Origin: Clostridiales bacterium
Lineage (GTDB): Bacteria > Bacillota > Clostridia > Oscillospirales > UBA644
Direction of reading: 5' to 3'
NCBI GenBank assembly: GCA_003343705.1
Contig: QAKR01000010.1
Location: 3,855 to 67,854, forward strand
DNA: 64,000 nt
A program made the position numbers and the translations under genes. The notes beneath the pieces were generated by a model. It saw nothing but the letters and a program-made list of their open reading frames with translations. It was not told the origin of the DNA and made no database searches. Shown here one piece after another: positions 1-64,000 of the stretch; the stretch's first letter is position 1, and each line of letters starts with the position of its first letter.

Positions 1-537
1 TCCGTCATCATGAGTAAGCGTAACGTTTCCGACGTAAACGCCTGCATTCATTACTTCCGGTGTTGTTACTTTTACATAATATATAAGATTTCTGCCCTTT
101 ACTGTATCAAACTTATTAAACTCCCCTGTTGAAAGAGGAACAAGAATCTGTGCTGATCCGTCACGTTCGGTTAGAGATTGCTTTGTTTGCCCGTTATAAT
201 ATGTAAACTCTTCACGGAAAAGTTCTATACAATCAGATGTTAATATATCCCCATTTTCAGCCTGTAGATCATTTACAGACGCTACAACATTTTTAAACTC
301 GGTAGTTTTAGAATATAATGAAAATTGTCCGCCTTCGCCTTCATTTTTAGCAAGAGTTATTTTAAGGGTACCCTCAGCCGGAACATCTGGTTTTTCCAGT
401 GCGGTATATCTTCTATATGGGTTTAAAATATAATAAGGAGTTACCGGTTCACGCATAACTGAACATCCTGTTGCTGATGCAACCATAGTCATAATAAGGG
501 AAGCCATGATAAAAAGCGAAATAATTTTACGTCTCAT
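1..537 (-). CDS. DUF4091/GH123-like surface lipoprotein, N-terminal 179 codons only (open at window edge); fourth paralog of 4077..6893, 45416..48316, 48327..51209
   Basis: My translation of the reverse strand from ATG at 537 gives MRRKIISLFIMASLIMTMVASATGCSV (lipobox). It continues with LKITLAKNEGEGGQF and VKVTTPEVMNAGVYVGNVTLTHDDG, collinear with the LAKNExEGMQF and VTxTHDxG blocks of the full-length paralogs. GGAGGA lies just upstream. It is absent from the ORF track because it is open-ended. Confidence 0.7.
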   Translation of the reverse strand, partial: MRRKIISLFIMASLIMTMVASATGCSVMREPVTPYYILNPYRRYTALEKPDVPAEGTLKITLAKNEGEGGQFSLYSKTTEFKNVVASVNDLQAENGDILTSDCIELFREEFTYYNGQTKQSLTERDGSAQILVPLSTGEFNKFDTVKGRNLIYYVKVTTPEVMNAGVYVGNVTLTHDDG

Positions 538-730
538 AATCATCCTCCGAATAATAAATATATCTTTATTATTCTACCATAAAAAATTAGAATATGCAAT
601 AGGAAAATATGTGTCATAATTTCAAACGATTTCAGTCATGTTGCAATAAGGACGTCTATTTATTTTTATGTCCCGAATATATATTTACACCGAACCCCTT
701 TTTTGTTAAACTAAAAAAGAGGTGATATTA

Positions 731-2653
731 ATGAAAAAAATTATATCTACAATTCTTATTGTAATTTTAGCGCTTTCATTTCCTTTTGCAATATCAGCAA
801 ATGAAGAAAATGAAAATGACTTTAAGCAAAATCTCTATATGGGAGATTGGGTTCCTGCCATGGATACCGAAGAACAGGTAAAAACAATGGCTGAGAACGG
901 TGTACAATACACTTTCGTTTGGTTTTATGATTACAACAATGAAAAAAGCCGTAAACAAGTTGAGTGGTGTGCAAAATACGGTATAAAATGCATATTAAAG
1001 GATGTTCATCTTGAAGTTTACGGAGGGAATAATGCAGAGCAGATTGCTGCATTAACACCGGAAAAAATTTATGAAATCATTGAACCAAATTTAAACAATC
1101 CCGCTGTTGTCGGTTATAATATTTGGGACGAACCAGGTCAACAATCTCTTTATTATGTAGGAATGATTGTTGATAATTTTAAAAAAGCAATAAGCAAAAC
1201 TTCAAGTAATCTGATACCGTTTGTTAATTTATATCCTCCTCTTGCAGGAATGGATTACGAATCTTATATGAATGATTATTTTGAAAAAGTTAAACTTGAT
1301 TATGTCTCCTTTGACATTTATCCGCTTCTTGACACTACACAGAGCAACTACATATATGCAGTGAATACCGCGGCGACTGCTGCCCGTAATCATAATGCAG
1401 ATTTCTGGATTTTCATTCAATCTATGTCCTTTGCCGCAGGGCATGTGGAGCCTGACCTTTCAGGACTAAGATTCCAAGCTTATACATCTCTTGCTTTCGG
1501 TGCAAAAAAACTTATGCATTTTTGCTATAAAAGACCTGGTACTACCGGTGAGTTTGTAGAGTCAGTCGCATCAATAGATGCTGACGGTGTTACTAAAACT
1601 CCTTTATGGGATCTTACCCAGCAGCTCAATTCTGAAATGCACTTTTTATCTCCAATCTATTCAAAATATAAAAATCTTGGTACATATGTATATTATCCCG
1701 AAAACCCGAATACAATCCCACCGTATTTAAATAAGCGCTTGCTTCTTAACCAGTATGTGGCAAACAGAAGCATAAAACAAACAAGCTCAGATCAACCGCT
1801 TTTAATCGGAGTTTTTAACGGGGCTATGATTCTTTTAAATGCTTCGGAAATTACAGAGAAAAAAACCGCAACAGTATCAATAGATTTCCGATATGCGGAT
1901 AAAGTATTCATAACTCGTGCAGGTGAAAGAATAGAATGGTTACCCGGCGAAAATGGAAAATACGAAATAACTCTTGAAAGCGGTGAAGGAGTTTTCGTTG
2001 AACTAAATGAAACATTAACCACCGAACAACAAAAACTTGAAACATTAATAAATGAATATCGTGAAATTGCAATATGGCAATCTACTCAAAATGAAAAGCT
2101 ATTCGTTACCCAAACTTATGAATCGTTCATAGAGGCTCTTAATGCGGTTTCCCCTATTTTCGATACTGACAACATTACATATGAAGAACTGCTTCCTCTC
2201 GTAACAACTCTTAAAACAGCTTATAAAAACATTATAACAGTTAACATGCAATACCGTGCCCTTACAGAAGAATTTTTTAAAGATTATTCCACTATTAAAA
2301 CGGAGTATTTTTCAGCAGAATCCTTTACACAATACGAAGAAGCAAAAACTGCACTGAAAAATATTTATGATCTCAACCCATCAAAGGATACATTAACATA
2401 TAATCGTTCATTTATAAAAGCATATACTACGGCAACAGAGGCAGCAAAACAACTTTCCTATACAGGACTTTACGGAGATTTAAACTTCGACGGCAGAACA
2501 TCTCTTATTGACGCAATGCTTCTTTTCCTTTCTTGCGCAGGAAAGAGAACGCTTGATATTAACCAACAATATGCCGCAGATATAAGCAAGAACGGATCAG
2601 TTAATTTAACAGATGCGATGACGTTATTTAAAAGAATTGCAGGAAAAGAGTAA
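731..2653 (+). CDS. Secreted glycoside-hydrolase-like enzyme with helical FIVAR-like repeats and a C-terminal dockerin
   Basis: Signal peptide MKKIISTILIVILALSFPFAISA. The N-terminal domain has NIWDEPG and DYVSFDIYP motifs typical of TIM-barrel GHs. The C-terminus GDLNFDGRTSLIDAMLLF...DISKNGSVNLTDAMTLFKRIAG is a duplicated Ca-binding dockerin. The ATG at 731 follows AGAGGTGA, so the track GTG at 722 is probably an over-extension. Confidence 0.75.
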   Translation: MKKIISTILIVILALSFPFAISANEENENDFKQNLYMGDWVPAMDTEEQVKTMAENGVQYTFVWFYDYNNEKSRKQVEWCAKYGIKCILKDVHLEVYGGNNAEQIAALTPEKIYEIIEPNLNNPAVVGYNIWDEPGQQSLYYVGMIVDNFKKAISKTSSNLIPFVNLYPPLAGMDYESYMNDYFEKVKLDYVSFDIYPLLDTTQSNYIYAVNTAATAARNHNADFWIFIQSMSFAAGHVEPDLSGLRFQAYTSLAFGAKKLMHFCYKRPGTTGEFVESVASIDADGVTKTPLWDLTQQLNSEMHFLSPIYSKYKNLGTYVYYPENPNTIPPYLNKRLLLNQYVANRSIKQTSSDQPLLIGVFNGAMILLNASEITEKKTATVSIDFRYADKVFITRAGERIEWLPGENGKYEITLESGEGVFVELNETLTTEQQKLETLINEYREIAIWQSTQNEKLFVTQTYESFIEALNAVSPIFDTDNITYEELLPLVTTLKTAYKNIITVNMQYRALTEEFFKDYSTIKTEYFSAESFTQYEEAKTALKNIYDLNPSKDTLTYNRSFIKAYTTATEAAKQLSYTGLYGDLNFDGRTSLIDAMLLFLSCAGKRTLDINQQYAADISKNGSVNLTDAMTLFKRIAGKE

Positions 2654-2678
2654 AATTATATTTCATACTTTTTGATTA

Positions 2679-2730
2679 GAAGTCCCAACAATAATAAATG
2701 TTAATTTATTATTGTTGGGACTTCTTTGTT
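2679..2730 (+). terminator. Rho-independent terminator after the dockerin enzyme gene (sits between convergent genes)
   Basis: Perfect 21-bp inverted repeat gaagtcccaacaataataaat / atttattattgttgggacttc with a 4-nt loop, followed by tttgtt. Confidence 0.7.
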
Positions 2731-2742
2731 GTTCATTTAAAT

Positions 2743-3942
2743 CTATTCTGTCTGTTTAGGGGATAAACATTTTTTATATATTTTATTAATAAAAAATGCT
2801 CCTACCGGTGAGGTAATTAAGATTGAAACAACTGCAACAGTAAGTATAATATTACCACAAGAAAGGCCCATTGCAAAAGGGACTCCTCCAATAGCCGCCT
2901 GTACAGTTGCTTTAGGTGCATAAGAAATCACTGTAAATAGTTTTTCCTTAATATTAAGATTTGTTTTTATAAGACAAATAAAAACTCCACCCATTCTAAA
3001 AACCAAACCTATAAATATAACCAAAACCGTTACTATTCCGGAATTAAATGCATATTGAATATTTATACTGGCACCAACAAGTACAAATAAAATAATTTCC
3101 GCCCCAATCCATAACTTTGAAAACTTTTCAGATAACCGAATTGAAACAACTTGATTTTTTATATTAATTGTAGCACATAAGGCCATTACTGCAAGAAGAC
3201 CTGAAAACCCTATAAAACTTGTTAATATATTTTCAAACGATATAAAAAGAAAAGATAAAGATAATATAATAATAATTTTCACACTGTCTTTCATATGCAT
3301 TTTTTTAAAAATACATGATAATAACAAGCCTGCTCCTATGCCGCCTAAAAGACCTAGTATTATTGATGTAGGAAATTGTATTAACGTTTCAACATTTATT
3401 TCACCTGTTTTTAATAGCCCTGAAAATGTTGTAAATAAAATTATTACAAAAACATCATCAACAGAAGCACCTGCCATTATCATCTGCGGAATTGCTTTAT
3501 TTGTTCCATATCCTTGTTCTTTAATCTTTAACATAAGAGGTATAATAACGGCTGGTGACACAGCTGCTAAAACAGTTCCTAAAAGAACTGATTCCAAAAC
3601 AGAAATCCCTAAAAGTTTCGGTGCAAATATTACAATCCCAATTATTTCGAAACTTGCCGGAACAAAACACATTAATATTGCTGGTCTTCCAATTTTTTTT
3701 AGTTCAGAAATATCCAGATTTATACCTGCCTTTGCTAATATAATTATAAGGGCTATCTGTCTAAGCTCAGCTGAAATACCGATAATTTTACAATCCAATA
3801 AATTAAAAACATAGGGCCCTAACAGTATTCCGGCAATCAACATACCGAGTAATCCGGGTAATTTAAAATTTTTGAAAATTTTACTGAGGAACATACCGAA
3901 TAGAAAAATAATTGCTAATGAAAATAACATAAAAATCTCCAA
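2743..3942 (-). CDS. Cation:proton antiporter (CPA/Na+-H+ exchanger family) membrane protein
   Basis: 399 aa and highly hydrophobic throughout. The N-terminus LPGLLGMLIAGILLGPYVFNLL is typical of Kef/NapA-type exchangers, with multiple predicted TM helices. Confidence 0.75.
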   Translation of the reverse strand: MEIFMLFSLAIIFLFGMFLSKIFKNFKLPGLLGMLIAGILLGPYVFNLLDCKIIGISAELRQIALIIILAKAGINLDISELKKIGRPAILMCFVPASFEIIGIVIFAPKLLGISVLESVLLGTVLAAVSPAVIIPLMLKIKEQGYGTNKAIPQMIMAGASVDDVFVIILFTTFSGLLKTGEINVETLIQFPTSIILGLLGGIGAGLLLSCIFKKMHMKDSVKIIIILSLSFLFISFENILTSFIGFSGLLAVMALCATINIKNQVVSIRLSEKFSKLWIGAEIILFVLVGASINIQYAFNSGIVTVLVIFIGLVFRMGGVFICLIKTNLNIKEKLFTVISYAPKATVQAAIGGVPFAMGLSCGNIILTVAVVSILITSPVGAFFINKIYKKCLSPKQTE

Positions 3943-3950
3943 TCATTCGC

Positions 3951-3999
3951 AGAGAAAAGCCGATAACTCTACGAAGTTAATTTCGTAGATGTCATCGGC
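3951..3999 (-). terminator. Probable terminator of the 4077..6893 gene
   Basis: Imperfect hairpin gccgatgacatctacgaa/ttcgtagagttatcggc (reverse strand) followed by ttttctct, 78 nt past the stop codon. Confidence 0.5.
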
Positions 4000-4076
4000 T
4001 TAATAAGCGGTTTAGTGTTTTAACCAAGGGAGACAATCATTCCCGTGAAATAAAATTATAAGCTATAACCTCAAAA

Positions 4077-6893
4077 TCAGTCTAATAATATATAGTCGCT
4101 GTCACCTAAGAAGTAATATGGCATATTTGTAAATCGAACTCCGCTTACAGAAAATGTTCCTGCCGTACTTAAATCCGAGTATCTGAAGCGAATACTACTA
4201 ATATCAAGACCTATTGATTTTTCCGGTATTTGAGCACACACTGTTATTGTGTCCCCAGGTCGGACCATACCATAAACAGGAGTTATGTCGAAGTCCATTC
4301 CGCATATAAGAGAAATTTCCGGTAAATTAATTAACTTATCGCTGTTATTTGTAATATCAAATATAATATTAGTATACCCTGAACAAGTTTTTATACCATC
4401 TGCAAAAACAGAAACAGGTAATTTCACACCCCGTGAAGATATTTTTTCAACGTTTATTTGTGCAGCCGGACCGTTATCAGTATTTATTATTTTTATATTA
4501 TCTAAAGAGTTGAGTGTACTTTGTGTTACCGGGTCAGAAAAATCTATAAGATTAACTGCTTTAATATATTGCTGGAATACAATTTCTGAAAATGTCTGTG
4601 TGACACCGTTAAGAGATACATCAATATTAACCAACTGTCTACCTGCTTTATCAAAAGAGATAACATATTTATAAAGTGAGTACTTTTCTCCGCTTTCAAC
4701 AAGCTCTGCACTATTTTTCTCGACTGAAACAGAAGCGCCTTTTTGAACATACAGATAAAGTGTTTGTTCAGGTTTTATTTTATCTTCTATATTCATCACA
4801 ACAAGAGGAAAAGTATTATTCATATGTTTTGCAATAGAATATTTTATTTTTGAAAGATCTTCCCTATTCGCTACAACCTTTTGAACTTCTTTCCCATTCT
4901 CATTGACGTTATAAAAATTAAAACAGTTTTGCTCTACTTTTTTATGAACATCAGCTGAAGTTAAGGGAATTCCAAGTTCTTTTGCATCTTCTACCGCACA
5001 TTCATATGCTAAATCTCTATATTCAGCTTCAGGAATCGGAGCAAGTGTTCTTTCATATTTTTCACCGTTTACGAACACATCCATGTTAAAAGGTTCGGAA
5101 GTTAGTGCAAATGATTTTGAATATATAGAATATAAGCCTTTATCAACCCCGGAAATTATTTGGCCGTCTATCTTAACAACCGATCCACTGGGTGCAAATA
5201 CACGAATTTCACGCATGTTACTGTTTGTTTCAGTCATTGCCGCTAAAACTGAAACTATTGCATCATCCGTTGTCATTATATCGTGGGCAAGCCTTGCTCG
5301 CGTTTTTTGCATTTCAGAGGAGTTTGTATTAAAATCACCCATAGAGTTGTAAAGTGCAGAATAATATGTATCCATATATTTATCGACAGTTATTTCTGTG
5401 ATTGTGTATTTATCAAGTAAAGATTGAACTTTATTTTGCATTAAAACAAGATACTCATAATCTTCTTGTCCTGCACGGATATTTTCAAGTCTGATAGATG
5501 GAATTGGTGTATTTGTGTTTACAACGCCGTCATTTTCAGTTCCTGCATAGAAAAGGTATCCGTCCCCGGCTTTATAGATAGTCATTGCATCGTTCCATAT
5601 ATCACGGGGGTTGTCCCACCCGGTTTCACGTGTCCAATGGTCCATAATACCGGAAGCCCAATAAAGTTGACCTGTAACATTCCAATCTTTTTGCATCCAT
5701 TCAACAAGACGCATGCTCATTAGATCATCGGCTAACGCAAAGGAGGGATAGGGGTTTGAAGGAATTATACACCCATACCACCAAAATTCATCGCCCATAT
5801 CTTGCATATCTCTGACGAACCATTCGTTGTGGTTGTCGGTGGACCATATACTACACCATAAGTTAACAGTATCAAAGAAGCTTGTCCTTGGGCTGACAGT
5901 TAATAATTGACGCACATTAGGATTATATCTTTCAACTGCTTTAAAGTCAGATGTAATAGTATTATACATTTCTCTTGACGGTTCGTCATATGTATATGTA
6001 AATCCGTAAGGTAAAAGGCCTCTTTCATCAAGTACATCTATATATTTTTGATAATTTGTATTCAGTACACCGTTAGCATCGTGGTTGTTTGTACCCATTG
6101 GAATTCTGTAGACATTGATTCTTTCATCTGAAAGATATTTTTCAACAAGATCGGCAAACTGTTCCGGGGTTGAGTAAGGCTCTGGTATAGAAGGTGCTAT
6201 TAGCCTATAGTCCGATAAAAACCAATAGTATTTTTGATACATAGAATAATAGTCAGTTGAAGCTGTAGCATTATTCTTAACATATTGTCTCCACGTAGAT
6301 CCGAACCATAACTCAAAAGAGCTTTGATTTGAAGGAGTTGTAGGAATTGCAAAATCCCATATTTCAACTTCTATCGGAATTTCTATAACTCCGTTGTCGT
6401 GAGTTACTTTTACAGATCCGTAATACATGCCGGCCGGCTGATCCTTATTAGATTTAACTGTCAGCCATATTCCTTGATTTTCACCGGCTTTTATATCAAA
6501 AAAACGAGAAGCATCATAACATAATGGAATAAGAGCATCAGCATACTTATTTTCACTGCCATTTGTTATATAATGTTCACGATAATAACCATGAAGAGTT
6601 AAAATATTATTATTGTTATCTTTTATCTCAGAAACTTCTACAGACGCATTTTTAATGTCATAATCAAAGTTAAGTATGAACTGCATACCCTCATACTCAT
6701 TTTTAGCTAATTGCACTTTTAGCGTATCTTTCCCTGTCTGCCGAACGCTTTGCGTAAGTGTAAATCTTTCAGAATTTGAAACTATTGTCACATTTTCAAT
6801 GGGTGCATCGTAAACAACCGAACATGCTGAAATACCGAAAAGAGGGATTGCCATTGCCGAAACAATAATAGCTAACGCTATTTTATTTTTCAT
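4077..6893 (-). CDS. DUF4091/GH123-like surface lipoprotein (938 aa), putative beta-N-acetylhexosaminidase-type glycosidase
   Basis: Lipobox LFGISAC and GGGAGG SD. It carries LAKNEYEGMQF, an adjacent Asp-Glu in FTYTYDEPS, and FWWYGCIIPSNPYPSF...RLVEWMQKDWNVTGQLYW, which I recognise as the DUF4091 (GH123 catalytic domain) signature. A ~430-aa C-terminal extension is unassigned. Confidence 0.8.
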   Translation of the reverse strand: MKNKIALAIIVSAMAIPLFGISACSVVYDAPIENVTIVSNSERFTLTQSVRQTGKDTLKVQLAKNEYEGMQFILNFDYDIKNASVEVSEIKDNNNNILTLHGYYREHYITNGSENKYADALIPLCYDASRFFDIKAGENQGIWLTVKSNKDQPAGMYYGSVKVTHDNGVIEIPIEVEIWDFAIPTTPSNQSSFELWFGSTWRQYVKNNATASTDYYSMYQKYYWFLSDYRLIAPSIPEPYSTPEQFADLVEKYLSDERINVYRIPMGTNNHDANGVLNTNYQKYIDVLDERGLLPYGFTYTYDEPSREMYNTITSDFKAVERYNPNVRQLLTVSPRTSFFDTVNLWCSIWSTDNHNEWFVRDMQDMGDEFWWYGCIIPSNPYPSFALADDLMSMRLVEWMQKDWNVTGQLYWASGIMDHWTRETGWDNPRDIWNDAMTIYKAGDGYLFYAGTENDGVVNTNTPIPSIRLENIRAGQEDYEYLVLMQNKVQSLLDKYTITEITVDKYMDTYYSALYNSMGDFNTNSSEMQKTRARLAHDIMTTDDAIVSVLAAMTETNSNMREIRVFAPSGSVVKIDGQIISGVDKGLYSIYSKSFALTSEPFNMDVFVNGEKYERTLAPIPEAEYRDLAYECAVEDAKELGIPLTSADVHKKVEQNCFNFYNVNENGKEVQKVVANREDLSKIKYSIAKHMNNTFPLVVMNIEDKIKPEQTLYLYVQKGASVSVEKNSAELVESGEKYSLYKYVISFDKAGRQLVNIDVSLNGVTQTFSEIVFQQYIKAVNLIDFSDPVTQSTLNSLDNIKIINTDNGPAAQINVEKISSRGVKLPVSVFADGIKTCSGYTNIIFDITNNSDKLINLPEISLICGMDFDITPVYGMVRPGDTITVCAQIPEKSIGLDISSIRFRYSDLSTAGTFSVSGVRFTNMPYYFLGDSDYILLD

Positions 6894-7302
6894 AGTTTTG
6901 CCTCCCTAATCAAGTAATAATAAAATATATTTCCCTATATAAAAGTTGGAATATTCAACCTTAATATCAGAGACATAATAATGTTAGGTTTAAATTCTTT
7001 TTATATTTTTTTATTCTAAATAAATTCTATATAATTTATGAATATCCATTATTTTATTTATAATAAACATCAGTCAATTATTTTATTTTAAAATAACAAT
7101 TTTTAATTATTTTTAAAATTTAAACCGTTTAAGAATTATCCCTTACCTGTTTGTATAACAGCATACAAATTATTATACTTCTATGTAGTACCTACATTAA
7201 AACTCTTTATATAAACAATAAACCGGCGAGAACAGAGGGTATAAAGTTATTAATAACATTAATTCTGATCTCACCGGAAATATTTTATATATGAATAAAT
7301 TC

Positions 7303-8394
7303 CTATTTATATTTTTCAACTATTGCACGCATATTATCATATTCTTTTTCCATTGAACGTGAAAGCTCTGCCTGGCAGCGTGAACGGACAAGGTTTTGTC
7401 CTTTATAATGAACGCGAAAATATTTATCCCCGCGAATATAGTCTTCAAGAAAACGTGAGGTTGTTTCAAGAGCCATCATACGTGCACCAAGAGCCATATA
7501 TTCGACCTCGGTGTCTGTAAAAAATCCATTTGAAGCTCCTATAAATCCTTTTGTAAAGGCTTCATATTTTGACATATCTATATAAACTTTAGAAAGATTT
7601 TTTTCATCTTCTACTGTAGAACAAGCGGCAAAACGTATTGCATCACCAAAGTCAAAAGCCGCCAGTCCGGGCATAACAGTGTCCAGGTCTATAACGCAAA
7701 GAGCTTTTCCCGTCTTATCATCTATCAAAATATTATTATATTTTGTATCATTATGTGTAACACGCAAACATATCTTCCCGTCAGCTAAAAGCTTATTGAA
7801 TGTTTTTGCAAGTTCAAAATTACTTCTAAGGTACTCTATATCATCTTTAACTTCGCAAACTCTTCCGAAAGGATCTTCCTCAACGGCTTCAAAAAGGTCG
7901 TTAAAACGTTTTTCTGTATTATGAAAGTTGGGAATTGTTTCATAAAGCGTATCCATTGGAAAATCAGCCAATCGCTTCTGAAAAATTCCAAATGCTTCTC
8001 CTGCATTTTGCAAAACTTCGTTATCGTTTGCCACATCATAAGTTCTTGCACCATCTATAAAGTTATAAACACGCCAAACACGGTCATTTGGCATAACCGC
8101 AAATCGTTCATCATTTTTTGCCCTTAAAAAATGTAAGACTTCGCGATAAGGATCTCCGCCTTCTTCTCGAACTTTATCTCGAATGTGCTTTGTTACCTTG
8201 CCTATATTATCCATCATCTTTTTAGGGTTTTTAAAAACATATGTATTTATTTCTTGGAATGTATAACCCTTTTCTGTCCCATCTTCTTCTTTGTAAAGAA
8301 CAAAATGTGTCTGGTTTATATGCCCAGTGTCAATCTGAACCGTTTTAATGATTTCGCCTTTAATGCCAAAGGCTGTTCCTACCTGTTTTAACAT
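7303..8394 (-). CDS. nahK: N-acetylhexosamine 1-kinase (NahK/LnpB-like, APH-fold phosphotransferase)
   Basis: GHINQTHFV and QEINTYVF occur at the N-terminus. RVTHNDTKYNNILID...VIDLDTVMPG...FDFGDAIRF...EDEKNLSKV and RFLEDYIRGDKYF...NLVRSRCQ closely track the Bifidobacterium NahK sequence as I remember it. AGGAGG SD. Confidence 0.75.
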   Translation of the reverse strand: MLKQVGTAFGIKGEIIKTVQIDTGHINQTHFVLYKEEDGTEKGYTFQEINTYVFKNPKKMMDNIGKVTKHIRDKVREEGGDPYREVLHFLRAKNDERFAVMPNDRVWRVYNFIDGARTYDVANDNEVLQNAGEAFGIFQKRLADFPMDTLYETIPNFHNTEKRFNDLFEAVEEDPFGRVCEVKDDIEYLRSNFELAKTFNKLLADGKICLRVTHNDTKYNNILIDDKTGKALCVIDLDTVMPGLAAFDFGDAIRFAACSTVEDEKNLSKVYIDMSKYEAFTKGFIGASNGFFTDTEVEYMALGARMMALETTSRFLEDYIRGDKYFRVHYKGQNLVRSRCQAELSRSMEKEYDNMRAIVEKYK

Positions 8395-8410
8395 CGGGAT
8401 ATCCTCCTAA

Positions 8411-8458
8411 AAAATATCTCTCGCACTTGCGGCGGCGTAATAATACCGCCGCAATGCG
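8411..8458 (-). terminator. Probable terminator after the small ORF 8468..8623
   Basis: GC-rich inverted repeat ttgcggcgg / ccgccgcaa (extendable with one bulge). On the reverse strand it is followed by gagatatttttt. Confidence 0.45.
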
Positions 8459-8467
8459 TTAAAAATT

Positions 8468-8623
8468 TCAAAGATCATCTGCATCTTGAACCGGCTGATC
8501 TCCGTCACTTGGTGTTCCGGTCCAACTACCTAATACATCCGTATTGCTGGTTTCCTGAAGTGTTTGTGCAATATCTCTTACTTTCATACTATTCATTTGC
8601 TTTTTCTTTTGCCTTTTATTCAT
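8468..8623 (-). CDS. Unannotated small ORF (51 aa), hypothetical
   Basis: Below the track cutoff. Reverse strand GAGGTGA-n4-ATG, encoding MNKRQKKKQMNSMKVRDIAQTLQETSNTDVLGSWTGTPSDGDQPVQDADDL, with a TGA stop at 8468. It fills an otherwise empty gap between two same-strand genes and has its own hairpin downstream. Confidence 0.4.
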   Translation of the reverse strand: MNKRQKKKQMNSMKVRDIAQTLQETSNTDVLGSWTGTPSDGDQPVQDADDL

Positions 8624-8649
8624 AAAATCACCTCGGTATTATTATCCGA

Positions 8650-9567
8650 TTATTTTGTCGAATATATACCGAAACCAGTTGACTGAATTTCACATTCACC
8701 TGTACCGGGAGTTTCCCAACCGGTTGTTATTGAACCCAAAAACATATCTTCGTATGTGGAATTAGTTAAAAAGCCTTTTTTCTGAGCTCTTTCAAAAGCT
8801 TTCTTTATATTTGGCAAGAAATCTTTATTAATATAATAATCTCCGCCATTGATTTTAAAAGGTTGCTTAAAGAATTCTCTGTTTGAAAGAGAATAAATAT
8901 AATTCCCGTTAACCATAGCAAAATCCTGAGCCTCGTAATAAGGAGTATAGTCTTGAGGATATCGACTGTCGTATATCTGAAGCCCAAAGTGAAAAAGCTT
9001 TCCAAAATCTTGTGAATCTCGATTTAAGTTTTGAATATTTAAGAAAATTAAATATTGTGAAACGCCAGATAATACTTCGGATTTATTAAGCTCAAATTTA
9101 CCTTTGAACTCAAGTGTGGACATTGATGACAGACGATATTTTTCAAGTAAATTTTTATCTGTGTCTACATATTCACAACCAAGATCCTGGCTTATTAAAA
9201 GATGAGGCCAATTTCCTCCGCTATACTCATCTACTTTTATAGCTGAAGTAACCGTTCCGTCTGTTGTATCAACCGTTATGCTTTTTGTTTGATCAAATAT
9301 TTTATAAACGCCATTGCCCAGATCTTCTTTTGTTCCTTCAAGAATGTTGTGTCCCGACCACCATTGTCCTATCTGCCAGCGAGGATCTCCTGTTGCAGCT
9401 CCATATGTATATGTGCCTATCGAGTTGGTATTTGTGTTAGAAAGATCAAAAACCTCAAAGCCGTTTTTGAAATTCACATCATCAAGCAGTACTTTTTTAT
9501 GTGTAACAGTGCACGACGATAAAACAAACATAGAGCAAACTGTTACTATTAATAAAAAACGTTTCAC
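8650..9567 (-). CDS. Lipoprotein of unknown function
   Basis: GTG start after AAGGAG, overlapping the upstream stop as GTGA. The signal sequence MKRFLLIVTVCSMFVLSSC contains a lipobox. I recognise no family for the mature part. Confidence 0.7.
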   Translation of the reverse strand: MKRFLLIVTVCSMFVLSSCTVTHKKVLLDDVNFKNGFEVFDLSNTNTNSIGTYTYGAATGDPRWQIGQWWSGHNILEGTKEDLGNGVYKIFDQTKSITVDTTDGTVTSAIKVDEYSGGNWPHLLISQDLGCEYVDTDKNLLEKYRLSSMSTLEFKGKFELNKSEVLSGVSQYLIFLNIQNLNRDSQDFGKLFHFGLQIYDSRYPQDYTPYYEAQDFAMVNGNYIYSLSNREFFKQPFKINGGDYYINKDFLPNIKKAFERAQKKGFLTNSTYEDMFLGSITTGWETPGTGECEIQSTGFGIYSTK

Positions 9568-10034
9568 AATAACTCCTTTAGCTTCTCCAGAACAGCTGTA
9601 ACTGTTTGGGAGCGCACCTCGTCACGGGCTCCTGAAAGCAGCAATTTTTCGCATATATGAATGTTTTTTTGTCGGATATAAATTGAGTAGTAAACAAGTC
9701 CGACAGGCTTTTCCTTTGTTCCGCCTCCGGGGCCGGCGATACCGGTTATTCCGACTCCAACTTCAGCGTCGGAATATTCACAAATACCTTTTGAAAGAGC
9801 GTAAGCGGTTTCTTCACTGACTGCGCCATACATATTAAGAACTTCTTTAGGAACCCCTAAAAGTTTGTTTTTAAATTTGTTTGAATAAACAACAGCTCCG
9901 AATTCAAAAACGTCAGAAGAACCGGGGGCATCAGTTATTGTCTTTGCCAAAAGACCGCCTGTACAGCTTTCCGCTGTAGAAATTTTCCAACCCAACTTTT
10001 TAAGATCGTCTATAAGTCTCATTAATAAATCCAT
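9564..10034 (-). CDS. CinA C-terminal domain protein / nicotinamide-nucleotide amidohydrolase (PncC-like)
   Basis: The STAESCTGGLLA and GITGIAGPGGG motifs are characteristic of the CinA-C/PncC family. An alternative start, MRLIDDL at 10022, overlaps the thiI stop (TAATG). Confidence 0.8.
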   Translation of the reverse strand: MDLLMRLIDDLKKLGWKISTAESCTGGLLAKTITDAPGSSDVFEFGAVVYSNKFKNKLLGVPKEVLNMYGAVSEETAYALSKGICEYSDAEVGVGITGIAGPGGGTKEKPVGLVYYSIYIRQKNIHICEKLLLSGARDEVRSQTVTAVLEKLKELL

Positions 10035-11185
10035 TCCGTTTTATCAATTTCTATATTTTCTAAAAGTGATTGTATATTAAGTTTTGTCTCTTCTCTTTTT
10101 ATTTCTTCCAACCGTGGTTTTGTCTTAGGATGCTTAGGTGTAAATACCGTACAACAATCTTCAAAAGGAAGAGTTGAAGTTTCAAAAGTTCCTATATTAT
10201 ATGCGTAATCAACTATATCCTGCTTATCTAAGCCTATCAACGGCCGAAAAACAGGCATCGCTGAAACATCATCTGTACAAACAATAGCTTCAAGTGTTTG
10301 TGATGCAACCTGCCCAAGGCTTTCTCCTGTTATAATTGCACCTGCACCGATTTTATCTGCAAGCGTACATGCTATACGCAGCATAAATCTTCGCATAATA
10401 ATTGTAAAAAAATCTTCACGGCATTTATTTTTTATTTGTTCCTGTATCTCTGTAAAATGAACAGTGTACAATATTGTTTTTCCGGTATAACGGCTCATGA
10501 GCTTTGTAAGTGTTTGAACTTTTTGCAATGCCCTTTGGCTTGTATATGGAGGGCTTTCAAAATGTATTGCTGAAATTTTCATTCCGCGTCGTGCCATCAA
10601 ATACCCTGCAACAGGGCTATCAAGCCCACCGGAAAGCATTAATAAGCCTTTCCCTCCACTCCCGCAAGGCAAACCTCCGGCCCCTTTTTGAGGGGTTTTA
10701 TGAACATAAATTCCGCCTTCACGAACCTCGGCATAAACACTCAATTCAGGTTGATGTAAATCAACTGAAAGATTTTTGTTTTGTTCAAGTAAATATGCAC
10801 CAAGTTCCGCACCTATTTCAGGTGAAGTTTTAGGATACGTTTTAATAGCTCTTTTGCCTATAACTTTAAACGTTTTTGCTTTTGCAAGGTCATCTGCCAA
10901 ATACTCTTGTGTAATCTTTTTAACTTCTTCAAAGTCAGGGGGACAAACAGCAGCTTTTGTAAGTGCAACAACTCCAAAAACACGAGAAAGCCTGTCCAGC
11001 GCCTCATCTGCATCAAACTCGCCATCAAAAGAAACGTAGATAGTAGACTGGGCAGAAAACACATGGCTTTGTCCCATACTTTCAACAGCCGCTTTTGCGG
11101 ATTGTATAATAATATCTTCCAGCTTGCGGCGGTTTAATCCTTTTAAAACTACTTCACCAAGCTTAAGTAAAATTACTTGTTTCAA
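10022..11185 (-). CDS. thiI: tRNA 4-thiouridine synthase ThiI
   Basis: N-terminal THUMP-like region followed by the PP-loop LMLSGGLDSPVAGYLMARRG. TTG start after GGAGGA. A cysteine desulfurase lies nearby, as is usual. Confidence 0.9.
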   Translation of the reverse strand: MKQVILLKLGEVVLKGLNRRKLEDIIIQSAKAAVESMGQSHVFSAQSTIYVSFDGEFDADEALDRLSRVFGVVALTKAAVCPPDFEEVKKITQEYLADDLAKAKTFKVIGKRAIKTYPKTSPEIGAELGAYLLEQNKNLSVDLHQPELSVYAEVREGGIYVHKTPQKGAGGLPCGSGGKGLLMLSGGLDSPVAGYLMARRGMKISAIHFESPPYTSQRALQKVQTLTKLMSRYTGKTILYTVHFTEIQEQIKNKCREDFFTIIMRRFMLRIACTLADKIGAGAIITGESLGQVASQTLEAIVCTDDVSAMPVFRPLIGLDKQDIVDYAYNIGTFETSTLPFEDCCTVFTPKHPKTKPRLEEIKREETKLNIQSLLENIEIDKTEWIY

Positions 11186-11205
11186 AATATTCCTCCGAGA
11201 AAAAC

Positions 11206-11769
11206 TTATACTGTGCCAAAAACTTTATCTATAAGTTCAATATATTCATTGTAAGCGGTAGTTGCTGAAAACTCACAAAGATTATCAGCTATAGATGAAT
11301 AATACCATGCATGTTCATTTTTATCTTTTTGGTTAAAACTTTCCCATAGATTGTCACCTATTTGTAAAAACTCATTGTAGATAGACCTTATATTGGAAAG
11401 TTTATCTGCCAGTATAATTATTTTTTCATCATATTGGGCATTTGTTTTTAAATACGCTATTGTTTTCTGCTTGCGTAACTTCCATGTTTCAGATGCAGAT
11501 TTATCACGCATTTTGTCTTCGCTATCAGCACATACAAGTCTTGTTATTTTTTCACCGAATTCAATTTTTAATTGCTCTTCGGTAATCGACGTGTCTTCAA
11601 TAATATCATGAAGTGCGGCGGCAGCAATTATTTCACAATCTGAAGTCAGCCGAGATACAATTGCTACGCATTCGGCAGGATGTATTATATAAGGAATATC
11701 AGATCCTTTTCTTTTCATACCGTTATGAGCGTTTGAAGCGAAAACTACAGCTCTTTCAACTAATTCCAT
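11206..11769 (-). CDS. HD-domain phosphohydrolase (RelA/SpoT-type hydrolase-like)
   Basis: IIHPAECV ... AAALHDIIEDT is an HD motif. The second ATG (MELVERA, 11769) has a GAGGA SD, so the track start at 11781 is probably 4 codons too long. Confidence 0.75.
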   Translation of the reverse strand: MELVERAVVFASNAHNGMKRKGSDIPYIIHPAECVAIVSRLTSDCEIIAAAALHDIIEDTSITEEQLKIEFGEKITRLVCADSEDKMRDKSASETWKLRKQKTIAYLKTNAQYDEKIIILADKLSNIRSIYNEFLQIGDNLWESFNQKDKNEHAWYYSSIADNLCEFSATTAYNEYIELIDKVFGTV

Positions 11770-11851
11770 TGAAATCCTCATTTACGACGTGTTTATATTT
11801 TATATTCCTTATATAACTACAGCTTTTTTTCGATAATTTAATTTTTATGAT

Positions 11852-13774
11852 TTATCTAACTCGTTCGCCAAGGGGTGTATCTTTGTCAAGAAATACAACT
11901 CTAACAGTCTCTTCGCCGCTGGCTATAATCATTCCGTTGCTTTCAACTCCTCTGAGTTTTACTGGCTTTAGGTTTGCAACGACTATTATTTTTTTACCTA
12001 TAAGATCTTCAGGTTTGTAAAATTTAGCAATACCTGAAACCACCTGGCGTTTTTCGTAACCGAGATCAAGCTGAAGTTTAAGCAATTTATCGCTCTTAGG
12101 TACAGATTCGCACTCATAAACAAGAGCTGTACGAAGTTCAACATTCATAAATTCCTCAATACCGATCTGCGCTATACCTTCCGGTTTTTGAGGTTTCTTT
12201 TTTGATTCTGCCAAAGCGATCATTTCTTTTAGCTTAACATCTTCATCAATTCTGCCGAAAAGAATTTCAGCCTTTCCTATATGGGTGCCGGATTTAAGCC
12301 CTCCGAATTCTTTTATACTATCAAAATCGGACTGTTCAGTACCCAGCTGTGAAAAGATTCTTTCACATGTTTTTGGCATAAAAGGCATAAGCATTACAGC
12401 ACCTGTACGTATTGTCTCTAAAAGAATATAGATAACAGTTGCAAGATCACCTTTACGGTTTTCATCTTTTGCAAGAGTCCATGGTGTGGTTTCATCAATA
12501 TATTTATTTGCACGACGCAACATTGCAAACACAATATCTGAAGCATCTGCTATATGATATGTGTCCATTCGTTCTGTATATTTTTCAATGCTCAAAGCTA
12601 CTGTTTTTTTAATATCTTCATCAAATTCCGTTTTACCCACAGGATCAGGAATTATACCGTCGAAATATTTCTCAGTCATTGCCATAGTACGGCTAACAAG
12701 GTTACCCAGGTTATTTGCAAGATCGCTGTTATAACGGCTGATAACGCTTTCATATGTTATACTTCCGTCCGAACCATAAGGCATTTCTGAAAGAACATAA
12801 TGTCGTGTTGCATCAACACCGAACTCGTTCACAAGCTCGTCCGGATAAATAACATTGCCTTTTGATTTAGACATTTTATCTTCTCCGAATAAAAGCCATG
12901 GATGACCAAAAACCATTTTAGGAAGAGGCAGATCAAGTGACATTAAAAATATAGGCCAATATATAGTATGAAAACGCAAAATATCTTTACCGATTATATG
13001 AACGTCAGCAGGCCAGTATTTTGCATAATCTTCACCTTGTTTATCCACATCATAGCCAAGACCGGTAATGTAGTTTGAAAGAGCGTCAAGCCAGACATAA
13101 ACAACATGTTTTGGGTCAAATTCAACAGGGATTCCCCATTTAAACGACGTTCTTGAGACGCAAAGATCTTGTAAACCTGGTTTAAGGAAGTTGTTAACCA
13201 TTTCCTTTTTACGGCTTTCGGGCGTAATGAAATCAGGATTTTCCTCAATGTATTTCATTAATCGGTCCTGATATTTACTCATTTTAAAGAAATATGCTTC
13301 TTCTTTTGCTTTTTTAACTTCGCTTCCGCAATCGGGGCATTTTCCGTCTACAAGCTGTGTCTCAGTAAAAAAGCTTTCACATGGGACACAGTAGTGTCCT
13401 TCATATTCGCCCTTATATATATCGCCTTTTTCATACATTCTTTTAAACATGTTTGCAACGGCTTTTTCGTGATAATCGTCGGTAGTTCTTATAAACTTAT
13501 CATAACTTGTACCAACCATATCCCAGATTTCTTTAATCTGGCCTGCAACTTTATCAACGTATTCTTTGGGCGTTAAGCCTTCTTTTTTAGCATAATCTTC
13601 AATTTTCTGGCCGTGCTCATCTGTACCGGTCATAAAGAATACATCAAAACCGCGAAGTCTTTTATAACGTGCGATAGCGTCCGCCATAATAGCCTCATAA
13701 GTATTACCGATATGAGGTTTTTGTGAGGCATACATAATAGCCGTTGTAATGTAGAATGTGTTCTTGTCGCTCAT
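11852..13774 (-). CDS. metG: Methionine--tRNA ligase with C-terminal tRNA-binding domain
   Basis: The HIGN (class I HIGH-like) and KMSKS motifs are present, with the zinc knuckle CVPCESF...CPDCG and a C-terminal EMAP/Trbp111-like domain (VVSGIAKFYKPEDLIGKKIIVVANLKP). Confidence 0.95.
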   Translation of the reverse strand: MSDKNTFYITTAIMYASQKPHIGNTYEAIMADAIARYKRLRGFDVFFMTGTDEHGQKIEDYAKKEGLTPKEYVDKVAGQIKEIWDMVGTSYDKFIRTTDDYHEKAVANMFKRMYEKGDIYKGEYEGHYCVPCESFFTETQLVDGKCPDCGSEVKKAKEEAYFFKMSKYQDRLMKYIEENPDFITPESRKKEMVNNFLKPGLQDLCVSRTSFKWGIPVEFDPKHVVYVWLDALSNYITGLGYDVDKQGEDYAKYWPADVHIIGKDILRFHTIYWPIFLMSLDLPLPKMVFGHPWLLFGEDKMSKSKGNVIYPDELVNEFGVDATRHYVLSEMPYGSDGSITYESVISRYNSDLANNLGNLVSRTMAMTEKYFDGIIPDPVGKTEFDEDIKKTVALSIEKYTERMDTYHIADASDIVFAMLRRANKYIDETTPWTLAKDENRKGDLATVIYILLETIRTGAVMLMPFMPKTCERIFSQLGTEQSDFDSIKEFGGLKSGTHIGKAEILFGRIDEDVKLKEMIALAESKKKPQKPEGIAQIGIEEFMNVELRTALVYECESVPKSDKLLKLQLDLGYEKRQVVSGIAKFYKPEDLIGKKIIVVANLKPVKLRGVESNGMIIASGEETVRVVFLDKDTPLGERVR

Positions 13775-13931
13775 CTATTTATATCTCCTTATTAAAGCAG
13801 TGTATAAAGTCCACACTGCACAGCAATTGCGGGTAACTTATAATATATGAACATTATACTTTATACTTCTTGCAAGTTGTCGCAAGCTTCTGTTACCATG
13901 TTCAAAATTTATATAAGTCTAAAGGCTGTTA

Positions 13932-14564
13932 TCAGCCTATATCTGCTGTATAAAGTTTTGCAGTCTTACCGTTTTTAAGTGTTACAGTTTCAAGTTTGAG
14001 GCCGCGCCCCATCTGTGCAAGAGTTTCAGCTTCAAGACGGTTTTGCATATGAAATGCAGAATATTTTTCGTCGTTTATAAGTGCAATTACTTCATATTTT
14101 CCGCCTGCATTAAAATCTGTAATTTCTTTTATTGCCATTTTAGGATTTTTAATATCTGTTCCGCTTTCATAAAGCGAATAATCACTGCCATATATGATAT
14201 ATATACCACTTATACCAATATCGTTAATGGATACTGTAATATAAAGTGCATTATCCGAAGCTTTAACAGGCTCTGCAAGACAAACATTTTCTTCACGACT
14301 GTTTATTATATTAACGTAAACTTCATCGCCGTCTTGTATTTTAAAAAGAGGGTTAACTCCGAAGTTTTCAAGGTTTGCAGAAATTTTTGTTGCTCGTCTT
14401 TCATCTGAACGTTCACGAATAGTATCGCAAAAACAGTCTTTAATATATTCAAAAACAGCGTCGTTTACAGTTTGCGCACGGCCGTTCTGATTATACATTT
14501 CATTAACTTTAATACCGGACATACATACCATTTTAATTAATGCTTTAACTACGTTTGTTTTCAT
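13932..14564 (-). CDS. Hypothetical protein (210 aa)
   Basis: Long ORF with an AGGAG SD overlapping the upstream stop, in a tightly packed same-strand operon. No family recognised. Confidence 0.55.
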   Translation of the reverse strand: MKTNVVKALIKMVCMSGIKVNEMYNQNGRAQTVNDAVFEYIKDCFCDTIRERSDERRATKISANLENFGVNPLFKIQDGDEVYVNIINSREENVCLAEPVKASDNALYITVSINDIGISGIYIIYGSDYSLYESGTDIKNPKMAIKEITDFNAGGKYEVIALINDEKYSAFHMQNRLEAETLAQMGRGLKLETVTLKNGKTAKLYTADIG

Positions 14565-14565
14565 A

Positions 14566-15669
14566 CTATTTACTCCTAATAAGTTTATTTAATGCATTGT
14601 GCAAGTTTTCAAGAAGTATACCAATTTCAATTTCAGTATTATATTCCGAAAAGCTTATTCTCAATGAATTTTTTTGATAACGCTCAAGTCCCAGTGCTGA
14701 ATATACATACGATGAGTGTTTTGAAGAGCATGCTGAACCGGTTGAAATATAAATTTCGCTTTGAGATAAGAAATGTACAATATTTTCGCCTATATAATCT
14801 TCAAAAATAGCGTTAATTATATATGGTGAGGCGTCCTGTGGTGAAATTATTTTTCCGCCAAAATTTTCAAGTCCTATTTTTGTTTTATCACATAACGTTT
14901 TAACTATAGAATAATTGTTTTTAATGTTACAATTTTCCACAGCGGCTGCAAAAGCTAAGGCACCCGGCACATTTGAAGTGGATGAAAACAACCCGTTTTC
15001 CTGCCCACCACCGTAAATTACCGGCTTTATTTTTATGCCCTTTTTAATATAAAGTGCGCCTATTCCTTTAGGTGCATGAACCTTATGCCCTGAAAACGAA
15101 GCCATGTCGACTGCTGAATAATTAAAAGGTTCTTTCATAAAACCCTGAACCGCATCAGTGTGAAAAACAGCCCCCGTCCCGCTTTTTTTTATGACGTTTG
15201 CAAGATCATTAAGGGGAGAAACTGCACCGGTTTCATTGTTGACGTGGCAAATACTTACAAATACAGTGTCCGGTGTTATTGCTTTTTGCAAAAGTTCCGG
15301 TGTTATTTTACCGTTTTCAGGCTTTAAATATATAACGTTTAGATCTTTTAAATTCTTAAAGCATTCCAGAACTGCAGGATGTTCAAACGCGGTTGTTATA
15401 ACCGTTTTTCCTTTTTTATTTTTTAAAAACCCGCAAATTGCAAGATTGTCCGCACAGGTTCCCGATGGGGTAAAATAAATTTCATTTGATCTTACACCTG
15501 CAGCTTTTGCAATGATCTCACGGGCGTTTTCAAGTGCAGTTTCAGCTTTAAAACCTGCCGAATGAAGAGAGGCTGGATTTGCATAGTTTTTACAAAAAGC
15601 CTCGTTAGCTGCTTTTACAGCTTCGAGACAAACTTTTGTTGTTGCTGCATTATCAAGATATATCATCAA
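14566..15669 (-). CDS. Cysteine desulfurase (class V aminotransferase, NifS/IscS-like)
   Basis: IYLDNAATT at the N-terminus, the PLP-lysine context SFSGHKVHAPKGIGALY, and the active-site loop STGSACSS. Confidence 0.85.
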   Translation of the reverse strand: MMIYLDNAATTKVCLEAVKAANEAFCKNYANPASLHSAGFKAETALENAREIIAKAAGVRSNEIYFTPSGTCADNLAICGFLKNKKGKTVITTAFEHPAVLECFKNLKDLNVIYLKPENGKITPELLQKAITPDTVFVSICHVNNETGAVSPLNDLANVIKKSGTGAVFHTDAVQGFMKEPFNYSAVDMASFSGHKVHAPKGIGALYIKKGIKIKPVIYGGGQENGLFSSTSNVPGALAFAAAVENCNIKNNYSIVKTLCDKTKIGLENFGGKIISPQDASPYIINAIFEDYIGENIVHFLSQSEIYISTGSACSSKHSSYVYSALGLERYQKNSLRISFSEYNTEIEIGILLENLHNALNKLIRSK

Positions 15670-16834
15670 TGTCTCCGTCTGTTAAACTTTCACTTTCGGA
15701 GTCTGCTTCCACATCACGCAGGCTTCGTATTATCATATTTGTTCTTGTTCCTATTAGGCGGTCAAGCTCTTCATCTGCACCATGGTACTTCTTTTTAACC
15801 TTTTCCAGTGCATCGGAAAATTTAATAAATTCAGACTTGACTGAGGAAAGAGTTTTTGCAATATTAGCTGAATATTTTTCAATGGTTAAAGTTTGGAACC
15901 CCATTTGCAAGCTGTTAAGAAAAGCAGTTATCGTTGTAGGTCCGGCGACGGTTATATTATATTTTTGTGAAAGTTCATCAACTAAAGCTTCTCTTTTAAC
16001 TACTTCAGCAAAAAGACCTTCTGTAGGCAAGAACATAATTGCAAATGCTGTAGTTTGAGGAACATCAATATATTTTTCACATATACTTTTTGCACTGTCT
16101 TTTATAAATCGCTCAAAAGCGGTATCTGCACTTTTTTTGCGGCAATCGTCTCCGCTATCGTATGCATCAAAAAGCTCAGTGTATCTATCCATTGGGAATT
16201 TTGCATCAATAGGCAACAGAACATATTTATTATCCTCGTCTTTTGATGGAATTTTTATAGCAAAATCCACAAGCTCGTTGGACCCGTTTTTTATTTTTAA
16301 TTGTTTTTCATATTTACCGCTGAGTGTTTGTTCTAGTATTTTTTCAAGCTGCACCTCGCCCATAACACCTCGTGTTTTTACATTTGTAAGGGCTTTTTTT
16401 AAGTCTCCTACATTTGTGGCGAGCTCTTGCATTTCACCCATACTTTTATTAACACTTGAAAGTTGTTCATTAATTGTCTGGAAAGCTTTTTGTACTTTCT
16501 CTTCAAGAGTTTTTTGCAGTTTTTCATCAACAACACCCTGGATTTCAGAAAGTTTTTTTTCATTACTTTCCTGCAACCGTACAAGTCGTGTTTCTGTAGT
16601 TTGATTAACTTTTTCAAGCTTTTCCGAAACATCTGAAAGAGCGTTCCTCATTGCCCTCGTTTGGGCCTCATCAAGGTTACGAAGATTTTCATTTATACTT
16701 GCTGTAATGTTTCGAGATACTCTGTCAAGTTCGTCGCGGTCGTCTTTTCTATTGTTTTTTATAAGTATTGTAATACATAATACTATAAGTATTAATAGTA
16801 AAAAAATAATTCCGAAAAGCAAGTAAGCTTCCAT
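15653..16834 (-). CDS. rmuC: DNA recombination protein RmuC
   Basis: N-terminal TM helix, a long coiled-coil, and a C-terminal block AIMFLPTEGLFAEV...ITVAGPTTITAFLNSLQMGF typical of RmuC. Confidence 0.85.
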   Translation of the reverse strand: MEAYLLFGIIFLLLILIVLCITILIKNNRKDDRDELDRVSRNITASINENLRNLDEAQTRAMRNALSDVSEKLEKVNQTTETRLVRLQESNEKKLSEIQGVVDEKLQKTLEEKVQKAFQTINEQLSSVNKSMGEMQELATNVGDLKKALTNVKTRGVMGEVQLEKILEQTLSGKYEKQLKIKNGSNELVDFAIKIPSKDEDNKYVLLPIDAKFPMDRYTELFDAYDSGDDCRKKSADTAFERFIKDSAKSICEKYIDVPQTTAFAIMFLPTEGLFAEVVKREALVDELSQKYNITVAGPTTITAFLNSLQMGFQTLTIEKYSANIAKTLSSVKSEFIKFSDALEKVKKKYHGADEELDRLIGTRTNMIIRSLRDVEADSESESLTDGDIDDIS

Positions 16835-16849
16835 ATTTACCTCTTTTCT

Positions 16850-19207
16850 TTAATTTATTATATCCATTTTAGCAAAGTTAGCCATCAGCTTTTTTGTACC
16901 GACTTTTGCGAAATCAACTGTTAAAAGGGTATCTGAAGACATCTCCGTAACGGCTGTTATTACGCCGTCTCCGAAAGTTGGGTGGTTAACTTTCATATCA
17001 ACTGAGTATGATATTTTTTCTTTTTTATTTTCCTGTGCTACCTGTTTGGCAACCGCTCCGAAGCCTGCTAAAACAGATGTACGTTTATGAGGTTTTTCAC
17101 GAACTTCAACAGCTTGTTTTTGAGGTACAGGCCGTTTGACGGTTTCTATAAGCTCAGGCGGAATTTCTTTTAGAAATTGAGACGGGAAAGAAGCTCTTAC
17201 TGTACCGTAAGTCATACGTGAACGAGCTGAAAGAATATATAAAGATTCTTTAGCACGTGTTATTGCAACGTAACAAAGTCGGCGTTCTTCTTCAATTCCT
17301 TGTGGTTCGGTTGCAGACATTGCAGAAGGGAAAAGACCTTCTTCAAAACCGGATATAAAGACTGTATTGTATTCAAGCCCTTTTGAGCAGTGCATGGTCA
17401 TAAGAATAACAGCATCATCATTTTCATCGAGGCTGTCAACAGCACTGACAAGAGCAGTTTCTTCAAGATAGTGTTGTAGAGTAGGCTCGTCCGAATTTTG
17501 TTCAAAAGTAACAATTGAGTTCATAAATTCGTCCAGGTTTTCACGACGCTGGGCACGTTCACGCATGTCGTATTCACGTAGCATTTGGTTATATCCTACA
17601 GCTTCAAGCATATAGTCATAAAGCTCAGAAATTTTCATATGCTCACTTTTCACTTGTAAATCTTCAATTATTTGTACAAACCGCAAAAGTCGGTCCTGTA
17701 CACGCTGAAGTTCCGGAAAGTCTGCAGCATGCTTCATTACATCAAAAAACTTCATATCGTTTAATGTAGCAAGCTCATCTATTTTAGTAAGGGTTGTATC
17801 CCCTATCCCTCGTTTTGGTTCGTTTATGATACGTAAAAGGCGTGTTTTATCATTAGGATTTCTTATAACGTTCAGGTATGCCAAAACATCTTGAATCTCT
17901 TTACGTTTTAAGAAGGCAAGCCCTCCGAATACACGATACGGAATTCCGTTACCTTTTAAAGCAAGTTCAATTGAGTTTGACTGTGAGTGGGTCCGATAAA
18001 GTATACAGAAATCGCTATATTTTAAACCTCTGGTAGAAATTCTGCGTAATATTTGGCCGGCTATGTAATCAGCTTCTTCATGTTGAGAAGAAAGATTGTA
18101 ATACTTTATTTTATTTCCTTCTCCGTTTGCCGTCCATAACCGCTTGCCTTTACGTTCGGTATTATTACCGATTACACTGTTTGCCGCATCAAGAATTGTT
18201 TGAGTTGATCGGTAATTTTGTTCAAGCCTTATAACTTGTGCATCTTTAAACTGTTTTTCAAAACTTAAAATATTATCAATGGATGCCCCCATAAATTTAT
18301 AGATACTCTGGTCGTCGTCACCTACCACACATATATTTCCACCGCTTGATAAAAGAGAAATAAGCTTATATTGCAGCGGGTTAGTGTCTTGGTATTCATC
18401 GACCAATATATATTGAAATCTTCTATGCAGTTTTTCTCGTATATCTTCAAATTTATCCAGTAATTTAACTGTAAAGAATATTAAATCATCAAAATCAAGT
18501 GCGTCTGCTTGGGCAAGGCCTGCCTGGTATGTTTCATATATAAAAGCAAGTTTAGGGAGTGAAGGCTCTTTAAACTTTGTATCAAATTCTTCCGGTGAAC
18601 AATAGGCTGTTTTTGCTTTAGATATAATTCTTTTAACCATTTTTGCATTGTATTTATCCGTAAGCTCGTTTTCTTTAATTATCCGTTCCAGAAGTTTAAT
18701 ACTATCCTGTTCGTCGTAAATAGTAAATGAATTTTGCATACCTAAAAGATTAATATATGAACGTAAAATCCTTACACATGTAGAGTGAAATGTCAAGGCC
18801 CATAAATCAGAAACTGAAATACCGAAGAGTTTTTCTATTCTTTCGCGCATTTCTCCTGCAGCCTTGTTTGTAAATGTTATTGCCAAAACATTTTTAGGTA
18901 AATAGGGTTTAACACTCATCAATGAAAAATATCTATCACTTTTTCTGAGATCTTTGTTTTTTAAGCATTCTTCAAGGAACAAGATATCGTCCTTATCGAC
19001 TTCTTGTTCCCCGTTGTCTATGTAAGAACAACCGTATTTTAATAAATAACCAATCTTATTTACAATTACGGTTGTTTTTCCGCTACCTGCCCCGGCAAGT
19101 ATTAAAAGAGGCTTGCCAGTAGCAAAAACAGCCTCCTTCTGGACAGGATTCAGGCTTGAATATTCATCTTCTAAAATCTTCCTACGTATGTCTGCTAAAA
19201 CGGTCAT
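16850..19207 (-). CDS. pcrA: ATP-dependent DNA helicase PcrA (UvrD family)
   Basis: Walker A AGAGSGKT, DEYQDTN, NYRST and the other SF1A helicase motifs, with a PcrA-type C-terminal Tudor-like tail (VNHPTFGDGVI). Confidence 0.9.
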   Translation of the reverse strand: MTVLADIRRKILEDEYSSLNPVQKEAVFATGKPLLILAGAGSGKTTVIVNKIGYLLKYGCSYIDNGEQEVDKDDILFLEECLKNKDLRKSDRYFSLMSVKPYLPKNVLAITFTNKAAGEMRERIEKLFGISVSDLWALTFHSTCVRILRSYINLLGMQNSFTIYDEQDSIKLLERIIKENELTDKYNAKMVKRIISKAKTAYCSPEEFDTKFKEPSLPKLAFIYETYQAGLAQADALDFDDLIFFTVKLLDKFEDIREKLHRRFQYILVDEYQDTNPLQYKLISLLSSGGNICVVGDDDQSIYKFMGASIDNILSFEKQFKDAQVIRLEQNYRSTQTILDAANSVIGNNTERKGKRLWTANGEGNKIKYYNLSSQHEEADYIAGQILRRISTRGLKYSDFCILYRTHSQSNSIELALKGNGIPYRVFGGLAFLKRKEIQDVLAYLNVIRNPNDKTRLLRIINEPKRGIGDTTLTKIDELATLNDMKFFDVMKHAADFPELQRVQDRLLRFVQIIEDLQVKSEHMKISELYDYMLEAVGYNQMLREYDMRERAQRRENLDEFMNSIVTFEQNSDEPTLQHYLEETALVSAVDSLDENDDAVILMTMHCSKGLEYNTVFISGFEEGLFPSAMSATEPQGIEEERRLCYVAITRAKESLYILSARSRMTYGTVRASFPSQFLKEIPPELIETVKRPVPQKQAVEVREKPHKRTSVLAGFGAVAKQVAQENKKEKISYSVDMKVNHPTFGDGVITAVTEMSSDTLLTVDFAKVGTKKLMANFAKMDIIN

Positions 19208-19427
19208 TTAATGCACACCTTTTTTTGTATTATATATATATTACACTATTTTGACAGAAATTGCAATAGGTAAAAAGAACATTTTGCCGAAATGTATATA
19301 ATGTTGTTTTAATAAAAACAAAGAATTGATAATAAGGATTATTTTACTTTTTATACATTTTTAGTATAAATAGCCTTTTCTGCGGAAAAATGTAAATAAC
19401 CGATAAATCTTAATACGGAGAAATAGT

Positions 19428-20123
19428 ATGAGAAAAAAAATTACAAAAATCATATCTCTTTGTCTTGTTTTAATCATAGCCTTTGCAGTTATCCAGACAG
19501 TTGTTTATAACTATACTTCACAAACGACTCTTTCAAAATACGGCTCTCGCGGTGAAGAAGTTAGGGAAATTCAGACAAGGCTTAAAAAATGGGGTTATTA
19601 CAACGGTAACGTAGATGGTATATACGGGTCTCAGACAAGAGATGCCGTTATATGGTTTCAAAAGAAAAACGGGCTTTCCGCTGACGGGATTGCAGGACCT
19701 AAGACCCTTGCTGCAATGGGGATTTTTATGAACAGTTCTTCATCTTCATCCTCTTCATCCAACCGTCAAAACGATATAAATTTACTTGCACGACTAATAT
19801 CTACTGAAGCAAAAGGTGAAATCTATGTAGGACAAGTTGCTGTTGGTGCAGTTGTTTTAAACAGAGTAAAGCATCCATCTTTTCCAAACACTCTGTCAGG
19901 CGTAATTTATCAACCCGGAGCATTCTCAGGAGTAAACAAATCGTCTTGGTATCAAACAGTGCCGGATAGTTGTTATAAGGCTGCAGAAGCAGCAATGAAC
20001 GGCTGGGATCCCACCGGAGGCAGTGTATATTTTTATAATCCTAAAAAAACCTCAAATGCATGGCTCCATTCTTTACCGACAACAGCGGTTATAGGTAATC
20101 ATGTCTTTTCTAAAGGAAAATAA
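19428..20123 (+). CDS. sleB: Spore cortex-lytic enzyme (SleB-type: PG-binding domain + hydrolase_2 domain)
   Basis: Signal/TM segment, then the PG_binding_1 repeat (GSRGEEVREIQTRLKKWGYY...GIAGPKTLAAMG), a poly-Ser linker, and the SleB/CwlJ catalytic block LLARLISTEAKGE...VLNRVKHPSFPNTLSGVIYQPGAFS. Confidence 0.8.
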   Translation: MRKKITKIISLCLVLIIAFAVIQTVVYNYTSQTTLSKYGSRGEEVREIQTRLKKWGYYNGNVDGIYGSQTRDAVIWFQKKNGLSADGIAGPKTLAAMGIFMNSSSSSSSSSNRQNDINLLARLISTEAKGEIYVGQVAVGAVVLNRVKHPSFPNTLSGVIYQPGAFSGVNKSSWYQTVPDSCYKAAEAAMNGWDPTGGSVYFYNPKKTSNAWLHSLPTTAVIGNHVFSKGK

Positions 20124-20136
20124 AATATATTAAAAA

Positions 20137-20177
20137 AATTAATGCCCTGTTTTATATAGACGGGCATTAATTTTTTA
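20137..20177 (+). terminator. Rho-independent terminator of sleB
   Basis: aattaatgccc / gggcattaatt inverted repeat followed by ttttt. Confidence 0.7.
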
Positions 20178-20275
20178 CTTTTATAGTTAAAAACCTAAAT
20201 AATTTTCACGTTCCATCTTTATTTTTCCGAAAATATATGTTACAATATAAATATAAAATTTGGGGAGGGTCTTTT

Positions 20276-20983
20276 ATGCCAAAAACCATTTATGTTGTAG
20301 ATGACGAAACAAATATACGAGAAATAGTTCGTTCGTATATTGAAAAAGAAGGTTATACAGTTAAAGAATTCGAGTGCGGTGAAGATGCTTTAAAGGCGTT
20401 TGCAACCGAAATGCCGGATATGCTTATAATTGATATTATGATGCCGGGAATGTCCGGTTTTGAGCTTTGTAATGAAATACGTAAGAAAGCTAATACACCT
20501 ATAATTATTGTTTCAGCACGCGACGAGGAGCTCGATCGAATTCTCGGAATAGAGATGGGCGCAGACGACTATATGATGAAGCCTTTCTCACCTCGTGAAT
20601 TAGTTGCAAGGATTAAAGCTGTTTTCCGCCGTGTTGATGGCATGATGAAAGAAAAGGATTCAGGCGTTTTACCTAACTGCCGAGACCTTAAAATATATCC
20701 GGTTGAACGTAAAGTAGTTAAAACAGATGCTTCGGGCGAAACCGAAATTCAGTTTACCGCAATGGAGTATGATTTTCTATATTTTATGGTAATAAATAAA
20801 AACAGAGTGTTTACAAGAGATCAGTTGCTTAAAAACATCTGGGATTATCAATATGTCGGAGATACCCGCGCAGTGGACGATCTGGTTAAGCGTATACGCA
20901 AAAAGCTTGATAATGCAAATATGGATTTCGGTATTGAAACAGTATGGGGTTACGGATATAAGGTGACGGATAAAGTTGAATAA
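20276..20983 (+). CDS. OmpR-family response regulator
   Basis: MPKTIYVVDDE...DIMMPGMSG receiver domain and a winged-helix C-terminus (VWGYGYKV). The ATG at 20276 follows GGGGAGGG. The track start at 20237 overlaps a tacaat -10-like box and is probably an over-extension. Confidence 0.9.
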   Translation: MPKTIYVVDDETNIREIVRSYIEKEGYTVKEFECGEDALKAFATEMPDMLIIDIMMPGMSGFELCNEIRKKANTPIIIVSARDEELDRILGIEMGADDYMMKPFSPRELVARIKAVFRRVDGMMKEKDSGVLPNCRDLKIYPVERKVVKTDASGETEIQFTAMEYDFLYFMVINKNRVFTRDQLLKNIWDYQYVGDTRAVDDLVKRIRKKLDNANMDFGIETVWGYGYKVTDKVE

Positions 20984-22433
20984 GATAAATGAAAAAATAA
21001 AAAGACATTTACCGCATTTCGGTATTCAAGCGAAATTAACGCTTATTTTTATGTTATTAATCATAATAATAGGCGGAATTTCGCTTGGATTCGTATCATT
21101 TTTTATGGAAGATTATGTAATAAATGCCGTACAACGGGATTTACTTGATAACACAGATAAACTAACAAGATATTATCTTAATTTTGCAGGATATGATTAT
21201 ACATTGGATACGATGTTTGATATGGTTGCAGATAAGAACTATTCTTTTGTTATTTTAGATGAAAAAGGTGATTATGTCGACAGCCGTGATGCTGGGGCAC
21301 TTAAGCGAGTTTTTTCGGATATTGAAAAACAAGCTCCGGGCGCACTTTCCCAATTTGTTATAAAAGATGGCACAAAACTCGTTAAAATAGAAAATCGTGC
21401 ATTTATCATGTGTACACAAAGGATGACCATAAACGGCTACACAGTAGGATTCCTTGTTCTCCTTACACCTCTTTCAAACTATACATTCGCCTCAACTCCG
21501 ATAAGCTTATATTTCTTTGCAATTCTTGTGGCGTCGGTTCTTGCTATCCTTATAGCAACATTTATGGCAAAAACAATAACTTCTAACATAAAACGCCTTA
21601 AAGTTCGGGCAAATCTTTTAGCAAATAGGCGCTTTGATGTTGATGTCCCAATAACTGCAACCGACGAGGTCGGTGAGCTTGCCGCATCTATTGACGAAAT
21701 GGCAAAAAGCATACAGGAATACGACAGTAATCAAAAGGTATTTTTACAAAACGCATCACATGAACTTCGAACACCACTTATGTCGGTACGCGGATATGTA
21801 GAAGGAATAAAAGACGGGGTTTTCGAAGATACTGATGAAAATTTGGATCTTATATTAGCACAGGTTTCTCGCCTTGAAAAACTGATAAACGATGTTATGT
21901 ATCTTTCAAAAATTGAAACGGCAGATGGGATGCTTAAATTTAGCAATGTTAATATTCAGGAAATAGTCGATGAATCATTTGACCGTGTTATGGGTATCTC
22001 AATTGCAAATAATATTAATCTTAAAAAGATAAATTTCCAAAACATTGACATAAATGCAGACAGTGAAAATTTAAAAACAGCCATAACAAATATTCTTTCA
22101 AATTGTTTACGATATGCCAAAACAGAAATAGAGGTTATTTTGAATGTTTACCCTCATAATATTTCTATTACAATATCTGACGACGGTCCCGGTATAAACC
22201 CGGAAGAATTGCCTCATATTTTTGAACGCTTTTACAAAGGTAAAAAAGGTAAATACGGGCTTGGTCTTGCAATAGCAAAAGCGGTTGTTGAAGGACATAA
22301 AGGTCAAATCTATGCTTATAATAAAAACCATATTTCAGATGATATTGATTCGATTCAGACCGGCGCTGTGTTTGTTATAACATTACCAAGAGAAGAAAAA
22401 AACATAAAAAAGAATTTTGAGCTTTCGAAATAA
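20976..22433 (+). CDS. Sensor histidine kinase (TM-sensor-TM-HAMP-HisKA-HATPase)
   Basis: H-box NASHELRTPL, N/G boxes (ISDDGPGI, GLGLAIAK) and two TM segments flanking a ~130-aa extracellular region. The TTG start overlaps the regulator's stop. Confidence 0.9.
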   Translation: MNKINEKIKRHLPHFGIQAKLTLIFMLLIIIIGGISLGFVSFFMEDYVINAVQRDLLDNTDKLTRYYLNFAGYDYTLDTMFDMVADKNYSFVILDEKGDYVDSRDAGALKRVFSDIEKQAPGALSQFVIKDGTKLVKIENRAFIMCTQRMTINGYTVGFLVLLTPLSNYTFASTPISLYFFAILVASVLAILIATFMAKTITSNIKRLKVRANLLANRRFDVDVPITATDEVGELAASIDEMAKSIQEYDSNQKVFLQNASHELRTPLMSVRGYVEGIKDGVFEDTDENLDLILAQVSRLEKLINDVMYLSKIETADGMLKFSNVNIQEIVDESFDRVMGISIANNINLKKINFQNIDINADSENLKTAITNILSNCLRYAKTEIEVILNVYPHNISITISDDGPGINPEELPHIFERFYKGKKGKYGLGLAIAKAVVEGHKGQIYAYNKNHISDDIDSIQTGAVFVITLPREEKNIKKNFELSK

Positions 22434-22507
22434 ATTAAACAATATTTGCAGGAATGATTAACAGATTTAGTGAACGTTAAAAACAAGTTCGGCACTAAAG
22501 CATTAAT

Positions 22508-22548
22508 AAAAAGCTTGAGACATTGATCTTAGGTCTCAAGCTTTTTTT
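22508..22548. terminator. Bidirectional terminator between convergent genes
   Basis: aaaaagcttgagac / gtctcaagcttttt inverted repeat with T-runs on both strands. Confidence 0.7.
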
Positions 22549-22582
22549 ATGATTGTTATTTAAAATTATTTTTAATTAAATA

Positions 22583-23683
22583 TTATTTTTGAAGTTCATA
22601 ATGCATAATAAGTAATACAGCATCATTATAACTTTGTACTCCGCTTTCTACTCCTTGAGCTTTTATGAAAGCATCATTAACGTCATCAGAAGCATCCATA
22701 ATCTTTCCTTCAAACTTTTTCCAGTAGTCATTTACATGATGCAAATCATTTTTTACCTTATCAGATAATAAAGAATAAACTTTATTATAAAGTTCTTTAT
22801 CAATAGAATAAAGTTCATTTGATAAGGATGTGAATGCAAACAGATAACCTGAATAACGATAATCCGCATTTTCTGAATTTATGCAAGAAATATATGCAAA
22901 AAAGTTACATTCATCTTCTCGTGCAAATCCGCAAGTATGCGCAAGTTCGTGGGCAGCATTCATAGGAATACGGCACTCCGGAACATCTGTATTTACATTT
23001 GGTTCGCAAAACAGAGGCATATACAGCCCACATATACCGGTATATGACCACAAAGGAGAGATCATAACACTTTTTACACGAGACTGCGGTATAAAAAGAA
23101 ATTCATATTCAGGAACAATATTTTTATAACCGTTTTTAGCATCTGCCAGGGTGTTTTCCAAGCTTTTTGAAAAAGTCATAAAACCGTTTTCATCCTCGTT
23201 AGTTTTAAGGCGTTCCAAATTTGCTTTTTCTGCCATTTCTTTACAAACAGAATATATTTCCTGGGATGTAAACATACGATTATTATCATACCCCATAAGT
23301 TCATACGCTGAATGTCTGTAAAAATTTACGCCGTGCATAAGCATATAAAGTAAAAACGCAAAAGAGAAAACCCCTAAGCAGGAGTATAAAAAAGATCTGA
23401 ATTTTAACTTTTTCATAATCATTAAAACAATACAGATAATTATAACTGCAATTAAAACATACAGCATAACTTCAGTAAGAGAAAAAGGAATAAGCCCGGA
23501 GAAAAAGCCTATAATATGTGATAAAACAATAAATACACCACGAGAAAAAAAACCTTCCACCATATCCGGAAAGAAAGGTGAAATAGCACAAAGAAGGATC
23601 CCTAACCCGAGTGGAATTAATAATAATAATAAGACCTTCGGATTAAATTTTATTTTTCTGTTTCCCTTTTTTTTCTTTGACAT
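22583..23683 (-). CDS. Membrane-anchored HExxH metallopeptidase-like protein (DUF3810-like)
   Basis: Several N-terminal TM helices followed by a soluble domain with AAHELAHTCGFARE. The ATG at 23683 (MSKKKKG) follows GGAGGTG, and the track GTG start lies inside the SD. Confidence 0.6.
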   Translation of the reverse strand: MSKKKKGNRKIKFNPKVLLLLLIPLGLGILLCAISPFFPDMVEGFFSRGVFIVLSHIIGFFSGLIPFSLTEVMLYVLIAVIIICIVLMIMKKLKFRSFLYSCLGVFSFAFLLYMLMHGVNFYRHSAYELMGYDNNRMFTSQEIYSVCKEMAEKANLERLKTNEDENGFMTFSKSLENTLADAKNGYKNIVPEYEFLFIPQSRVKSVMISPLWSYTGICGLYMPLFCEPNVNTDVPECRIPMNAAHELAHTCGFAREDECNFFAYISCINSENADYRYSGYLFAFTSLSNELYSIDKELYNKVYSLLSDKVKNDLHHVNDYWKKFEGKIMDASDDVNDAFIKAQGVESGVQSYNDAVLLIMHYELQK

Positions 23684-23835
23684 AAAATACACCTCCGTAA
23701 ATATATTACCAGAAAATATAGATCTTAGAAAAACATAATTACAAAAAAAATGTATTATTTTTATTAAGAATAAAGACAGATGTATAAAATACCAATTTTA
23801 ATACAACTACATTTTTTTATATGGAGAAAAAGGCT

Positions 23836-24096
23836 ATGAAAAAAGTAATGTTCATACAGATTACATCAATCTTAAACTTCAGGTTTATAAGGATTTTTAT
23901 GGTTTTTGAAGAGAGTGAAGATTATATAGCTATGTCAAAACACATAAAAGCTAAACCTGATTCTTTTTCATTACAAAAGCAATCATTCAGTTTAAGAGAT
24001 ATTAGTTCAGATATTTTTAAGCAAGACATTGGTGCTATAAAGTCAAATGCAATGTGTATTTTTGTATTGTCGCATATAAAAAGAAGATTAAAATAA
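23836..24096 (+). CDS. Possible small hypothetical protein (86 aa)
   Basis: GGAG lies 9 nt upstream of the ATG, and a hairpin with a T-run starts 10 nt after the stop. The composition is odd and no family is recognised, so this is weak. Confidence 0.3.
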   Translation: MKKVMFIQITSILNFRFIRIFMVFEESEDYIAMSKHIKAKPDSFSLQKQSFSLRDISSDIFKQDIGAIKSNAMCIFVLSHIKRRLK

Positions 24097-24105
24097 ATTG
24101 AAACA

Positions 24106-24135
24106 CCGTACCATATATTGGTGCGGATTTTTTTA
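24106..24135 (+). terminator. Rho-independent terminator
   Basis: ccgtacca / tggtgcgg stem (one G-U pair), 5-nt loop, then attttttta. Confidence 0.5.
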
Positions 24136-24145
24136 TTATATTGGC

Positions 24146-24174
24146 TTGACATTTTGGTAATATTGTGGTAAAAT
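24146..24174 (+). promoter_or_regulatory. Sigma-A-type promoter of the opp operon
   Basis: TTGACA (24146-24151), a 17-nt spacer ending in TGg, then TAAAAT (24169-24174), 41 nt upstream of oppB. Confidence 0.6.
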
Positions 24175-24214
24175 GTTAAAGATATAACAATATAATTATA
24201 GGAGAGATTACCTA

Positions 24215-25132
24215 ATGTGGAAATATGTCTTAAAAAGGGTGCTGCTGGCAATCGTAACAGTTTTTATCATTGTTGCTATCACATTCTTTGCAATGAACGC
24301 CATTCCGGGCGGCCCATTTCAAAAAGAAAAAGCGCCTGACCCAGCGGTTCAAAGACAACTCGAAGAAAGATTTCATTTAGACAAACCTATTTGGGAACAA
24401 TTTTTCATATATCTTGGAAATATGTTTCACGGGGACTTGGGCATTTCGCTTAAAAACGGAAGAGATATTGCTCAAACAATATCCGAAAGTTTTACAATAT
24501 CTGCAAAATTAGGTGGGGCATCAATTGTTGTTGCTCTTGCTTTTGGATTATTTTTCGGCTGCCTTGCTGCAATTAAACGAAACTCATGGGTAGACCGTGG
24601 AATAATTTTCTTATCCACACTATTTGTTGCAGTTCCATCATTTGTTTTAGCAACGATACTATTACTGATTTTCTGCTTATTATTACAATGGGTTCCGGTT
24701 TGGTCTTCATCACCGACCATTGCTAACTATATTTTACCGGTTATCGCATTGGCGTTATACCCAATGTCATATATAATCCGCTTAACAAAATCCAGTATGC
24801 TTGATGTACTTGGGCAGGATTATATTCGTACCGCACGTGCAAAGGGTGTATCTGAAACAAAAATCATATTTAAGCATGCACTCAAGAATGCTCTTACACC
24901 TGTTATAACATATGTCGGCCCTCTAACAGCTTATACGCTTACAGGTAGTATGGTTGTTGAAACAATTTTTACAATTGGCGGCCTTGGCTCTAAATTTGTA
25001 TCAGGTATTACAAACCGTGATTACCCAATGATAATGGGAACTACTATATTCCTTGCATCTTTGATAGTTCTATTTACCTTGGTAAGCGACCTACTTTATA
25101 AGGCCGTAGACCCAAGAGTAAAATTTGATTGA
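24215..25132 (+). CDS. oppB: Oligopeptide/dipeptide ABC transporter permease
   Basis: MWKYVLKRVLLAIVTVFII..., the IRTARAKG EAA-loop motif and six TM segments. AGGAGAG SD. Confidence 0.9.
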   Translation: MWKYVLKRVLLAIVTVFIIVAITFFAMNAIPGGPFQKEKAPDPAVQRQLEERFHLDKPIWEQFFIYLGNMFHGDLGISLKNGRDIAQTISESFTISAKLGGASIVVALAFGLFFGCLAAIKRNSWVDRGIIFLSTLFVAVPSFVLATILLLIFCLLLQWVPVWSSSPTIANYILPVIALALYPMSYIIRLTKSSMLDVLGQDYIRTARAKGVSETKIIFKHALKNALTPVITYVGPLTAYTLTGSMVVETIFTIGGLGSKFVSGITNRDYPMIMGTTIFLASLIVLFTLVSDLLYKAVDPRVKFD

Positions 25133-25143
25133 GGAGGATGCAC

Positions 25144-26574
25144 ATGAAAAACGATAAATTCCCTAAAAAGCATTTTTTAAGTATGCAGCTTGATCTTTCA
25201 AAGTTTGAGCCGGCGACAGAATCAGAAAAAGAACAACAACAACAGATGGGAAAAAGTACAACATTTTTCCGCGACGGCATGAAGAGTCTTTTTAAAAACC
25301 CTCTTGCAGTAGGAAGTATAATTGTTCTTTTCTTTATTATATTAGTAATTATAGTAGCTCCGTTTATATGTCCATATGGATATGAAGAAATAATTGAAAT
25401 CAACGGTGTAAAAGATACTACGACAAAAAACTTGCATCCGTTCCAATATTCTGATGCAGAACGTCTTTTCATGAAAAAAGATGCCGTGTTCATGGGATGG
25501 AGCACTAAACGAGTTTATTTACTTGATAATCAAGCTTATGTCGACAGCCTTGTTGAGCAAGAAGGCACTCTTGTAACAAACTCTTTTGAATTAACAAAAA
25601 ACACAACACTTTATGCAGTATGGGGTGTAGATGAAGATAAAAACGGTGTTGTAGATTTTGGATCAGAATTATTTAATTATAGCGGTGAAAGCAATCTTCT
25701 CGGAAAGAAAGCAGGTGAAGCTGCTACTTTAAGAGTTAAATATAACTCTAACGGCGGTGTGGGTGAACTCCCGTCAGAAGGACGTTATGCTCCCGGAGAT
25801 ATCATTGTTCCTGTTTCACAAGTAGACTTTGTAAAAGAGGGGCAAAGCTTATTCCCGCACATATTCGGAACAGACGATCTCGGGCGTGACTATTTTATAA
25901 GAGTTGTTTACGGAACTCGAGTTTCACTTGTTGTAGGTCTTTTTGCAAGCCTTATAGTTTTAATAATCGGCTTGCTTTACGGATCGATTTCTGGGTATGT
26001 TGGGGGAAAAACAGACCTAATAATGATGCGAATTGTAGATATAATATATTCATTGCCAGATATGCTTGTTGTAATTCTGTTATCGGCTGTGCTTGATTCG
26101 GTTTTTGCAACTTCGCTGGACGGAACAATATTTGCAAAATTGGGTACCGGAATGATAAGTATTTTTATTGTATTTGGATTGCTTTATTGGGTTGGTATGG
26201 CAAGACTTGTCAGAGGCCAAATTTTATCAATTAAAGAACAAGAATATGTATTGGCTGCAAAGTCATTAGGAGCAAAACCAGGTAGAATAATAAGAAAACA
26301 TATTCTCCCCAACTGTATAAGCGTAATAATAATATCAACAGCACTTCAAATTCCGTCTGCTATATTTACCGAAAGCTTTTTAAGCTTTGTAGGATTAGGT
26401 GTTCAGGCGCCTATGCCTTCACTTGGTTCTTTAGCAAATGCTGCAAGAAGTGGCTTGCCTGAGAGCGCATATAAATTATTATTCCCCGCAGGGGCAATTT
26501 GTTTAATAGTTTTAGCATTTAACCTTTTGGGCGACGGTCTTCGCGATGCCTTCGACCCGAAGCTTAGGAGGTGA
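25144..26574 (+). CDS. oppC: Oligopeptide ABC transporter permease with a ~170-aa extracellular insertion
   Basis: The C-terminal ~250 aa is a standard OppC/DppC (HIFGTDDLGRDYF, EYVLAAKSLGA). Extra sequence sits between TM1 and that block (see finding). The ATG at 25144 is 6 nt after GAGGAGG, and the track TTG at 25129 is unlikely. Confidence 0.85.
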   Translation: MKNDKFPKKHFLSMQLDLSKFEPATESEKEQQQQMGKSTTFFRDGMKSLFKNPLAVGSIIVLFFIILVIIVAPFICPYGYEEIIEINGVKDTTTKNLHPFQYSDAERLFMKKDAVFMGWSTKRVYLLDNQAYVDSLVEQEGTLVTNSFELTKNTTLYAVWGVDEDKNGVVDFGSELFNYSGESNLLGKKAGEAATLRVKYNSNGGVGELPSEGRYAPGDIIVPVSQVDFVKEGQSLFPHIFGTDDLGRDYFIRVVYGTRVSLVVGLFASLIVLIIGLLYGSISGYVGGKTDLIMMRIVDIIYSLPDMLVVILLSAVLDSVFATSLDGTIFAKLGTGMISIFIVFGLLYWVGMARLVRGQILSIKEQEYVLAAKSLGAKPGRIIRKHILPNCISVIIISTALQIPSAIFTESFLSFVGLGVQAPMPSLGSLANAARSGLPESAYKLLFPAGAICLIVLAFNLLGDGLRDAFDPKLRR

Positions 26575-26580
26575 CCGGTT

Positions 26581-27585
26581 ATGGCTGAAAAAATACTTGA
26601 AGTAAATAACCTTCAAACATCATTCTTCACTGATGCAGGGGAAGTAAAAGCCGTTAACGGTGTTTCTTTCAATCTTGAAAAAGGGCAAACTCTGGGTATA
26701 GTCGGAGAGTCAGGTTCAGGAAAATCAGTTACGGCATATTCTATATTACAAATTCTCGATAATCCCGGTAAAATTGTTGGCGGTGAGGTCTTATTCGAAG
26801 GTCAAAACATCGTAGGCTGCAGTAAAAAGCAAATCAGATCTATTCGCGGAAATAAAATAAGTATGATCTTTCAGGATCCAATGACATCTTTAAACCCGGT
26901 TTATACAATTGGGAATCAGCTTTCCGAGGCTATCATTCTTCATACCGGACGCAATAAAAAACAAGCAAAAGAGCGTACTATTGAAATGCTTAAGCTTGTC
27001 GGAGTTAATGATCCGGGGAAACGTGTTAAACAATATCCGCATGAACTTTCAGGCGGAATGCGACAGCGTGTTATGATAGCAATGGCATTAGCTTGTGAAC
27101 CTGACATTTTAATTGCAGACGAACCCACAACAGCTCTTGACGTAACTATTCAAGCACAAATTTTACGACTTATGCAGGATTTACAGAAAAAGCTTGGTAT
27201 GGCAATTATTATGATAACCCATGATCTTGGCGTAATAGCTCAGATATGTGATAAAATAATAGTACTTTACGGAGGCAAAGTCTGCGAACGCGGAACAGCA
27301 GACGATATTTTCTATTCGCCTAAACATGAATATACAAAAGGGCTTTTACGATCAATTCCGAGTATTGATAATACAAAAAAACGTCTTGTTCCTATCGGCG
27401 GAACACCGATAGATCTTCTTCATATGCCTAAAGGGTGTCCCTTTTCTTCACGTTGTGATAAGGCTATGAAAATCTGTTTGGAAAGTATTCCGGATGAAAT
27501 AGATTTTGGTGGCGAGCATTCTGCTTGTTGTTGGGCTGAAGTTGAAAAGATGTATAAAAACACAGACGGGGAGGACAAAAAATGA
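26581..27585 (+). CDS. oppD: Oligopeptide ABC transporter ATP-binding protein
   Basis: Walker A GESGSGKS, signature LSGGMRQR, Walker B ILIADEPTTALD, and a C-terminal oligopeptide-type Cys-rich tail. Confidence 0.9.
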   Translation: MAEKILEVNNLQTSFFTDAGEVKAVNGVSFNLEKGQTLGIVGESGSGKSVTAYSILQILDNPGKIVGGEVLFEGQNIVGCSKKQIRSIRGNKISMIFQDPMTSLNPVYTIGNQLSEAIILHTGRNKKQAKERTIEMLKLVGVNDPGKRVKQYPHELSGGMRQRVMIAMALACEPDILIADEPTTALDVTIQAQILRLMQDLQKKLGMAIIMITHDLGVIAQICDKIIVLYGGKVCERGTADDIFYSPKHEYTKGLLRSIPSIDNTKKRLVPIGGTPIDLLHMPKGCPFSSRCDKAMKICLESIPDEIDFGGEHSACCWAEVEKMYKNTDGEDKK

Positions 27586-28544
27586 GCAGTGATTATCTGA
27601 TAGAAGTACAAGATTTAAAACAGCACTTTCAGATAAAAACGGGCTTTTTTAATAAAACCCCGTTAAAGGCCGTAGACGGAGTAAGTTTTAAAATTAAAAA
27701 AGGTGAAACATTAGGCCTGGTAGGAGAATCAGGCTGCGGAAAAACAACTGTGGGCAGAACACTGATGAGGCTTTATACTCCAACATCAGGCAAAGTACTT
27801 TATGACGGTGTTGAAATTACGGATAAAAACATTCATGACTATCGTAAAAAAATGCAAATGGTATTTCAAGACCCATACTCATCCCTTAACCCGAGAATGA
27901 CGGTTGCTGATATAATAGGCGAACCACTTGACATTCATAAACTTTGTGCAACTAAACAAGATCGAGAAAGAAGAATCGCAGAGCTTATGGATCTTGTCGG
28001 TCTTAACAACGAACATTCACGACGTTATGTTCACGAATTTTCAGGAGGACAACGTCAGCGTATAGGCATTGCCCGTGCTCTCGCCGTTAATACAGAGTTC
28101 ATTGTTTGTGATGAGCCTGTATCAGCTCTTGACGTATCAATTCAAGCTCAGGTAATAAATATGTTTGAGGACCTACAGAATAAAATGGGGCTGACATATT
28201 TATTTATTGCCCACGATCTTCTTATTGTTAAACATATTTCAAATCGTATTGCAGTTATGTATCTTGGTAAAATTGTGGAGCTTGCTGATTCAATTGAACT
28301 CTGCGAACAGCCGCAACACCCCTATTCTATCGCACTTTTGTCTTCAGTACCTGTACCTGATCCGAATCAGGCGCGCGTTAACAAAGGTATAATTTTGGAA
28401 GGAGACGTTCCAAGTCCTTTAAGGATGCCCAGTGGATGTGCTTTCCGTACAAGATGTCCGTATGCAACAGAAAAATGTGCACAAGAATGTCCGCCTTTAA
28501 CAGACAGAGGTAACGGGCACTTATTAGCTTGTTGGAACAAATAA
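27582..28544 (+). CDS. oppF: Oligopeptide ABC transporter ATP-binding protein
   Basis: [29 protein letters not shown]. The start overlaps the oppD stop. Confidence 0.9.
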
Positions 28545-28572
28545 CATTTTTTTCATAATTTTTATCAAAATC

Positions 28573-28601
28573 TTGACAAAATCATTTTTTTAGTGTATAA
28601 T
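28573..28601 (+). promoter_or_regulatory. Consensus sigma-A promoter in front of oppA
   Basis: TTGACA (28573-28578), exactly 17 nt, then TATAAT (28596-28601). Confidence 0.65.
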
Positions 28602-28676
28602 ACATCATATTAATATTTTATTTTAATTACCAAACCCCAATAGAGGGTTGTAATAAATTTTTAGGAGGAATTTTTG

Positions 28677-30458
28677 ATGAAATTCAAAAAAGCATTGGCA
28701 ATTGTTCTTTCTTTTGTTCTTGTGCTTGCTATGTTTACAGCTTGTACAAACAATAAAGAACAAAAACCTTCGGGCAACACAGACAATAATCAATCAACAG
28801 AGAAGCTTTATCCAAATCCCTATGATGCTTCAAATTGGGATGAGTACAACAACCTTATAGCACAAATAAAAGCAGAAACTGATTTTGCTAAGCGTGAGGA
28901 GCTCATGCATAAAGCTGAAGACATCCTCATGGCTACAGGTGCTATTTGCCCGATTTATTATTACAATGACATCTACATGATGAAAAACACTGTTAAAGGT
29001 TTCTATGCAAACGTTTACGGTACAAAATTCTTTATGAATGCTACAAATGGCGATAACAAAACATTAAAAATCAATCTTGCTTCCGAACCCGACAGACTTG
29101 ACCCGGCTTTAAACAGTTCTGTTGACGGAGCTTGTCTTGCAGCAAATTCATTTGCAGGCCTGTTTACATACAATGACAAGGGTGAAGTAATCCCCGCGCT
29201 TTGTGAAAAATACACAGTAAGTGACGATGGTCTTACCTATGTTTTCACTCTTAAAGATAACCTCAAGTGGTCTGATGGATCTGCACTTACAGCAAAAGAC
29301 TTTGAGTATTCATGGAAAAGAGCTGCAAACCCAGAAACAGCAGCAGATTATTCCTACATGCTTAACGGAATTGCAGGTTACGGCACAGACGCAGGCATCA
29401 ATGTTAAAGCTTCAGATGACGGAAAAACATTTACAGTTGTTCTTTCTGCCCCCTGTGCATACATGCTTGACCTCTGCGCATTCCCCACTTTCCTTCCTGT
29501 AAAACAAAGTGTTGTTGAAAGCGCTACAGGCTACCGCGGTTCTGATGGTAAAATTCTTGATGCAGGCGCATGGGCTACAAATGCAGGATTTGTTTCTAAC
29601 GGTGCATACATTCTTGAAAGCTGGAAACACAACGAGAGTATGGTTTACGTAAAGAATCCTAATTATTACGATGCTGCAAACGTAAAAATAGAAAAACTTG
29701 AATTTATGCTTTCTGCAGATGATACTGCTATTTTCTCAGCATACGAAGCAGGAAACCTTGATTTCATTGATACGGTTCCTAACGACAAGCTTGCTGAACT
29801 TAAAGCACGTCCCGACTTCTATAAAATTGACCAACTCGGAACATATTACGTTTCATTCAATGTAAAGAGCAAACTCTTCACCGGTCTTAGCGGCACAGAT
29901 GCAAGCAAACTTAGAATCGCTCTTTCTCTTCTTATAGACAGAAATTACATTGTTGAGACTTGTGGTCAGACAGGTCAACAAATAGCAACAAGTTTCATTC
30001 CTGCAAAAATGCTTGATGGTCAAGGCGGCGAATTCAAAGCAGAAAATAACGGATATACATATCCTGTTAAAAATTCACTTGGTTACTTCTTAGAAGGTTC
30101 TGATGAAGAAGAATTCGCAAAGAACAAAGAAGCAGCTGTTGCAATACTCAAAGAACTTGGCTACACATTCGGAAGCGACGGCAAAATTACAGGTGATAAA
30201 ACTATAAACTTTGAATACCTTGTTAACGAAACTTCAGGACATATTGCAATTGCACAATGCATTCAACAGGATTTAGCAAAAGTAGGTATCACAATGACAA
30301 TTAAAACTATTGACTGGGATACTTTCCTTGCTGAAAGAAAAGCAGGTAACTACGATATCGCTCGTAACGGTTGGGTTGCAGACTTCAATGACCCGATTAA
30401 CTTCCTTGAAATGTGGACTACAAAGAGCGGTAACAACGATTGCCAATTTGGTAGATAA
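28677..30458 (+). CDS. oppA: Oligopeptide-binding lipoprotein (family 5 SBP)
   Basis: MKFKKALAIVLSFVLVLAMFTAC lipobox. It has typical SBP_bac_5 length and blocks (LASEPDRLDPAL, WSDGSALTAKDFEYSWKR). AGGAGG SD, with the ATG at 28677. Confidence 0.9.
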   Translation: MKFKKALAIVLSFVLVLAMFTACTNNKEQKPSGNTDNNQSTEKLYPNPYDASNWDEYNNLIAQIKAETDFAKREELMHKAEDILMATGAICPIYYYNDIYMMKNTVKGFYANVYGTKFFMNATNGDNKTLKINLASEPDRLDPALNSSVDGACLAANSFAGLFTYNDKGEVIPALCEKYTVSDDGLTYVFTLKDNLKWSDGSALTAKDFEYSWKRAANPETAADYSYMLNGIAGYGTDAGINVKASDDGKTFTVVLSAPCAYMLDLCAFPTFLPVKQSVVESATGYRGSDGKILDAGAWATNAGFVSNGAYILESWKHNESMVYVKNPNYYDAANVKIEKLEFMLSADDTAIFSAYEAGNLDFIDTVPNDKLAELKARPDFYKIDQLGTYYVSFNVKSKLFTGLSGTDASKLRIALSLLIDRNYIVETCGQTGQQIATSFIPAKMLDGQGGEFKAENNGYTYPVKNSLGYFLEGSDEEEFAKNKEAAVAILKELGYTFGSDGKITGDKTINFEYLVNETSGHIAIAQCIQQDLAKVGITMTIKTIDWDTFLAERKAGNYDIARNGWVADFNDPINFLEMWTTKSGNNDCQFGR

Positions 30459-30475
30459 TAGAACTTTATAACTTA

Positions 30476-30512
30476 AAATTCCCCACAGAAATGTGGGGAA
30501 TTTTGTATTTTT
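30476..30512 (+). terminator. Rho-independent terminator of oppA
   Basis: aaaattccccaca / tgtggggaatttt stem, gaaa loop, T-rich tail. Confidence 0.75.
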
Positions 30513-30764
30513 ATTCTTCAATAAAGCTTTAACAGCTGTATAAAAGAAACTAATTACAGAATGTAATTAGTTTACCTGAGAAACACTCAGTATGCAGTAT
30601 TTACCGTACAAAAAGCACTTTGTGTTTTCTTTGTAACCGATGGTAATAAAACAGTATTTACGCTGAAATTTAAAAACATACAGTCATGGTGTCGGGTACA
30701 AGGGTAAATACAAAATCTCATTTTGAATAAATGATTCTAAGAATCAAATTACCTATGTAAATAG

Positions 30765-30811
30765 TTTTTAATAAAACAATAACTGTTGAGGTAACTTACT
30801 CAACAGTTATT
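30765..30811 (-). terminator. Rho-independent terminator of the 30835..31233 gene
   Basis: Perfect 13-bp stem aataactgttgag / ctcaacagttatt. On the reverse strand it is followed by gttttatt. Confidence 0.65.
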
Positions 30812-30834
30812 ATAAACCCATTTATGTATAAATT

Positions 30835-31233
30835 CTATACTGTTTGTGGTCCCAAATATCTATCTTGATCGAATGCAATAATTGCCATGAAAATTATACT
30901 TAAGAAAATCAAACCCACCGCAAACCCATCACTTTTACCAAAAGCTCTTGAAAGCTTTATCATGGTAATAATAGTGAATACAAAACCTACGATCGGAATC
31001 AACATCATTAAAAACCACCAACCATTACCCCATGTGATTTTATATAAAATATATGCATTATAAAAAGGAATAATTGCTGCCCAACCGGGCTGTCCGGCTT
31101 TTTCGAAAATACGCCAAGTTACTATAATTCCAAATACTGAGACCGCTAAAACAATAAAACCCCAAAATATCATGGCCCCACCCAAAATAGCACCTGCTAC
31201 TTCAGAACCGTATTCATAAGCCTCCACATCCAT
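30835..31233 (-). CDS. Small integral membrane protein (DUF5684-like)
   Basis: WRIFEKAGQPGWAAIIPFYNAYILYKI...GWWFL motif block as I remember it for DUF5684, with four hydrophobic segments. Confidence 0.65.
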   Translation of the reverse strand: MDVEAYEYGSEVAGAILGGAMIFWGFIVLAVSVFGIIVTWRIFEKAGQPGWAAIIPFYNAYILYKITWGNGWWFLMMLIPIVGFVFTIITMIKLSRAFGKSDGFAVGLIFLSIIFMAIIAFDQDRYLGPQTV

Positions 31234-31314
31234 AACTAAATACCCCCAAATAATATTATTTTGACTGTTTACGTCATTGTATATATATTATCATAATAAT
31301 ACATATATGTCAAC

Positions 31315-31360
31315 AAAAATCGGTGTAAAATAAGTTAAAAACTTTTTTACACCGATTTTT
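31315..31360. terminator. Terminator downstream of serA
   Basis: 16-bp inverted repeat aaaaatcggtgtaaaa / ttttacaccgattttt, with T-runs in both orientations. Confidence 0.7.
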
Positions 31361-31368
31361 ATATAAAC

Positions 31369-32538
31369 CTATTTAATTATTCTTACTCTTACAACGCCGT
31401 CTATTTGCTCAATTTTATCAGCCAGCTCTTTATTTTCAAGAGTAGATGCCAAATCAATAATTGCATACGCATTTTGACCTTTAAACTTAGAAAGCATATG
31501 GTCAATATTTATATTGTTCTCGCTAAGTACAGCAGTTATTTGTCCAAGCATTGTCGGTATGTTCTTATGTAAAACACAAATACGAGTCCCTGTACTTCTT
31601 TCACAATCAACATTAGGATAGTTAACGCTGTTGCGAACATTTCCTGAAATAAGATAGTCTGAGAGCTCTTTACATGCCATAACTGCACAGTTATCTTCGC
31701 TTTCCGGAGTAGATGCACCAAGATGAGGTATAGCTATTACGTTTTTCATATTAAGTGTTTTTTGATTGGGAAAATCTGTAACGTAACACGAAACCTTACC
31801 ACTTTCAAGTGCTGATTCGATTGCACTATCGTCTACAAGTTCGCCACGGGCAAAGTTAAGAATACGAACACCGTCTTTCATTTGAGACAAAGCATCAGCA
31901 TTTATTAAACCCTTAGTATCTGCATTATAAGGTACATGAACTGTAATGTAATCACAGTTTGCGTATATATCTTTTACATCTTTTACATTATGTATGCTTC
32001 TTGACATTCTCAATGCGTTATCGACAGAAAGGAATGCATCGTAGCCGTAAACTTCCATACCAAGACGGACTGCAACATTTGCAACTAAAATACCGATTGC
32101 TCCAAGGCCTATTATACCGAGCTTTTTACCGGATATTTCAGGACCTGCAAACTGTGACTTACCTTTTTCTACAAGTTTGCCAACTTCATCCCCGCTGTCC
32201 TTTAATGTTTTCGCCCAGTCGATTGCATCACTGATTTTACGAGAAGAAAGGAGTAGCCCGGCTAAAACAAGTTCTTTAACAGCGTTTGCATTAGCTCCAG
32301 GTGTATTAAAAACAACAATGCCTTTATCAGAACACAAATCCACAGGAATATTGTTTGTACCAGCACCGGCTCTAGCAATTGCGCGTAAAGAATCGTTCAT
32401 CTCATACTCGTGAAGGGATGCCGAACGTACAAGTATTCCGTCAGGATTTTCACACTCGTCAAGTGCTGTAAAGATATTTTTATCAAGAAGATCCAAGCCT
32501 ATATCAGCAATTTTATTAAATTTTCTTATTGTATACAT
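31369..32538 (-). CDS. serA: D-3-phosphoglycerate dehydrogenase (with C-terminal ACT domain)
   Basis: 2-hydroxyacid dehydrogenase NAD fold GIIGLGAIG, catalytic HLGAST, and a C-terminal ACT-like region. It is adjacent to serC. Confidence 0.85.
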   Translation of the reverse strand: MYTIRKFNKIADIGLDLLDKNIFTALDECENPDGILVRSASLHEYEMNDSLRAIARAGAGTNNIPVDLCSDKGIVVFNTPGANANAVKELVLAGLLLSSRKISDAIDWAKTLKDSGDEVGKLVEKGKSQFAGPEISGKKLGIIGLGAIGILVANVAVRLGMEVYGYDAFLSVDNALRMSRSIHNVKDVKDIYANCDYITVHVPYNADTKGLINADALSQMKDGVRILNFARGELVDDSAIESALESGKVSCYVTDFPNQKTLNMKNVIAIPHLGASTPESEDNCAVMACKELSDYLISGNVRNSVNYPNVDCERSTGTRICVLHKNIPTMLGQITAVLSENNINIDHMLSKFKGQNAYAIIDLASTLENKELADKIEQIDGVVRVRIIK

Positions 32539-32540
32539 TA

Positions 32541-33617
32541 TTAGTTATTCCTTTCAAATTCCTGCATAAAGGCAATAAGCTTTTCCACACCTTCAACAGG
32601 CATTGCATTATAAATACTTGCTCTCATGCCTCCGACAGATCTGTGGCCCTTAAGATTTACAAAACCAGCTGCTGTTGCTTCTTTGACAAATTTAGCATCA
32701 AGTTCCTCGTTACCTGTTACAAACGGGATATTCATAATTGAACGATCCTGGCCCATAACAGTCGGATTAAACATTTTAGAATTATCTAAATAATCATAAA
32801 ACATATTTGCTTTTTTATAATTGATTTCCGCCATTTTATCAAGTCCACCCAGTTCTTTAATCCATTCAAGAACAAGTTTGCAAATATAAATTGCATATGT
32901 AGGCGGGGTGTTATACATTGAATCGTTTTTAGCATGTATTTGGTATTTAAACATTGTGGGAGTTATATCCATAGGTTCTGTTATTAAGTCTTCACGTATA
33001 ATAACAACAGTCAAGCCGGCAGGCCCCATATTCTTTTGCGCACCTGCAAAAATAAGACCGAATTTAGAAACATCGACAGGTTCGCTGAGTATGCATGACG
33101 ACATGTCTGAAACAAGAGGGACATCTCCAGTGTCAGGAAGTTCAGCAAAACGTGTACCGTATATTGTATTGTTTTGGCAGATATAAAAATAATCTGCATC
33201 TGCATCGAATTTACTTTTGTCAAGCTCTGGAATGTAATTGTATGTCTTGTCTTTGGAGGATCCGACTACATTAACTGTACCATAACGTGATGCTTCTTCA
33301 AAAGCTTTATTTGCCCATTGACCGGTAATAACTAAATCTATTTTCTTTTTCTTCATAAGGTTCATGGGAATCATTGCAAATTGAGAAGATGCACCGCCTT
33401 GTAAAAATAATACTTTATAATTATCCGGAATATTCATAACTTCACGCAAAAGTGTTTCACATCCAGAAATTATGCTTTCATATACTTTAGAACGGTGGCT
33501 CATTTCCATAACGGATTGGCCGCTCTCACCATAACAAAGCATCTCACTTTGTGCTTTTCTTAATACTTCTTCAGGAAGCATCGAAGGACCTGCTGAAAAA
33601 TTATAAACTCTGCTCAT
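32541..33617 (-). CDS. serC: Phosphoserine aminotransferase
   Basis: YNFSAGPSMLPEEVL N-terminus, FLQGGASSQF, and AGAQKNMGPAGLTVVIIRE (PLP Lys), all typical of SerC. Confidence 0.9.
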   Translation of the reverse strand: MSRVYNFSAGPSMLPEEVLRKAQSEMLCYGESGQSVMEMSHRSKVYESIISGCETLLREVMNIPDNYKVLFLQGGASSQFAMIPMNLMKKKKIDLVITGQWANKAFEEASRYGTVNVVGSSKDKTYNYIPELDKSKFDADADYFYICQNNTIYGTRFAELPDTGDVPLVSDMSSCILSEPVDVSKFGLIFAGAQKNMGPAGLTVVIIREDLITEPMDITPTMFKYQIHAKNDSMYNTPPTYAIYICKLVLEWIKELGGLDKMAEINYKKANMFYDYLDNSKMFNPTVMGQDRSIMNIPFVTGNEELDAKFVKEATAAGFVNLKGHRSVGGMRASIYNAMPVEGVEKLIAFMQEFERNN

Positions 33618-33653
33618 TTTCTACTCCTCCAAAATAATCTTTTAATAAATATA

Positions 33654-33682
33654 ATTATACACATTATTTTATTATATGTCAA
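33654..33682 (-). promoter_or_regulatory. Consensus sigma-A promoter of serC-serA
   Basis: Reverse strand TTGACA (33682-33677), 17 nt, then TATAAT (33659-33654). Confidence 0.6.
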
Positions 33683-33806
33683 GAGTAATTTTCCTAAATT
33701 GGCAAATAATTAACAAACTTTTTTTCATCCTCCTATTTACTTTTTGATTTTAATATTGTATAATGTATATATGGAGGAATTATTATGAAAAAAACTATTA
33801 AGTTTA

Positions 33807-34427
33807 ATGCTTATATGCATTATTATATTCAGTTTTTCATCTGCATTTTATGGTGAAGAGCTTATGAAATTTACAGTTGAAGGTGCGTCCGGAGGCGTAG
33901 GTGAAATTGTAACAGTTAATATTAAGTTAAGTGAAAAATCAAATATTACTGAAATGCTTTTAACGCTTTATTATGATTCAGATTATTTAAAATTTAGAGA
34001 TTTTTTTGTAGGAGATATTCTCAAACAAGGCATTTATGAATTTAATGAGAAGTTAGATAGCCGAATGAAGTTTGCATATATTTCAGCTAATCCTCTTATA
34101 CAAGGTTCTACTATTTTAAGCATTTCGTTTGAGATCATAAATGCCGCTGAAAATAACAAGGAAGTGCCGCTGACGTTGCAGATAGACGAAGCTGCAAACG
34201 GCAATACGGCACTGGAGTATAAGGTGGAAAATGGGTCTGTTATTATAGACAACACACAGACACTTAAGCGAGGGGACGCAAACGGAGATGGCGTTTTTAA
34301 CATGGACGACCTTGAGTTTGTTAAAAATTATATATTAGGCAAGGACAATCTTGCTAAAAATTTCGATCTTAACGGAGATTCTGTTTGCGATATCTGTGAG
34401 TATATAAAACTTCGTGATATGTTATAA
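33807..34427 (+). CDS. Small scaffoldin-like protein: one cohesin module + one C-terminal dockerin (5' end has a frame problem, see findings)
   Basis: A ~140-aa cohesin-like module (EIVTVNIKLS...LLTLYYDSDYLKF...ILSISFEIINA...VENGSVII) followed by the dockerin GDANGDGVFNMDDLEFVKNYILG...DLNGDSVCDICEYIKL. The in-frame ATG at 33807 has no SD. The SD-linked ATG at 33785 is in another frame. Confidence 0.75.
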   Translation: MLICIIIFSFSSAFYGEELMKFTVEGASGGVGEIVTVNIKLSEKSNITEMLLTLYYDSDYLKFRDFFVGDILKQGIYEFNEKLDSRMKFAYISANPLIQGSTILSISFEIINAAENNKEVPLTLQIDEAANGNTALEYKVENGSVIIDNTQTLKRGDANGDGVFNMDDLEFVKNYILGKDNLAKNFDLNGDSVCDICEYIKLRDML

Positions 34428-34553
34428 CTTTAACAAGCTTAAGCCACATCATCTTAAAAAATATATTTTGCAAGTTTTTAAGAATATGGTTAAACGATAG
34501 ATTAAATCTTACGTCATTCAATGTTTTAATATTATAAGAGCTCTTAAGCCTCA

Positions 34554-34805
34554 CTATTTTTTCATATTTGCAAATTTTTGTTTTGTCGCCTGTCCTCCGC
34601 GGATATGACGTTCTGCCTTATTTTTATCCAAAACACGACGAACTCGCGTAAACATATATGGGCTTATTTGCTCAAGACGCTCACTGACATCCTTATGAAC
34701 AGTAGATTTTGAAACTCCAAAACGTTTTGCAGCGTCACGCACTGTTGCATTTTGCTCGCAGATATATTCAGCAAGTGTCAAAACCCTTTGTTTTATGTAA
34801 TCCAT
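34554..34805 (-). CDS. spoIIID: Sporulation transcriptional regulator SpoIIID
   Basis: An 83-aa HTH protein. IKQRVL..A.YI....ATVR.AAK.FGVSKSTVHKDV.ERL and ...NKAERHIRGG..T is near-identical in pattern to Bacillus/Clostridium SpoIIID. Confidence 0.92.
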   Translation of the reverse strand: MDYIKQRVLTLAEYICEQNATVRDAAKRFGVSKSTVHKDVSERLEQISPYMFTRVRRVLDKNKAERHIRGGQATKQKFANMKK

Positions 34806-34806
34806 T

Positions 34807-34856
34807 AAAATCCCTCCGGTTTATTGTTATATTTAACAATATGCCGGAGGGATTTT
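34807..34856 (-). promoter_or_regulatory. Perfect 13-bp hairpin whose 3' arm contains the spoIIID Shine-Dalgarno
   Basis: Reverse strand reads aaaatccctccgg, a 24-nt loop with an inner tattgtt/aacaata stem, ccggagggatttt, then aATG. GGAGGG is the only SD for spoIIID. Confidence 0.6.
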
Positions 34857-34899
34857 ATTTATTCGGAGTTATATAAGTACTTTTTAATAATAATATATT

Positions 34900-34943
34900 T
34901 TTTTAATTATATAAATAAATGTTGAGGTTAAACCTCAACATTT
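34900..34943 (-). terminator. Terminator of the NagB-like gene / end of the island
   Basis: 11-bp stem aaatgttgagg / cctcaacattt, 5-nt loop, and an AT/T-rich tail on the reverse strand, 18 nt after the stop. Confidence 0.6.
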
Positions 34944-34960
34944 ATCATATAGCCTATTTA

Positions 34961-35899
34961 TTAATTACATTCTGCAGTCAACGGACCGGCAAGCTCTTTA
35001 AGATAAAACAGTTTACCGGGAAGTGTAGGTATAAACGTAGAAGTGATGTGCATATCAGGGCCGTAATGGAGCGTTGTAAGGAAGCTCATACCCTGCCAAG
35101 ACATTCCTCTGCCGAGCATGCCGTCAGCCCCACCAATAGCATAATCAGCCTGCAAGAAGAGACCGGGACCTATTGTGTTGGCACGGCACGGTACCAATGT
35201 TGTTCGTGATTTGAAGCTGGTAATAGCATTTTGTTCTATTGTAAGCGGATGAAGCTTTGCACCAATACGGTAATTTTGCTGTTTCCATTCTTCAACGCTC
35301 TTGAATTCAGCTGCAAATTGAGGCTCCCAAAATGCGATATGGCACATTCTGCCTATACCGTATATTAAAACAAGCTTAACGCCTTCGGCTTTAAGTTTTG
35401 CAATTTTTTCAGGATATGTAGGAAGATTTGTTTTTGTTGCAAAATTTCTCTGACTTTCGGGAACTGTTAATTTACCGAGTTTATTAAAGAAAGCTTCTTT
35501 CATTGAATATTCAAAAGAAGCGGGGTCTGTGGATGGCAATGTGTTACCATCCCCGTCTGCCCATTCGTCCATATTAAAAGTATAAACATGTGAGCATGAA
35601 ACATTCCATTCTTTTAGGAAGTAAACAGCCCATTTATACATACCCATCGGTCCGACAGGAATTATCATTGCGAGTTTTTCACCTTTATCGCCGGCCTTTT
35701 TAATCTGCATTGCAATTTCATGCCCCATAAGAGTATCAAAATCGTTTATGTTGTCGCAAGGGATAGGTTTAAATTTCTTGTTCCAGAAGTTTTCTTTTTT
35801 AACGCCTTTTTCACAGCAGGCGTCGATTTTCGCCATATCCCATCCTTGCGGATAAAATCCGTCAAGAAGAGAATCTTTAACGGTAGACATAAAATCCAT
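34961..35899 (-). CDS. NagB/6-phosphogluconolactonase-superfamily sugar-phosphate deaminase/isomerase-like protein (312 aa)
   Basis: FNMDEW (compare NLDEY of NagB) and [15 protein letters not shown] (compare GIGxxGHIAFNEP). It is longer than canonical NagB. GGAGG SD. Confidence 0.65.
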
Positions 35900-35917
35900 A
35901 ATATTACCTCCAAATTA

Positions 35918-36895
35918 TTATTCGTTAATATAATCAAGTGCAGCCATTATACCTTTTTTAATAGCCGTGGTATCTTTACCATGTTTTGAACAAAGCTTTA
36001 ATGCACCCAAAAGTCTGTCATTAGGTGCTAGTTTTCTTTCGGTTTCACGGCCTACTCGCTTTGTAGTATCGCCGAGATATTTATTCTTAAAACGAAACAT
36101 TAAATCATCAGCATAAGCCAAAACTTCTTCTTTGGGCTTATTGTGCTCTTCAGCCAGAGACTCGGCAGAAGCGTACATGGCTTGTTTTACTGTTTGAGAT
36201 ATTTCTTCGTCTCCCATTGCCTGCCAAATATATTCATATCCCTTTTGCATACCTGTATATGCAGCAAGGGCATGCCCCATATTATGCAAAAACAGTTTAG
36301 ACTGAATATAGTATTCAAACGGCTCTGACGGTACCATTCCTTTAATCTCAGGAATAGGGTTTTTAAAAGCAGCTTTGTCAACGGGCAAGGTACAAAACGG
36401 TTCAACCCAGACTTTGTTTATATCACCTTCGCGCATTTCATCTGTCATAACAGGGACCATTCTCCCGACGCTTGCCTCAACAAAACCAACATCATCGCGG
36501 TTAAGATCCATAAGGTCTTTAAGATATTTGTCGGCATTCATAAGGTTTTCACAGATAATAATGTCAACGCCTTTTTCACGTTTTTCAATACCTTCTGCAA
36601 GAACTGGAGCTATATACGGTAAAACACGAACTCCTGCGGACGTAAAAATAATATCCGCTGTAGCTATCTCGTCAACCGCGTCATTTGAATGTACGGCACG
36701 AACGTTTTTTATAATTATTTCCTCTTGTTTTTCATTAGAAACAATTTTTATTGGGTAACATTTATCGGCATTGATTTTATCTATCATTGCCTGATTAACA
36801 TCAATAAAAACCGTTTCAAATCCGCTTTGATATAAAAGCTGACCTAAAAAACCTCTGCCGATATTACCTCCGCCGTAAACAATTGCTTTTTTCAT
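35918..36895 (-). CDS. Mannitol-dehydrogenase-family (MtlD-like) NAD-dependent polyol/sugar-phosphate dehydrogenase
   Basis: MKKAIVYGGGNIGRGFLGQLL matches the MtlD N-terminal GAGNIGRGF motif. I prefer the ATG at 36895, because the track start at 36928 adds 11 residues. Confidence 0.65.
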   Translation of the reverse strand: MKKAIVYGGGNIGRGFLGQLLYQSGFETVFIDVNQAMIDKINADKCYPIKIVSNEKQEEIIIKNVRAVHSNDAVDEIATADIIFTSAGVRVLPYIAPVLAEGIEKREKGVDIIICENLMNADKYLKDLMDLNRDDVGFVEASVGRMVPVMTDEMREGDINKVWVEPFCTLPVDKAAFKNPIPEIKGMVPSEPFEYYIQSKLFLHNMGHALAAYTGMQKGYEYIWQAMGDEEISQTVKQAMYASAESLAEEHNKPKEEVLAYADDLMFRFKNKYLGDTTKRVGRETERKLAPNDRLLGALKLCSKHGKDTTAIKKGIMAALDYINE

Positions 36896-36924
36896 AATTT
36901 TTAAGTGTCCTTTCTTTTGCTGTT

Positions 36925-37872
36925 TCAACCTGCTTCATGAGTTCTCATATATTCACAGATTTCTTCATAACTTTTAATTCCTGTAGATGCGCCTTTTGCC
37001 ATTATACAAAACGTTCCAACGGCGTTTGCAAGCTTTCCGCAATCTTTAAAAGAAAATCCTTTTGCAAGACCCGTTAAAAATCCTGCACAAAAACTATCAC
37101 CTGCACCGGTTGTATCAACCACTTTTTCTTTTGTGTAAGTAGGAAGATAGATGGGATCAGAATCTTTTGTTTCACGGATATATGCACCGTGTTTACCGTT
37201 TTTGATAACAACGTGTTTTACACCCTTGTCAAAGAAACAGTCTGCAATTTTATCCAAATCTTCTGTCCCCGCAAGCTTTGCTGCTTCATCAATTGAAGGC
37301 ATAAAAACGTCAACATATTGAAGGCAAGGCTCTAAAAGGCTCATCCAGCGATTTTTACTGTCCCATGCAGTGTCAAGGACAGTCATTTTACACATTTCAC
37401 GAGCTTTTTTTAGTGTTCTGGCACAACCGTCTCCGTCAAACGCGTCTAACAGCATCGTTCCGGCAACAAAGACTATTTTTGATTTTTGTATAACATCAAA
37501 GTTAACGTCATTGAAGTCGTATGTTCCGTTTGCGCCGACACAGTGTAAAAACGAACGCTCACCGGTTGATGAAGATAATACAACGGAAGCTGATGTTTGT
37601 GTTTTATTATCAACAACGATCCCATCCACATCAACACCATATTTCACAAGCTCATCTTTAAGAAACGCACCGAAGCTGTCGTTCCCTATCTTGCCCAGAA
37701 CAGCTGTCTTTATACCGATTTTTGCCATGTCTATGCCTGCATTCATCGCACAGCCGCCCGAAAATGTTTCTATACTGTCAACTCTTTCCAAAAGACCGGC
37801 TTCGGGAACTTTATCAACCGGCTTTGTGATAACATCAGCAACAAGGTTGCCTATGCAAGCAACGTCAATCAC
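36925..37872 (-). CDS. PfkB-family carbohydrate kinase
   Basis: Ribokinase-fold motifs GGCAMNAG and DTTGAGDSFCAGFLTGL. The GTG start after AAGGAGG overlaps the upstream stop (GTGA). Confidence 0.8.
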   Translation of the reverse strand: MIDVACIGNLVADVITKPVDKVPEAGLLERVDSIETFSGGCAMNAGIDMAKIGIKTAVLGKIGNDSFGAFLKDELVKYGVDVDGIVVDNKTQTSASVVLSSSTGERSFLHCVGANGTYDFNDVNFDVIQKSKIVFVAGTMLLDAFDGDGCARTLKKAREMCKMTVLDTAWDSKNRWMSLLEPCLQYVDVFMPSIDEAAKLAGTEDLDKIADCFFDKGVKHVVIKNGKHGAYIRETKDSDPIYLPTYTKEKVVDTTGAGDSFCAGFLTGLAKGFSFKDCGKLANAVGTFCIMAKGASTGIKSYEEICEYMRTHEAG

Positions 37873-38567
37873 GGCAATAACCTCCTTGGTTGAACCTTCG
37901 GATAAACAAACGCTTGAGTAAATGCTTCAGCGTATTGCACGCCGCATTGTAATCCCCTGTATTTTGCGCAAGTTCTGACAAAATCCGCAAAATCGATATT
38001 ATCGTGATCACGCATCCACTTTAATTGGCTTTCATGGCACTCAAGCATTTCAAGTTTAAGGTCGAATGTATCTGTTATATCAACATATTCTGTTGGATTA
38101 AACCCATGTCCTGCAAGATTATCCATATAGTAAAGGGGAACAACCTTTGCTGCTTTTCCGGTTCCGTAATGGGGGACAGTTGCTGCAAAAGACGCATCAA
38201 AAACAAGTCTACTTACCGCAACATGGTCACACATATAGTCCGTGGGAGCATGTGTTATTATAAGGTCAGGATCGGCATAACGTATAACATCAATGATTTT
38301 ATTACGCTGATCCATATCGCCGCCGTTTACCAAAAGGTCACCTATATCGCAGGTTATAACCTCTATCCCTGCAAGCTCCCCTGCCCTTTTTGCTTCGCCG
38401 ATACGGATTTTTCTTAACTCGTCCGGCATTAAAACCTCATGGCCCATATTGCCGTTGGCAACATGGCAAACAACAACTTTATCGCCGCGTTTTGCACATT
38501 TTGCAAGAGTTCCGGCGCAATTTATTTCCATATCGTCGGGATGGCACCCGATTGCAAGTACGTTCAT
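37869..38567 (-). CDS. PIG-L/LmbE-family N-acetyl-sugar deacetylase
   Basis: AIGCHPDDMEINCAGTLAK and HxxH-type metal ligands (ITHAPTDYMCDH) are typical of PIG-L deacetylases. Confidence 0.75.
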   Translation of the reverse strand: MNVLAIGCHPDDMEINCAGTLAKCAKRGDKVVVCHVANGNMGHEVLMPDELRKIRIGEAKRAGELAGIEVITCDIGDLLVNGGDMDQRNKIIDVIRYADPDLIITHAPTDYMCDHVAVSRLVFDASFAATVPHYGTGKAAKVVPLYYMDNLAGHGFNPTEYVDITDTFDLKLEMLECHESQLKWMRDHDNIDFADFVRTCAKYRGLQCGVQYAEAFTQAFVYPKVQPRRLLP

Positions 38568-38604
38568 ATAAATACCTCTTCTCGGTCAACAAAAAACCAC
38601 TATT

Positions 38605-39546
38605 TTATTTATTCCAGTTCCATGGCATCAGAATACGCTCATCAACGTCAGAGAAAATCTCCAAAATTTTTGAACGTGTGCTGTCGGAAATTCCCGAAGC
38701 GTTTGTGAGAACAAGATTTTCCTTAACCTGATCGGGAGTTTCACTACCCAAAACAAGGGAGGTAACACCGTCAAGATCACGAATGAAAGTTAAGGCTATT
38801 TCAGCAATGGATTTATTTTCTTCTTCCGAAAGTTTGCGCAGTTTTCTTAAAGGTTCTTTTGCAAGCTGTAAAACACCTTCCGGAAGTGTTTCAGGGTCAC
38901 GGAAGAAAAGCCCCTGTAAAAACACGCTTCTTATAAAGACTATAATATCTGCTTTCTTCAACTTTTCAAGCCCGCCGCAAAGAACGTTTTTAGTATCCAT
39001 CATATTAAGCGGAAGTTGAACAGCTTCATAAAGATCGTTTTTAACAACATCGTCTATGTATTTTGTAGAATTAAGAGAAACACCGACACGCTCAATCAAA
39101 CCTTCACTTTTAAGCTTTTTAAGAGCATTAGGTAAAACGTCACCGTAATCAAACATTTCACTTTCACGGTGAAACATTAGAAGAGGGAGTTTATTATAAC
39201 CGAGCGTCTCAAGTGAATTTTCAACCTGTGCCCGCAAAATTTTCTCAACGTCTTCAAGAGCTGCTGTTTTACCGGTATCTATCATTATTTTAAATTTTGT
39301 TACAATGGTAGGCTTTTTCCCTTTATAAGATTTAAAAAAGTCACCTACAACCTTCTCGCTGTCACCATAACCGGAAGCAGTGTCAACAACTTCAATACCA
39401 CCTTCACATGCTGTAGAAAGAATTTGTGCTGCAGTTTCTGTGGATGGTTTACCAAAAGTATTGTTGATACCGTAGTTTAAACCGAGTTGAACGGCACCGA
39501 GAGAAAGCTCAGATATTTCAAGGCCTCTTTGTGTGACTGTTTTCAT
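38605..39546 (-). CDS. Aldo/keto reductase
   Basis: LSLGAVQLG...IEVVDTASGYGDSEKVVG and a C-terminal LVLGSETPDQVKEN are typical of the AKR fold. Confidence 0.75.
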   Translation of the reverse strand: MKTVTQRGLEISELSLGAVQLGLNYGINNTFGKPSTETAAQILSTACEGGIEVVDTASGYGDSEKVVGDFFKSYKGKKPTIVTKFKIMIDTGKTAALEDVEKILRAQVENSLETLGYNKLPLLMFHRESEMFDYGDVLPNALKKLKSEGLIERVGVSLNSTKYIDDVVKNDLYEAVQLPLNMMDTKNVLCGGLEKLKKADIIVFIRSVFLQGLFFRDPETLPEGVLQLAKEPLRKLRKLSEEENKSIAEIALTFIRDLDGVTSLVLGSETPDQVKENLVLTNASGISDSTRSKILEIFSDVDERILMPWNWNK

Positions 39547-39642
39547 AAAATATAAACATCCCTTTCTTCGGAACTGTACCTATCAAAAATATATTTTTTA
39601 GTACAAGCCCCCGCTTGAAAGAATTATCTTCCAAAATATTTA

Positions 39643-40509
39643 TTAAAGATTGTCAGCTACAGCTTTTTCAATAATCTTTTTCTCGTCTGCTGTTAGCTCT
39701 CTGAACGGAGTACGGCAGCAGCCTACATCAATGCCTGTTGCAACGGTTGTCGCATACTTCATTGCGGGAAGGCCTCTTGTTTCAACAATTGCTTGCACGA
39801 TGTTGTTAATTCTGTGCTGGACATCCTGGCATTCCTTAACTTTGCCTTCGTCAAACAGACGTTTGATTTCAACAAATTTTTCAACTGCATAGTTACAGGA
39901 TGTTCCGATAGCGCCTTTTGCACCACCCATTAAAGCATATGCAAAACATTCATCTGCGCCGCTGTAAACAAATGCGCCTGTCATTTCAATAAGTCTGTCC
40001 ATAAGGTAGTAGTTTACATCTGTATATTTAACGGAGTAGATACGTTCATCAGCAAGAAGCTCCTTAAACTGTGCAAGGCTTAGGCCCACACCTGTTGTTG
40101 CAGGAACATTATATATCATAACGGGGAGATTTGCCGCATCGGCAAGGTCTGTGTAATATTGTTTAATTTCTGAAGATTGGAAACCATGATAAAAAGGAGG
40201 AACAGAAGCAACAGCGCCAGCGCCGGCTTTTTTAGCATGTTGTGCAAGGTCGCAAGCAAGACCTGTGCCGATAGAACCAACATGAGCTACAACCATTTTT
40301 CCGTCAGCAGCTTTAATAGCACATTCAAGTGTCTGCTTTCTTTCTTCCTGTGTTAAAAGGAAACATTCTGCGGAAGATCCGCCTACATAAACACCATCCG
40401 CACCGCGATCAATAACGCTTTTTGTCAATTTTGTAAGTGTTTCGAAGTCTACCGAACCGTCTTTGTTAAATGTAGTAAATAAGGGGACTAGGATTTCTGC
40501 TTTTTTCAT
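39643..40509 (-). CDS. DapA/NanA-family class I aldolase (N-acetylneuraminate-lyase-like)
   Basis: GVYVGGSSAECFLLTQEER (compare GSTGE/GTTGE), MIYNVPATTG, and the Schiff-base lysine context YSVKYTD. It sits in a sugar operon, not a lysine-biosynthesis context. Confidence 0.7.
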   Translation of the reverse strand: MKKAEILVPLFTTFNKDGSVDFETLTKLTKSVIDRGADGVYVGGSSAECFLLTQEERKQTLECAIKAADGKMVVAHVGSIGTGLACDLAQHAKKAGAGAVASVPPFYHGFQSSEIKQYYTDLADAANLPVMIYNVPATTGVGLSLAQFKELLADERIYSVKYTDVNYYLMDRLIEMTGAFVYSGADECFAYALMGGAKGAIGTSCNYAVEKFVEIKRLFDEGKVKECQDVQHRINNIVQAIVETRGLPAMKYATTVATGIDVGCCRTPFRELTADEKKIIEKAVADNL

Positions 40510-40530
40510 TTTAAAAACCTCTTTATAAAA

Positions 40531-40959
40531 TTATTTTTTAGAAATCGTAAGTTTACACTGTGCGTTTGCTGTACCGCTCATATCATAATCGTATTTTAAA
40601 CCCAAAGGTTCAAGAACACGACGATAAAGTAAATCGCAATGTCCGCAGTAATTATGGTAGGGTTCCATGTTTTTCTTATCGAGAAGTCTGCCTTTTGAAG
40701 GACAGTGGTGCATATCAATAACAAAAATATCGTTGTCAAGCGTCATTGTAAAGTCTGCGGCTTCTTCGCTTAAAGCCTTAGCCCAATATTTATAACAACC
40801 TTCAATGCCGTCGGCGTGAACACATTCGCCCAAGCGAGGTGCTACATAGTTATCGGAAATATGTTCCCAATATGTTTTTACACCTTGTTCGCCCTCTCGC
40901 TTTTCAATGAATTTAAAAAGCTCGCTGTAAGAATAGATAAACTCTGTGCATGAAATCAT
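40531..40959 (-). CDS. Small Cys/His-rich protein B (142 aa), unknown function
   Basis: GGAGGTG SD, and its ATG overlaps the upstream stop (ATGA). It contains HHCPSKG...YHNYCGHCD...AQC. It is a paralog of the upstream gene. Confidence 0.7.
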   Translation of the reverse strand: MISCTEFIYSYSELFKFIEKREGEQGVKTYWEHISDNYVAPRLGECVHADGIEGCYKYWAKALSEEAADFTMTLDNDIFVIDMHHCPSKGRLLDKKNMEPYHNYCGHCDLLYRRVLEPLGLKYDYDMSGTANAQCKLTISKK

Positions 40960-41405
40960 TTCTGAGGCACCTCCGAAAAAATGAACTTAGCTTTTCCGGT
41001 CTTTTCGTCGTAATCCGAAAGGTTAAACTCAAAACCACATATTTGAGCTAAAACAGCATAAAGTATTTTTGTTGTATAGCCGTAATATTTTGACGGCTCA
41101 TGGCCTGTAGAGCGCATAAATTTCATTGCCGGACACTCGGATACTTCTACTGTAAGGGAATTTTCAACAATGGATGTTTTTAAAACATCAGATGCGTCCT
41201 CAGCTTCATATATCTTTTTAAAATATTCATCAAGTTCTGCAAGAGTCATTTTACAATAATAACTTTTAGCATAATCTGTCAGATATTCTTTTACGGCATC
41301 CTCGCCGTATCGATCACCTACATAAGCGATTCCCAAATCCAATGAAACATGAAAATCCTTGTGCAAATACTTGTTGTCGGAAGCCCGACGTTCCATTTTT
41401 TGCAT
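40956..41405 (-). CDS. Small protein A (149 aa), paralog of 40531..40959 lacking most Cys ligands
   Basis: SECPAMKFMRSTGHEPSKYYGYTTKILYAVL aligns with HHCPSKGRLLDKKNMEPYHNYCGHCDLLYRRVL in protein B. The ATG at 41405 follows GGAG, whereas the track start at 41420 is a TTG. Confidence 0.65.
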   Translation of the reverse strand: MQKMERRASDNKYLHKDFHVSLDLGIAYVGDRYGEDAVKEYLTDYAKSYYCKMTLAELDEYFKKIYEAEDASDVLKTSIVENSLTVEVSECPAMKFMRSTGHEPSKYYGYTTKILYAVLAQICGFEFNLSDYDEKTGKAKFIFSEVPQK

Positions 41406-41515
41406 ATTATCAATCTCCAAAATAAAAATCGATTTTATGTGCTATTTGTTTAATAAAAAAAGTAGTATAAACTTCTTTAACTTTATTAACGGGAAACCAC
41501 ATTCAAATAGCGACA

Positions 41516-42832
41516 CTATTTACACTCGTTGGCAAGCGAAAGCGCTGTTTTCACAATCTTTTCACCTGCAGTCTCCTCCAAATAGCTTGTGCAACCAAGT
41601 TTTGATTCGTAAACCGTAGGCATAAAGCGATCTTTTGTGGGAATGTAACCGAACAACCCGTTAGAATTTGTTATTATAAAGTTATTTTTAAACGGTGAGT
41701 TTTCTTTAATTTGCTTTCCGTATTCAACAAAAACTTCTCCGGGCAGGGCATAAAACGCCGAGTCGCCGACACGAAAAACTTTAACCGGAACCAGTTTTTC
41801 TGCATTAGTATCTTTTATATAATTGCGTAAATCGTAATCAAATACCAGTTTAAGTTTTTCAGGATCAGATTGTGAACCAAGAATTTCATCGTCATAAAAT
41901 TCTACAGTTTTTTCAAGCTTTTCTATCTCAGATTCAACGTCAAAATCCACTTTTCGTTTTTGAAGAGAGAGTATTTCTGTTTTTTGGCTTACACCATTTC
42001 CATCCAAGAGTTCAGAGATATTAATTGTTTTTAAAACCTCATCAGCAAGTGCGTTGCCCATTACACGATAATATTCAAAAACCGTGTCTTTATCAGTTTT
42101 AACATCAAAATGATTAATGTTTCCGCAAGTGCCAAGTATAAACATTGAAACAAATCGCCATCCGTATTTGTCTTTTAAACGATTTGATAGCTGTGAGGAA
42201 TAATCACCTGAAAATACATATTCGTCAACACAGTCTTGATGACAAGCAAAGTTCGTTATACAGCCAAGAGGCTTTCCGTCTGTATCTTCAGCAAACATAA
42301 CAGTAACATCAGGGTCTATTTCTCCGACAGGCTCGACAATATCCGGATTTCTCTTACCTGGGTTTGTTTGAAACGTTCCGTTCTTCATTTTATAAATTCT
42401 GTGAAATGAAATACTGTCAAGGAACCCGTTGCCGCAACGCAAACGCGCTGGCTTAAGATTAAAGTTTGCAACTATAACAGCGTCAGCTGCTTTGTCGCAA
42501 ACAAGTGATATATATACGGGATCTTTTTTAACAAATCGACCCCAATCAACAGTCGGCCCCGCATTATGTAAATGTGTTGCGCCGACAGTAATATTTTCTT
42601 CTTTAATATCAGTGTTTTCAGCTACGCGTTTTTTTACGCGATCGGCTATATCTTCTGTGATAAAATTAGCATCAATAGATACAAATGCTATTTTTTCACC
42701 GTTACTTTCAAAAAGAACGGTTTTTGCATATATTTTATCTTTTATTGTTTTTGCAAGTCTTTCGTTGAAATATCCGGGCATATTCGTGTAAAGCGACGGA
42801 GTTATATCGCTTTCATAAAATGCAATTTTCAT
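41516..42832 (-). CDS. Neutral/alkaline-ceramidase-fold amidohydrolase-like protein, cytoplasmic
   Basis: The N-terminus MKIAFYESDITP...MPGY...AKTVLFES...FVSIDA and TVGATHLHNAGP resemble the ceramidase N-domain GxTHTHxGP zinc motif. No signal peptide. Confidence 0.55.
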   Translation of the reverse strand: MKIAFYESDITPSLYTNMPGYFNERLAKTIKDKIYAKTVLFESNGEKIAFVSIDANFITEDIADRVKKRVAENTDIKEENITVGATHLHNAGPTVDWGRFVKKDPVYISLVCDKAADAVIVANFNLKPARLRCGNGFLDSISFHRIYKMKNGTFQTNPGKRNPDIVEPVGEIDPDVTVMFAEDTDGKPLGCITNFACHQDCVDEYVFSGDYSSQLSNRLKDKYGWRFVSMFILGTCGNINHFDVKTDKDTVFEYYRVMGNALADEVLKTINISELLDGNGVSQKTEILSLQKRKVDFDVESEIEKLEKTVEFYDDEILGSQSDPEKLKLVFDYDLRNYIKDTNAEKLVPVKVFRVGDSAFYALPGEVFVEYGKQIKENSPFKNNFIITNSNGLFGYIPTKDRFMPTVYESKLGCTSYLEETAGEKIVKTALSLANECK

Positions 42833-42898
42833 TTTAAAAATCCTTTATATAATCCCGTTATTTAATAATAACTAAGATTAGTGTATTCAGCATCAAAC

Positions 42899-42934
42899 GG
42901 CGTTTTTGTTCACCACGCGGTGCACAAAAACGCC
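42899..42934 (-). terminator. Long hairpin between the oxidoreductase and ceramidase-like genes (possible weak terminator/processing site)
   Basis: ggcgtttttgt...acaaaaacgcc outer stem with an inner cacc/ggtg stem. The tail on the reverse strand is only gtttgatg, so termination may be partial. Confidence 0.4.
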
Positions 42935-42952
42935 GCATCCGCAATAAATTAA

Positions 42953-43975
42953 TTATTCAAAAAATTTGTCTACGTTTACAACCTTGTCATTGTCTGCAGC
43001 AAAATAAGAAGCTTCAACAATCTTTTGAACCTGTAAGCCGTCTTTCAGAGGAACTTCAACAGGCGCACCTGTTAAAATAGAGTTAGAGAAGCTTTCAACT
43101 TCTTTAGTATAAAGGTTTGTACATTCAACATCAAGGGTAGGATGTGAACCGTCTTCAAGAGTTATTTCAACAGAACCTGTATCAAGCTGATGTATTGTAT
43201 CAAAAGCTGTTACGCAACCTTTTGTACCGTAAAATTCCAAACGCCATTTAGCAGCGGCATCGGGAATATTGAAGTTTGCTTCAACGAATGCGTTAGTACC
43301 GTTTTTAAGGTGCATCAAAACGCTGGAGCTATCATCAACTTCATATTTAAATGTTTTAGTATCAATAATAGCAGAAACTTTCTCAACTGTTGTGCCGAGT
43401 ATACTCTGGATAAGGTCAATACAGTGAACGCCCATATCAACAAAGGCACCACCACCGCTGTTTTTCTTGATCTGTCTCCAACAGTTAGGCATATCGGGAT
43501 ACCAGCATGTAAATTGAGCTTTTGCAGAAACAACCTGCCCTATTCCACCGTCAGCAATGAATTTTTTAATTGCCTGGTTGTAAGCACCAAATCGCATCAT
43601 AAATCCACAAGCAGACAACACTCCGCAAGCATCAACATCTTTAACAACCTGTTCGCCTTCTTTAACAGTCATGGCAATAGGTTTTTCAAGAAGAATATGT
43701 TTTCCTGCTTTAGCAGCTTTAACTGCTTGTTCTGCATGAAAAACAACAGGAGAAGCTATGTATATTGCCTCAACCTCAGGGTTTGCAATAAGGTCATCGG
43801 CATTTGTATAAGCATACTTTGCATTATATTTAGTCTTTAAACCCTCGATAATCTCGGGGTTAACATCCATAACGGCAATAAGCTCCGCGTTCTTGGCAAG
43901 AACGAGACCGGGCATTGTACGTCTGTCGGCAATACCACCTGCACCGATAACGCCCCATTTAACTTTTCTGTCCAT
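42953..43975 (-). CDS. Gfo/Idh/MocA-family NAD(P)-dependent sugar oxidoreductase
   Basis: KWGVIGAGGIADRR Rossmann N-terminus and the EKP motif (ILLEKPIA). AAGGAG SD. Confidence 0.8.
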   Translation of the reverse strand: MDRKVKWGVIGAGGIADRRTMPGLVLAKNAELIAVMDVNPEIIEGLKTKYNAKYAYTNADDLIANPEVEAIYIASPVVFHAEQAVKAAKAGKHILLEKPIAMTVKEGEQVVKDVDACGVLSACGFMMRFGAYNQAIKKFIADGGIGQVVSAKAQFTCWYPDMPNCWRQIKKNSGGGAFVDMGVHCIDLIQSILGTTVEKVSAIIDTKTFKYEVDDSSSVLMHLKNGTNAFVEANFNIPDAAAKWRLEFYGTKGCVTAFDTIHQLDTGSVEITLEDGSHPTLDVECTNLYTKEVESFSNSILTGAPVEVPLKDGLQVQKIVEASYFAADNDKVVNVDKFFE

Positions 43976-44012
43976 TTTTAAAATTGCTCCTTTCGAAGAT
44001 AGAAATAAACCC

Positions 44013-44040
44013 TAAAAGGGCTGTCAAACGACAGCCCTTG
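44013..44040 (-). terminator. Rho-independent terminator after the DegT-family gene
   Basis: Reverse strand caagggctgtc-gttt-gacagccctttt, followed by agggtttattt, 12 nt after the stop codon. Confidence 0.65.
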
Positions 44041-44051
44041 TTGCAGATTTA

Positions 44052-45326
44052 TTATTTCAGGTTCTCGCTGAGTATTTTCTTGAACACGTCTATGCAACGT
44101 TGAATATGAACCTCTTCCCATGTGGGGTGGAGGAATAATGAAAGTGTAACGTCACGAAGAGATGCAGCTTTCGGACAAAGGACCTTATCGTATTCAACAC
44201 TTGCAGGATCAGTGTATTCTTTTGAATCAAACGGGAATTTAGCAGAGCCGAAACCGGTGTGGTTCTTATATGCGTTCTCGTGGTATGCTTCAGGCCAAAG
44301 AATTCCGCTGCACGGAATTTTTTCTGCAGCAAGCTTTTTGCAGAACTCAGCAGCTGTAATAGCGCATTTGTTCGGATCGAGATTGATGGGATACCACCAG
44401 TAAGAGTTCTTTCTTTCGGCTGTATTAACGGGAAGTTTTGCGATACCGGGAAGTCCTGCAAAAGCTTCGTCGTACATTTTAGCATATTTAAGTCTACGTG
44501 CAAGGTTCCAGCTGTCAAATCTTTCAAGTTCATTAATACCGAGAACTGACTGAGGTTCTGTCATACGGTAGTTGAAACCTACTCTGTTATGTACATAAGG
44601 AAGTTTTTCTTCCATAGCAAGAAGGTTCATTCTTTGTCTTACATCGTAACCGTGGTCACGGAAAGAACGGCACTCCCAAGCAAGGTCTTCATTATTAGTA
44701 ACAACCATACCGCCTTCGCCGCCGGTTGTGAAGTGTTTAGACTGGCAGAAGGAGAAGCATCCTACATCGCCGATCAAACCTGCTTTAACGCCTTTATATT
44801 CACCGCCGAAGCACTGCGCACAGTCTTCAACAATTTTAAGATTATGTTTCTTTGCAATTTCAAGAATCGGGCCCATATCAGCAACTACACCGTAAAGGTG
44901 AACAACCACAATACCCTTTGTTTTAGGAGTGATAAGCTCTTCAATTTTTGAAGGATCAATTGTGTGATCATCAGTAACATCACAGAAAACAGGAATAGCA
45001 CCGGCCTGTACGATTGCGAAAGATGAAGCAATAAAACTGTAAGAAGGAACGATAACTTCATCACCGGGGCCGATATCTAAAGAAGCCAATGCAATGTGAA
45101 GAGCAGCAGTTCCGTTTGTGCAGGAAATAGCAAATTTAGAACCTATCCATTTTGCCCATTTCTCTTCAAACTCAAAACCTTTTTTACCTGTCCAATAATT
45201 TACTTTACCGCTTTTTAAACATTCTACAACATCATCGTAGGACTTGGGGTTAAATTGCGGCCACATGGGAAAACCGAGATCAACTATGCCAGTTCCGTTC
45301 ATTGCGCCGTCTTTTTCTTGTGCCAT
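44052..45326 (-). CDS. DegT/DnrJ/EryC1/StrS-family PLP-dependent sugar aminotransferase
   Basis: TNGTAALHIAL, DVGCFSFCQSKHFTTGGEGGMVVTN (PLP Lys). The ATG at 45326 (MAQEKD) follows AAGGAGAG, and the track start at 45359 adds 11 residues. Confidence 0.8.
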   Translation of the reverse strand: MAQEKDGAMNGTGIVDLGFPMWPQFNPKSYDDVVECLKSGKVNYWTGKKGFEFEEKWAKWIGSKFAISCTNGTAALHIALASLDIGPGDEVIVPSYSFIASSFAIVQAGAIPVFCDVTDDHTIDPSKIEELITPKTKGIVVVHLYGVVADMGPILEIAKKHNLKIVEDCAQCFGGEYKGVKAGLIGDVGCFSFCQSKHFTTGGEGGMVVTNNEDLAWECRSFRDHGYDVRQRMNLLAMEEKLPYVHNRVGFNYRMTEPQSVLGINELERFDSWNLARRLKYAKMYDEAFAGLPGIAKLPVNTAERKNSYWWYPINLDPNKCAITAAEFCKKLAAEKIPCSGILWPEAYHENAYKNHTGFGSAKFPFDSKEYTDPASVEYDKVLCPKAASLRDVTLSLFLHPTWEEVHIQRCIDVFKKILSENLK

Positions 45327-45363
45327 TTTTAATCTCTCCTTATCAATCTTTATATTCATTCAT

Positions 45364-45392
45364 ATCTTACCATATGCTAACAAAAATGTCAA
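45364..45392 (-). promoter_or_regulatory. Internal sigma-A-type promoter in front of the DegT-family gene
   Basis: Reverse strand TTGACA (45392-45387), a 17-nt spacer ending in TGg, then TAAGAT (45369-45364). Confidence 0.5.
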
Positions 45393-45415
45393 TATGGGGC
45401 ATTGAAAAATAACAT

Positions 45416-48316
45416 TTATTTAACATCTTCGGTAAACAGCATCATAGCGTTTGAAATTGCATATGAACCGACATCTCCTGTTGTGGAGGAAAAGCGTATG
45501 TTACTCACATTTTTAAAGCTTTCATTCTCCGTGTATTCCTTAGGGAGATTAAAGGTTACAACTTTTGTTTCCCCGGGCTCCATCCGGCCCGAATCACCGC
45601 ATGTAATTTCCGAAGAACCAAACGCCATTCTCATAGAAATTCCGAGTACAGGGTCCTTCCCCGTATTAGTAACCATAAAACGTATAGTATTATAACCAGT
45701 TAAATCAGGGGAAGAATCTATAAACGCATTTGATTTTATTGTAAGTCTTGTAAGATTTTTATTAAAGGTTACATTTAAAATACTATCTGAAACAGAAACG
45801 TTTTCACCATATTTATTTGCAGGAATTGATGCAATTGAATTTTTGACATTTTCATCTGCAAGGTCAAATATCATACGACCGTCACTTATCTTTTGCATAA
45901 TAAGTTTTTTAAATATTTCAGTTTTCCCGTTTAATGAAACTTCCACATCATAAAAATGTCTTCCTGCATCCGTAAGCAATATTCTATACTCATAAACATC
46001 ATACTTTTCAGTCTCTTGAGTTAAAATTGCGTCTTTTCCTTCAACTTTTACGGTTGCTCCATGTGGAACATAAAGAGTTAATTCCTTTTTAAATATGTCT
46101 TCAACATTATCAGTTATATCAGAGTTTGTTACCACAAGTGGAATAGTATTGTTAATATCGAGACGAATACTATCACGAACTTTGAAGACAATTTCAGTAT
46201 TTTCAGAAATTATTTTCTTAACACAATTTACAAATGAAGATGACCCCATCTGATCTGCAAGCGAACCGAGATTTTGAGAAACCTGTTTTGTAAACATATT
46301 TTCTGCATTTTGTTCACGTGCAGATATGGTATCAATAGGTAAATCTAGTATTTTAGCGTTTTCTTTATATTTCTTATTTTCAAGCTCCATGTATTCATAA
46401 TCTTCAATACGTTTCAGATACCTGGTGAAAGATTCTCCGTTTACAACAACATTAATTTCACGAAGATTTTCATAAGCAGTTGAAAACACTCCAGAATATA
46501 TACTATATTCACCTTTATTTAATTCTGTTGCCGCTTTGCCGTCAATTAAAACCTGTGAACCCGGTTTTGCATAAACACGGACTTCTCGCTTATTTGTGCT
46601 TTCCTCGTCCATATACGGAAGAACAGTAATTATTGAGTCATTGTCCGACATTATTTCCTGTGCAAGAAGTTGACGCATTTCAAGCATCATTGTTTCGTCA
46701 TGATCAAAATCACCCATTGTATTATATAAAGGTGCATAATAAGTGTCCATTATTTCATCCACAGTCAAATCTGTAATATTCCACTTATCAAGCTTTTGTT
46801 GAATCTTTTCCTGTAAAAGCGTAAGATAAATATTATCTTCAGAACCGTCACGTATACTTTCCATTCGCATTGAGGGAACAGGAATATTCCTGTTTATAAC
46901 TCCGTCATTTTTACCGCCGATATAAACAAGATATCCGTCACCTGCCGAAATAGGAAATGCATATGGGTCAGTCCATTGAGCACGTGTCTCATAGCTGTCT
47001 TTTTCAGGATTATATTTCGCATTGCCAAGGGTTGTAGTCCAGAAAAGATTGCCAGTTATCTGCCAGTCTTTTTGCATCCACATAACAAGGCGGGAAGACA
47101 TCAGATAATCCTGTATATGATACGACGGAAAAGGATAACGAGGACCAATACATCCATACCACTGAACCTCGTCTCCTGCATCAATTCTGTCTGTAACATA
47201 TATTTCTTCTTCAGTTGTTTTGCTTGACCATATCCCGCACCAGGCATCAATGGCTCCGTAAAGAGTTGGTCTTGGGGCTGTTGTTGCTTGTGTTCTAACC
47301 TCAGAAAACAAGGCTTCAAGCGCAGCTTTTTTACCGTGAGCTTCCCTGTTTATGTCATCCCCGTCCGGAGGCTCGTCACGAATAACGTCGGTTACAAGGG
47401 CACTCAGCAGACCATACTCTTTCATTTTATTTAGAAATCTTAAAGAATCGTTACTGATGGAATATGTTCCGTCTGCATTCTTAATAAAACCTACATTATA
47501 TTTTAAGTTTTGCACACGAGGTTTCTCTAAATAAGTTTTATAAATATCTGCCAAGCCTTCCGGAGTATTACTCGACTCATACATATGACCAGGGTTAATA
47601 CGATATTCAAGGAAGAAATCAAAATATTGTCTCACTGTTTGGATATAATCTTCGCCGACATCAGACCCTGTTGCGGCCAATGTATTCCAAAGCGACCACA
47701 TCCAAATTCCGTAATACCCTTCAAAAGGAAGTTCTTCAGGAAGTTCAAAATCCCAGACTTCAATCTCAACGGGGATTTTTATAGTTCCCGAATCATGTGT
47801 GACTGTAACTTCTGCAGTGTAAATACCCTCTGCTTGATCTTTCGGAGTAGTAACAGTTATCCAGAAACCTTGATTTTTCCCGGATTGAACATCAACAGTG
47901 TTTAAATCCTGATATTCAAGAGGGATAAGTGCATCAGGATACCGACCCACAACAGGATATTCAGCAGCTTGTTTTTCAATATAATAGTAATGCTCTCTGA
48001 ATAATTGAACTTTTTTTATTGTCTGTCCGCTTCTGCTTGTTGGGGTCGACATTGAAATGCTGATGTTTTTAACGTCTTCATCAAAATTTAGAATAAATTG
48101 CATACCTTCAGCTTCATTTTTAGCCAGTGAAGCCGTCAATTTATCAATACCGTTGGGAGCAATTTTCTCCTCTGCACGATATTTTTTTGCATTAGAAACG
48201 ATAAATACATTTTCTATACCCATTTGTGTCGGCGCTTTACGGACAACAGCACAAGAGGTAAACATTGCGGAAACAATTGAAAAGATAAGTAAAACAGGAA
48301 TAAACGTCTTTTTCAT
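45416..48316 (-). CDS. DUF4091/GH123-like surface lipoprotein (966 aa)
   Basis: Lipobox AMFTSC. LAKNEAEGMQF, VIRDEPP (Asp-Glu pair), VQWYGCIGPRYPFPSY...RLVMWMQKDWQITGNLFW. Its AGGAGGG SD overlaps the stop codon of the upstream paralog. Confidence 0.8.
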   Translation of the reverse strand: MKKTFIPVLLIFSIVSAMFTSCAVVRKAPTQMGIENVFIVSNAKKYRAEEKIAPNGIDKLTASLAKNEAEGMQFILNFDEDVKNISISMSTPTSRSGQTIKKVQLFREHYYYIEKQAAEYPVVGRYPDALIPLEYQDLNTVDVQSGKNQGFWITVTTPKDQAEGIYTAEVTVTHDSGTIKIPVEIEVWDFELPEELPFEGYYGIWMWSLWNTLAATGSDVGEDYIQTVRQYFDFFLEYRINPGHMYESSNTPEGLADIYKTYLEKPRVQNLKYNVGFIKNADGTYSISNDSLRFLNKMKEYGLLSALVTDVIRDEPPDGDDINREAHGKKAALEALFSEVRTQATTAPRPTLYGAIDAWCGIWSSKTTEEEIYVTDRIDAGDEVQWYGCIGPRYPFPSYHIQDYLMSSRLVMWMQKDWQITGNLFWTTTLGNAKYNPEKDSYETRAQWTDPYAFPISAGDGYLVYIGGKNDGVINRNIPVPSMRMESIRDGSEDNIYLTLLQEKIQQKLDKWNITDLTVDEIMDTYYAPLYNTMGDFDHDETMMLEMRQLLAQEIMSDNDSIITVLPYMDEESTNKREVRVYAKPGSQVLIDGKAATELNKGEYSIYSGVFSTAYENLREINVVVNGESFTRYLKRIEDYEYMELENKKYKENAKILDLPIDTISAREQNAENMFTKQVSQNLGSLADQMGSSSFVNCVKKIISENTEIVFKVRDSIRLDINNTIPLVVTNSDITDNVEDIFKKELTLYVPHGATVKVEGKDAILTQETEKYDVYEYRILLTDAGRHFYDVEVSLNGKTEIFKKLIMQKISDGRMIFDLADENVKNSIASIPANKYGENVSVSDSILNVTFNKNLTRLTIKSNAFIDSSPDLTGYNTIRFMVTNTGKDPVLGISMRMAFGSSEITCGDSGRMEPGETKVVTFNLPKEYTENESFKNVSNIRFSSTTGDVGSYAISNAMMLFTEDVK

Positions 48317-48326
48317 ATCAGCCCTC

Positions 48327-51209
48327 CTAATTCACATTGTTATCAACGGAAACGACCATTATATTTGAAATTTCATAATACTCGTTTTCGCTTGCCCTTT
48401 CAGTCTGTGAAATTTTCAAACTCTGAATATTTTGTAAAGAATTACTATCCAGATAATCTTTAGGGAAGTTTGCAATGACTACTTTTGTTTCACCGGGTAA
48501 TATTGATCCGGAACTACCGCAAACAACATCAGAAGAACCTGCCGCAACAGAAAGAGATAAACCTATTGCTTTATTTGGGCCTGTGTTTTTAACTTCAAAT
48601 CGTATTGCCGTATATCCATCGAAATTATTACCTAAAGTAAAAGAATCCGGTTTTATTGTTATCCTTGAAAGCTTGCCTGAAAATTCTGCTTGAAGAGCTG
48701 AATTTCCAATATTCAAACCTGTTCCGTATTTATTGGTAGATATCTTAGCAATAGCATCTATTGTGTTTTGATTTGTTAAATCCACCAAAAGAGCACCCTT
48801 TTCAACCTGTTGAAGAATAACTTTTTTATATACTTCTGTTTTACCGGCTACAGAAACTTCTACTTCATAAATATAACGGCCGGTGCCAGAAATTTCTATA
48901 TCATATGTAAAAACGTCGTATCCACTTGCCTGTTTCACTAATTCAGCCGAATTCTTCTCAACCTTAACAGATGCTCCGTGAGGTGCATAGAGAGTTAAAC
49001 GTTTTTTCAATACACTGTCTGGGTCGCCGCTTATTTCTGCATTTGTAACAACCAGAGGGATGTTATTATTAAAATCTGTTTTTATACAATCACGTATCTT
49101 ATACGTGGTCTGTATGTCTGTATTTATGATCACCTTTTCGTAATCAATCACGTTGTTTGACTGAGAAAGCTGATCATCCAGAGAGCCTAAATTCTTTATA
49201 TTTTTAGGTGCAAACATATTTTCTTCATACTGAGCTCTTACCTTTTTATAATCAAGAGGTAATCCTAAAGCCTTAACATTGCTGTCAACAGATTCACAGC
49301 CAATTTCTATATACTCATAATCTTCAATGCGCTTAAGATATCTTGAATATTGTTCCCCGTTTATAGAAATTGTTATATGTTTCAGATTCTCGTTGGCAGT
49401 TAAAAATATCGATGAATAGGTGCTGTATTTACCGAAATTAGTCTCAGCTGCTTTGTTGCCAGCTATAACAACATCGGCATTGGGTTCAGCATAAACTCGA
49501 ACCTCTCTCTTATTGGTGCTTTCATCATCCATATATGCCAGTACTGCAACTATCGAACTGTCATTCATAATATCATGCGCCAACTGCTTACGTACTTGCA
49601 GCATATACTCAGGAGAATGGTTGTAATCTCCCATGGTATTATAAAGAGGTGCGTAATATGAATCCATTATCTGATCTGCTGTGACATTATCTATATCCCA
49701 TTCATCAAGCCTTTGTTGAATTTTATTTTGCATAAGACATAAATACTCATTATCTTCATTCCCGTCACGGATACTCTCCAAACGGATCGTCGGAACCGGA
49801 GTATTGTGATTTATAATACCATCATTTTCAGTTCCTATATAAATAAGATACCCATCTCCTGCAGGAGGGAAGGCTTGTGGATCGGTCCACTGATCTCGAG
49901 ATACATAAATTTCTTGTTCTGGTAGATACTTACTATCCACCATGGTGCAATACCAGAAAAGATCACCTGTTATATTCCAATCTTTTTGCATCCATCGAAC
50001 CAATCGTGAGGACATTAATCTGTCCTGAACGTGAAATGTTGGATAAGGCGCTCTTGGAGCCGTACAACCATACCACCAAACTTCATACCCACGTTGTTGC
50101 CAATCCCGTACATATCTTTCAAACGCAGTTGTTTCAGATGACCATATCCCACAGAAAAGATCAATATAGTCTGCAAGAGGTTCACGGGGAGAGGATGTTG
50201 TCATCACTCGCAGATCCGGGGCATACGAATTTATGGCAGCCAGTGTTTCTTTTTGTGATGCGGTTCCATCACCGATTTCATCAAACATATATATATAAGC
50301 TTTTTCAAGGGTCCCGTCGGCACGCATTCTGTCAAGAAGTGCCTTTGTGGCAGAGGTAGGAACGGCAACTCCGTTTTCTATTGTGTAATTGCCCAAAGCA
50401 CTTATATTATAGCTTGTAACACGGGGATCAGAGGCAAACCGCAAAATATCATTGGCGTATTGATCAACATTATTAAACGGTATGGGTAGATGGGTACCGG
50501 TAATCCTGTACTCTTGAAAAAACCAATAATATTGCTCCCACACATCATAATAAGACTGGCCGTTCAATGCATTATTCTTTTGCATTAGGTTGTATGCATT
50601 ATTCCATATTGCATATGCGGTTTCAAAAGATCGCTCTACAGGCAGAGCAAAATCCCACACTTCAATTTCAACCGGGATTTTAATAATTCCTCCGTCATGC
50701 GTAAGAGTTACTTCTCCTGTATAGATACCGGCTGTCTGCTCTTCTGTTGAAGTTACTGTTATCCAATATCCCTGATTTTCACCGGCTTTAATATCAACAG
50801 AGTTGAGGTCATCATATTTAAGAGGAATCATCGCATCCGGATAATATCCATGATTAGCATATCCTGCATTTTTCTCAACTGATATGTAATATTGGCGATA
50901 AGCCTCCGCTGCCAGAATCTCTCCTTTTTCATTTATAAAATCAGTCATTGAGAGAGAAACATTTGAAGCATCTTGATCAAAATTAAGGACAAATTGCATA
51001 CCTTCACCTTCATTTTTAGCAAGGCATGCTGTTAAGGTTTTTTGGTCGTTAGACGGTATATTCTCGTTACGCATATATTTAACTGCGTTTGAAATAATTG
51101 TTACATCTTTAATTGCTGGGGAGGCGGGCTCATATGATACAACCGAACAAGACATAAGCAGTCCTGCCAAGATAGTCGTGAAAACAATTACACATACTGT
51201 TTTTTTCAA
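48327..51209 (-). CDS. DUF4091/GH123-like surface lipoprotein (960 aa), tandem paralog
   Basis: Lipobox LLMSC. LAKNEGEGMQF, YMFDEIG, VWWYGCTAPRAPYPTF...RLVRWMQKDWNITGDLFW. TTG start 6 nt after GGAGGA. Confidence 0.8.
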   Translation of the reverse strand: MKKTVCVIVFTTILAGLLMSCSVVSYEPASPAIKDVTIISNAVKYMRNENIPSNDQKTLTACLAKNEGEGMQFVLNFDQDASNVSLSMTDFINEKGEILAAEAYRQYYISVEKNAGYANHGYYPDAMIPLKYDDLNSVDIKAGENQGYWITVTSTEEQTAGIYTGEVTLTHDGGIIKIPVEIEVWDFALPVERSFETAYAIWNNAYNLMQKNNALNGQSYYDVWEQYYWFFQEYRITGTHLPIPFNNVDQYANDILRFASDPRVTSYNISALGNYTIENGVAVPTSATKALLDRMRADGTLEKAYIYMFDEIGDGTASQKETLAAINSYAPDLRVMTTSSPREPLADYIDLFCGIWSSETTAFERYVRDWQQRGYEVWWYGCTAPRAPYPTFHVQDRLMSSRLVRWMQKDWNITGDLFWYCTMVDSKYLPEQEIYVSRDQWTDPQAFPPAGDGYLIYIGTENDGIINHNTPVPTIRLESIRDGNEDNEYLCLMQNKIQQRLDEWDIDNVTADQIMDSYYAPLYNTMGDYNHSPEYMLQVRKQLAHDIMNDSSIVAVLAYMDDESTNKREVRVYAEPNADVVIAGNKAAETNFGKYSTYSSIFLTANENLKHITISINGEQYSRYLKRIEDYEYIEIGCESVDSNVKALGLPLDYKKVRAQYEENMFAPKNIKNLGSLDDQLSQSNNVIDYEKVIINTDIQTTYKIRDCIKTDFNNNIPLVVTNAEISGDPDSVLKKRLTLYAPHGASVKVEKNSAELVKQASGYDVFTYDIEISGTGRYIYEVEVSVAGKTEVYKKVILQQVEKGALLVDLTNQNTIDAIAKISTNKYGTGLNIGNSALQAEFSGKLSRITIKPDSFTLGNNFDGYTAIRFEVKNTGPNKAIGLSLSVAAGSSDVVCGSSGSILPGETKVVIANFPKDYLDSNSLQNIQSLKISQTERASENEYYEISNIMVVSVDNNVN

Positions 51210-51267
51210 GATGCATCCTCCTAAATATACTTAATATGAAAAATTATATTATTTGCGAATCAACAAA

Positions 51268-52890
51268 TTAAAATTTATAATACCAGCTTAGTCTTCCTGC
51301 AGGGAGAACACTTCCGGAAACGTAATATTCAGAAATATCAAACGGATCTTTGACACTGTCTGCAACTTTAAAATAAAAACCTTCAGTAGCATCTGCACCG
51401 ATAATGTCGCGAGGTATAACAAGTTGCATTGTATTTTTTTCGATTATATAATCTGTTTTTGCATATGAAACAGTAAACCCGGCACAATTAAGTTCATCCA
51501 GGGAGCCTGCACAGCGGCGGTTTGCAACAAATTTATATCCTTCCCAGCCCTGTTTCTTAGGAGTGCCCGCAGATATGAAAACATTCATCCAACCCGGTCG
51601 CATACGGCTTTCAGTAATATCATTTTCAGTTTTTATAAGAAAATAAATATTATTTTTATCATGACTAACACGGACTTCTGTAATATTATTCTCAGCAGGA
51701 TCTGTGTGATAATGTATTTTATTATCATACGCAAAGCTGTCACGGCTGTAATTATCGGAAGTCTGCGGTAAATAAATATTTTTCACATCGTCCCACTGTG
51801 CAAGCCCTTCAGAGATATTAATTTCTTTCATTTTTGCACTTTGAGTAAAAGGAGTTGCTTTTTTAAATTTACGAATATTATTAATCATCTGCATATAGAA
51901 AGCATCACCGTATCCGCCGCGCATCATCTCAACATCGCGGGAATATTCTTCGGAAAAACAATCGCAAAAACCTGTCTCCCCCATGAGATTAAGCTTTTGA
52001 GCACCCCATTCATTCCACCCTGTAACAAACACTTCGTTTACGTCTTCGTTGTTTATAGCAGTGTCCCATTGTTTTTGGAAGTTCTGCCCAAGCCGGAAAG
52101 TGTCATGATTATCGTTACCTTCATGATCATAACCTCTGCCCCAGTTACCTTTTTGAGTATAAAAAATACCTTTTGCATGTTGAGCAACAGAAACACTGAC
52201 AACCCCTTTATGAATAGGCTGAGGATATGTCCATTCCATCCAGGGTAGACCTTTTTCACTAAATTTTTCATTAGGCCACTGAGAAACCCAAACATCAAAA
52301 AATTCATACATTTTAGGATCTTCTGTTTCAAGGTCTGAAGTTGCAACTATAACAGGCTTACCGTTAGGTGAATACCAAACATCAGGATGAAGATTTTTTT
52401 CTTTATAAAAAATTTCCCAAATAATCTGAACAGTCTGAACTGAACCTGAGTTTGTATAGCAGGCAACTTTAGGAACTTTAACTCCTTCTTTTTGGTATCT
52501 CTCAAGCTCTTCCATAATATTCAATATAACCTGTGGATATATTTGTGCATTTGTATTATCAAACAATATGTAGTCTATACCTGCGGCAGACAATAACTCT
52601 ATGTGCTTTCGTATTACAAAACGTTCCTCACTGTTATAATATCCATACAGCGGCTCGCCCCAGTAATGGAAACCCCATGCCGGGCTTTCGTCCGGACCTT
52701 TAACGTCCCATAACGATTCGGGATCTTTCTTTAACAGTTTTTCAATATCGTATATTTCTTTATCGCCTAACTGACCTAACCAGCAAAAATAAAAAATGCC
52801 AACTTTCTTTTTTTCATCAATTGAATCATAAGGCATGATTGTTCTGCCGAACTCATCGATACCGCATAGCGCATTAAAGTTTTTTTCCAT
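51268..52890 (-). CDS. Cytoplasmic glycoside-hydrolase-like protein of unassigned family (540 aa)
   Basis: No signal peptide. VGIFYFCWLGQ...FHYWGEPLYGYYNSEERFVIRKHIELLSAAGIDYILFDNTN...VTGWNEWGAQ looks like a TIM-barrel GH-like fold with a C-terminal beta-sandwich. GGTGGGA SD. It is the first gene of the island. Confidence 0.55.
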   Translation of the reverse strand: MEKNFNALCGIDEFGRTIMPYDSIDEKKKVGIFYFCWLGQLGDKEIYDIEKLLKKDPESLWDVKGPDESPAWGFHYWGEPLYGYYNSEERFVIRKHIELLSAAGIDYILFDNTNAQIYPQVILNIMEELERYQKEGVKVPKVACYTNSGSVQTVQIIWEIFYKEKNLHPDVWYSPNGKPVIVATSDLETEDPKMYEFFDVWVSQWPNEKFSEKGLPWMEWTYPQPIHKGVVSVSVAQHAKGIFYTQKGNWGRGYDHEGNDNHDTFRLGQNFQKQWDTAINNEDVNEVFVTGWNEWGAQKLNLMGETGFCDCFSEEYSRDVEMMRGGYGDAFYMQMINNIRKFKKATPFTQSAKMKEINISEGLAQWDDVKNIYLPQTSDNYSRDSFAYDNKIHYHTDPAENNITEVRVSHDKNNIYFLIKTENDITESRMRPGWMNVFISAGTPKKQGWEGYKFVANRRCAGSLDELNCAGFTVSYAKTDYIIEKNTMQLVIPRDIIGADATEGFYFKVADSVKDPFDISEYYVSGSVLPAGRLSWYYKF

Positions 52891-53017
52891 AATAATCCCA
52901 CCCGGTTATAATTTTTTTTCATTATACATTATAATTGTGAAAAAGAATTGAATATAATAAAAATATAATTTTTATTACTTACATTATAATATCTCAACAA
53001 TTCCACATAAAGAAATT

Positions 53018-53105
53018 ATCACATTTCACAAATTTTTCATCACTTTTTGTGATATACATATTGACATATGTGATATGTTGTGATATAATAAGCTCACAAA
53101 GTGAT
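53018..53105. repeat. Array of six helically phased GTGAT/ATCAC cores (candidate operator array) in the divergent promoter region
   Basis: ATCAC at 53018 and 53039; GTGAT at 53049, 53070, 53080 and 53101. The start-to-start spacings are 21, 10, 21, 10 and 21 bp. The extended motif is (A/T)GTGATA(A/T). Confidence 0.6.
53061..53089 (+). promoter_or_regulatory. Consensus sigma-A promoter of the small membrane protein gene
   Basis: TTGACA (53061-53066), exactly 17 nt, then TATAAT (53084-53089). Two GTGAT cores lie in the spacer and -10 region. Confidence 0.6.
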
Positions 53106-53130
53106 AAACAACTTGAGGGGGATATTTAAT

Positions 53131-53424
53131 ATGACTAAAATATATGAAGAGCCTAATGGTTTTGAATTTGATTTTGAAGAAACAAAAACTGCTGTAAGAG
53201 AAAGTGCAAAAAAGGCTGCAAAAAAAATCCCCGCTTATTTAAATGGCCTCTATATGCTGATTGCAGCTATATCTTTATCGATTATGGGATATATGGTTGT
53301 GGGCGTTTATGCCGCAGCTCAAAGAGGTTTTAACGGAGGTATTGGCGGAGAGGTAATATTGGCAGCCGCTATATTTGTAGGAGCAAGGCTTTTATGGGCT
53401 CGTGTGAAAAATAAGTTAAAATAA
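53131..53424 (+). CDS. Small two-TM membrane protein, unknown function (97 aa)
   Basis: The ATG at 53131 follows GAGGGGGA. An acidic N-terminus and lysine-rich segment are followed by two hydrophobic helices. The track GTG start at 53101 is probably an over-extension. Confidence 0.6.
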   Translation: MTKIYEEPNGFEFDFEETKTAVRESAKKAAKKIPAYLNGLYMLIAAISLSIMGYMVVGVYAAAQRGFNGGIGGEVILAAAIFVGARLLWARVKNKLK

Positions 53425-53458
53425 ACAATTATATAACAGAAAACTGAAACTTTGGTTT

Positions 53459-53500
53459 AATAAATGTTGAAGGTAACTTCAACATTTATTATTTTATGCT
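53459..53500 (+). terminator. Rho-independent terminator
   Basis: Perfect 14-bp stem aataaatgttgaag / cttcaacatttatt, gtaa loop, then attttatgctattttt. Confidence 0.75.
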
Positions 53501-53577
53501 ATTTTTATTTCTAATATAGGGATTTTACAATTATGTTATAGGTAAATGTTTATAATAAACATATATAAACTTCAATT

Positions 53578-53609
53578 CCCTCAGCCTTATAAGCTTCTAA
53601 GGCTGAGGG
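53578..53609 (-). terminator. Hairpin downstream of nadE (possible terminator, no clear T-run)
   Basis: 12-bp stem ccctcagcctta / taaggctgaggg with an 8-nt loop, 54 nt after the nadE stop. Confidence 0.4.
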
Positions 53610-53662
53610 GAAAATATCATAAAATAAAAAATTCAACTGTTATATTTTATGAGTTTTAATTT

Positions 53663-55225
53663 TTACTTAAGATCAAAATCAATATCAGCAGCGATATAGG
53701 GAAGAGTAAAACCTATTAAATTTGCACCTTCAAAAACAGTAGAGCGTTTAAAACGGTTCTTCTTAAATCGATCATAGAAGGTGTCAAGGCAAGCAACAAT
53801 TTCATCCTCGTCAATATCTTCAAATACTGCAAGAGCAAGATTTTTTATCTCTTCATATGACTTCTGCATTTTTGCAAAAAAGTAGATATAAAAATCGTGT
53901 AGAGCATAATTCCCCACAATTTTTTCGGTCTCCTGTCCTGCTTTAAGTTCAGGGCTTATAGGAGTATTTGTTATATCAGTTAGAACTCCTGCTATAGCTT
54001 CATCCTTAGTTTTTGCAATATGCTTAATAAGCTCAAGAACAAGTGTTTTAGGAATTGAAGCATTAGGATTGTAGTGAGCCAGATTATCGCCTCCGAAAGT
54101 GCAGAAACCAAGAGCAGCCTCGGACATATCACCTGTACCGAGTACAAGCGCGTTATTCATATTTGCAATATCAAATAAAACTTGAGTACGCTCACGTGCC
54201 TGGGCATTTTCATATGTTACATCCTGGATTTCCGGATCATGTCCGATATCTTTTAGGTGAGCGGTAACAGCGTTTTTAATATCAACTGTCATTGATGTTA
54301 CACCAAGTTTTTCCATGAGCATATCGGCATTTGATTTTGTTCTTGTGCTTGTACCGAAACAAGGCATCGTAACGGCAATAATATTCGTCAAAGGAAGACC
54401 AAGCATTTGCATGGTTTTCTCAGCACATAATAAAGCAAGAGTGCTGTCAGAACCTCCCGAAACGCCTATAACAATTTTTTTAATACCGCTGCCACGCATT
54501 CTCATATACAGAGCTTGTGTTTGCAATTTGAAAAGTTCGTCCAGATAACGCTCCGGTTCATTTTTACCGAAATAAGGAATTCTGTCAAGACCTCTGTTGG
54601 GACGAGAATAAATCAATCCGCCCGGAATATCAATGTCGTAACATGCTATTGCATTATCCGGATCATCTTGGTTTTTAAAAGAACATATTATGCCTTTATT
54701 AAAAACTCCAGCAAAGCCTTTATAAACATTGTCTGCGCTGCTTTCACCGAATCCTGCATTTGCAACAGCTATGGCACAATTTTTAGAGTTTGAAGCTTCT
54801 GAACAAAACTCTATTATATCATTCTGAATACACGGATATCCTGCCATTGCTGTAGGTAATAAAATAATATCAGCGTTGCCGTCATCACCCGGTTGTGAAA
54901 CAACAACTCGCTTTCCGCTTATTGTTGTAGAAGCTTTTTGAATAAGCTCACCGTCTTTGACTATTATATTTTCATATCCTGCAACAGCAGTTACAAAAAT
55001 CTTATTTTCATTTTCGGAATATTCCAATAAGCTATCAAGCGCTTCGTTAGTTTGGTCTGCAAAAGCTTGATAATTAACAAGTTTACCTGCCGAAGCCCCG
55101 GTTAAACAATAAGCCGGGAATAAATAAATATCAGCATCGTTTTCACGCATAATATTTATCATTTTAGCAGCGTTTTCATGAGGTTTTCCAGTACTGACGT
55201 CAAATACTGCAGCTAAAATTTTCAT
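53663..55225 (-). CDS. nadE: NAD+ synthetase with an N-terminal CN-hydrolase-like domain that appears catalytically degenerate
   Basis: PP-loop VIGVSGGSDSTLAL, LGTGDMSEAALGF, and a C-terminal FKRS block of the large (glutamine-type) NadE class. The ATG at 55225 follows GGAGAG. Confidence 0.85.
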   Translation of the reverse strand: MKILAAVFDVSTGKPHENAAKMINIMRENDADIYLFPAYCLTGASAGKLVNYQAFADQTNEALDSLLEYSENENKIFVTAVAGYENIIVKDGELIQKASTTISGKRVVVSQPGDDGNADIILLPTAMAGYPCIQNDIIEFCSEASNSKNCAIAVANAGFGESSADNVYKGFAGVFNKGIICSFKNQDDPDNAIACYDIDIPGGLIYSRPNRGLDRIPYFGKNEPERYLDELFKLQTQALYMRMRGSGIKKIVIGVSGGSDSTLALLCAEKTMQMLGLPLTNIIAVTMPCFGTSTRTKSNADMLMEKLGVTSMTVDIKNAVTAHLKDIGHDPEIQDVTYENAQARERTQVLFDIANMNNALVLGTGDMSEAALGFCTFGGDNLAHYNPNASIPKTLVLELIKHIAKTKDEAIAGVLTDITNTPISPELKAGQETEKIVGNYALHDFYIYFFAKMQKSYEEIKNLALAVFEDIDEDEIVACLDTFYDRFKKNRFKRSTVFEGANLIGFTLPYIAADIDFDLK

Positions 55226-55303
55226 TATACATCTCTCCATAATTTTTTTTACAGTTTATCACGAACAAAACCTGATGTCAAGTGAATTCAATAAATCTTA
55301 CGT

Positions 55304-58300
55304 TTAAAACACCACTTCAATCTTTTTTGACAATTTTAACGACCAAATGTAAATATTTTTCACTTTCTTACCGTAAAGTTTTTCAACTGCATATTTATAA
55401 TAATACAGTTGTTTTGAATACAAATTTAAAAGCTCTTCTTCTGACTTATTATCAGTTTTATAATCAATAATAATAAACCCGTCATCATATTCGCAAAGTA
55501 AATCTATCGCCCCTTGTAAAAGGATTTTTTTATCTGTTTTTACGCTTTTATCATATTCGGAAGCATCAATACCAACGATAAACTCATGTTCCTTCAATAT
55601 TTTGTTTGAATTTAAAACTGTTTTATATAAATCACTATTAGCAAAATATTCGATGGCTTGATCATCCACAACCTTTACTTCTTCAACCGTAAATATACCT
55701 TTATTAACAAGTAATGTTTTTTCATCTTGTATACAGTTAGAAAGATCTGCCAGTGATAAGAAGCGATGGACTATAGACCCTTTTTCAGCACTATTAAGTC
55801 CATTTTTTTCTGAAATAAACTGAGGTATGTATTTTTTCGAAGGTTTAAATAGTGGAACACTGTCTTCATCGGGTAAAAACCCTTTTGAAAGCTCTGTAAC
55901 AGAAACTTTTGCCGGTATATGAGATAATGAAGGAGTATATTCAAAATCAAATCTCCGTCTTATTTCATCAGTTGATAGCAATGTTTTATATTCGTGTTTG
56001 TCAACAATAAAAGAATCTGTATTAACAGTGGGGTTAAGTATATTCATCTCAATTTTAAAATCAGCAGAAAATATTTCCATTAACCCATCCAAAGCGGAAA
56101 AACAATTCGGATGATGTGAAAGTGATGTTAAAATTAAATCTAAAAAACTGCTTTGTTTATTAACATAAATTTTCAAAGCAGAACCGTCTAAAGTGCAAAG
56201 GGATAAATCAGAAAATTTTTCACATTGGCTTTGTTTAACCGAGCCGATAAGAATTAACTTTTGTCTGGCTCTTGTTAAGGCAACATAAAGGCGTCGTAAA
56301 GCTTCAGATCTATCATTACGTTTTTTTATCAAAGATATAAGCTCATACATAAATGTATTTTCTTCATATGTCATTGCTTCATTACGTATTTTAGTGCCAA
56401 TACCGAGAGTATCATCAAGTACAATTTTAGGTGTAACGCCACCGGTCTTTGACAACTCTTTATCAAGTCTCGGCAAAATACATACAGGAAATTCAAGACC
56501 TTTTGATTTATGAACTGTCATAATTGTAACATAAGATCCTTGCGGAGCCGCTTCCTGTTCAGGCATTTTATTCTTTTCAACAGAAAAATCTATAAACGAT
56601 AAGAACTGTGATAGCGAGCTGCCTGAAAGATCTGTTTCATACCTACGTACAAAATCAAGAAATATAAGCATATTCTCATATCGTATATCTCCTAATTCAA
56701 GGCTTGACACATACGAAAGATATTCTTTTTCGGTATATATCTGCCATATAAGCTTGCTAAGAGGCAAGTTTGCAGAAAGAATTTTCAGTTTGTTGAGATC
56801 GTCAACAAATTCTCTTGTTTTATTATCTGTCTTTGCATATTCCGAAACCGCACAGAAAAGTCTTTTTTTTCTTGTTATACAAAGGCGTATTTTAGCTATT
56901 TCTTCGTCCGAAAACCCATAAAGCGGTGACGACATAGTAATGAATAAAGCTGTATCGTTATACGGATTTATAATTGTTTTAAGCAAGTTTATAATTGTAT
57001 TTACTTCGACACTTTGAAAAAACGACGAACCAGACCCCATATATACAGGAATACCGTTTTGTAATAAAACGTCACGGAATATATCCCCCTCCCCGTTTTT
57101 AACAACGCTTAACAGTATTGCAATATCCGACGGTGTTATGCAACGCGAACCTCCGTTTTTTAGAGTTATACGATATTTTTCACGCAAGAGTTGCTTAATT
57201 TTATCGGCTACGACCTGTGCTTGATTTCGAACCTGATCCGTATCGCTTATAACAATATTCATTTCCACATCAGGGGTTTCTTCGGCTTCATATAAAGATG
57301 AACCTTGCACCAAAGCCTCGTTTTTGTCGTATGTCAGACCTCCGAATTCATTAGAAAATAATACTTTGCATACGAAATTTGTAAATCCTAATACTCCTCC
57401 TCGGCTGCGAAAATTCTTGTTAAGATCAATTTTCTCAAATTGATCTTTTTTACGTATGAAGTTCATTGGATTTGCCCGTCGAAATGCATAGATACTCTGT
57501 TTCACATCTCCTACAACAAATAAATTATCCCGACTTATGGCATAAAAAAACATGTCCTGTAAATCATTAACGTCTTGATACTCATCAATGAGTATCTCGT
57601 CAAAGCTTTCACGAATTTCACTTGCTAACGGCGTTATTTCAACATTTTCACTATTTTTATCAATTTTAGATATTAGTAATGAAAAAGCCATTTTTGCAAT
57701 TTCAGAAAAAGAGTATTTATTTTGTTTTAAAAACTCTTTACTTACTGCTTCTTCAAGATCCAATACAATATTAACAAGCTCCTTAATTCCGACTTTGAGT
57801 GAAGAAAGCTCATAAGAAATTTCATCAGGAGAAATTTTAAAAATCTCACTTTTTCTTATCATTTCTTTAAAAACTTCACGATATTCTTTATAATAAAGTT
57901 TTTGTGGAGAATTGTTTTTTGATGAGGGCATACGTCCAAAATCAACTTCATTACATAAACAGTATAAACTTGTGTAATCTGTTTTTAAACATGCCTCATA
58001 AAGTTTTTTTGCCGTTTCACAATCAGTATTAACAAGTGCCCGTTCCTTATCAGTAAGCTCTCCGCTGCCACATAACGATTCAAAAACTTTGACAGATTCA
58101 GCAAATAAAGGCTTGTAATAATTACATAAAAATTCCGTCCATATTAAAGGATTGTCATAATATTCAAGTCTGTCCAACAACCAAGTATCACAAAACGGGA
58201 TGGATTGAATATACTTATACACCTCTAAAACAGCGTTTTCCAAAGCTTCATTTTCACCATCGCCGCCTAAAATACGTAAAAGCTCGGAAAATCCTTGCGG

Positions 58301-58741
58301 AGATGTAGCATAACGATTTTCTAATATTTCATCAAGCTTTGTTTCCATTATATATGAAAGCTCCGTTTCGTCCATTGTACCAAAACGCGGTGAAACACCC
58401 AGCTTTTCAAAATTACGTCTGACTATGTTTGCCATATAGGAGTCAATCGTGGAAATCTGAGCCCTTGAAAGCTTCACACGCTGCCTGCGTAAATGCTTAT
58501 CCTTTGGATTTTCGCGACATGCGTCGGAAAGCCTTCCTGCAATACGCTCACGCATCTCAGAAGCAGCCGCATTGGTAAAAGTAACAATCAAAAGTCTTTC
58601 AATATCGCCGCCTCCGAGAATATACTTAACAACACGTTCAGTTAAAACAGCCGTTTTCCCGCTACCTGCAGCTGCGCTTATGATTAGATTATGACCACGA
58701 TCATATATTGCTTTTTGTTGTTCCGGCGTCCAAGCCATCAA
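55304..58741 (-). CDS. addA: ATP-dependent helicase/nuclease AddAB, subunit A
   Basis: UvrD-type motifs (AAAGSGKT, DEYQDVN) and a C-terminal RecB-type nuclease domain (GAIDLL...IIDYKTD). It is adjacent to and overlaps addB. Confidence 0.9.
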   Translation of the reverse strand: MMAWTPEQQKAIYDRGHNLIISAAAGSGKTAVLTERVVKYILGGGDIERLLIVTFTNAAASEMRERIAGRLSDACRENPKDKHLRRQRVKLSRAQISTIDSYMANIVRRNFEKLGVSPRFGTMDETELSYIMETKLDEILENRYATSPQGFSELLRILGGDGENEALENAVLEVYKYIQSIPFCDTWLLDRLEYYDNPLIWTEFLCNYYKPLFAESVKVFESLCGSGELTDKERALVNTDCETAKKLYEACLKTDYTSLYCLCNEVDFGRMPSSKNNSPQKLYYKEYREVFKEMIRKSEIFKISPDEISYELSSLKVGIKELVNIVLDLEEAVSKEFLKQNKYSFSEIAKMAFSLLISKIDKNSENVEITPLASEIRESFDEILIDEYQDVNDLQDMFFYAISRDNLFVVGDVKQSIYAFRRANPMNFIRKKDQFEKIDLNKNFRSRGGVLGFTNFVCKVLFSNEFGGLTYDKNEALVQGSSLYEAEETPDVEMNIVISDTDQVRNQAQVVADKIKQLLREKYRITLKNGGSRCITPSDIAILLSVVKNGEGDIFRDVLLQNGIPVYMGSGSSFFQSVEVNTIINLLKTIINPYNDTALFITMSSPLYGFSDEEIAKIRLCITRKKRLFCAVSEYAKTDNKTREFVDDLNKLKILSANLPLSKLIWQIYTEKEYLSYVSSLELGDIRYENMLIFLDFVRRYETDLSGSSLSQFLSFIDFSVEKNKMPEQEAAPQGSYVTIMTVHKSKGLEFPVCILPRLDKELSKTGGVTPKIVLDDTLGIGTKIRNEAMTYEENTFMYELISLIKKRNDRSEALRRLYVALTRARQKLILIGSVKQSQCEKFSDLSLCTLDGSALKIYVNKQSSFLDLILTSLSHHPNCFSALDGLMEIFSADFKIEMNILNPTVNTDSFIVDKHEYKTLLSTDEIRRRFDFEYTPSLSHIPAKVSVTELSKGFLPDEDSVPLFKPSKKYIPQFISEKNGLNSAEKGSIVHRFLSLADLSNCIQDEKTLLVNKGIFTVEEVKVVDDQAIEYFANSDLYKTVLNSNKILKEHEFIVGIDASEYDKSVKTDKKILLQGAIDLLCEYDDGFIIIDYKTDNKSEEELLNLYSKQLYYYKYAVEKLYGKKVKNIYIWSLKLSKKIEVVF

Positions 58742-61700
58742 GTTCTCCCTCCCTTATTAGAACATTAAAGAATTCTTCCTTTTTAAGCTTTTCTTGAAGC
58801 CTGGGGCTTTCTTTTTCCTCACACACTGTGCGTATTGGGCAATAAGGGCATTTATCGCCCGCTAAAGTGGCAGCAATAGGAGCTTTTTCAATATTACCTG
58901 CAAGTAGGTTTTCACCCATTTGGCTAAATACTTTTTTAATATGGCAGAATGTAGTTTCAAACTGAGCTTCACTTATTACATTTTCACCATTTATTGTTTT
59001 TTCCGTTACGGGGATATATTTTCCGCAAAGCCCGTTTTCCATAGCAGATAATACATTTATATCCGCTAAAAAAAGTCCGCTGCTTTCAAGTTCGTCACCG
59101 GGTGGGGTTTTTCCGCGTTCAAGTTTTTTTATAGTAGGCTTCACATTAACATATGTAACACCTGCCGGCACAACATTACCGAATTTAACTTTACCGTTTT
59201 CCCGTAAGGCATAAAGATAACAAAGCAATTGAATATTCACACCAGAATAAATATCCGTGAAACAAAGTTTTTTATTATGGCTTTTATAATCAGCTATTCT
59301 TAAATAAGTTTTATCTGCGTCAATATACGCATCAATTCTGTCAACTTTACCTCCTAATCGTATTTCACCACCGCTGATTTCAAGTTTGATGGGCGATACT
59401 TCCCCACCGTCACAAATAGGAAGCTCAAAAGCAACAGGTTTAAACTTTGATTGCAAAAATTCTTCTTTGAAAATCAATAAAAGATTTAAAGCCTTTTTTG
59501 AAAGATTTTTAGCATATTCAGTAAAGCTTGCCGAAGGAGACTCTTCTCCGAATATATTTTTAAAAAACATATTCACACAACCTTGTACTTCTCGGTCTAA
59601 CTCTGATATTGAAAATTTCAACCATCCCGGTTTTCCTATTATTTGTTCCAGTAAATCATGTAAGAATGTTCCTGTATTTACGGGATTAAACTTTGCTTGA
59701 AGTTCTTCACGAACATAAAGTCCGTATTGTAAAAAATAAGAATAAGGGCAGTGAGAGTATGTATCAGATCGTGATGGAGTAAGATTCATTTTTGTACCAA
59801 ATAATCGACTTGAAGTTTCCAGTGAAAGCATATTTTTTTGTTTTTCTGCTGAAGATAAAAATTTTTCAAATTTTGTATTTGTGAAAATATATTTTAAGCT
59901 TTCTGCATTCATCTTCGTATATAAACCGAAAGTCGGCCTCATCTTTTGTATACGATTATCCGAACTTCCTTCAACAGCGCTGTCGGGAGAAGGGATAATC
60001 GAAATTCCGGGAAACATATTTTGAATCTGCCTAAACGGTTCAGAGGGTTTCTTTTCATCACCAAACACAGCAGGATAGCTTAAATAAAGACGTTCCGAAG
60101 CCCCAGTAATTGCAAAATAAGCAAGAAAATTTTCATATAAAACCTCATCGTCTGCAGAAAGGCCTACGCGTATACCTGCTTTTTCAAGCTGTTCTCTTTC
60201 ATTTGCCGAAATCAACTTTGTATCATTAACATTTGCAGGAAAAGATCCGTCATATAGACCATAAACGAAAACACATCGGCGACCTGTAAGCGGTGCAGTG
60301 GCAGCATCTCCTGATAAAACCTCATCTAATGAGGTGGGAATTATTCCGATGTCAACGGAAGAAAGTATAAGATTTAATAAATCTCTGTATTTGTCAATGC
60401 TCATTTTTTCATCGCCGCAAACAGATACAAATTCGTCTAGGGTTGAAAGTAAAAGCTCATATACTTGTAAATTCTCAGAGTAAAGTGCATTCTCACCGTA
60501 ACGCTTATATTCTTCCCCTACGTTTTGCAGATGTTTTTCCATATCAACATCTTTAAATATTTTATAGATGCACCGCGATATTTTTTCAACGGTTGCATCT
60601 TTTATTTGTTCACGAAAAGATTCAGTAACCGTAATGATTTTATCACGTACAAGTTCTGCAGAGTTCAACGCGTCTCTATCCTCTACAGTCATATCATCCA
60701 TTGCTCTAAAGCCATTTATATTTTTAATAAATGGCTTTTTAAATTCTCCGTAACGGACGTTCCAAACATTAACATATTTTTCAAAAGAAGAAATACTTTC
60801 CTTATCTATATCGAAAACTCCGCAACGTAAAAGGTCTAAAACCGTATCGGTCTTGTACCCGTCTACAATAACAGAAAGAAGGGAAGATAAAAACCGTGCA
60901 GCAAGCTTTTGAGTTACATACCCTTTTCTGTGCCAGAAAACAGGGATTTCGTATTGTGAAAAAACAGCTTCGGCAACTGAAGCATATGTTTCAGGATTAC
61001 GAGTTATAACAGCAAAATCATTATAACAATAACCGCAGTCACGAACAAGCCGTGTTATTTCACAAGCTATAAAATCAAGTTCGTCTCCCGGATCTGCCGC
61101 ACGATATAAAGCGATACCATTATAATCATCACAAGTTTTTATTTGTTCAGTGTACAAGTTCTCTAAAATAAACGAAAGTGACAGAGGTTTATTTACAGTA
61201 ACTCCTGAAAGATCGGTATTAATAATTTTTATTCCGGCTCTGTGTGCAAATTTCTTTAGTGAATGATAAACTCTTCTTAACGGTGAAAAAATATCATCTT
61301 GCCCATTAAGGTCTGAAGTTATAAGAGTAAGTGTCAATTCCGCTTCGTCTTCGCACATTGATTTTATGACGGAAAGCTCTGATGAAGACATATACTTAAA
61401 GAAATCGACAAAAACATATTGGCTCTCAAAAATTCCGCTTCGTAATATGCCTTCGGCAAAAAGCCCTAGAACATCATCTCCGTCAGCAATTTCTTGCCCA
61501 AGTAACGCATTATACGCTGAATATATAAGGGAAATGTCATAAAGGCGTTCATTTTCTGCAACCGCGTCAGAAAAAACATCCGGAGCTACTCCGAAATTTT
61601 TAAAATCGCCTATCTGGCTGGACAATTCTTCAATAAAATTAATATTATAATAACCTTTAAACTTTTTAAGCCTATCATTCATTTGAGTATATGCTTTTGC

Positions 61701-61979
61701 AAGCAGTACATTTTTTCCGGCTTTCCCTATGAATTTATAAGAAGCTCCGTTTTCCGTAAAATATTTTTTTGCCATACGTGTTAAAGTTGTTATTTGTACG
61801 TATGCCATAAGTTGTTCGCCTAAACTTTCCATATAAAATTTTTCCGCCGTCAGAGTATACTGAGCCGGAACAATTAATATGATTTTCTTTTTTTCGCTTG
61901 CAAGTAATTTTATTCTTCTTAAAGTCTCCATTGCAAGCATATAACTGTCTTTACCTGATATAAGATTTATGTCTTTCAT
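58701..61979 (-). CDS. addB: ATP-dependent helicase/nuclease AddAB, subunit B
   Basis: Degenerate helicase domain plus a C-terminal nuclease with the Fe-S cysteines (HCPYSYF ... CPYCPIRTVC) and RIADYKS. The ATG at 61979 (MKDINLISG) follows GGGAGGG, and the track start at 62039 adds 20 residues. Confidence 0.9.
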   Translation of the reverse strand: MKDINLISGKDSYMLAMETLRRIKLLASEKKKIILIVPAQYTLTAEKFYMESLGEQLMAYVQITTLTRMAKKYFTENGASYKFIGKAGKNVLLAKAYTQMNDRLKKFKGYYNINFIEELSSQIGDFKNFGVAPDVFSDAVAENERLYDISLIYSAYNALLGQEIADGDDVLGLFAEGILRSGIFESQYVFVDFFKYMSSSELSVIKSMCEDEAELTLTLITSDLNGQDDIFSPLRRVYHSLKKFAHRAGIKIINTDLSGVTVNKPLSLSFILENLYTEQIKTCDDYNGIALYRAADPGDELDFIACEITRLVRDCGYCYNDFAVITRNPETYASVAEAVFSQYEIPVFWHRKGYVTQKLAARFLSSLLSVIVDGYKTDTVLDLLRCGVFDIDKESISSFEKYVNVWNVRYGEFKKPFIKNINGFRAMDDMTVEDRDALNSAELVRDKIITVTESFREQIKDATVEKISRCIYKIFKDVDMEKHLQNVGEEYKRYGENALYSENLQVYELLLSTLDEFVSVCGDEKMSIDKYRDLLNLILSSVDIGIIPTSLDEVLSGDAATAPLTGRRCVFVYGLYDGSFPANVNDTKLISANEREQLEKAGIRVGLSADDEVLYENFLAYFAITGASERLYLSYPAVFGDEKKPSEPFRQIQNMFPGISIIPSPDSAVEGSSDNRIQKMRPTFGLYTKMNAESLKYIFTNTKFEKFLSSAEKQKNMLSLETSSRLFGTKMNLTPSRSDTYSHCPYSYFLQYGLYVREELQAKFNPVNTGTFLHDLLEQIIGKPGWLKFSISELDREVQGCVNMFFKNIFGEESPSASFTEYAKNLSKKALNLLLIFKEEFLQSKFKPVAFELPICDGGEVSPIKLEISGGEIRLGGKVDRIDAYIDADKTYLRIADYKSHNKKLCFTDIYSGVNIQLLCYLYALRENGKVKFGNVVPAGVTYVNVKPTIKKLERGKTPPGDELESSGLFLADINVLSAMENGLCGKYIPVTEKTINGENVISEAQFETTFCHIKKVFSQMGENLLAGNIEKAPIAATLAGDKCPYCPIRTVCEEKESPRLQEKLKKEEFFNVLIREGELDGLDAGTTKSNI

Positions 61980-62093
61980 TGTCCCTCCCAAATTATGGCT
62001 GTATATAAAAATAACGTTCGGCAATAATTTTAACCGCAAGGTGGAAGTTTAAATTTTAATGTTTCTGCCTTCGACGGAAGGACGGTTAAAATT

Positions 62094-62864
62094 ATGAATA
62101 ATAAAGTTGAAATATGCGGTGTAAACACATCAGAGTTAAAAGTTATACCAAACGATGAGAATATAAGGTTGTTGGGCCTTATAAAACAAGGAAACAAAGC
62201 TGCCAGAGATAAAGTTATAAGCGGAAATTTAAAGCTGGTATTAAGTGTTGTTCAACGTTTTGCAGGCCGAGGTGAAAACCCTGATGATCTTTTTCAAGTG
62301 GGGTGTGTCGGGCTTATAAAAGCCATAGATAATTTCGATCTTACCCTCGATGTGCGGTTTTCCACATATGCCGTACCTATGATAATAGGAGAAATCCGAC
62401 GTTATCTTCGCGATAACAATCCCATAAGAGTCAGTCGCTCAATGCGTGATATCGCATATAAAGCCCTTTCTGTAAAAGAATCGTTAACGGGTAAACTACA
62501 ACGAGAACCTACACCTGAAGAAATCGCAAAAGAAATGGGGCTGGAACGGAAGAATGTGGTTCTTGCACTTGAAGCAATAGCATCTCCGGTATCTCTTTTT
62601 GAATCAGCTTACAACGACGACAACGATTCTGTTTATATTATGGACCAGATAAGCGATAAAAGTGATTCAAGCAGTGGTTGGATAGAAGAAATGAGTCTTA
62701 AACAAGCAATAAAACAGCTTTCAGACAGGGAAAGGCTTATACTGTCTTTACGTTTTTTTAAAGGGAAAACTCAAGTCGAAGTTGCAAAAGAAATAGATAT
62801 TTCACAAGCACAGGTCTCTCGTCTGGAAAAAAATGCTCTTGAAAAAATAAAAGACATGCTATAA
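62094..62864 (+). CDS. sigG: Forespore late sporulation sigma factor SigG
   Basis: NKVEICGVNTSELKVI..., GNLKLVLSVVQRF, DLFQVGCVGLIKAIDNFD, FSTYAVPMIIGEIRRYLRDNNPIRVSRS are almost position-for-position the B. subtilis SigG sequence as I recall it. Confidence 0.88.
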   Translation: MNNKVEICGVNTSELKVIPNDENIRLLGLIKQGNKAARDKVISGNLKLVLSVVQRFAGRGENPDDLFQVGCVGLIKAIDNFDLTLDVRFSTYAVPMIIGEIRRYLRDNNPIRVSRSMRDIAYKALSVKESLTGKLQREPTPEEIAKEMGLERKNVVLALEAIASPVSLFESAYNDDNDSVYIMDQISDKSDSSSGWIEEMSLKQAIKQLSDRERLILSLRFFKGKTQVEVAKEIDISQAQVSRLEKNALEKIKDML

Positions 62865-62930
62865 CTCAATAACATTATACCATTTTTTATACTTTCTTTC
62901 AAGTCATATAAATTTTTTTTATCTCTACTA

Positions 62931-62959
62931 TTGACAAACCTGGAAAATTAATGTATAAT
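62931..62959 (+). promoter_or_regulatory. Consensus sigma-A promoter
   Basis: TTGACA (62931-62936), exactly 17 nt, then TATAAT (62954-62959), upstream of 63021..63599. Confidence 0.6.
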
Positions 62960-63020
62960 TAGAGTAGTATTATCAGTAAGTATATGCTTAAATAAAATTT
63001 ATAAAGGATGGTAGAATGAA

Positions 63021-63599
63021 ATGAAAAAGGCACTTTTCACAGTCTTATCAGTGGCAATGTTGATAAGCCTCGTATTTGCACAAGCTTCATTTGCAGCAAC
63101 GAAAAACGATATTTTGGCAGAGGCAAAGAAATCTCCAGTTTTCCATTATGTTTCGGGAACAGTTACAAAACTCATGGAACAGATTGAGATAACATCAGAA
63201 GAGGCTGATCAGGTTGTTAGTGCAATTAAAGAAGTTAACACTGTTATAACAAAAGATAATGGACCTTCTTATACCGATGCTAGCGGAAAACCGGCTTATA
63301 CCGTTGCTCAAAGAGATGCTATTATTAAAAGTATGGACAAGGTTTGTGCTACACTTGATATAACATATGAATATCAAGCAGTTTCTCAAGGAAATACAAA
63401 CGACGTAAAAATTGTTTTTAAAGACAGACAAACAGGTAACGTACTTGCTTCTTATGACGGGGACCCGATAAAAGATACTTCCTCTGTTGTTGAAGAGACC
63501 TCTTCAGTTAATTATACTCTTATTGCTATAAGCGGTGTACTCGTTGCTGTTTCAGCAGTAGCTTATATCTATGCTAAAAAGAAGGTATTGAGTAAATAA
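63021..63599 (+). CDS. Secreted protein with a C-terminal hydrophobic anchor and KKK tail, unknown function
   Basis: Signal peptide MKKALFTVLSVAMLISLVFAQASFA. The C-terminus is LIAISGVLVAVSAVAYIYAKKKVLSK. Confidence 0.65.
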   Translation: MKKALFTVLSVAMLISLVFAQASFAATKNDILAEAKKSPVFHYVSGTVTKLMEQIEITSEEADQVVSAIKEVNTVITKDNGPSYTDASGKPAYTVAQRDAIIKSMDKVCATLDITYEYQAVSQGNTNDVKIVFKDRQTGNVLASYDGDPIKDTSSVVEETSSVNYTLIAISGVLVAVSAVAYIYAKKKVLSK

Positions 63600-63603
63600 G
63601 AAA

Positions 63604-64000
63604 ATGGAACATATAGAGAACAAAAAAAATAATAGTGCGGCTTTTAAAGTTTTTGCGCTTGTTGTTCCTTTTATAGTTTTTTCAATTGCAATTGTATTAC
63701 TGACGCTGTGGCTTTTTAATAATGTCATAGCGTCTTCTTCTATATATCATTTGTTAGCAAACTCAAATCCAGGTGATAAAACAGCTGCATATGTAGAAAT
63801 TGATGATGTATATAAAGAAGAATTAAAACAACAGAATTTGAAAGATAACTTTGGTACTCCTGAAGGATTTCCGCTAATATCATATGGTCAGGAGTGGGCA
63901 CGTCTTACGATTGAAGGAACGGATAGGGTACAAAACGTTAAAGTTAATGCAGGAGATTCCTATGACTTAATGCTTAAAGCCGTAGGATTTAATTACAACA
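63604..64000 (+). CDS. Membrane-anchored protein, partial (open at window edge); weakly sortase-like
   Basis: The ATG at 63604 is followed by an N-terminal TM segment, AFKVFALVVPFIVFSIAIVLLTLWLF. The segment GQEWARLTIEGTDRVQNVKVNAGDSYDLMLKAVG resembles the sortase pattern G..A.L.I......V..G.....L...vG. It is truncated before any TLxTC motif. Confidence 0.5.
   Translation, partial: MEHIENKKNNSAAFKVFALVVPFIVFSIAIVLLTLWLFNNVIASSSIYHLLANSNPGDKTAAYVEIDDVYKEELKQQNLKDNFGTPEGFPLISYGQEWARLTIEGTDRVQNVKVNAGDSYDLMLKAVGFNYN

Follow-up and report, generated by a model that had tools for sequence, protein, structure and literature searches.

A conserved, modular 14-gene operon with a probable role in amino-sugar glycan breakdown in an uncultured gut Clostridia bacterium

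Which sugars are handled by a long run of same-strand carbohydrate genes, and do all of its genes serve one route? This question is raised by an island in the MAG 'Clostridiales bacterium DBX47', an uncultured gut Clostridia bacterium, which was analysed within a window of 64,000 nucleotides (the whole stretch of DNA examined). The earlier note had placed 14 consecutive minus-strand genes at 34961-52890, and 14 open reading frames are found back to back at exactly these positions. The island is a real, conserved operon that seems to serve the breakdown of an amino-sugar glycan, with β-N-acetylhexosamine and a sialic-acid-like sugar acid as its sugars. It is modular, and one linear pathway for all of its genes is unproven. 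The genes and the region upstream of them are as follows.

Upstream non-coding region, 52891..53100, minus strand, putative and likely operon promoter
g1, 51268..52890, minus strand, 540-aa GH99-like hydrolase candidate without signal peptide
g2, 48327..51209, minus strand, 960-aa lipoprotein, GH123-related beta-N-acetylhexosaminidase candidate
g3, 45416..48316, minus strand, 966-aa lipoprotein, paralogue of g2
g4, 44052..45359, minus strand, DegT/DnrJ/EryC1-family PLP sugar aminotransferase (Pfam E 6e-94)
g5, 42953..43975, minus strand, Gfo/Idh/MocA oxidoreductase (Pfam)
g6, 41516..42832, minus strand, cytoplasmic ceramidase-fold amidase, catalytic domain only
g7, 40956..41420, minus strand, small subunit corresponding to the C-terminal half of a fused ~311-aa family
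g8, 40531..40959, minus strand, small subunit corresponding to the N-terminal half in this family
g9, 39643..40509, minus strand, NanA-like class I (Schiff-base) lyase of the DHDPS family
g10, 38605..39546, minus strand, aldo-keto reductase (Pfam E 1e-31)
g11, 37869..38567, minus strand, PIG-L/LmbE-family N-deacetylase (Pfam E 7e-24)
g12, 36925..37872, minus strand, PfkB-family sugar or sugar-phosphate kinase (Pfam E 3e-60)
g13, 35918..36928, minus strand, mannitol-1-phosphate 5-dehydrogenase-like protein with N- and C-terminal Pfam Mannitol_dh domains
g14, 34961..35899, minus strand, 312-aa NagB-like isomerase/deaminase candidate

The gaps between the genes range from -4 to 120 nt, and Shine-Dalgarno-like sequences precede most of them. 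The genes g7 and g8 overlap by 4 nt (ATGA) and are translationally coupled. The 4-nt overlap of g13 with g12 is doubtful because the true start of g13 is probably an internal ATG, which yields a protein of 325 aa, the length of its counterparts in the related loci L001 and L008. Region 52891..53100 borders on a small membrane ORF of the opposite strand (53101-53424), which has its own promoter match of 12/12. The hairpin after nadE lies further upstream, and no Rfam family matches within the region. Pfam and NCBIfam found a transporter, PTS component, or DNA-binding protein in none of the 14 genes, as the earlier note had stated for transporters, PTS components, and transcription factors. Nor does the 64-kb window as a whole, island included, contain a sialidase, transporter, or regulator. 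Because the island has no transporter or regulator, uptake and regulation must be encoded elsewhere. Families were assigned by Pfam, NCBIfam, and PDB sequence search. The previous family calls proved correct overall, with corrections for DUF4091 and g1. None of the island proteins scores above an NCBIfam equivalog cut-off; they are paralogues of the named enzymes and not those enzymes.

In a comparison of gene neighbourhoods, the 11-enzyme block was found in synteny in three other MAGs (L001, L008, and L014) at 58-95% protein identity, in keeping with the conserved catabolic-type block proposed earlier. Its flanks differ among the three, and synteny in different genomic surroundings indicates that the block is more than chance. 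L008 also retains g1 and one GH123-like gene. A variant, L017, is without DegT, Gfo, and the ceramidase-like gene, keeps the rest, and has GH43 instead. The pair of PIG-L and NagB-like genes, often with PfkB, is found apart from the other island genes in at least 594 species. Around the NagB-like gene, 73 loci together contain 48 PIG-L, 38 PfkB, 18 Gfo, 15 class II aldolase, 7 DegT, 7 MtlD-like, and 6 DHDPS-family genes, with PIG-L beside the NagB-like gene in 48 of these loci. The aldolase of these loci passes the ketose-bisphosphate aldolase subfamily cut-off. By tblastn, 18 distinct related loci have the class II aldolase, and 44 have a divergent AraC regulator. A NanA-like lyase lies 3-6 kb from the PIG-L/NagB-like pair, beside a PTS EIIC gene, in L015, L016, and L039.

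Homologues of g7/g8 recur in 33 metagenome or assembly loci with lyase-module partners in varying order. These partners are a DHDPS-family lyase, ceramidase-like amidase, NagB-like protein, aldo-keto reductase, SDR, NagA-like amidohydrolase, XylB-like FGGY kinase, and YhcH/DUF386, together with cytosolic Asp-box BNR proteins and GntP or ABC transporters. More widespread, analogous clusters (type-2 clusters) repeat the same reaction types with non-orthologous enzymes. They carry g10 homologues at 34% identity and add YhcH and sialidase-like BNR genes, which favours a sialic-acid-like sugar acid. The lyase module recurs in at least 547 metagenome contigs, beside such YhcH-type and BNR genes and analogous kinases, deacetylases, and dehydrogenases. 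Some related clusters have GH78, GH127-like, GH43, and FG-GAP genes nearby, a hint that the glycan could be of plant or bacterial origin and not host mucin.

The preferred reading, with a probability of roughly 45%, is that the 14 genes form one modular catabolic operon composed of glycan-trimming, lyase, and funnel modules plus accessory steps. We infer all substrates and the order of steps, whereas gene order, families, folds, the g7/g8 split and fusion, conservation, and modular distribution are observed.

Trimming of a glycan with beta-linked N-acetylhexosamine would be carried out by the surface lipoproteins g2 and g3 and the intracellular GH99-like g1. The earlier label 'GH-like' depends on the family of g1, whose profile weakly matches GH99 structures 6fwo and 4ad1 (E about 6e-6), as g1 itself has no Pfam or NCBIfam match. 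Most of the 2116 representative clusters in this family have N-terminal extensions or additional domains; Pfam GH99 matches 11 of 56 members, and the 'WNEW' motif at residue 293 is conserved. Proteins g2 and g3 are 47% identical over their full length. Both carry lipobox-like signals (LLMSC and MFTSC) and GH123 N-terminal domains in Pfam (Glyco_hydro_123_N_2, E 2e-11, in g2), as had been noted before, but the DUF4091 part of that description was undetected by Pfam in either protein. Their catalytic region matches the beta-N-acetylgalactosaminidases 8k2j/8k2f/8k2h in the PDB sequence search (g2 residues 289-494 to 8k2j, E 7e-17). DE pairs are present at 310-311 in g2 and 314-315 in g3, and this motif is catalytic in the matched group (PMC11087588). 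The lipoproteins are of the beta-N-acetylhexosaminidase type, and not the nonulosonic-acid-releasing proteins that they had been taken for.

In the lyase module, g9 would cleave a 2-keto-3-deoxy sugar acid of the sialic-acid type, yielding pyruvate plus an N-acyl-amino aldose, with amidase g6, the two-subunit Bet3/V4R-fold g7/g8, and reductase g10 as partners. Against the NCBIfam N-acetylneuraminate lyase model g9 scores 236 bits (cut-off 281), below both NanA cut-offs, and its top PDB matches are all NanA (E 1e-46). Along its full length it shares 34.5% identity with E. coli NanA, and it retains S47, Y137, K165, G189, D191, and E192, with the catalytic and sugar-binding residues of NanA kept. 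The D191/E192 positions in E. coli NanA bind the glycerol tail (8,9-diol) of Neu5Ac. Since both are kept, Neu5Ac-type acids fit g9 better than 9-deoxy acids. Lyases of the wider type-2 clusters are without E192, T48, and S208, so the shared module may act on different acids in each cluster.

Residues 8-200 of g6 correspond to the N-terminal part of Pfam Ceramidase_alk. Its AlphaFold2 model (pLDDT 96) matched only the neutral ceramidases 2zws and 4wgk in Foldseek (E 8e-29, query TM-score 0.74). H87, H89, R145, H198, Y396, Y408, and E409 are invariant in the family, and g6 is probably a zinc enzyme. Protein g7 has no Pfam or PDB sequence match and is a weak paralogue of g8; its homologues are mostly fused to a g8-like half (819 fused proteins; at least 547 metagenome contigs). 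In the g8 family, C4, C88 (CPSKG), C107/H109/C110 (YCxHC), and C138 are invariant, and at least 90% keep C55. A confident model of the fused protein is two-lobed, and each half matches Bet3/TRAPP and H-NOX folds. Proteins g7 and g8 are split halves of a ~311-aa protein, fused elsewhere, with a predicted Bet3/V4R/H-NOX-like fold. The roles proposed for g6, g7/g8, g10, and g13 are guesses.

The funnel (g11, g12, and g14) may deacetylate, phosphorylate, and deaminate hexosamine to a ketose phosphate, standing in for NagA/NagB and, upstream, NanK/NanE. The best NCBIfam match of g11 is BshB1 (121 bits, cut-off 182). Kinase g12 has sub-threshold NCBIfam matches to IolC, ribokinase, tagatose kinase, and fructokinase. 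Its orthologues (45-51% identity) sit between PIG-L and NagB-like genes, often with class II ketose-bisphosphate aldolase. Protein g14 matches NCBIfam nagB far below cut-off (E 3e-14) and GlcN6P deaminases in the PDB (E 5e-6). Its family numbers over 6700 proteins, with identities of 77-93%, and spans at least 594 species. D72, E73, H143, and E148 of E. coli NagB are kept, among them the catalytic D72, H143, and E148, whereas D141, R172, and K208 are not. In NagB, the phosphate is bound by R172, K208, and the GGT loop; these do not align in g14, which makes a non-phosphorylated or different substrate possible.

The same enzymes could also be arranged in an oxidative N-acetylhexosamine route without sialic acid. 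In this case, g10 or g5 would oxidize HexNAc to N-acetylhexosaminate, g6 or g11 would free the alpha-amino acid, g4 or g14 would form a 2-keto-3-deoxy acid, and g12 would phosphorylate it before cleavage by g9 as a KD(P)G-type aldolase. Marine bacteria use a deacetylase/deaminase/KdgK route for oxidized chitin products (GlcNAc1A), and this counts for the proposal. Archaeal KD(P)G aldolase is also among the matches of g9 (E 2e-43), and those of g12 include KDG/KDGal kinases besides IolC. Type-2 clusters have SDR, AKR, and Amidohydro_2 (a lactonase family), and a GntP-type permease adjoins one of them. In bifidobacteria, DHDPS-family aldolases were predicted for a non-phosphorylative fucose route (PMC5583593). 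This route is nevertheless unlikely. The match of g9 to NanA is far better than that to KDG aldolases (236 versus 149 bits), with the sugar-binding residues kept, and the island has no lactonase or dehydratase. Moreover, NagB-type chemistry in g14 requires an alpha-amino aldehyde and not an aldonate, and the YhcH and BNR genes of related clusters suit ulosonic acid glycosides better.

For g13, the NCBIfam MtlD models give 266 bits against a cut-off of 356. A g13-like gene adjoins PfkB in L001, L008, L014, L017, L063, L070, and L135, and is one gene (Zn-ADH) away from it in L057. In the preferred modular operon, g13 may form a side route with the reductase and the kinase, from aldose through alditol phosphate to ketose phosphate. 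In another reading, the substrate of the lyase module is Kdo or a similar 8-carbon ulosonic acid, originating from LPS, capsules, or rhamnogalacturonan II. The released pentose would then become a pentulose phosphate through reductase, dehydrogenase, and kinase, and the amino-sugar genes would be a separate module. The type-2 kinase is nearly a xylulokinase equivalog (373.5 bits, cut-off 380), and AKR, SDR, and XylB-like kinase follow an arabinose-arabinitol-xylulose-Xu5P logic. Known Kdo hydrolases include sialidase-like BNR proteins as subunits, and the GH78, GH43, GH127-like, and FG-GAP neighbours also agree with this idea. g13 and its relatives match D-arabinitol 4-dehydrogenase weakly, but the C6 enzyme mannitol-1-phosphate dehydrogenase is a much better match for g13. 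With g9 NanA-like and its E192 kept, and with ceramidase-like, NagA-like/PIG-L, and NagB-like proteins that are integral to both cluster types and unexplained by Kdo, this reading is highly unlikely.

DegT and Gfo (g4 and g5) could convert an amine through a keto intermediate to a hydroxyl. In NCBIfam, g4 comes closest to PseC (229 bits, cut-off 423) and LegC without reaching either threshold, and its PDB matches are 7l7x, perosamine synthase, 2-deoxy-scyllo-inosose aminotransferase, and Kdo8N transaminase. In other loci, the DegT genes beside PIG-L/NagB-like pairs share only 33-36% identity with g4. The best NCBIfam match of g5 is IolG, below cut-off, and its best PDB match is 1,5-anhydro-D-fructose reductase 4koa (E 1e-36). 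Its identity to E. coli NanY is 30% over only 200 aa of the Rossmann half, so the previous assignment to the NanOx/YjhC type was not sustained.

PseC and LegC are 4-aminotransferases of legionaminic/pseudaminic biosynthesis, which brings in the linear pathway proposed earlier for a doubly N-acylated nonulosonic acid of this type or another diamino sugar. The lyase would release pyruvate and a 2,4-diacetamido-2,4,6-trideoxyhexose, g6 and g11 would strip the two acyl groups, g4 and g5 would turn the 4-amine into a hydroxyl, and g14 would remove the 2-amine. As the earlier note had observed, two different amidases and two amine-handling enzymes are present around the NanA-type lyase. Type-2 clusters likewise keep two amidases (NagA-like and ceramidase-like), the loss of NagB phosphate-binding residues in g14 is expected for a 6-deoxy substrate, and the literature searched gives no catabolic route for these acids. 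The pathway is improbable, however. These acids are 9-deoxy, and g9 keeps D191/E192; the partner aldolase of related operons is of the ketose-1,6-bisphosphate type, whose need for a 6-phosphate excludes a 6-deoxy sugar. Module distributions differ strongly: most of the hundreds of species with PIG-L and NagB-like genes have no lyase, DegT, or ceramidase-like gene, L017 keeps the rest without DegT, Gfo, and ceramidase-like genes, and type-2 clusters contain no DegT. The lipoproteins resemble beta-HexNAc-ases and not nonulosonic-acid glycosidases. The sub-threshold PseC/LegC matches are the only specific pointer to legionaminic or pseudaminic acid, and a sialic-acid-type substrate fits better. 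What endures of the earlier interpretation is a conserved, non-canonical block and its enzyme set, and not the linear pathway, lipoprotein role, substrate, or NanOx assignment.

The enzyme types of g5, g4, and g11 (IolG-like oxidoreductase, DegT aminotransferase, and PIG-L deacetylase) also co-occur in aminoglycoside biosynthesis, and spoIIID lies 155 bp downstream of the island. A non-catabolic role, in aminocyclitol/iminosugar-like biosynthesis or a sporulation-linked cell-wall amino-sugar function, is still extremely unlikely. The operon is headed by three glycoside-hydrolase-like genes and contains no glycosyltransferase, nucleotidyltransferase, or phosphatase. Related operons are found under AraC-type regulators with GHs, transporters, and a glycolytic aldolase, and the spoIIID adjacency is not kept in L001 or L008.

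The catabolic operon favoured here differs from known systems. Gut bacteria are credited with only three sialic acid routes in a 2023 review, namely NanA/K/E, NanL/NanE-II/RokA, and NanOx (PMC10017367). A tblastn search of the window revealed no homologue of NanK, NanE, NanQ, NanT, or NagA, and NanE, NanQ, NanT, and NagA were found in none of the 93 related loci, three of which gave weak ROK-type matches. No AgaS-type (SIS) domain was detected by Pfam in the 14 proteins. The mismatch with nan, nag, aga, and GNB/LNB operons noticed earlier is thereby upheld, and a literature search found no paper on the 11-enzyme block. Its PIG-L and NagB-like pair looks like a replacement for NagA/NagB (or AgaA/AgaS). 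The operon enzymes seem to replace textbook nan/nag/aga steps with a set that includes two protein families of unknown function.

The island is best described as a real, conserved and non-canonical operon for glycan utilisation and amino-sugar catabolism. It consists of fourteen consecutive minus-strand ORFs with intergenic distances of -4 to 120 nt, and a Shine-Dalgarno-like sequence precedes most of the genes. The ORFs found in the window agree exactly, in set and coordinates, with those of the earlier note, and its family calls were confirmed by Pfam, NCBIfam and PDB sequence searches. The island and the features around it are as follows:

34961-52890, minus strand: the island, genes g1 (52890 end) to g14 (34961 end)
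53101-53424, plus strand: small ORF with a hydrophobic (membrane) stretch between nadE and g1, likeliest start MTKIY
33807-34427, plus strand: 206-aa protein with both cohesin and dockerin domains
24215-30458, plus strand: Opp/Dpp-type ABC transporter (two permeases, two ATPases, SBP_bac_5), 4.5 kb from the island
3979-4053, minus strand: fluoride riboswitch RF01734, upstream of a 399-aa minus-strand ORF (2743-3942)

The searches assigned g4 to the DegT family, g5 to Gfo/Idh/MocA, g6 to ceramidase-like proteins, g9 to the DHDPS family (NanA-like), g10 to aldo-keto reductases, g11 to PIG-L and g12 to PfkB. g13 resembles mannitol-1-phosphate dehydrogenase, and g14 is weakly NagB-like. None of the 14 island proteins attained an NCBIfam equivalog cut-off, so they are paralogues of the named enzymes. 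The TTG starts of the ORFs of g13 (35918-36928) and g7 (40956-41420) are probably too far upstream; relatives of g13 have 325 aa and those of g7 149-150 aa, and both lengths agree with internal ATG codons.

The G+C content of the island (38.5%) is slightly higher than that of its flanks (35%). nadE and addAB lie upstream, and spoIIID, the cohesin-dockerin gene and serC/serA lie downstream. The small ORF between nadE and g1 has its own 12/12 match to a sigma-70 promoter with an extended TG (region 53061-53491), and a terminator-like 15-bp hairpin follows it. Because this ORF is on the opposite strand and has its own promoter, the operon promoter is expected in 52891-53100. Promoter and terminator scans gave counts in the island no better than those in shuffled sequence; therefore, they do not define the operon boundaries and were set aside as evidence. 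No regulatory RNA was found near the island with Rfam at gathering thresholds. The sole Rfam match is the far-off fluoride riboswitch (34.4 bits against a gathering score of 34), and riboswitch or RNA control of the island was rejected on this result. A biosynthetic or sporulation role for the genes next to spoIIID is extremely improbable. The cohesin-dockerin gene also adjoins the block in the related locus L008 and fits the cellulosome-like or "mucinolysome"-type gut Clostridia of PMC12997984. The Opp-type transporter was rejected as an island member, since it is encoded on the opposite strand with serA/serC, the cohesin gene and spoIIID in between, and it is also absent beside the block in L001 and L008. 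In locus L094, an Opp-type transporter lies directly upstream of a type-2 cluster (an analogous lyase-module cluster with a fused g8-g7 protein), which makes a link between the transporter of the window and the island conceivable.

The eleven enzymes from DegT to the NagB-like protein (g4-g14) keep their synteny in three further contigs from MAGs or assemblies (L001, L008, and L014), so the co-localisation in related genomes that the earlier note had raised as a point to check was found. Protein identity to the window block is 75-95% in L008, which additionally keeps g1 and one GH123-like gene, and 58-88% in L001 and L014. The flanks differ among these loci, which indicates that the block behaves as a unit. 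A variant in L017 is without the DegT, Gfo, and ceramidase-like genes; it includes GH43 and a second Gfo gene, and a sodium:solute symporter gene lies downstream of it. GH78 rhamnosidase, GH43, and GH127-like genes occur in or beside related clusters (L135 10462-12675, L144, L017 5810-7225, and L015 7376-9262), so the glycans targeted by some versions of the cluster may come from plants or bacteria rather than from the host.

The first three genes of the island are glycosidase-like. g2 and g3 are lipoproteins of ~960 aa that are 47% identical to each other, and both have a GH123 N-terminal domain above the Pfam cut-off. Their catalytic region matches the beta-N-acetylgalactosaminidase of PDB entry 8k2j (E 7e-17). 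A DE motif forms the catalytic pair of substrate-assisted beta-N-acetylgalactosaminidases (PMC11087588), and the DE pairs at 310-311 of g2 and 314-315 of g3, within the matched region, are its candidate counterparts. In the N-terminal GH123 domain and the catalytic-domain match, with a putative DE motif, g2 and g3 resemble the GH123 and Sumida et al. 2024 groups (8k2f, 8k2h, and 8k2j). In contrast to those enzymes, g2 and g3 are lipoproteins of low identity with ~450 extra C-terminal residues without assignment. g1 itself has no Pfam match. Its family comprises 2116 representative clusters, most of which have signal peptides or extra domains such as dockerin or F5/8 type C. Pfam Glyco_hydro_99 matches 11 of 56 family members (best E 7e-9), and GH99 structures are matched by the family profile along about 50-225 residues (E 6e-6). 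g1 has the conserved WNEW motif, and the second Glu of the GH99 catalytic pair is not evident. By these profile matches, the g1 family appears to be distantly GH99-like.

g9 is 34.5% identical to E. coli NanA over the full length. Ser47, Tyr137, Lys165 (Schiff base), Gly189, Asp191, and Glu192 of E. coli NanA are all kept in the alignment. With NCBIfam models, g9 scores 236 bits for NanA, 149 for KD(P)G aldolase, and 142 for DapA, and it stays under both NanA equivalog cut-offs (236/281 and 202/382 bits). Glu192 and Asp191 are presumably the residues that bind the glycerol tail of Neu5Ac. Their presence in g9 favours an acid of the Neu5Ac, Neu5Gc, or KDN type over the 9-deoxy legionaminic and pseudaminic acids; g9 shares both residues with Neu5Ac lyases and does not look like an enzyme suited to tails that are 9-deoxy and bear a 7-acetamido group. 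Cleavage of muramic acid or of lactyl ethers by g9 was dropped on chemical grounds, because it offers no 2-keto acid for a Schiff-base lyase. In L015, L016, and L039, NanA-like lyases are encoded a few kb from PIG-L/NagB-like pairs, beside a PTS EIIC gene, which suggests that the lyase product may feed that pair.

The lyase also recurs in type-2 clusters. The cluster of L096 encodes a GntP permease, DHDPS, YhcH/DUF386, the fused protein, an FGGY kinase, and NagA-like, ceramidase-like, NagB-like, SDR, and AKR proteins, with an AraC regulator alongside; L094 has the same enzyme set behind its Opp-type ABC transporter. Identity to the window is low: 24.5% to g6 for the ceramidase-like protein, 26% to g14 for the NagB-like protein, and 34% to g10 for the reductase. 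The kinase is XylB-like (373.5 bits against a cut-off of 380), and the NagA-like deacetylase and the SDR are non-orthologous replacements of PIG-L and MtlD/Gfo, the partners of PfkB. The fused g8-g7 protein was found on at least 547 metagenome contigs in a metagenome scan. Genes for the lyase, the ceramidase-like and NagB-like proteins, the reductase, and the SDR turn up repeatedly and in no fixed order across 33 loci that are 6 kb or longer (for example, DHDPS-Cer-V4R, V4R-Cer-DHDPS, and Cer-SDR-AKR-V4R), and the hybrid locus L135 joins a type-2 lyase module to PIG-L-Gfo-NagB-like-PfkB-MtlD. Thus a set of reaction types, namely a lyase, two amidases, a NagB-like enzyme, a kinase, a reductase, and a dehydrogenase, is repeated with different protein families, which argues that the genes work together in a single kind of pathway. 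Several type-2 operons have, within or beside them, genes for cytosolic BNR proteins that contain four or five canonical Asp-boxes (DUF386-BNR-DHDPS-SDR-V4R in L167), and a BNR gene lies just downstream of the block in L001. Both the BNR and the YhcH genes suggest ulosonic acids. In the alignment, type-2 lyases lose Glu192, Thr48, and Ser208; this loss and the xylulokinase-like kinase suggest that they may act on another acid, Kdo being one possibility. For the window itself, a Kdo-type route is quite improbable.

g6 is 100% identical to a protein of the MAG Clostridiales bacterium DBX47. A Foldseek search of the PDB with the AlphaFold2 model of g6 (pLDDT 96) gave no matches other than neutral ceramidases (2zws, 2zxc, and 4wgk; E 1e-27 to 8e-29), with a query TM-score of 0.74. 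An H-x-H/H/R/Y/Y-E pattern is invariant across the g6 family, and these conserved residues would suit a zinc amidase. g6 thus has the catalytic-domain fold of neutral ceramidases (P. aeruginosa 2ZWS and human 4WGK) at 14-18% identity. Unlike these enzymes of 630-670 aa, it has 438 aa, is cytoplasmic without a signal peptide, is without the C-terminal immunoglobulin-like domain, and is found in the company of sugar rather than lipid enzyme genes. With 26 bits, it falls far short of the cut-off of the NCBIfam neutral ceramidase model (1200). A lipid is an unlikely substrate. Sphingolipid catabolism, considered for the ceramidase fold, the lipid-binding fold, and the glycolipid history of GH123, was dropped because no neighbouring gene supports it. 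Distant ceramidase-like homologues (45% identity or less) occur in other contexts, as in L004/L005 (a Caldicoprobacter-type contig) and L007. One has a GH2-like gene nearby; another is beside a heparinase II/III and GH88 locus, and a third is beside two GH20 hexosaminidases, creatininase-fold proteins, an M20 peptidase, and a sugar ABC transporter. These contexts suggest links to amino sugars or peptidoglycan; they share no common pathway and were not used as a guide to one. The GH20 and heparinase contexts hint that amino-sugar amides may be a more general target of the family.

The reading frames of g7 and g8 share an ATGA, and the two proteins are weakly paralogous. A homologue search with the two sequences joined returned 819 proteins, nearly all of them single ~311-aa proteins with a g8-like half followed by a g7-like half; g7/g8 are therefore the split form of a two-lobed protein. 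Split halves also occur in L149, L153, L167, and L171, and one cluster (P0241) has the reverse order g7-g8 instead of the usual g8-g7 (P0242-P0360). In the plasmid collection, no homologue of the fused protein was found. A fused member was modelled (pLDDT 95) as two alpha/beta lobes that resemble each other. With Foldseek, each lobe matches Bet3/TRAPP subunits (Bet3 and TPC6), H-NOX, and YslB with a probability of 0.95-1.0 and a target TM-score of 0.4-0.57, at weak E-values (6e-3 or weaker); for the Bet3 and H-NOX domains, the probability is about 1 and the target TM-score 0.45-0.57. According to the model, the nearest solved relatives belong to the V4R-type small-molecule-binding fold. The Pfam V4R, H-NOX (HNOB), and TRAPP models gave no match to g7/g8, even at E up to 10. 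The N-terminal lobe has five invariant cysteines (C4, C88, C107, C110, and C138), an invariant H109, and a nearly invariant C55, including the motifs CPSKG and YCxHC. This distinctive Cys/His pattern, and the tandem or two-subunit form inside a sugar-acid operon, set g7/g8 apart from Bet3/TRAPP, V4R, and H-NOX proteins.

The third part of the island, PIG-L, PfkB, and the NagB-like protein, has by far the widest distribution. The NagB-like family of g14 includes more than 6700 proteins at 77-93% identity, and data with one genome per species place the gene in at least 594 species, from Lachnospiraceae, Oscillospiraceae, Acutalibacteraceae, and others. The 312-aa protein (34961-35899 in the window; loci L009-L093) is 77-93% identical across MAGs of several Clostridia families, and its operon partners are far less conserved (PIG-L 30-82% and PfkB 25-51%). 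Constraint or recent spread are the candidate readings of this high identity. In the plasmid collection, the NagB-like protein matched only distant proteins in an unrelated nucleoside context. In 73 loci, the neighbours of the NagB-like gene are PIG-L (48), PfkB (38), Gfo/Idh/MocA (18), class II aldolase (15), DegT (7), MtlD-like (7), and DHDPS (6). By tblastn, 18 distinct loci have a class II aldolase and 44 have a divergent AraC regulator, and no NagA, NanE, or NanQ was found in the loci around the gene. The score of the aldolase beside the module exceeds the cut-off for the subfamily of ketose-bisphosphate aldolases. The operons typically read PIG-L-NagB-like, PIG-L-PfkB-(aldolase)-NagB-like, and Gfo-PIG-L-NagB-like. 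These self-standing operons suggest that PIG-L and the NagB-like protein behave on their own as a deacetylase/deaminase module that parallels NagA/NagB or AgaA/AgaS. The pair is very widespread and apparently unrecognised so far. The catalytic Asp72, His143, and Glu148 of NagB, numbered as in the E. coli enzyme, are kept in g14 and its close homologues (a 15-residue stretch; alignment A4); type-2 relatives keep D72 and H143 and have Asp at position 148 (FIDP). The phosphate-binding Arg172, Lys208, and GGT loop are not aligned in g14, a tentative result because A4 is only 28% identical. The nagB model gives g14 53 bits against a cut-off of 237, and the AgaI model reaches only E 0.003.

The best NCBIfam matches of g4 are PseC (229/423) and LegC (217/420), at about half of the cut-off, and other DegT enzymes score similarly in the PDB. 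The earlier note had proposed one route for a di-N-acyl nonulosonic acid of the legionaminic or pseudaminic type, and the presence of two amidases, these PseC and LegC matches, and the apparent loss of the NagB phosphate site in g14 speak for it. The modular distribution of the genes, the bisphosphate-type aldolase partner, the Glu192 retained in g9, the type-2 clusters without DegT, and the HexNAc-ase nature of the lipoproteins argue against it and make it an unlikely explanation. A NanOx/YjhC-type role of g5, also raised there, was rejected, since the similarity to NanY is at family level: g5 is 30% identical to E. coli NanY over 200 N-terminal residues and closer to 1,5-anhydrofructose reductase (E 1e-36), and the extra Gfo gene of L001 matches NanY with E 5e-4 only. 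Among solved structures, the closest relative of g5 is an enzyme that reduces a 2-keto pyranose. An oxidative route from HexNAc to a sugar acid is likewise unlikely.

The preferred mechanism would begin at the cell surface, where g2, g3, and perhaps g1 would release beta-linked HexNAc-containing fragments. After uptake by a transporter encoded elsewhere, g9 would split a sialic-acid-type acid into pyruvate and an N-acyl-hexosamine, and PIG-L, PfkB, and the NagB-like enzyme would turn HexNAc into a ketose phosphate with no need for NanK, NanE, or NagA. DegT and Gfo may carry out an amine to keto to hydroxyl conversion, and the reductase, PfkB, and the MtlD-like enzyme may form a route from aldose to alditol-phosphate to ketose-phosphate. 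The ceramidase-fold amidase and the Bet3/V4R-fold pair would work on the acid, or on its amine, on either side of the cleavage step; one possibility is the removal of a second or unusual N-acyl group. This mechanism as a whole, from surface trimming through the g9 lyase and the PIG-L/PfkB/NagB-like conversion to the accessory steps, is given a probability of about 45%; families, folds, and synteny are direct observations, and substrates and step order are inferred.

A broader proposal is tentative and rather doubtful as a whole. According to it, a ceramidase-fold N-deacylase (g6) and the two-lobed Cys/His protein (g7/g8) are obligate partners of a DHDPS/NanA-family lyase in a new route for N-acylated ulosonic acids, and PIG-L with the 312-aa NagB-like protein replaces NagA/NagB. 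The substrates of that route may be sialic acids, in a degradation that bypasses NanK/NanE, or nonulosonic acids of bacteria, for example legionaminic or pseudaminic acid. The lyase route may extend over the at least 547 metagenome contigs and the pair over the at least 594 species of gut Clostridia; alternatively, the pair may act on mannosamine or galactosamine phosphates. Amino sugars of mucin and bacterial surfaces are major gut nutrients, and the marker genes on which pathway reconstructions for uncultured Clostridia depend are those of nan, nag, and aga. Should the PIG-L/NagB-like pair indeed replace NagA/NagB or AgaA/AgaS in hundreds of species, genome-based predictions of GlcNAc, GalNAc, and sialic acid consumers are systematically wrong there. 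The lyase module would give a first functional context to three families without a known role: the cytosolic ceramidase-fold amidases, the split or fused Bet3/V4R-fold protein, and the GH99-like g1 family (about 2100 representative clusters). The module might also reveal how non-host nonulosonic acids are catabolised, which is so far undescribed. The proteins are all small, soluble, and readily assayed in vitro.

The canonical sialic acid route (NanA-NanK-NanE and NagA-NagB in E. coli, Clostridium perfringens, and Ruminococcus gnavus) shares with the island the NanA-type lyase residues of g9 and a downstream logic of deacetylation followed by deamination or isomerisation to a ketose phosphate, and YhcH/NanQ-like and sialidase-like genes appear in island-related clusters. 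In contrast, the island is without NanK (ROK), NanE, NanE-II, NagA, and NanT. Its deacetylase is PIG-L and not an amidohydrolase, its deaminase is a divergent 312-aa relative of NagB, and its kinase is PfkB; the ceramidase-fold amidase, the Bet3/V4R-fold pair, and the AKR, DegT, Gfo, and MtlD-like proteins are extra. By tblastn, E. coli NanK and NanE had no match in the 64-kb window. In 93 related loci, NanE had none and NanK had a single weak ROK match, in L077. No NagA homologue was found in the window or the 93 loci, a PIG-L protein being in its position. The three published gut sialic acid routes all depend on either NanK/NanE or NanE-II/RokA (PMC10017367), and none of them matches the island. 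A comparative genomics study of mucin sugars gives AgaS/AgaI and NagB1/NagB2 as alternative isomerases and does not list a PIG-L-based route (PMC5583593). No published description of the island gene set was found in the full-text literature searched, in which subscription journals are largely outside the coverage.

The archaeal chitin route uses a PIG-L/LmbE-family catabolic amino-sugar deacetylase (Thermococcus Dac), followed by a glucosamine kinase and a deaminase, and is alike in this respect. The deaminase there is SIS-type GlmD, whereas that of the island is NagB-like, and organisms and polymer differ. In the aga pathway (AgaA, AgaS/AgaI, tagatose-6-P kinase, and KbaY/GatY aldolase), the differences are that the island proteins are without an AgaA-type amidohydrolase (Amidohydro_1), an AgaS (SIS) domain, and a PTS. 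No class II aldolase was found in the 64-kb window by tblastn; the MtlD-like dehydrogenase stands in its place in the island. The aga reaction series is reproduced in many relatives by the operon of PIG-L, PfkB, class II ketose-bisphosphate aldolase, and the NagB-like protein. AgaI, like g14, is a NagB-family protein, and the island adds the beta-GalNAc-ase-like lipoproteins.

Follow-up and report, generated by a model that had tools for sequence, protein, structure and literature searches.

Two adjacent genes for lipoproteins of about 960 residues lie in the 64,000-nucleotide stretch of Clostridiales bacterium DNA analyzed here (the window; GCA_003343705.1 QAKR01000010.1:3855-67854), and they raise the question of what such large, similar proteins do at the cell surface. 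A preliminary description, made from the DNA alone, had proposed tandemly duplicated GH123/DUF4091-like lipoproteins with an unassigned C-terminal half, and had counted four members of the family in the window. Open reading frames were found at exactly the coordinates listed below, with a 10-nt gap (GAGGGCTGAT) between the tandem genes and the TAG stop of the upstream gene lying within TAGGAGGG, the Shine-Dalgarno sequence of the downstream gene, just as proposed. An AGGAGG sequence is located 7 nt 5' of the TTG start of the upstream gene, and the downstream product is 100% identical to the NCBI MAG protein DBX47_01350 (P0001) of Clostridiales bacterium.

48327..51209, minus strand: upstream tandem gene, 960 aa, TTG start; GH123 Group-1-like predicted lipoprotein with a putative C-terminal accessory block
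51147..51209, minus strand: lipoprotein signal peptide at the start of the upstream copy, with lipobox LMSC (Cys21) at its end
45416..48316, minus strand: downstream tandem gene, 966 aa, ATG start; architecture matches the upstream copy
4077..6893, minus strand: third full-length paralogue, 938 aa; DE codons at 5982..5987; gene context unrelated to that of the pair
1..537, minus strand: fourth paralogue, N-terminal 179 aa, cut by the window edge; lipobox ATGC

Pairwise comparisons confirmed that the four copies form one family. Aligned end to end, the tandem proteins show 47% identity across 970 columns (BLASTP E=0), the third copy is 35-37% identical to them across its full length, and the truncated 179-aa ORF is 30-34% identical (E 1e-16 to 1e-20). 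A lipobox Cys can be read from the sequence of each copy (LMSC, FTSC, ISAC and ATGC, each after a basic/hydrophobic signal), in agreement with the signal peptides ascribed to all four, and this Cys (C21) is invariant in an alignment of 22 homologues. The window proteins thus carry the signal-peptide and lipobox features of predicted substrates of the bacterial lipoprotein (Lgt/Lsp) pathway, and lipobox cleavage would leave a lipid-anchored N-terminal Cys that holds the proteins at the surface of this Gram-positive gut Clostridia bacterium. The suggestion that duplication reflects different specificities rather than dosage is compatible with a pair that appears to predate a species split and with the recurrence of tandem arrays in related genomes.

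Residues ~36-550 of the tandem proteins are supported as a GH123 module, in which an N-terminal beta-sandwich is followed by a (beta/alpha)8 barrel.

50646..51104, minus strand: N-terminal beta-sandwich (residues 36-188) with the LAKNEGEGMQF motif; PF22680 match at residues 40-170, strands of the model
49566..50624, minus strand: (beta/alpha)8 catalytic module with its trailing helices, residues 196-548, containing the WWYGC...WMQKDW...TG.LFW block; conserved residues, Foldseek, and profile alignments with NgaCa, NgaDssm and NgaAt

Three types of evidence agree on this assignment, which upholds the GH123-like character originally proposed. PF22680 (GH123 N-terminal domain; cutoff 27) scored 44.2 bits on the upstream copy, 31.3 on the downstream copy and, just under the cutoff, 24.8 on the third copy; a PF19543 match was also found in the downstream copy. 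A profile of 22 family members matched NgaCa (8K2F) in the PDB with E=1.4e-47 over positions 56-501, followed by NgaDssm (8K2J, 2e-37), NgaAt (8K2H, 3e-30) and BvGH123 (5L7R, 1.5e-10). Finally, when the full-length AlphaFold model of the upstream copy (pLDDT 83.4, pTM 0.82; barrel loops 385-397 and 446-452 below pLDDT 50) was compared with the PDB using Foldseek, the top 22 matches were all GH123 structures, the best being NgaCa (E 3e-27, TM 0.72-0.75 normalized on target). For DUF4091, only a precomputed PF13320.13 annotation lists the domain, for P0001 and its orthologue P0002; PF13320.12 (GH123_cat, formerly DUF4091) gave no match to the three window proteins in a Pfam search with E up to 10. 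Because the local PF13320.12 model fails on them, the window proteins are divergent members of GH123, a family that was re-drawn in 2024 (Sumida et al.) to take in distant groups with unknown natural substrates (PMC11087588).

The adjacent Asp-Glu (DE) motif is the catalytic motif of GH123 (PMC11087588), and the corresponding pair was located in both tandem copies.

50277..50282, minus strand: catalytic Asp310-Glu311 codons of the upstream copy (FDEIG); translation and alignment to solved GH123 enzymes
47372..47377, minus strand: catalytic Asp314-Glu315 codons of the downstream copy (RDEPP); translation and alignment

In the profile alignment this pair shares its columns with ADEIG (NgaCa), ADEPV (NgaDssm), WDEPL (NgaAt) and MDERP (BvGH123), and D310/E311 are invariant in 22 of 22 sequences. 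Its proposed equivalence to the GH123 catalytic residues is borne out by sequence-profile alignment and whole-fold matching, rather than by residue-level 3D overlay. The other motifs attributed to the full-length copies are likewise present, with A64, E67, E69, M71, Q72 and F73 of LAKNExEGMQF and the WWYGC...WMQKDW...TG.L.W block all invariant. Nine residues are conserved across all GH123 groups (structural D, W, Y, R and G; catalytic D and E; substrate Y and W; PMC11087588). By our own reading of the profile alignments, eight of these are invariant in the 22 sequences (D125, W149, D310, E311, Y380, G415, W419 and R476), and the ninth, Y457, is shared by the three window paralogues and appears in 13 of the 22 sequences as a whole.

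Profile scores (165 bits for NgaCa, 131 for Group 3, 108 for Group 2 and 43 for BvGH123) and the Foldseek ranking place the window proteins nearest to Group 1, the NgaCa-like group; the 22-member profile found no sequence match to Group 4 GH123 structures. NgaCa of Cohnella abietis (PDB 8K2F/8K2G, PMC11087588) has the same beta-sandwich and (beta/alpha)8 barrel, the DE pair in the same column and a catalytic core of similar size, at ~17% identity in structural alignment. In contrast to the window proteins, which are predicted lipoproteins, its solved chain of 516 residues is without a C-terminal block of ~410 aa. GH123 enzymes are retaining, and Group 1 is characterized by oligosaccharide release from a cleft-shaped site (PMC11087588). 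The window module most likely cleaves beta-linked N-acetylhexosamine, probably beta-GalNAc, through a retaining, substrate-assisted reaction in which the Asp of the DE pair would orient and polarize the 2-acetamido group that attacks C1 and the Glu would serve as general acid/base.

Since the module is close in size to the minimal core of NgaCa (446 profile positions vs 436 residues, with no large insertions) and nearest to that enzyme, we infer a possible open cleft and endo-like release of oligosaccharides, with several barrel loops modeled at low confidence. The -2/-3 subsites of NgaCa form an aromatic-lined open cleft with W197, W218 and W249 (PMC11087588), one of which could be mapped: W202, present in 17 of the 22 sequences, pairs with the Trp that we take to be W197, a residue other than Trp stands opposite W218, and W249 was unmappable. 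Group 1 itself rests on one active enzyme, NgaCa, whose natural substrate is unknown, and the other Group 1 protein tested, NgaMg, displayed no activity on any substrate tried (PMC11087588).

Alternatively, the proteins could be exo-acting beta-N-acetylgalactosaminidases that trim terminal beta-GalNAc (Sda antigen, GM2/GA2-type glycolipids), as do the canonical NgaP, CpNga123, BvGH123 and B. bifidum SiaBb3. Their relatives come largely from human-gut MAGs, and a NanA-like lyase encoded in the gene cluster would suit sialylated epitopes, although no sialidase is encoded there. Canonical GH123 enzymes (BvGH123 5L7R, CpNga123 5FQE, NgaP) have the fold and DE dyad in common with the window proteins and appear in the top 22 Foldseek matches (TM 0.56-0.65). 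However, their sequence relationship is far weaker (E 1e-10 to 2e-3, against 1e-47 for the strictly oligosaccharide-releasing NgaCa), and the Group 4 exo enzymes are without any sequence match. The canonical enzymes, which act on glycolipid or mucin termini, close the -2 subsite with extra hairpins and loops of their own, and large insertions of this kind relative to NgaCa are missing from the window proteins; nor do the canonical enzymes possess anything comparable to the C-terminal block. Exo-cleavage is therefore judged unlikely, and endo-like release by a Group-1-type module remains the preferred mode.

The C-terminal half had been described as conserved in the three full-length copies from residue 520 onward for ~430 aa. 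Conservation was confirmed (past ~residue 550, the tandem copies share 46% identity with each other and 29-30% with the third copy), but the boundary was not: as the catalytic module and its trailing helices reach ~550, the extension comprises ~410 aa. An AlphaFold 2 model of this half (pLDDT 88, pTM 0.82), together with Foldseek, revealed Ig-like and carbohydrate-binding-like modules of the kind that the preliminary description had suggested looking for. The confidently modeled region consists of a pair of homologous Ig-like sandwiches, an alpha/beta linker and, at its end, a CBM-like jelly-roll.

49332..49553, minus strand: d1, Ig-like beta-sandwich (residues 553-626), REVRVYAEP..V.I.G; C-half model and homology to d3
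49035..49322, minus strand: d2, alpha/beta linker domain (residues 630-725), loop partly of low confidence; AlphaFold 2 models
48783..49007, minus strand: d3, second Ig-like beta-sandwich (residues 735-809), LTLYAPHGASVKVE motif; repeat of d1, model
48345..48716, minus strand: d4, terminal CBM-resembling jelly-roll (residues 832-955); Foldseek and profile matches

Alignment of d1 with d3 using hhalign (probability 97%, E=3e-11) showed that the motifs REVRVYA.P...V.I.G and LTLY.PHGA.VKVE, both present as reported, belong to two copies of one repeated Ig-like domain. Local Foldseek matches of d4 included the CBM-bearing sialidase 1W8O (rmsd 2.8 A over 130 columns), the GH50 agarase 6XJ9 (3.5 A over 163 columns), the mannanase CBM 1WKY, CBM11, CBM4, CBM29 and SGBP-B, as well as CBM32 and CBM6-like domains; weak profile matches were obtained to repeated modules of GH16/GH42 proteins with Agarase_CBM or Mann_GBD_bact domains. 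The resemblance to CBMs lies at the level of the fold, TM over the whole query is low, and no ligand-site residues were recognized; with no Pfam or PDB sequence match to place d4 in a named CAZy CBM family, the domain is CBM-like by fold alone. The C-terminal half gave no significant match to Pfam (E up to 10) or NCBIfam (E up to 1) and only chance-level sequence or profile matches to the PDB (E >= 0.2). Against 1.84 billion representatives its profile retrieved just 68 matches, those to annotated families being weak beta-sandwich-module matches, and Foldseek with the four-domain model returned low-TM, domain-level CBM/Ig matches and no homologous multi-domain structure. Multi-modular CAZymes and SGBP-B proteins (xanthanase 6FHJ, SGBP-B 7KWC/7K44) are similarly built from Ig-like chains with a CBM-like jelly-roll end and are lipid-anchored or secreted, but the likeness is fold-level only (TM 0.22-0.27 on the query, 8-15% identity), with no sequence-family tie.

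The complete four-domain block was confined to proteins of ~930-1000 aa from uncultured gut Clostridia, the clade to which d1 is limited and in which the genes typically form tandem arrays. GH123 relatives of 700-1100 aa also end in the d2-d4 portion. One of these, a Cohnella silvisoli protein (P0036, 1076 aa, "glycoside hydrolase domain-containing / DUF4091"; hhalign 95%, E=3e-8), and Clostridia relatives of ~700-800 aa have a Group-1-like catalytic part followed by d2-d3-d4 without d1, and some carry SLH, ChW, CBM9 or other anchoring modules in place of a lipobox. An accessory rather than catalytic role is the best explanation of the modeled block, and the high pTM suggests that its domains and the catalytic module may pack as one rigid body; such a tail would position or hold a polymeric glycan.

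The pair sits within an operon-like, co-directional run of 15 genes, one upstream and twelve downstream, that would be co-transcribed.

51268..52890, minus strand: gene directly upstream, 540 aa, no obvious N-terminal signal (by eye), no Pfam match
34961..45359, minus strand: twelve co-directional downstream genes; Pfam, NCBIfam and PDB matches

The 540-aa protein yielded only noise against the PDB, some of its homologues score below threshold on GH99 (Pfam), and its gene adjoins a GH123 gene in loci L001 and L016 too (79% identity). The downstream genes encode, in order, a DegT-type aminotransferase, a Gfo/Idh/MocA oxidoreductase, a ceramidase-N-like amidase, two small ORFs, a NanA-like lyase, an aldo-keto reductase, a PIG-L deacetylase, a PfkB kinase, an MtlD-like dehydrogenase and a weak NagB-like protein, and L001, L002 and L016 (Clostridia MAG) show the same succession of genes, at 75-94% identity. 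A related species retains the cluster with one GH123 copy, and distant GH123 relatives in other phyla adjoin PIG-L, Gfo and DegT genes and a GH20. None of the 15 genes in the cluster encodes a transporter, and a promoter and terminator scan gave counts at or below shuffle expectation, which is uninformative on operon boundaries. The window also encodes cohesin and dockerin proteins, which suggested a comparison with Limousia "mucinolysome" bacteria, but nothing was found for or against membership of that group.

As the downstream genes resemble cytoplasmic amino-sugar catabolism, the most likely role of the pair is to carry out, outside the cell, the first step of a locus for nutrient harvesting. 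Overall, we favor, with fair though far from complete confidence, surface GH123 Group-1-type endo-like lipoproteins whose accessory tail would hold the glycan while the first step of amino-sugar harvesting takes place. A more specific version, which we regard as speculative and improbable, makes the two lipoproteins a non-redundant, endo-acting front end of a so far undescribed route that breaks down a glycan containing an N-acylated amino-sugar or nonulosonate, such as a bacterial surface polysaccharide or sialylated host glycan, with the Ig/CBM C-terminal block setting the polymer specificity of each copy. Its cytoplasmic steps would employ the NanA-like lyase, two deacylases (PIG-L and ceramidase-like), the DegT transaminase (PseC/LegC-like, running in the catabolic direction), an AFR/IolG-like reductase, a YdjH-like kinase, the MtlD-like dehydrogenase and the NagB-like protein. 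No amino-sugar catabolic pathway combining DegT, MocA (Gfo/Idh/MocA) and PIG-L was found in the literature, and the route, if true, would be distinct from the known Nag, Aga and Nan pathways.

The same chemistry could instead serve to remodel or turn over the cell's own envelope glycopolymer (capsule, secondary cell-wall polymer or lipoglycan), on whose surface the proteins would be anchored. Tandem genes of this type have Wzz/CpsB capsule genes, a sortase and a GH25-bearing surface protein as neighbors in L004/L005 and adjoin a PglF/CapD-type dehydratase in L006/L007, and capsule, O-antigen and lipoprotein neighborhoods are reported for other Group 1/3 members (PMC11087588); given these contexts, a nutritional role is not general to the family. 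In the window and L001/L016, however, the gene lies among catabolic-type enzymes (lyase, kinase, dehydrogenases, deacetylases), a Bacteroidia relative occupies a GH20/GH42-like/PIG-L/Gfo cluster, and no polysaccharide-synthesis genes adjoin the pair in the window, all of which make an envelope function here doubtful. The idea that the GH123-like fold is a mere scaffold of non-catalytic surface glycan-binding proteins, to which the resemblance of the C-terminal block to Bacteroides SGBP-B proteins and CBMs, the inactivity of the Group 1 homologue NgaMg and the faster evolution of the GH123 proteins relative to their neighbors (67% vs 75-94% identity) might point, was rejected as highly implausible, as DE and other family-wide residues are invariant in the 22 sequences, in both tandem partners of every lineage, so that a degenerate active site is not expected.

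For the GH123 family, understanding of the mechanism is unchanged by the window proteins. They add a Group-1-like clade from uncultured, largely human-gut Clostridia that is predicted to be lipid-anchored, carries a four-domain putative accessory block and is usually encoded in tandem. There is also a gain in annotation, as most of the protein escapes current Pfam and NCBIfam models. The conserved cluster of amino-sugar catabolic type in the window may offer a handle on the natural substrate of Group-1-like enzymes.

The two tandem genes are separated by an intergenic gap of only 10 nt, and the TAG stop of the upstream copy sits within TAGGAGGG, the Shine-Dalgarno sequence of the downstream copy. 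These ORFs match exactly the adjacent pair of the preliminary description, which had also counted four related copies in the window, a tally upheld here by the identities below and by an N-terminal signal peptide with a lipobox Cys in all four.

Family copies in the window
48327..51209, minus strand: upstream tandem gene, 960 aa, TTG start, AGGAGG 7 nt before it
45416..48316, minus strand: downstream tandem gene, 966-aa ORF
4077..6893, minus strand: third copy, full-length, 938 aa, 35-37% identity to the tandem pair
1..537, minus strand: fourth copy, truncated by the window start, 30-34% identity over 179 residues

Pairwise comparison of the upstream and downstream copies gave 47% identity from end to end, and the lipobox Cys is unchanged throughout an alignment of 22 family members. 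The downstream copy corresponds, at 100% identity, to NCBI protein DBX47_01350, which comes from a "Clostridiales bacterium" MAG. Two more, shorter family members (P0035 and P0044) share the locus-tag prefix of this protein, and this genome therefore holds at least six family copies.

Family assignment was approached with Pfam, with a profile of 22 family sequences used against solved GH123 structures, and with structure prediction. The sole Pfam match in the catalytic half was PF22680, the GH123 N-terminal beta-sandwich, at 44.2 and 31.3 bits for the tandem pair (cutoff, 27 bits). The local PF13320.12 model (GH123_cat, formerly DUF4091) did not match the three full-length window paralogues even at E<=10, whereas PF13320.13 is listed in the precomputed annotation for the identical database protein and its orthologue; Pfam annotation of this clade thus depends on model version. 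The GH123 assignment is independent of the PF13320 model, as the 22-sequence profile matched four solved enzymes.

Matches of the 22-sequence profile to solved GH123 structures
NgaCa (8K2F), Group 1: E 1.4e-47, profile positions 56-501, chain residues 36-471
NgaDssm (8K2J), Group 3: E 2.2e-37
NgaAt (8K2H), Group 2: E 3.3e-30
BvGH123 (5L7R), canonical GH123: E 1.5e-10

A full-length AlphaFold2 model (pLDDT 83.4, pTM 0.82) returned GH123 structures as all of its 22 best Foldseek PDB matches, led by NgaCa (E 3e-27, TM 0.72-0.75 on target). Together, profile and model support GH123 membership of the tandem lipoproteins, and the proposed kinship to GH123/DUF4091 profiles held through PF22680 and the solved structures, with PF13320.12 silent. 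The adjacent Asp-Glu pair (D310/E311 in the upstream, D314/E315 in the downstream and D303/E304 in the third copy) shares a column of the profile alignments with ADEIG, ADEPV, WDEPL and MDERP of NgaCa, NgaDssm, NgaAt and BvGH123, and the DE motif is the catalytic motif of GH123 (PMC11087588). When the conserved GH123 residues of that study were mapped onto the window proteins via profile-structure alignments (our own mapping), eight of the mapped family-wide residues (D125, W149, D310, E311, Y380, G415, W419 and R476) were unchanged in 22/22 sequences, and the ninth, Y457, was present in all three window paralogues. Placement of the pair on the GH123 catalytic residues, as anticipated from the sequence, is therefore borne out at the level of alignment and whole fold rather than by coordinate overlay.

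GH123 has been redrawn as a canonical family plus Groups 1-4, in which NgaCa (Group 1) is a retaining, strictly oligosaccharide-releasing enzyme with a cleft-shaped site that may take the interior of long chains, while in exo enzymes the -2 subsite is closed by extra loops (PMC11087588). NgaCa is the nearest to the window proteins in both sequence and structure, and its minimal core is about the same length as their catalytic module. One of its subsite Trp residues appears kept as W202 (17/22 sequences), the others are unmapped, and some barrel loops of the full-length model are at low confidence. Following this likeness, we infer that the pair may encode endo-like, oligosaccharide-releasing beta-N-acetylhexosaminidases.

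Residues ~551-960 had no sequence match in Pfam, NCBIfam or PDB, in keeping with the earlier view of a conserved but unrecognised C-terminal half; it is the predicted fold that gives this region a recognisable character. Modelled from a 16-sequence alignment, it was predicted confidently (pLDDT 88.4, pTM 0.82) as four domains.

Predicted domains of the C-terminal half (residues of the upstream copy)
d1, 553-626: beta-sandwich
d2, 630-725: alpha/beta domain
d3, 735-809: beta-sandwich
d4, 832-955: larger beta-sandwich

Homology between d1 and d3 (hhalign 97%, E=3e-11) makes the "REVRVYA..." and "LTLY.PHGA.VKVE" motifs two copies of one Ig-like repeat; with a CBM-like end domain also seen in the model, both kinds of module that the preliminary description had proposed to look for have predicted counterparts. 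Domain-level Foldseek matches included a multi-modular xanthanase, Bacteroides SGBP-B proteins, CBM11, CBM4 and CBM29, GH50 agarase and mannanase CBMs, and sialidase 1W8O (rmsd 2.8 A over 130 columns), an enzyme that includes a galactose-binding module; as a set they suggest modules for carbohydrate binding or spacing. When 1.84 billion representative proteins were searched exhaustively with a profile of the C-terminal half, only 68 matched; about ten of these, all ~930-970 aa long, carry the whole d1-d4 block. GH123 relatives of 700-1100 aa, a Cohnella silvisoli protein among them (hhalign 95%), end in the d2-d4 part, and the d4 region weakly matched repeated modules in GH16/GH42 proteins with Agarase_CBM or galactose-binding-like domains. 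On the basis of these searches and models, the C-terminal half is best described as a lineage-restricted accessory block, made up of predicted Ig-like spacers and ending in a CBM-like domain, rather than as a second catalytic module. Its modules are ordinary in kind; their arrangement is new and narrowly distributed. The full-length pTM of 0.82 suggests that it may pack rigidly on the catalytic part.

The GH123 pair lies within a co-directional run of 15 genes with short gaps, from 52890 down to 34961.

Gene cluster around the pair (all minus strand)
51268-52890: 540-aa protein, GH99 only sub-threshold, in homologues
48327..51209 and 45416..48316: the two GH123 genes
34961-45359: twelve co-directional genes 3' of the pair, with counterparts at 12967-22910 of the syntenic locus L001 and in L016, a second syntenic locus; among them:
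DegT aminotransferase (NCBIfam PseC/LegC, far under cutoff)
Gfo/Idh/MocA oxidoreductase, AFR/IolG-like (PDB 1,5-anhydrofructose reductase)
neutral-ceramidase-N-like protein (amidase; best match neutral ceramidase)
two small Cys/His-rich ORFs (no match)
NanA-like lyase (PDB E 1e-46; 236 bits vs cutoff 281)
aldo-keto reductase (Pfam Aldo_ket_red, PF00248, E 1e-31)
PIG-L deacetylase (BshB1-like)
PfkB kinase (YdjH)
MtlD-like dehydrogenase (mannitol-1-phosphate 5-dehydrogenase)
312-aa protein (NagB-like, weak)

The 540-aa protein, whose gene adjoins a GH123 gene in every syntenic locus, had no Pfam or PDB sequence match and no N-terminal signal sequence obvious by eye. It belongs to a large family of "hypothetical proteins" (2791 matches at E<=1e-5), some of which match GH99 (PF16317) at 24-29 bits, under the cutoff of 33. 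The gene set of the downstream cluster fits none of the known Nag, Aga and Nan pathways, and could possibly specify an undescribed amino-sugar or nonulosonate catabolic route. The 15-gene cluster encodes no transporter; the nearest one, an ABC transporter of the Opp/Dpp type accompanied by a family-5 solute-binding protein, lies at 24215-30458 (plus strand).

All full-length relatives found come from uncultured Clostridia/Eubacteriales MAGs, and several of these MAGs belong to human-gut collections. Neighbour-joining trees place the tandem genes as co-paralogues; P0002, from another Clostridia MAG, is the orthologue of the downstream copy (67-68% identity), with the upstream copy placed outside this pairing. 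In the other species (L001) a single GH123 gene is present, yet the whole surrounding cluster is kept at 75-94% identity. This pattern fits a duplication that would predate the species split, followed by loss of one copy, and it also fits unusually fast divergence of the upstream copy. Between L001 (10001-12910) and the window (45416-48316) the GH123 lipoprotein retains 67-68% identity, compared with 79% for the 540-aa neighbour and 75-94% for the downstream cluster genes (9/11 at 83-94%); the surface enzyme has thus been evolving more quickly than most of the operon. Tandem pairs or a triplet of ~950-aa GH123-like lipoprotein genes recur in four other locus types of uncultured gut Clostridia (L003/L008, L004/L005/L010, L009 and L006/L007). 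Tandem partners group by lineage on the neighbour-joining tree, which means that duplication has happened repeatedly or that the copies evolve in concert. A separate ~750-aa type is interleaved in some of these loci (L006b, L009b). The DE dyad is kept in every copy of the tandem arrays, which is compatible with sub-functionalisation of the kind suggested in the preliminary description and does not prove it.

Elsewhere in the window (GC content, 36%), a 643-aa protein (722-2653, plus strand) ends in a type I dockerin and a 206-aa protein (33807-34427, plus strand) carries a cohesin followed by a dockerin, marking an organism with cellulosome-like assembly parts, possibly "mucinolysome"-like; the GH123 lipoproteins of the window are without dockerin. 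A 210-aa ORF (13932-14564, minus strand) covers only the first ~97 of 262 positions of the NgoPII restriction endonuclease profile; it is possibly a restriction enzyme in truncated or divergent form. AddA- and AddB-type helicase-nuclease genes occupy 55304-62039 (minus strand), where the listed ORFs share 41 nt (58701-58741).

In MAGs of Bacteroidia, Planctomycetota and Anaerolineales, distantly related Group-1-like GH123 genes (including loci L086, L083, L032 and L040) also adjoin Gfo/Idh/MocA, PIG-L, DegT or ceramidase-like genes, which hints that this functional link recurs across phyla; in L086 (109-10293), from a Bacteroidia MAG, the GH123 gene shares its locus with a GH20 gene, a GH42-like gene and another GH123 gene. 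Given the catabolic type of the cluster and the similar neighbours of these distant relatives, a nutritional role appears most likely for the pair in this window, in which the two lipoproteins would cleave outside the cell and the remaining cluster genes would serve amino-sugar catabolism in the cytoplasm. Action of the family on bacterial envelope polymers, own or foreign, is a live alternative, because family genes in other genomes adjoin capsule, sortase, GH25 or PglF-like genes. This conserved, unusual catabolic cluster could help to show which natural substrate Group 1 GH123 enzymes act on.
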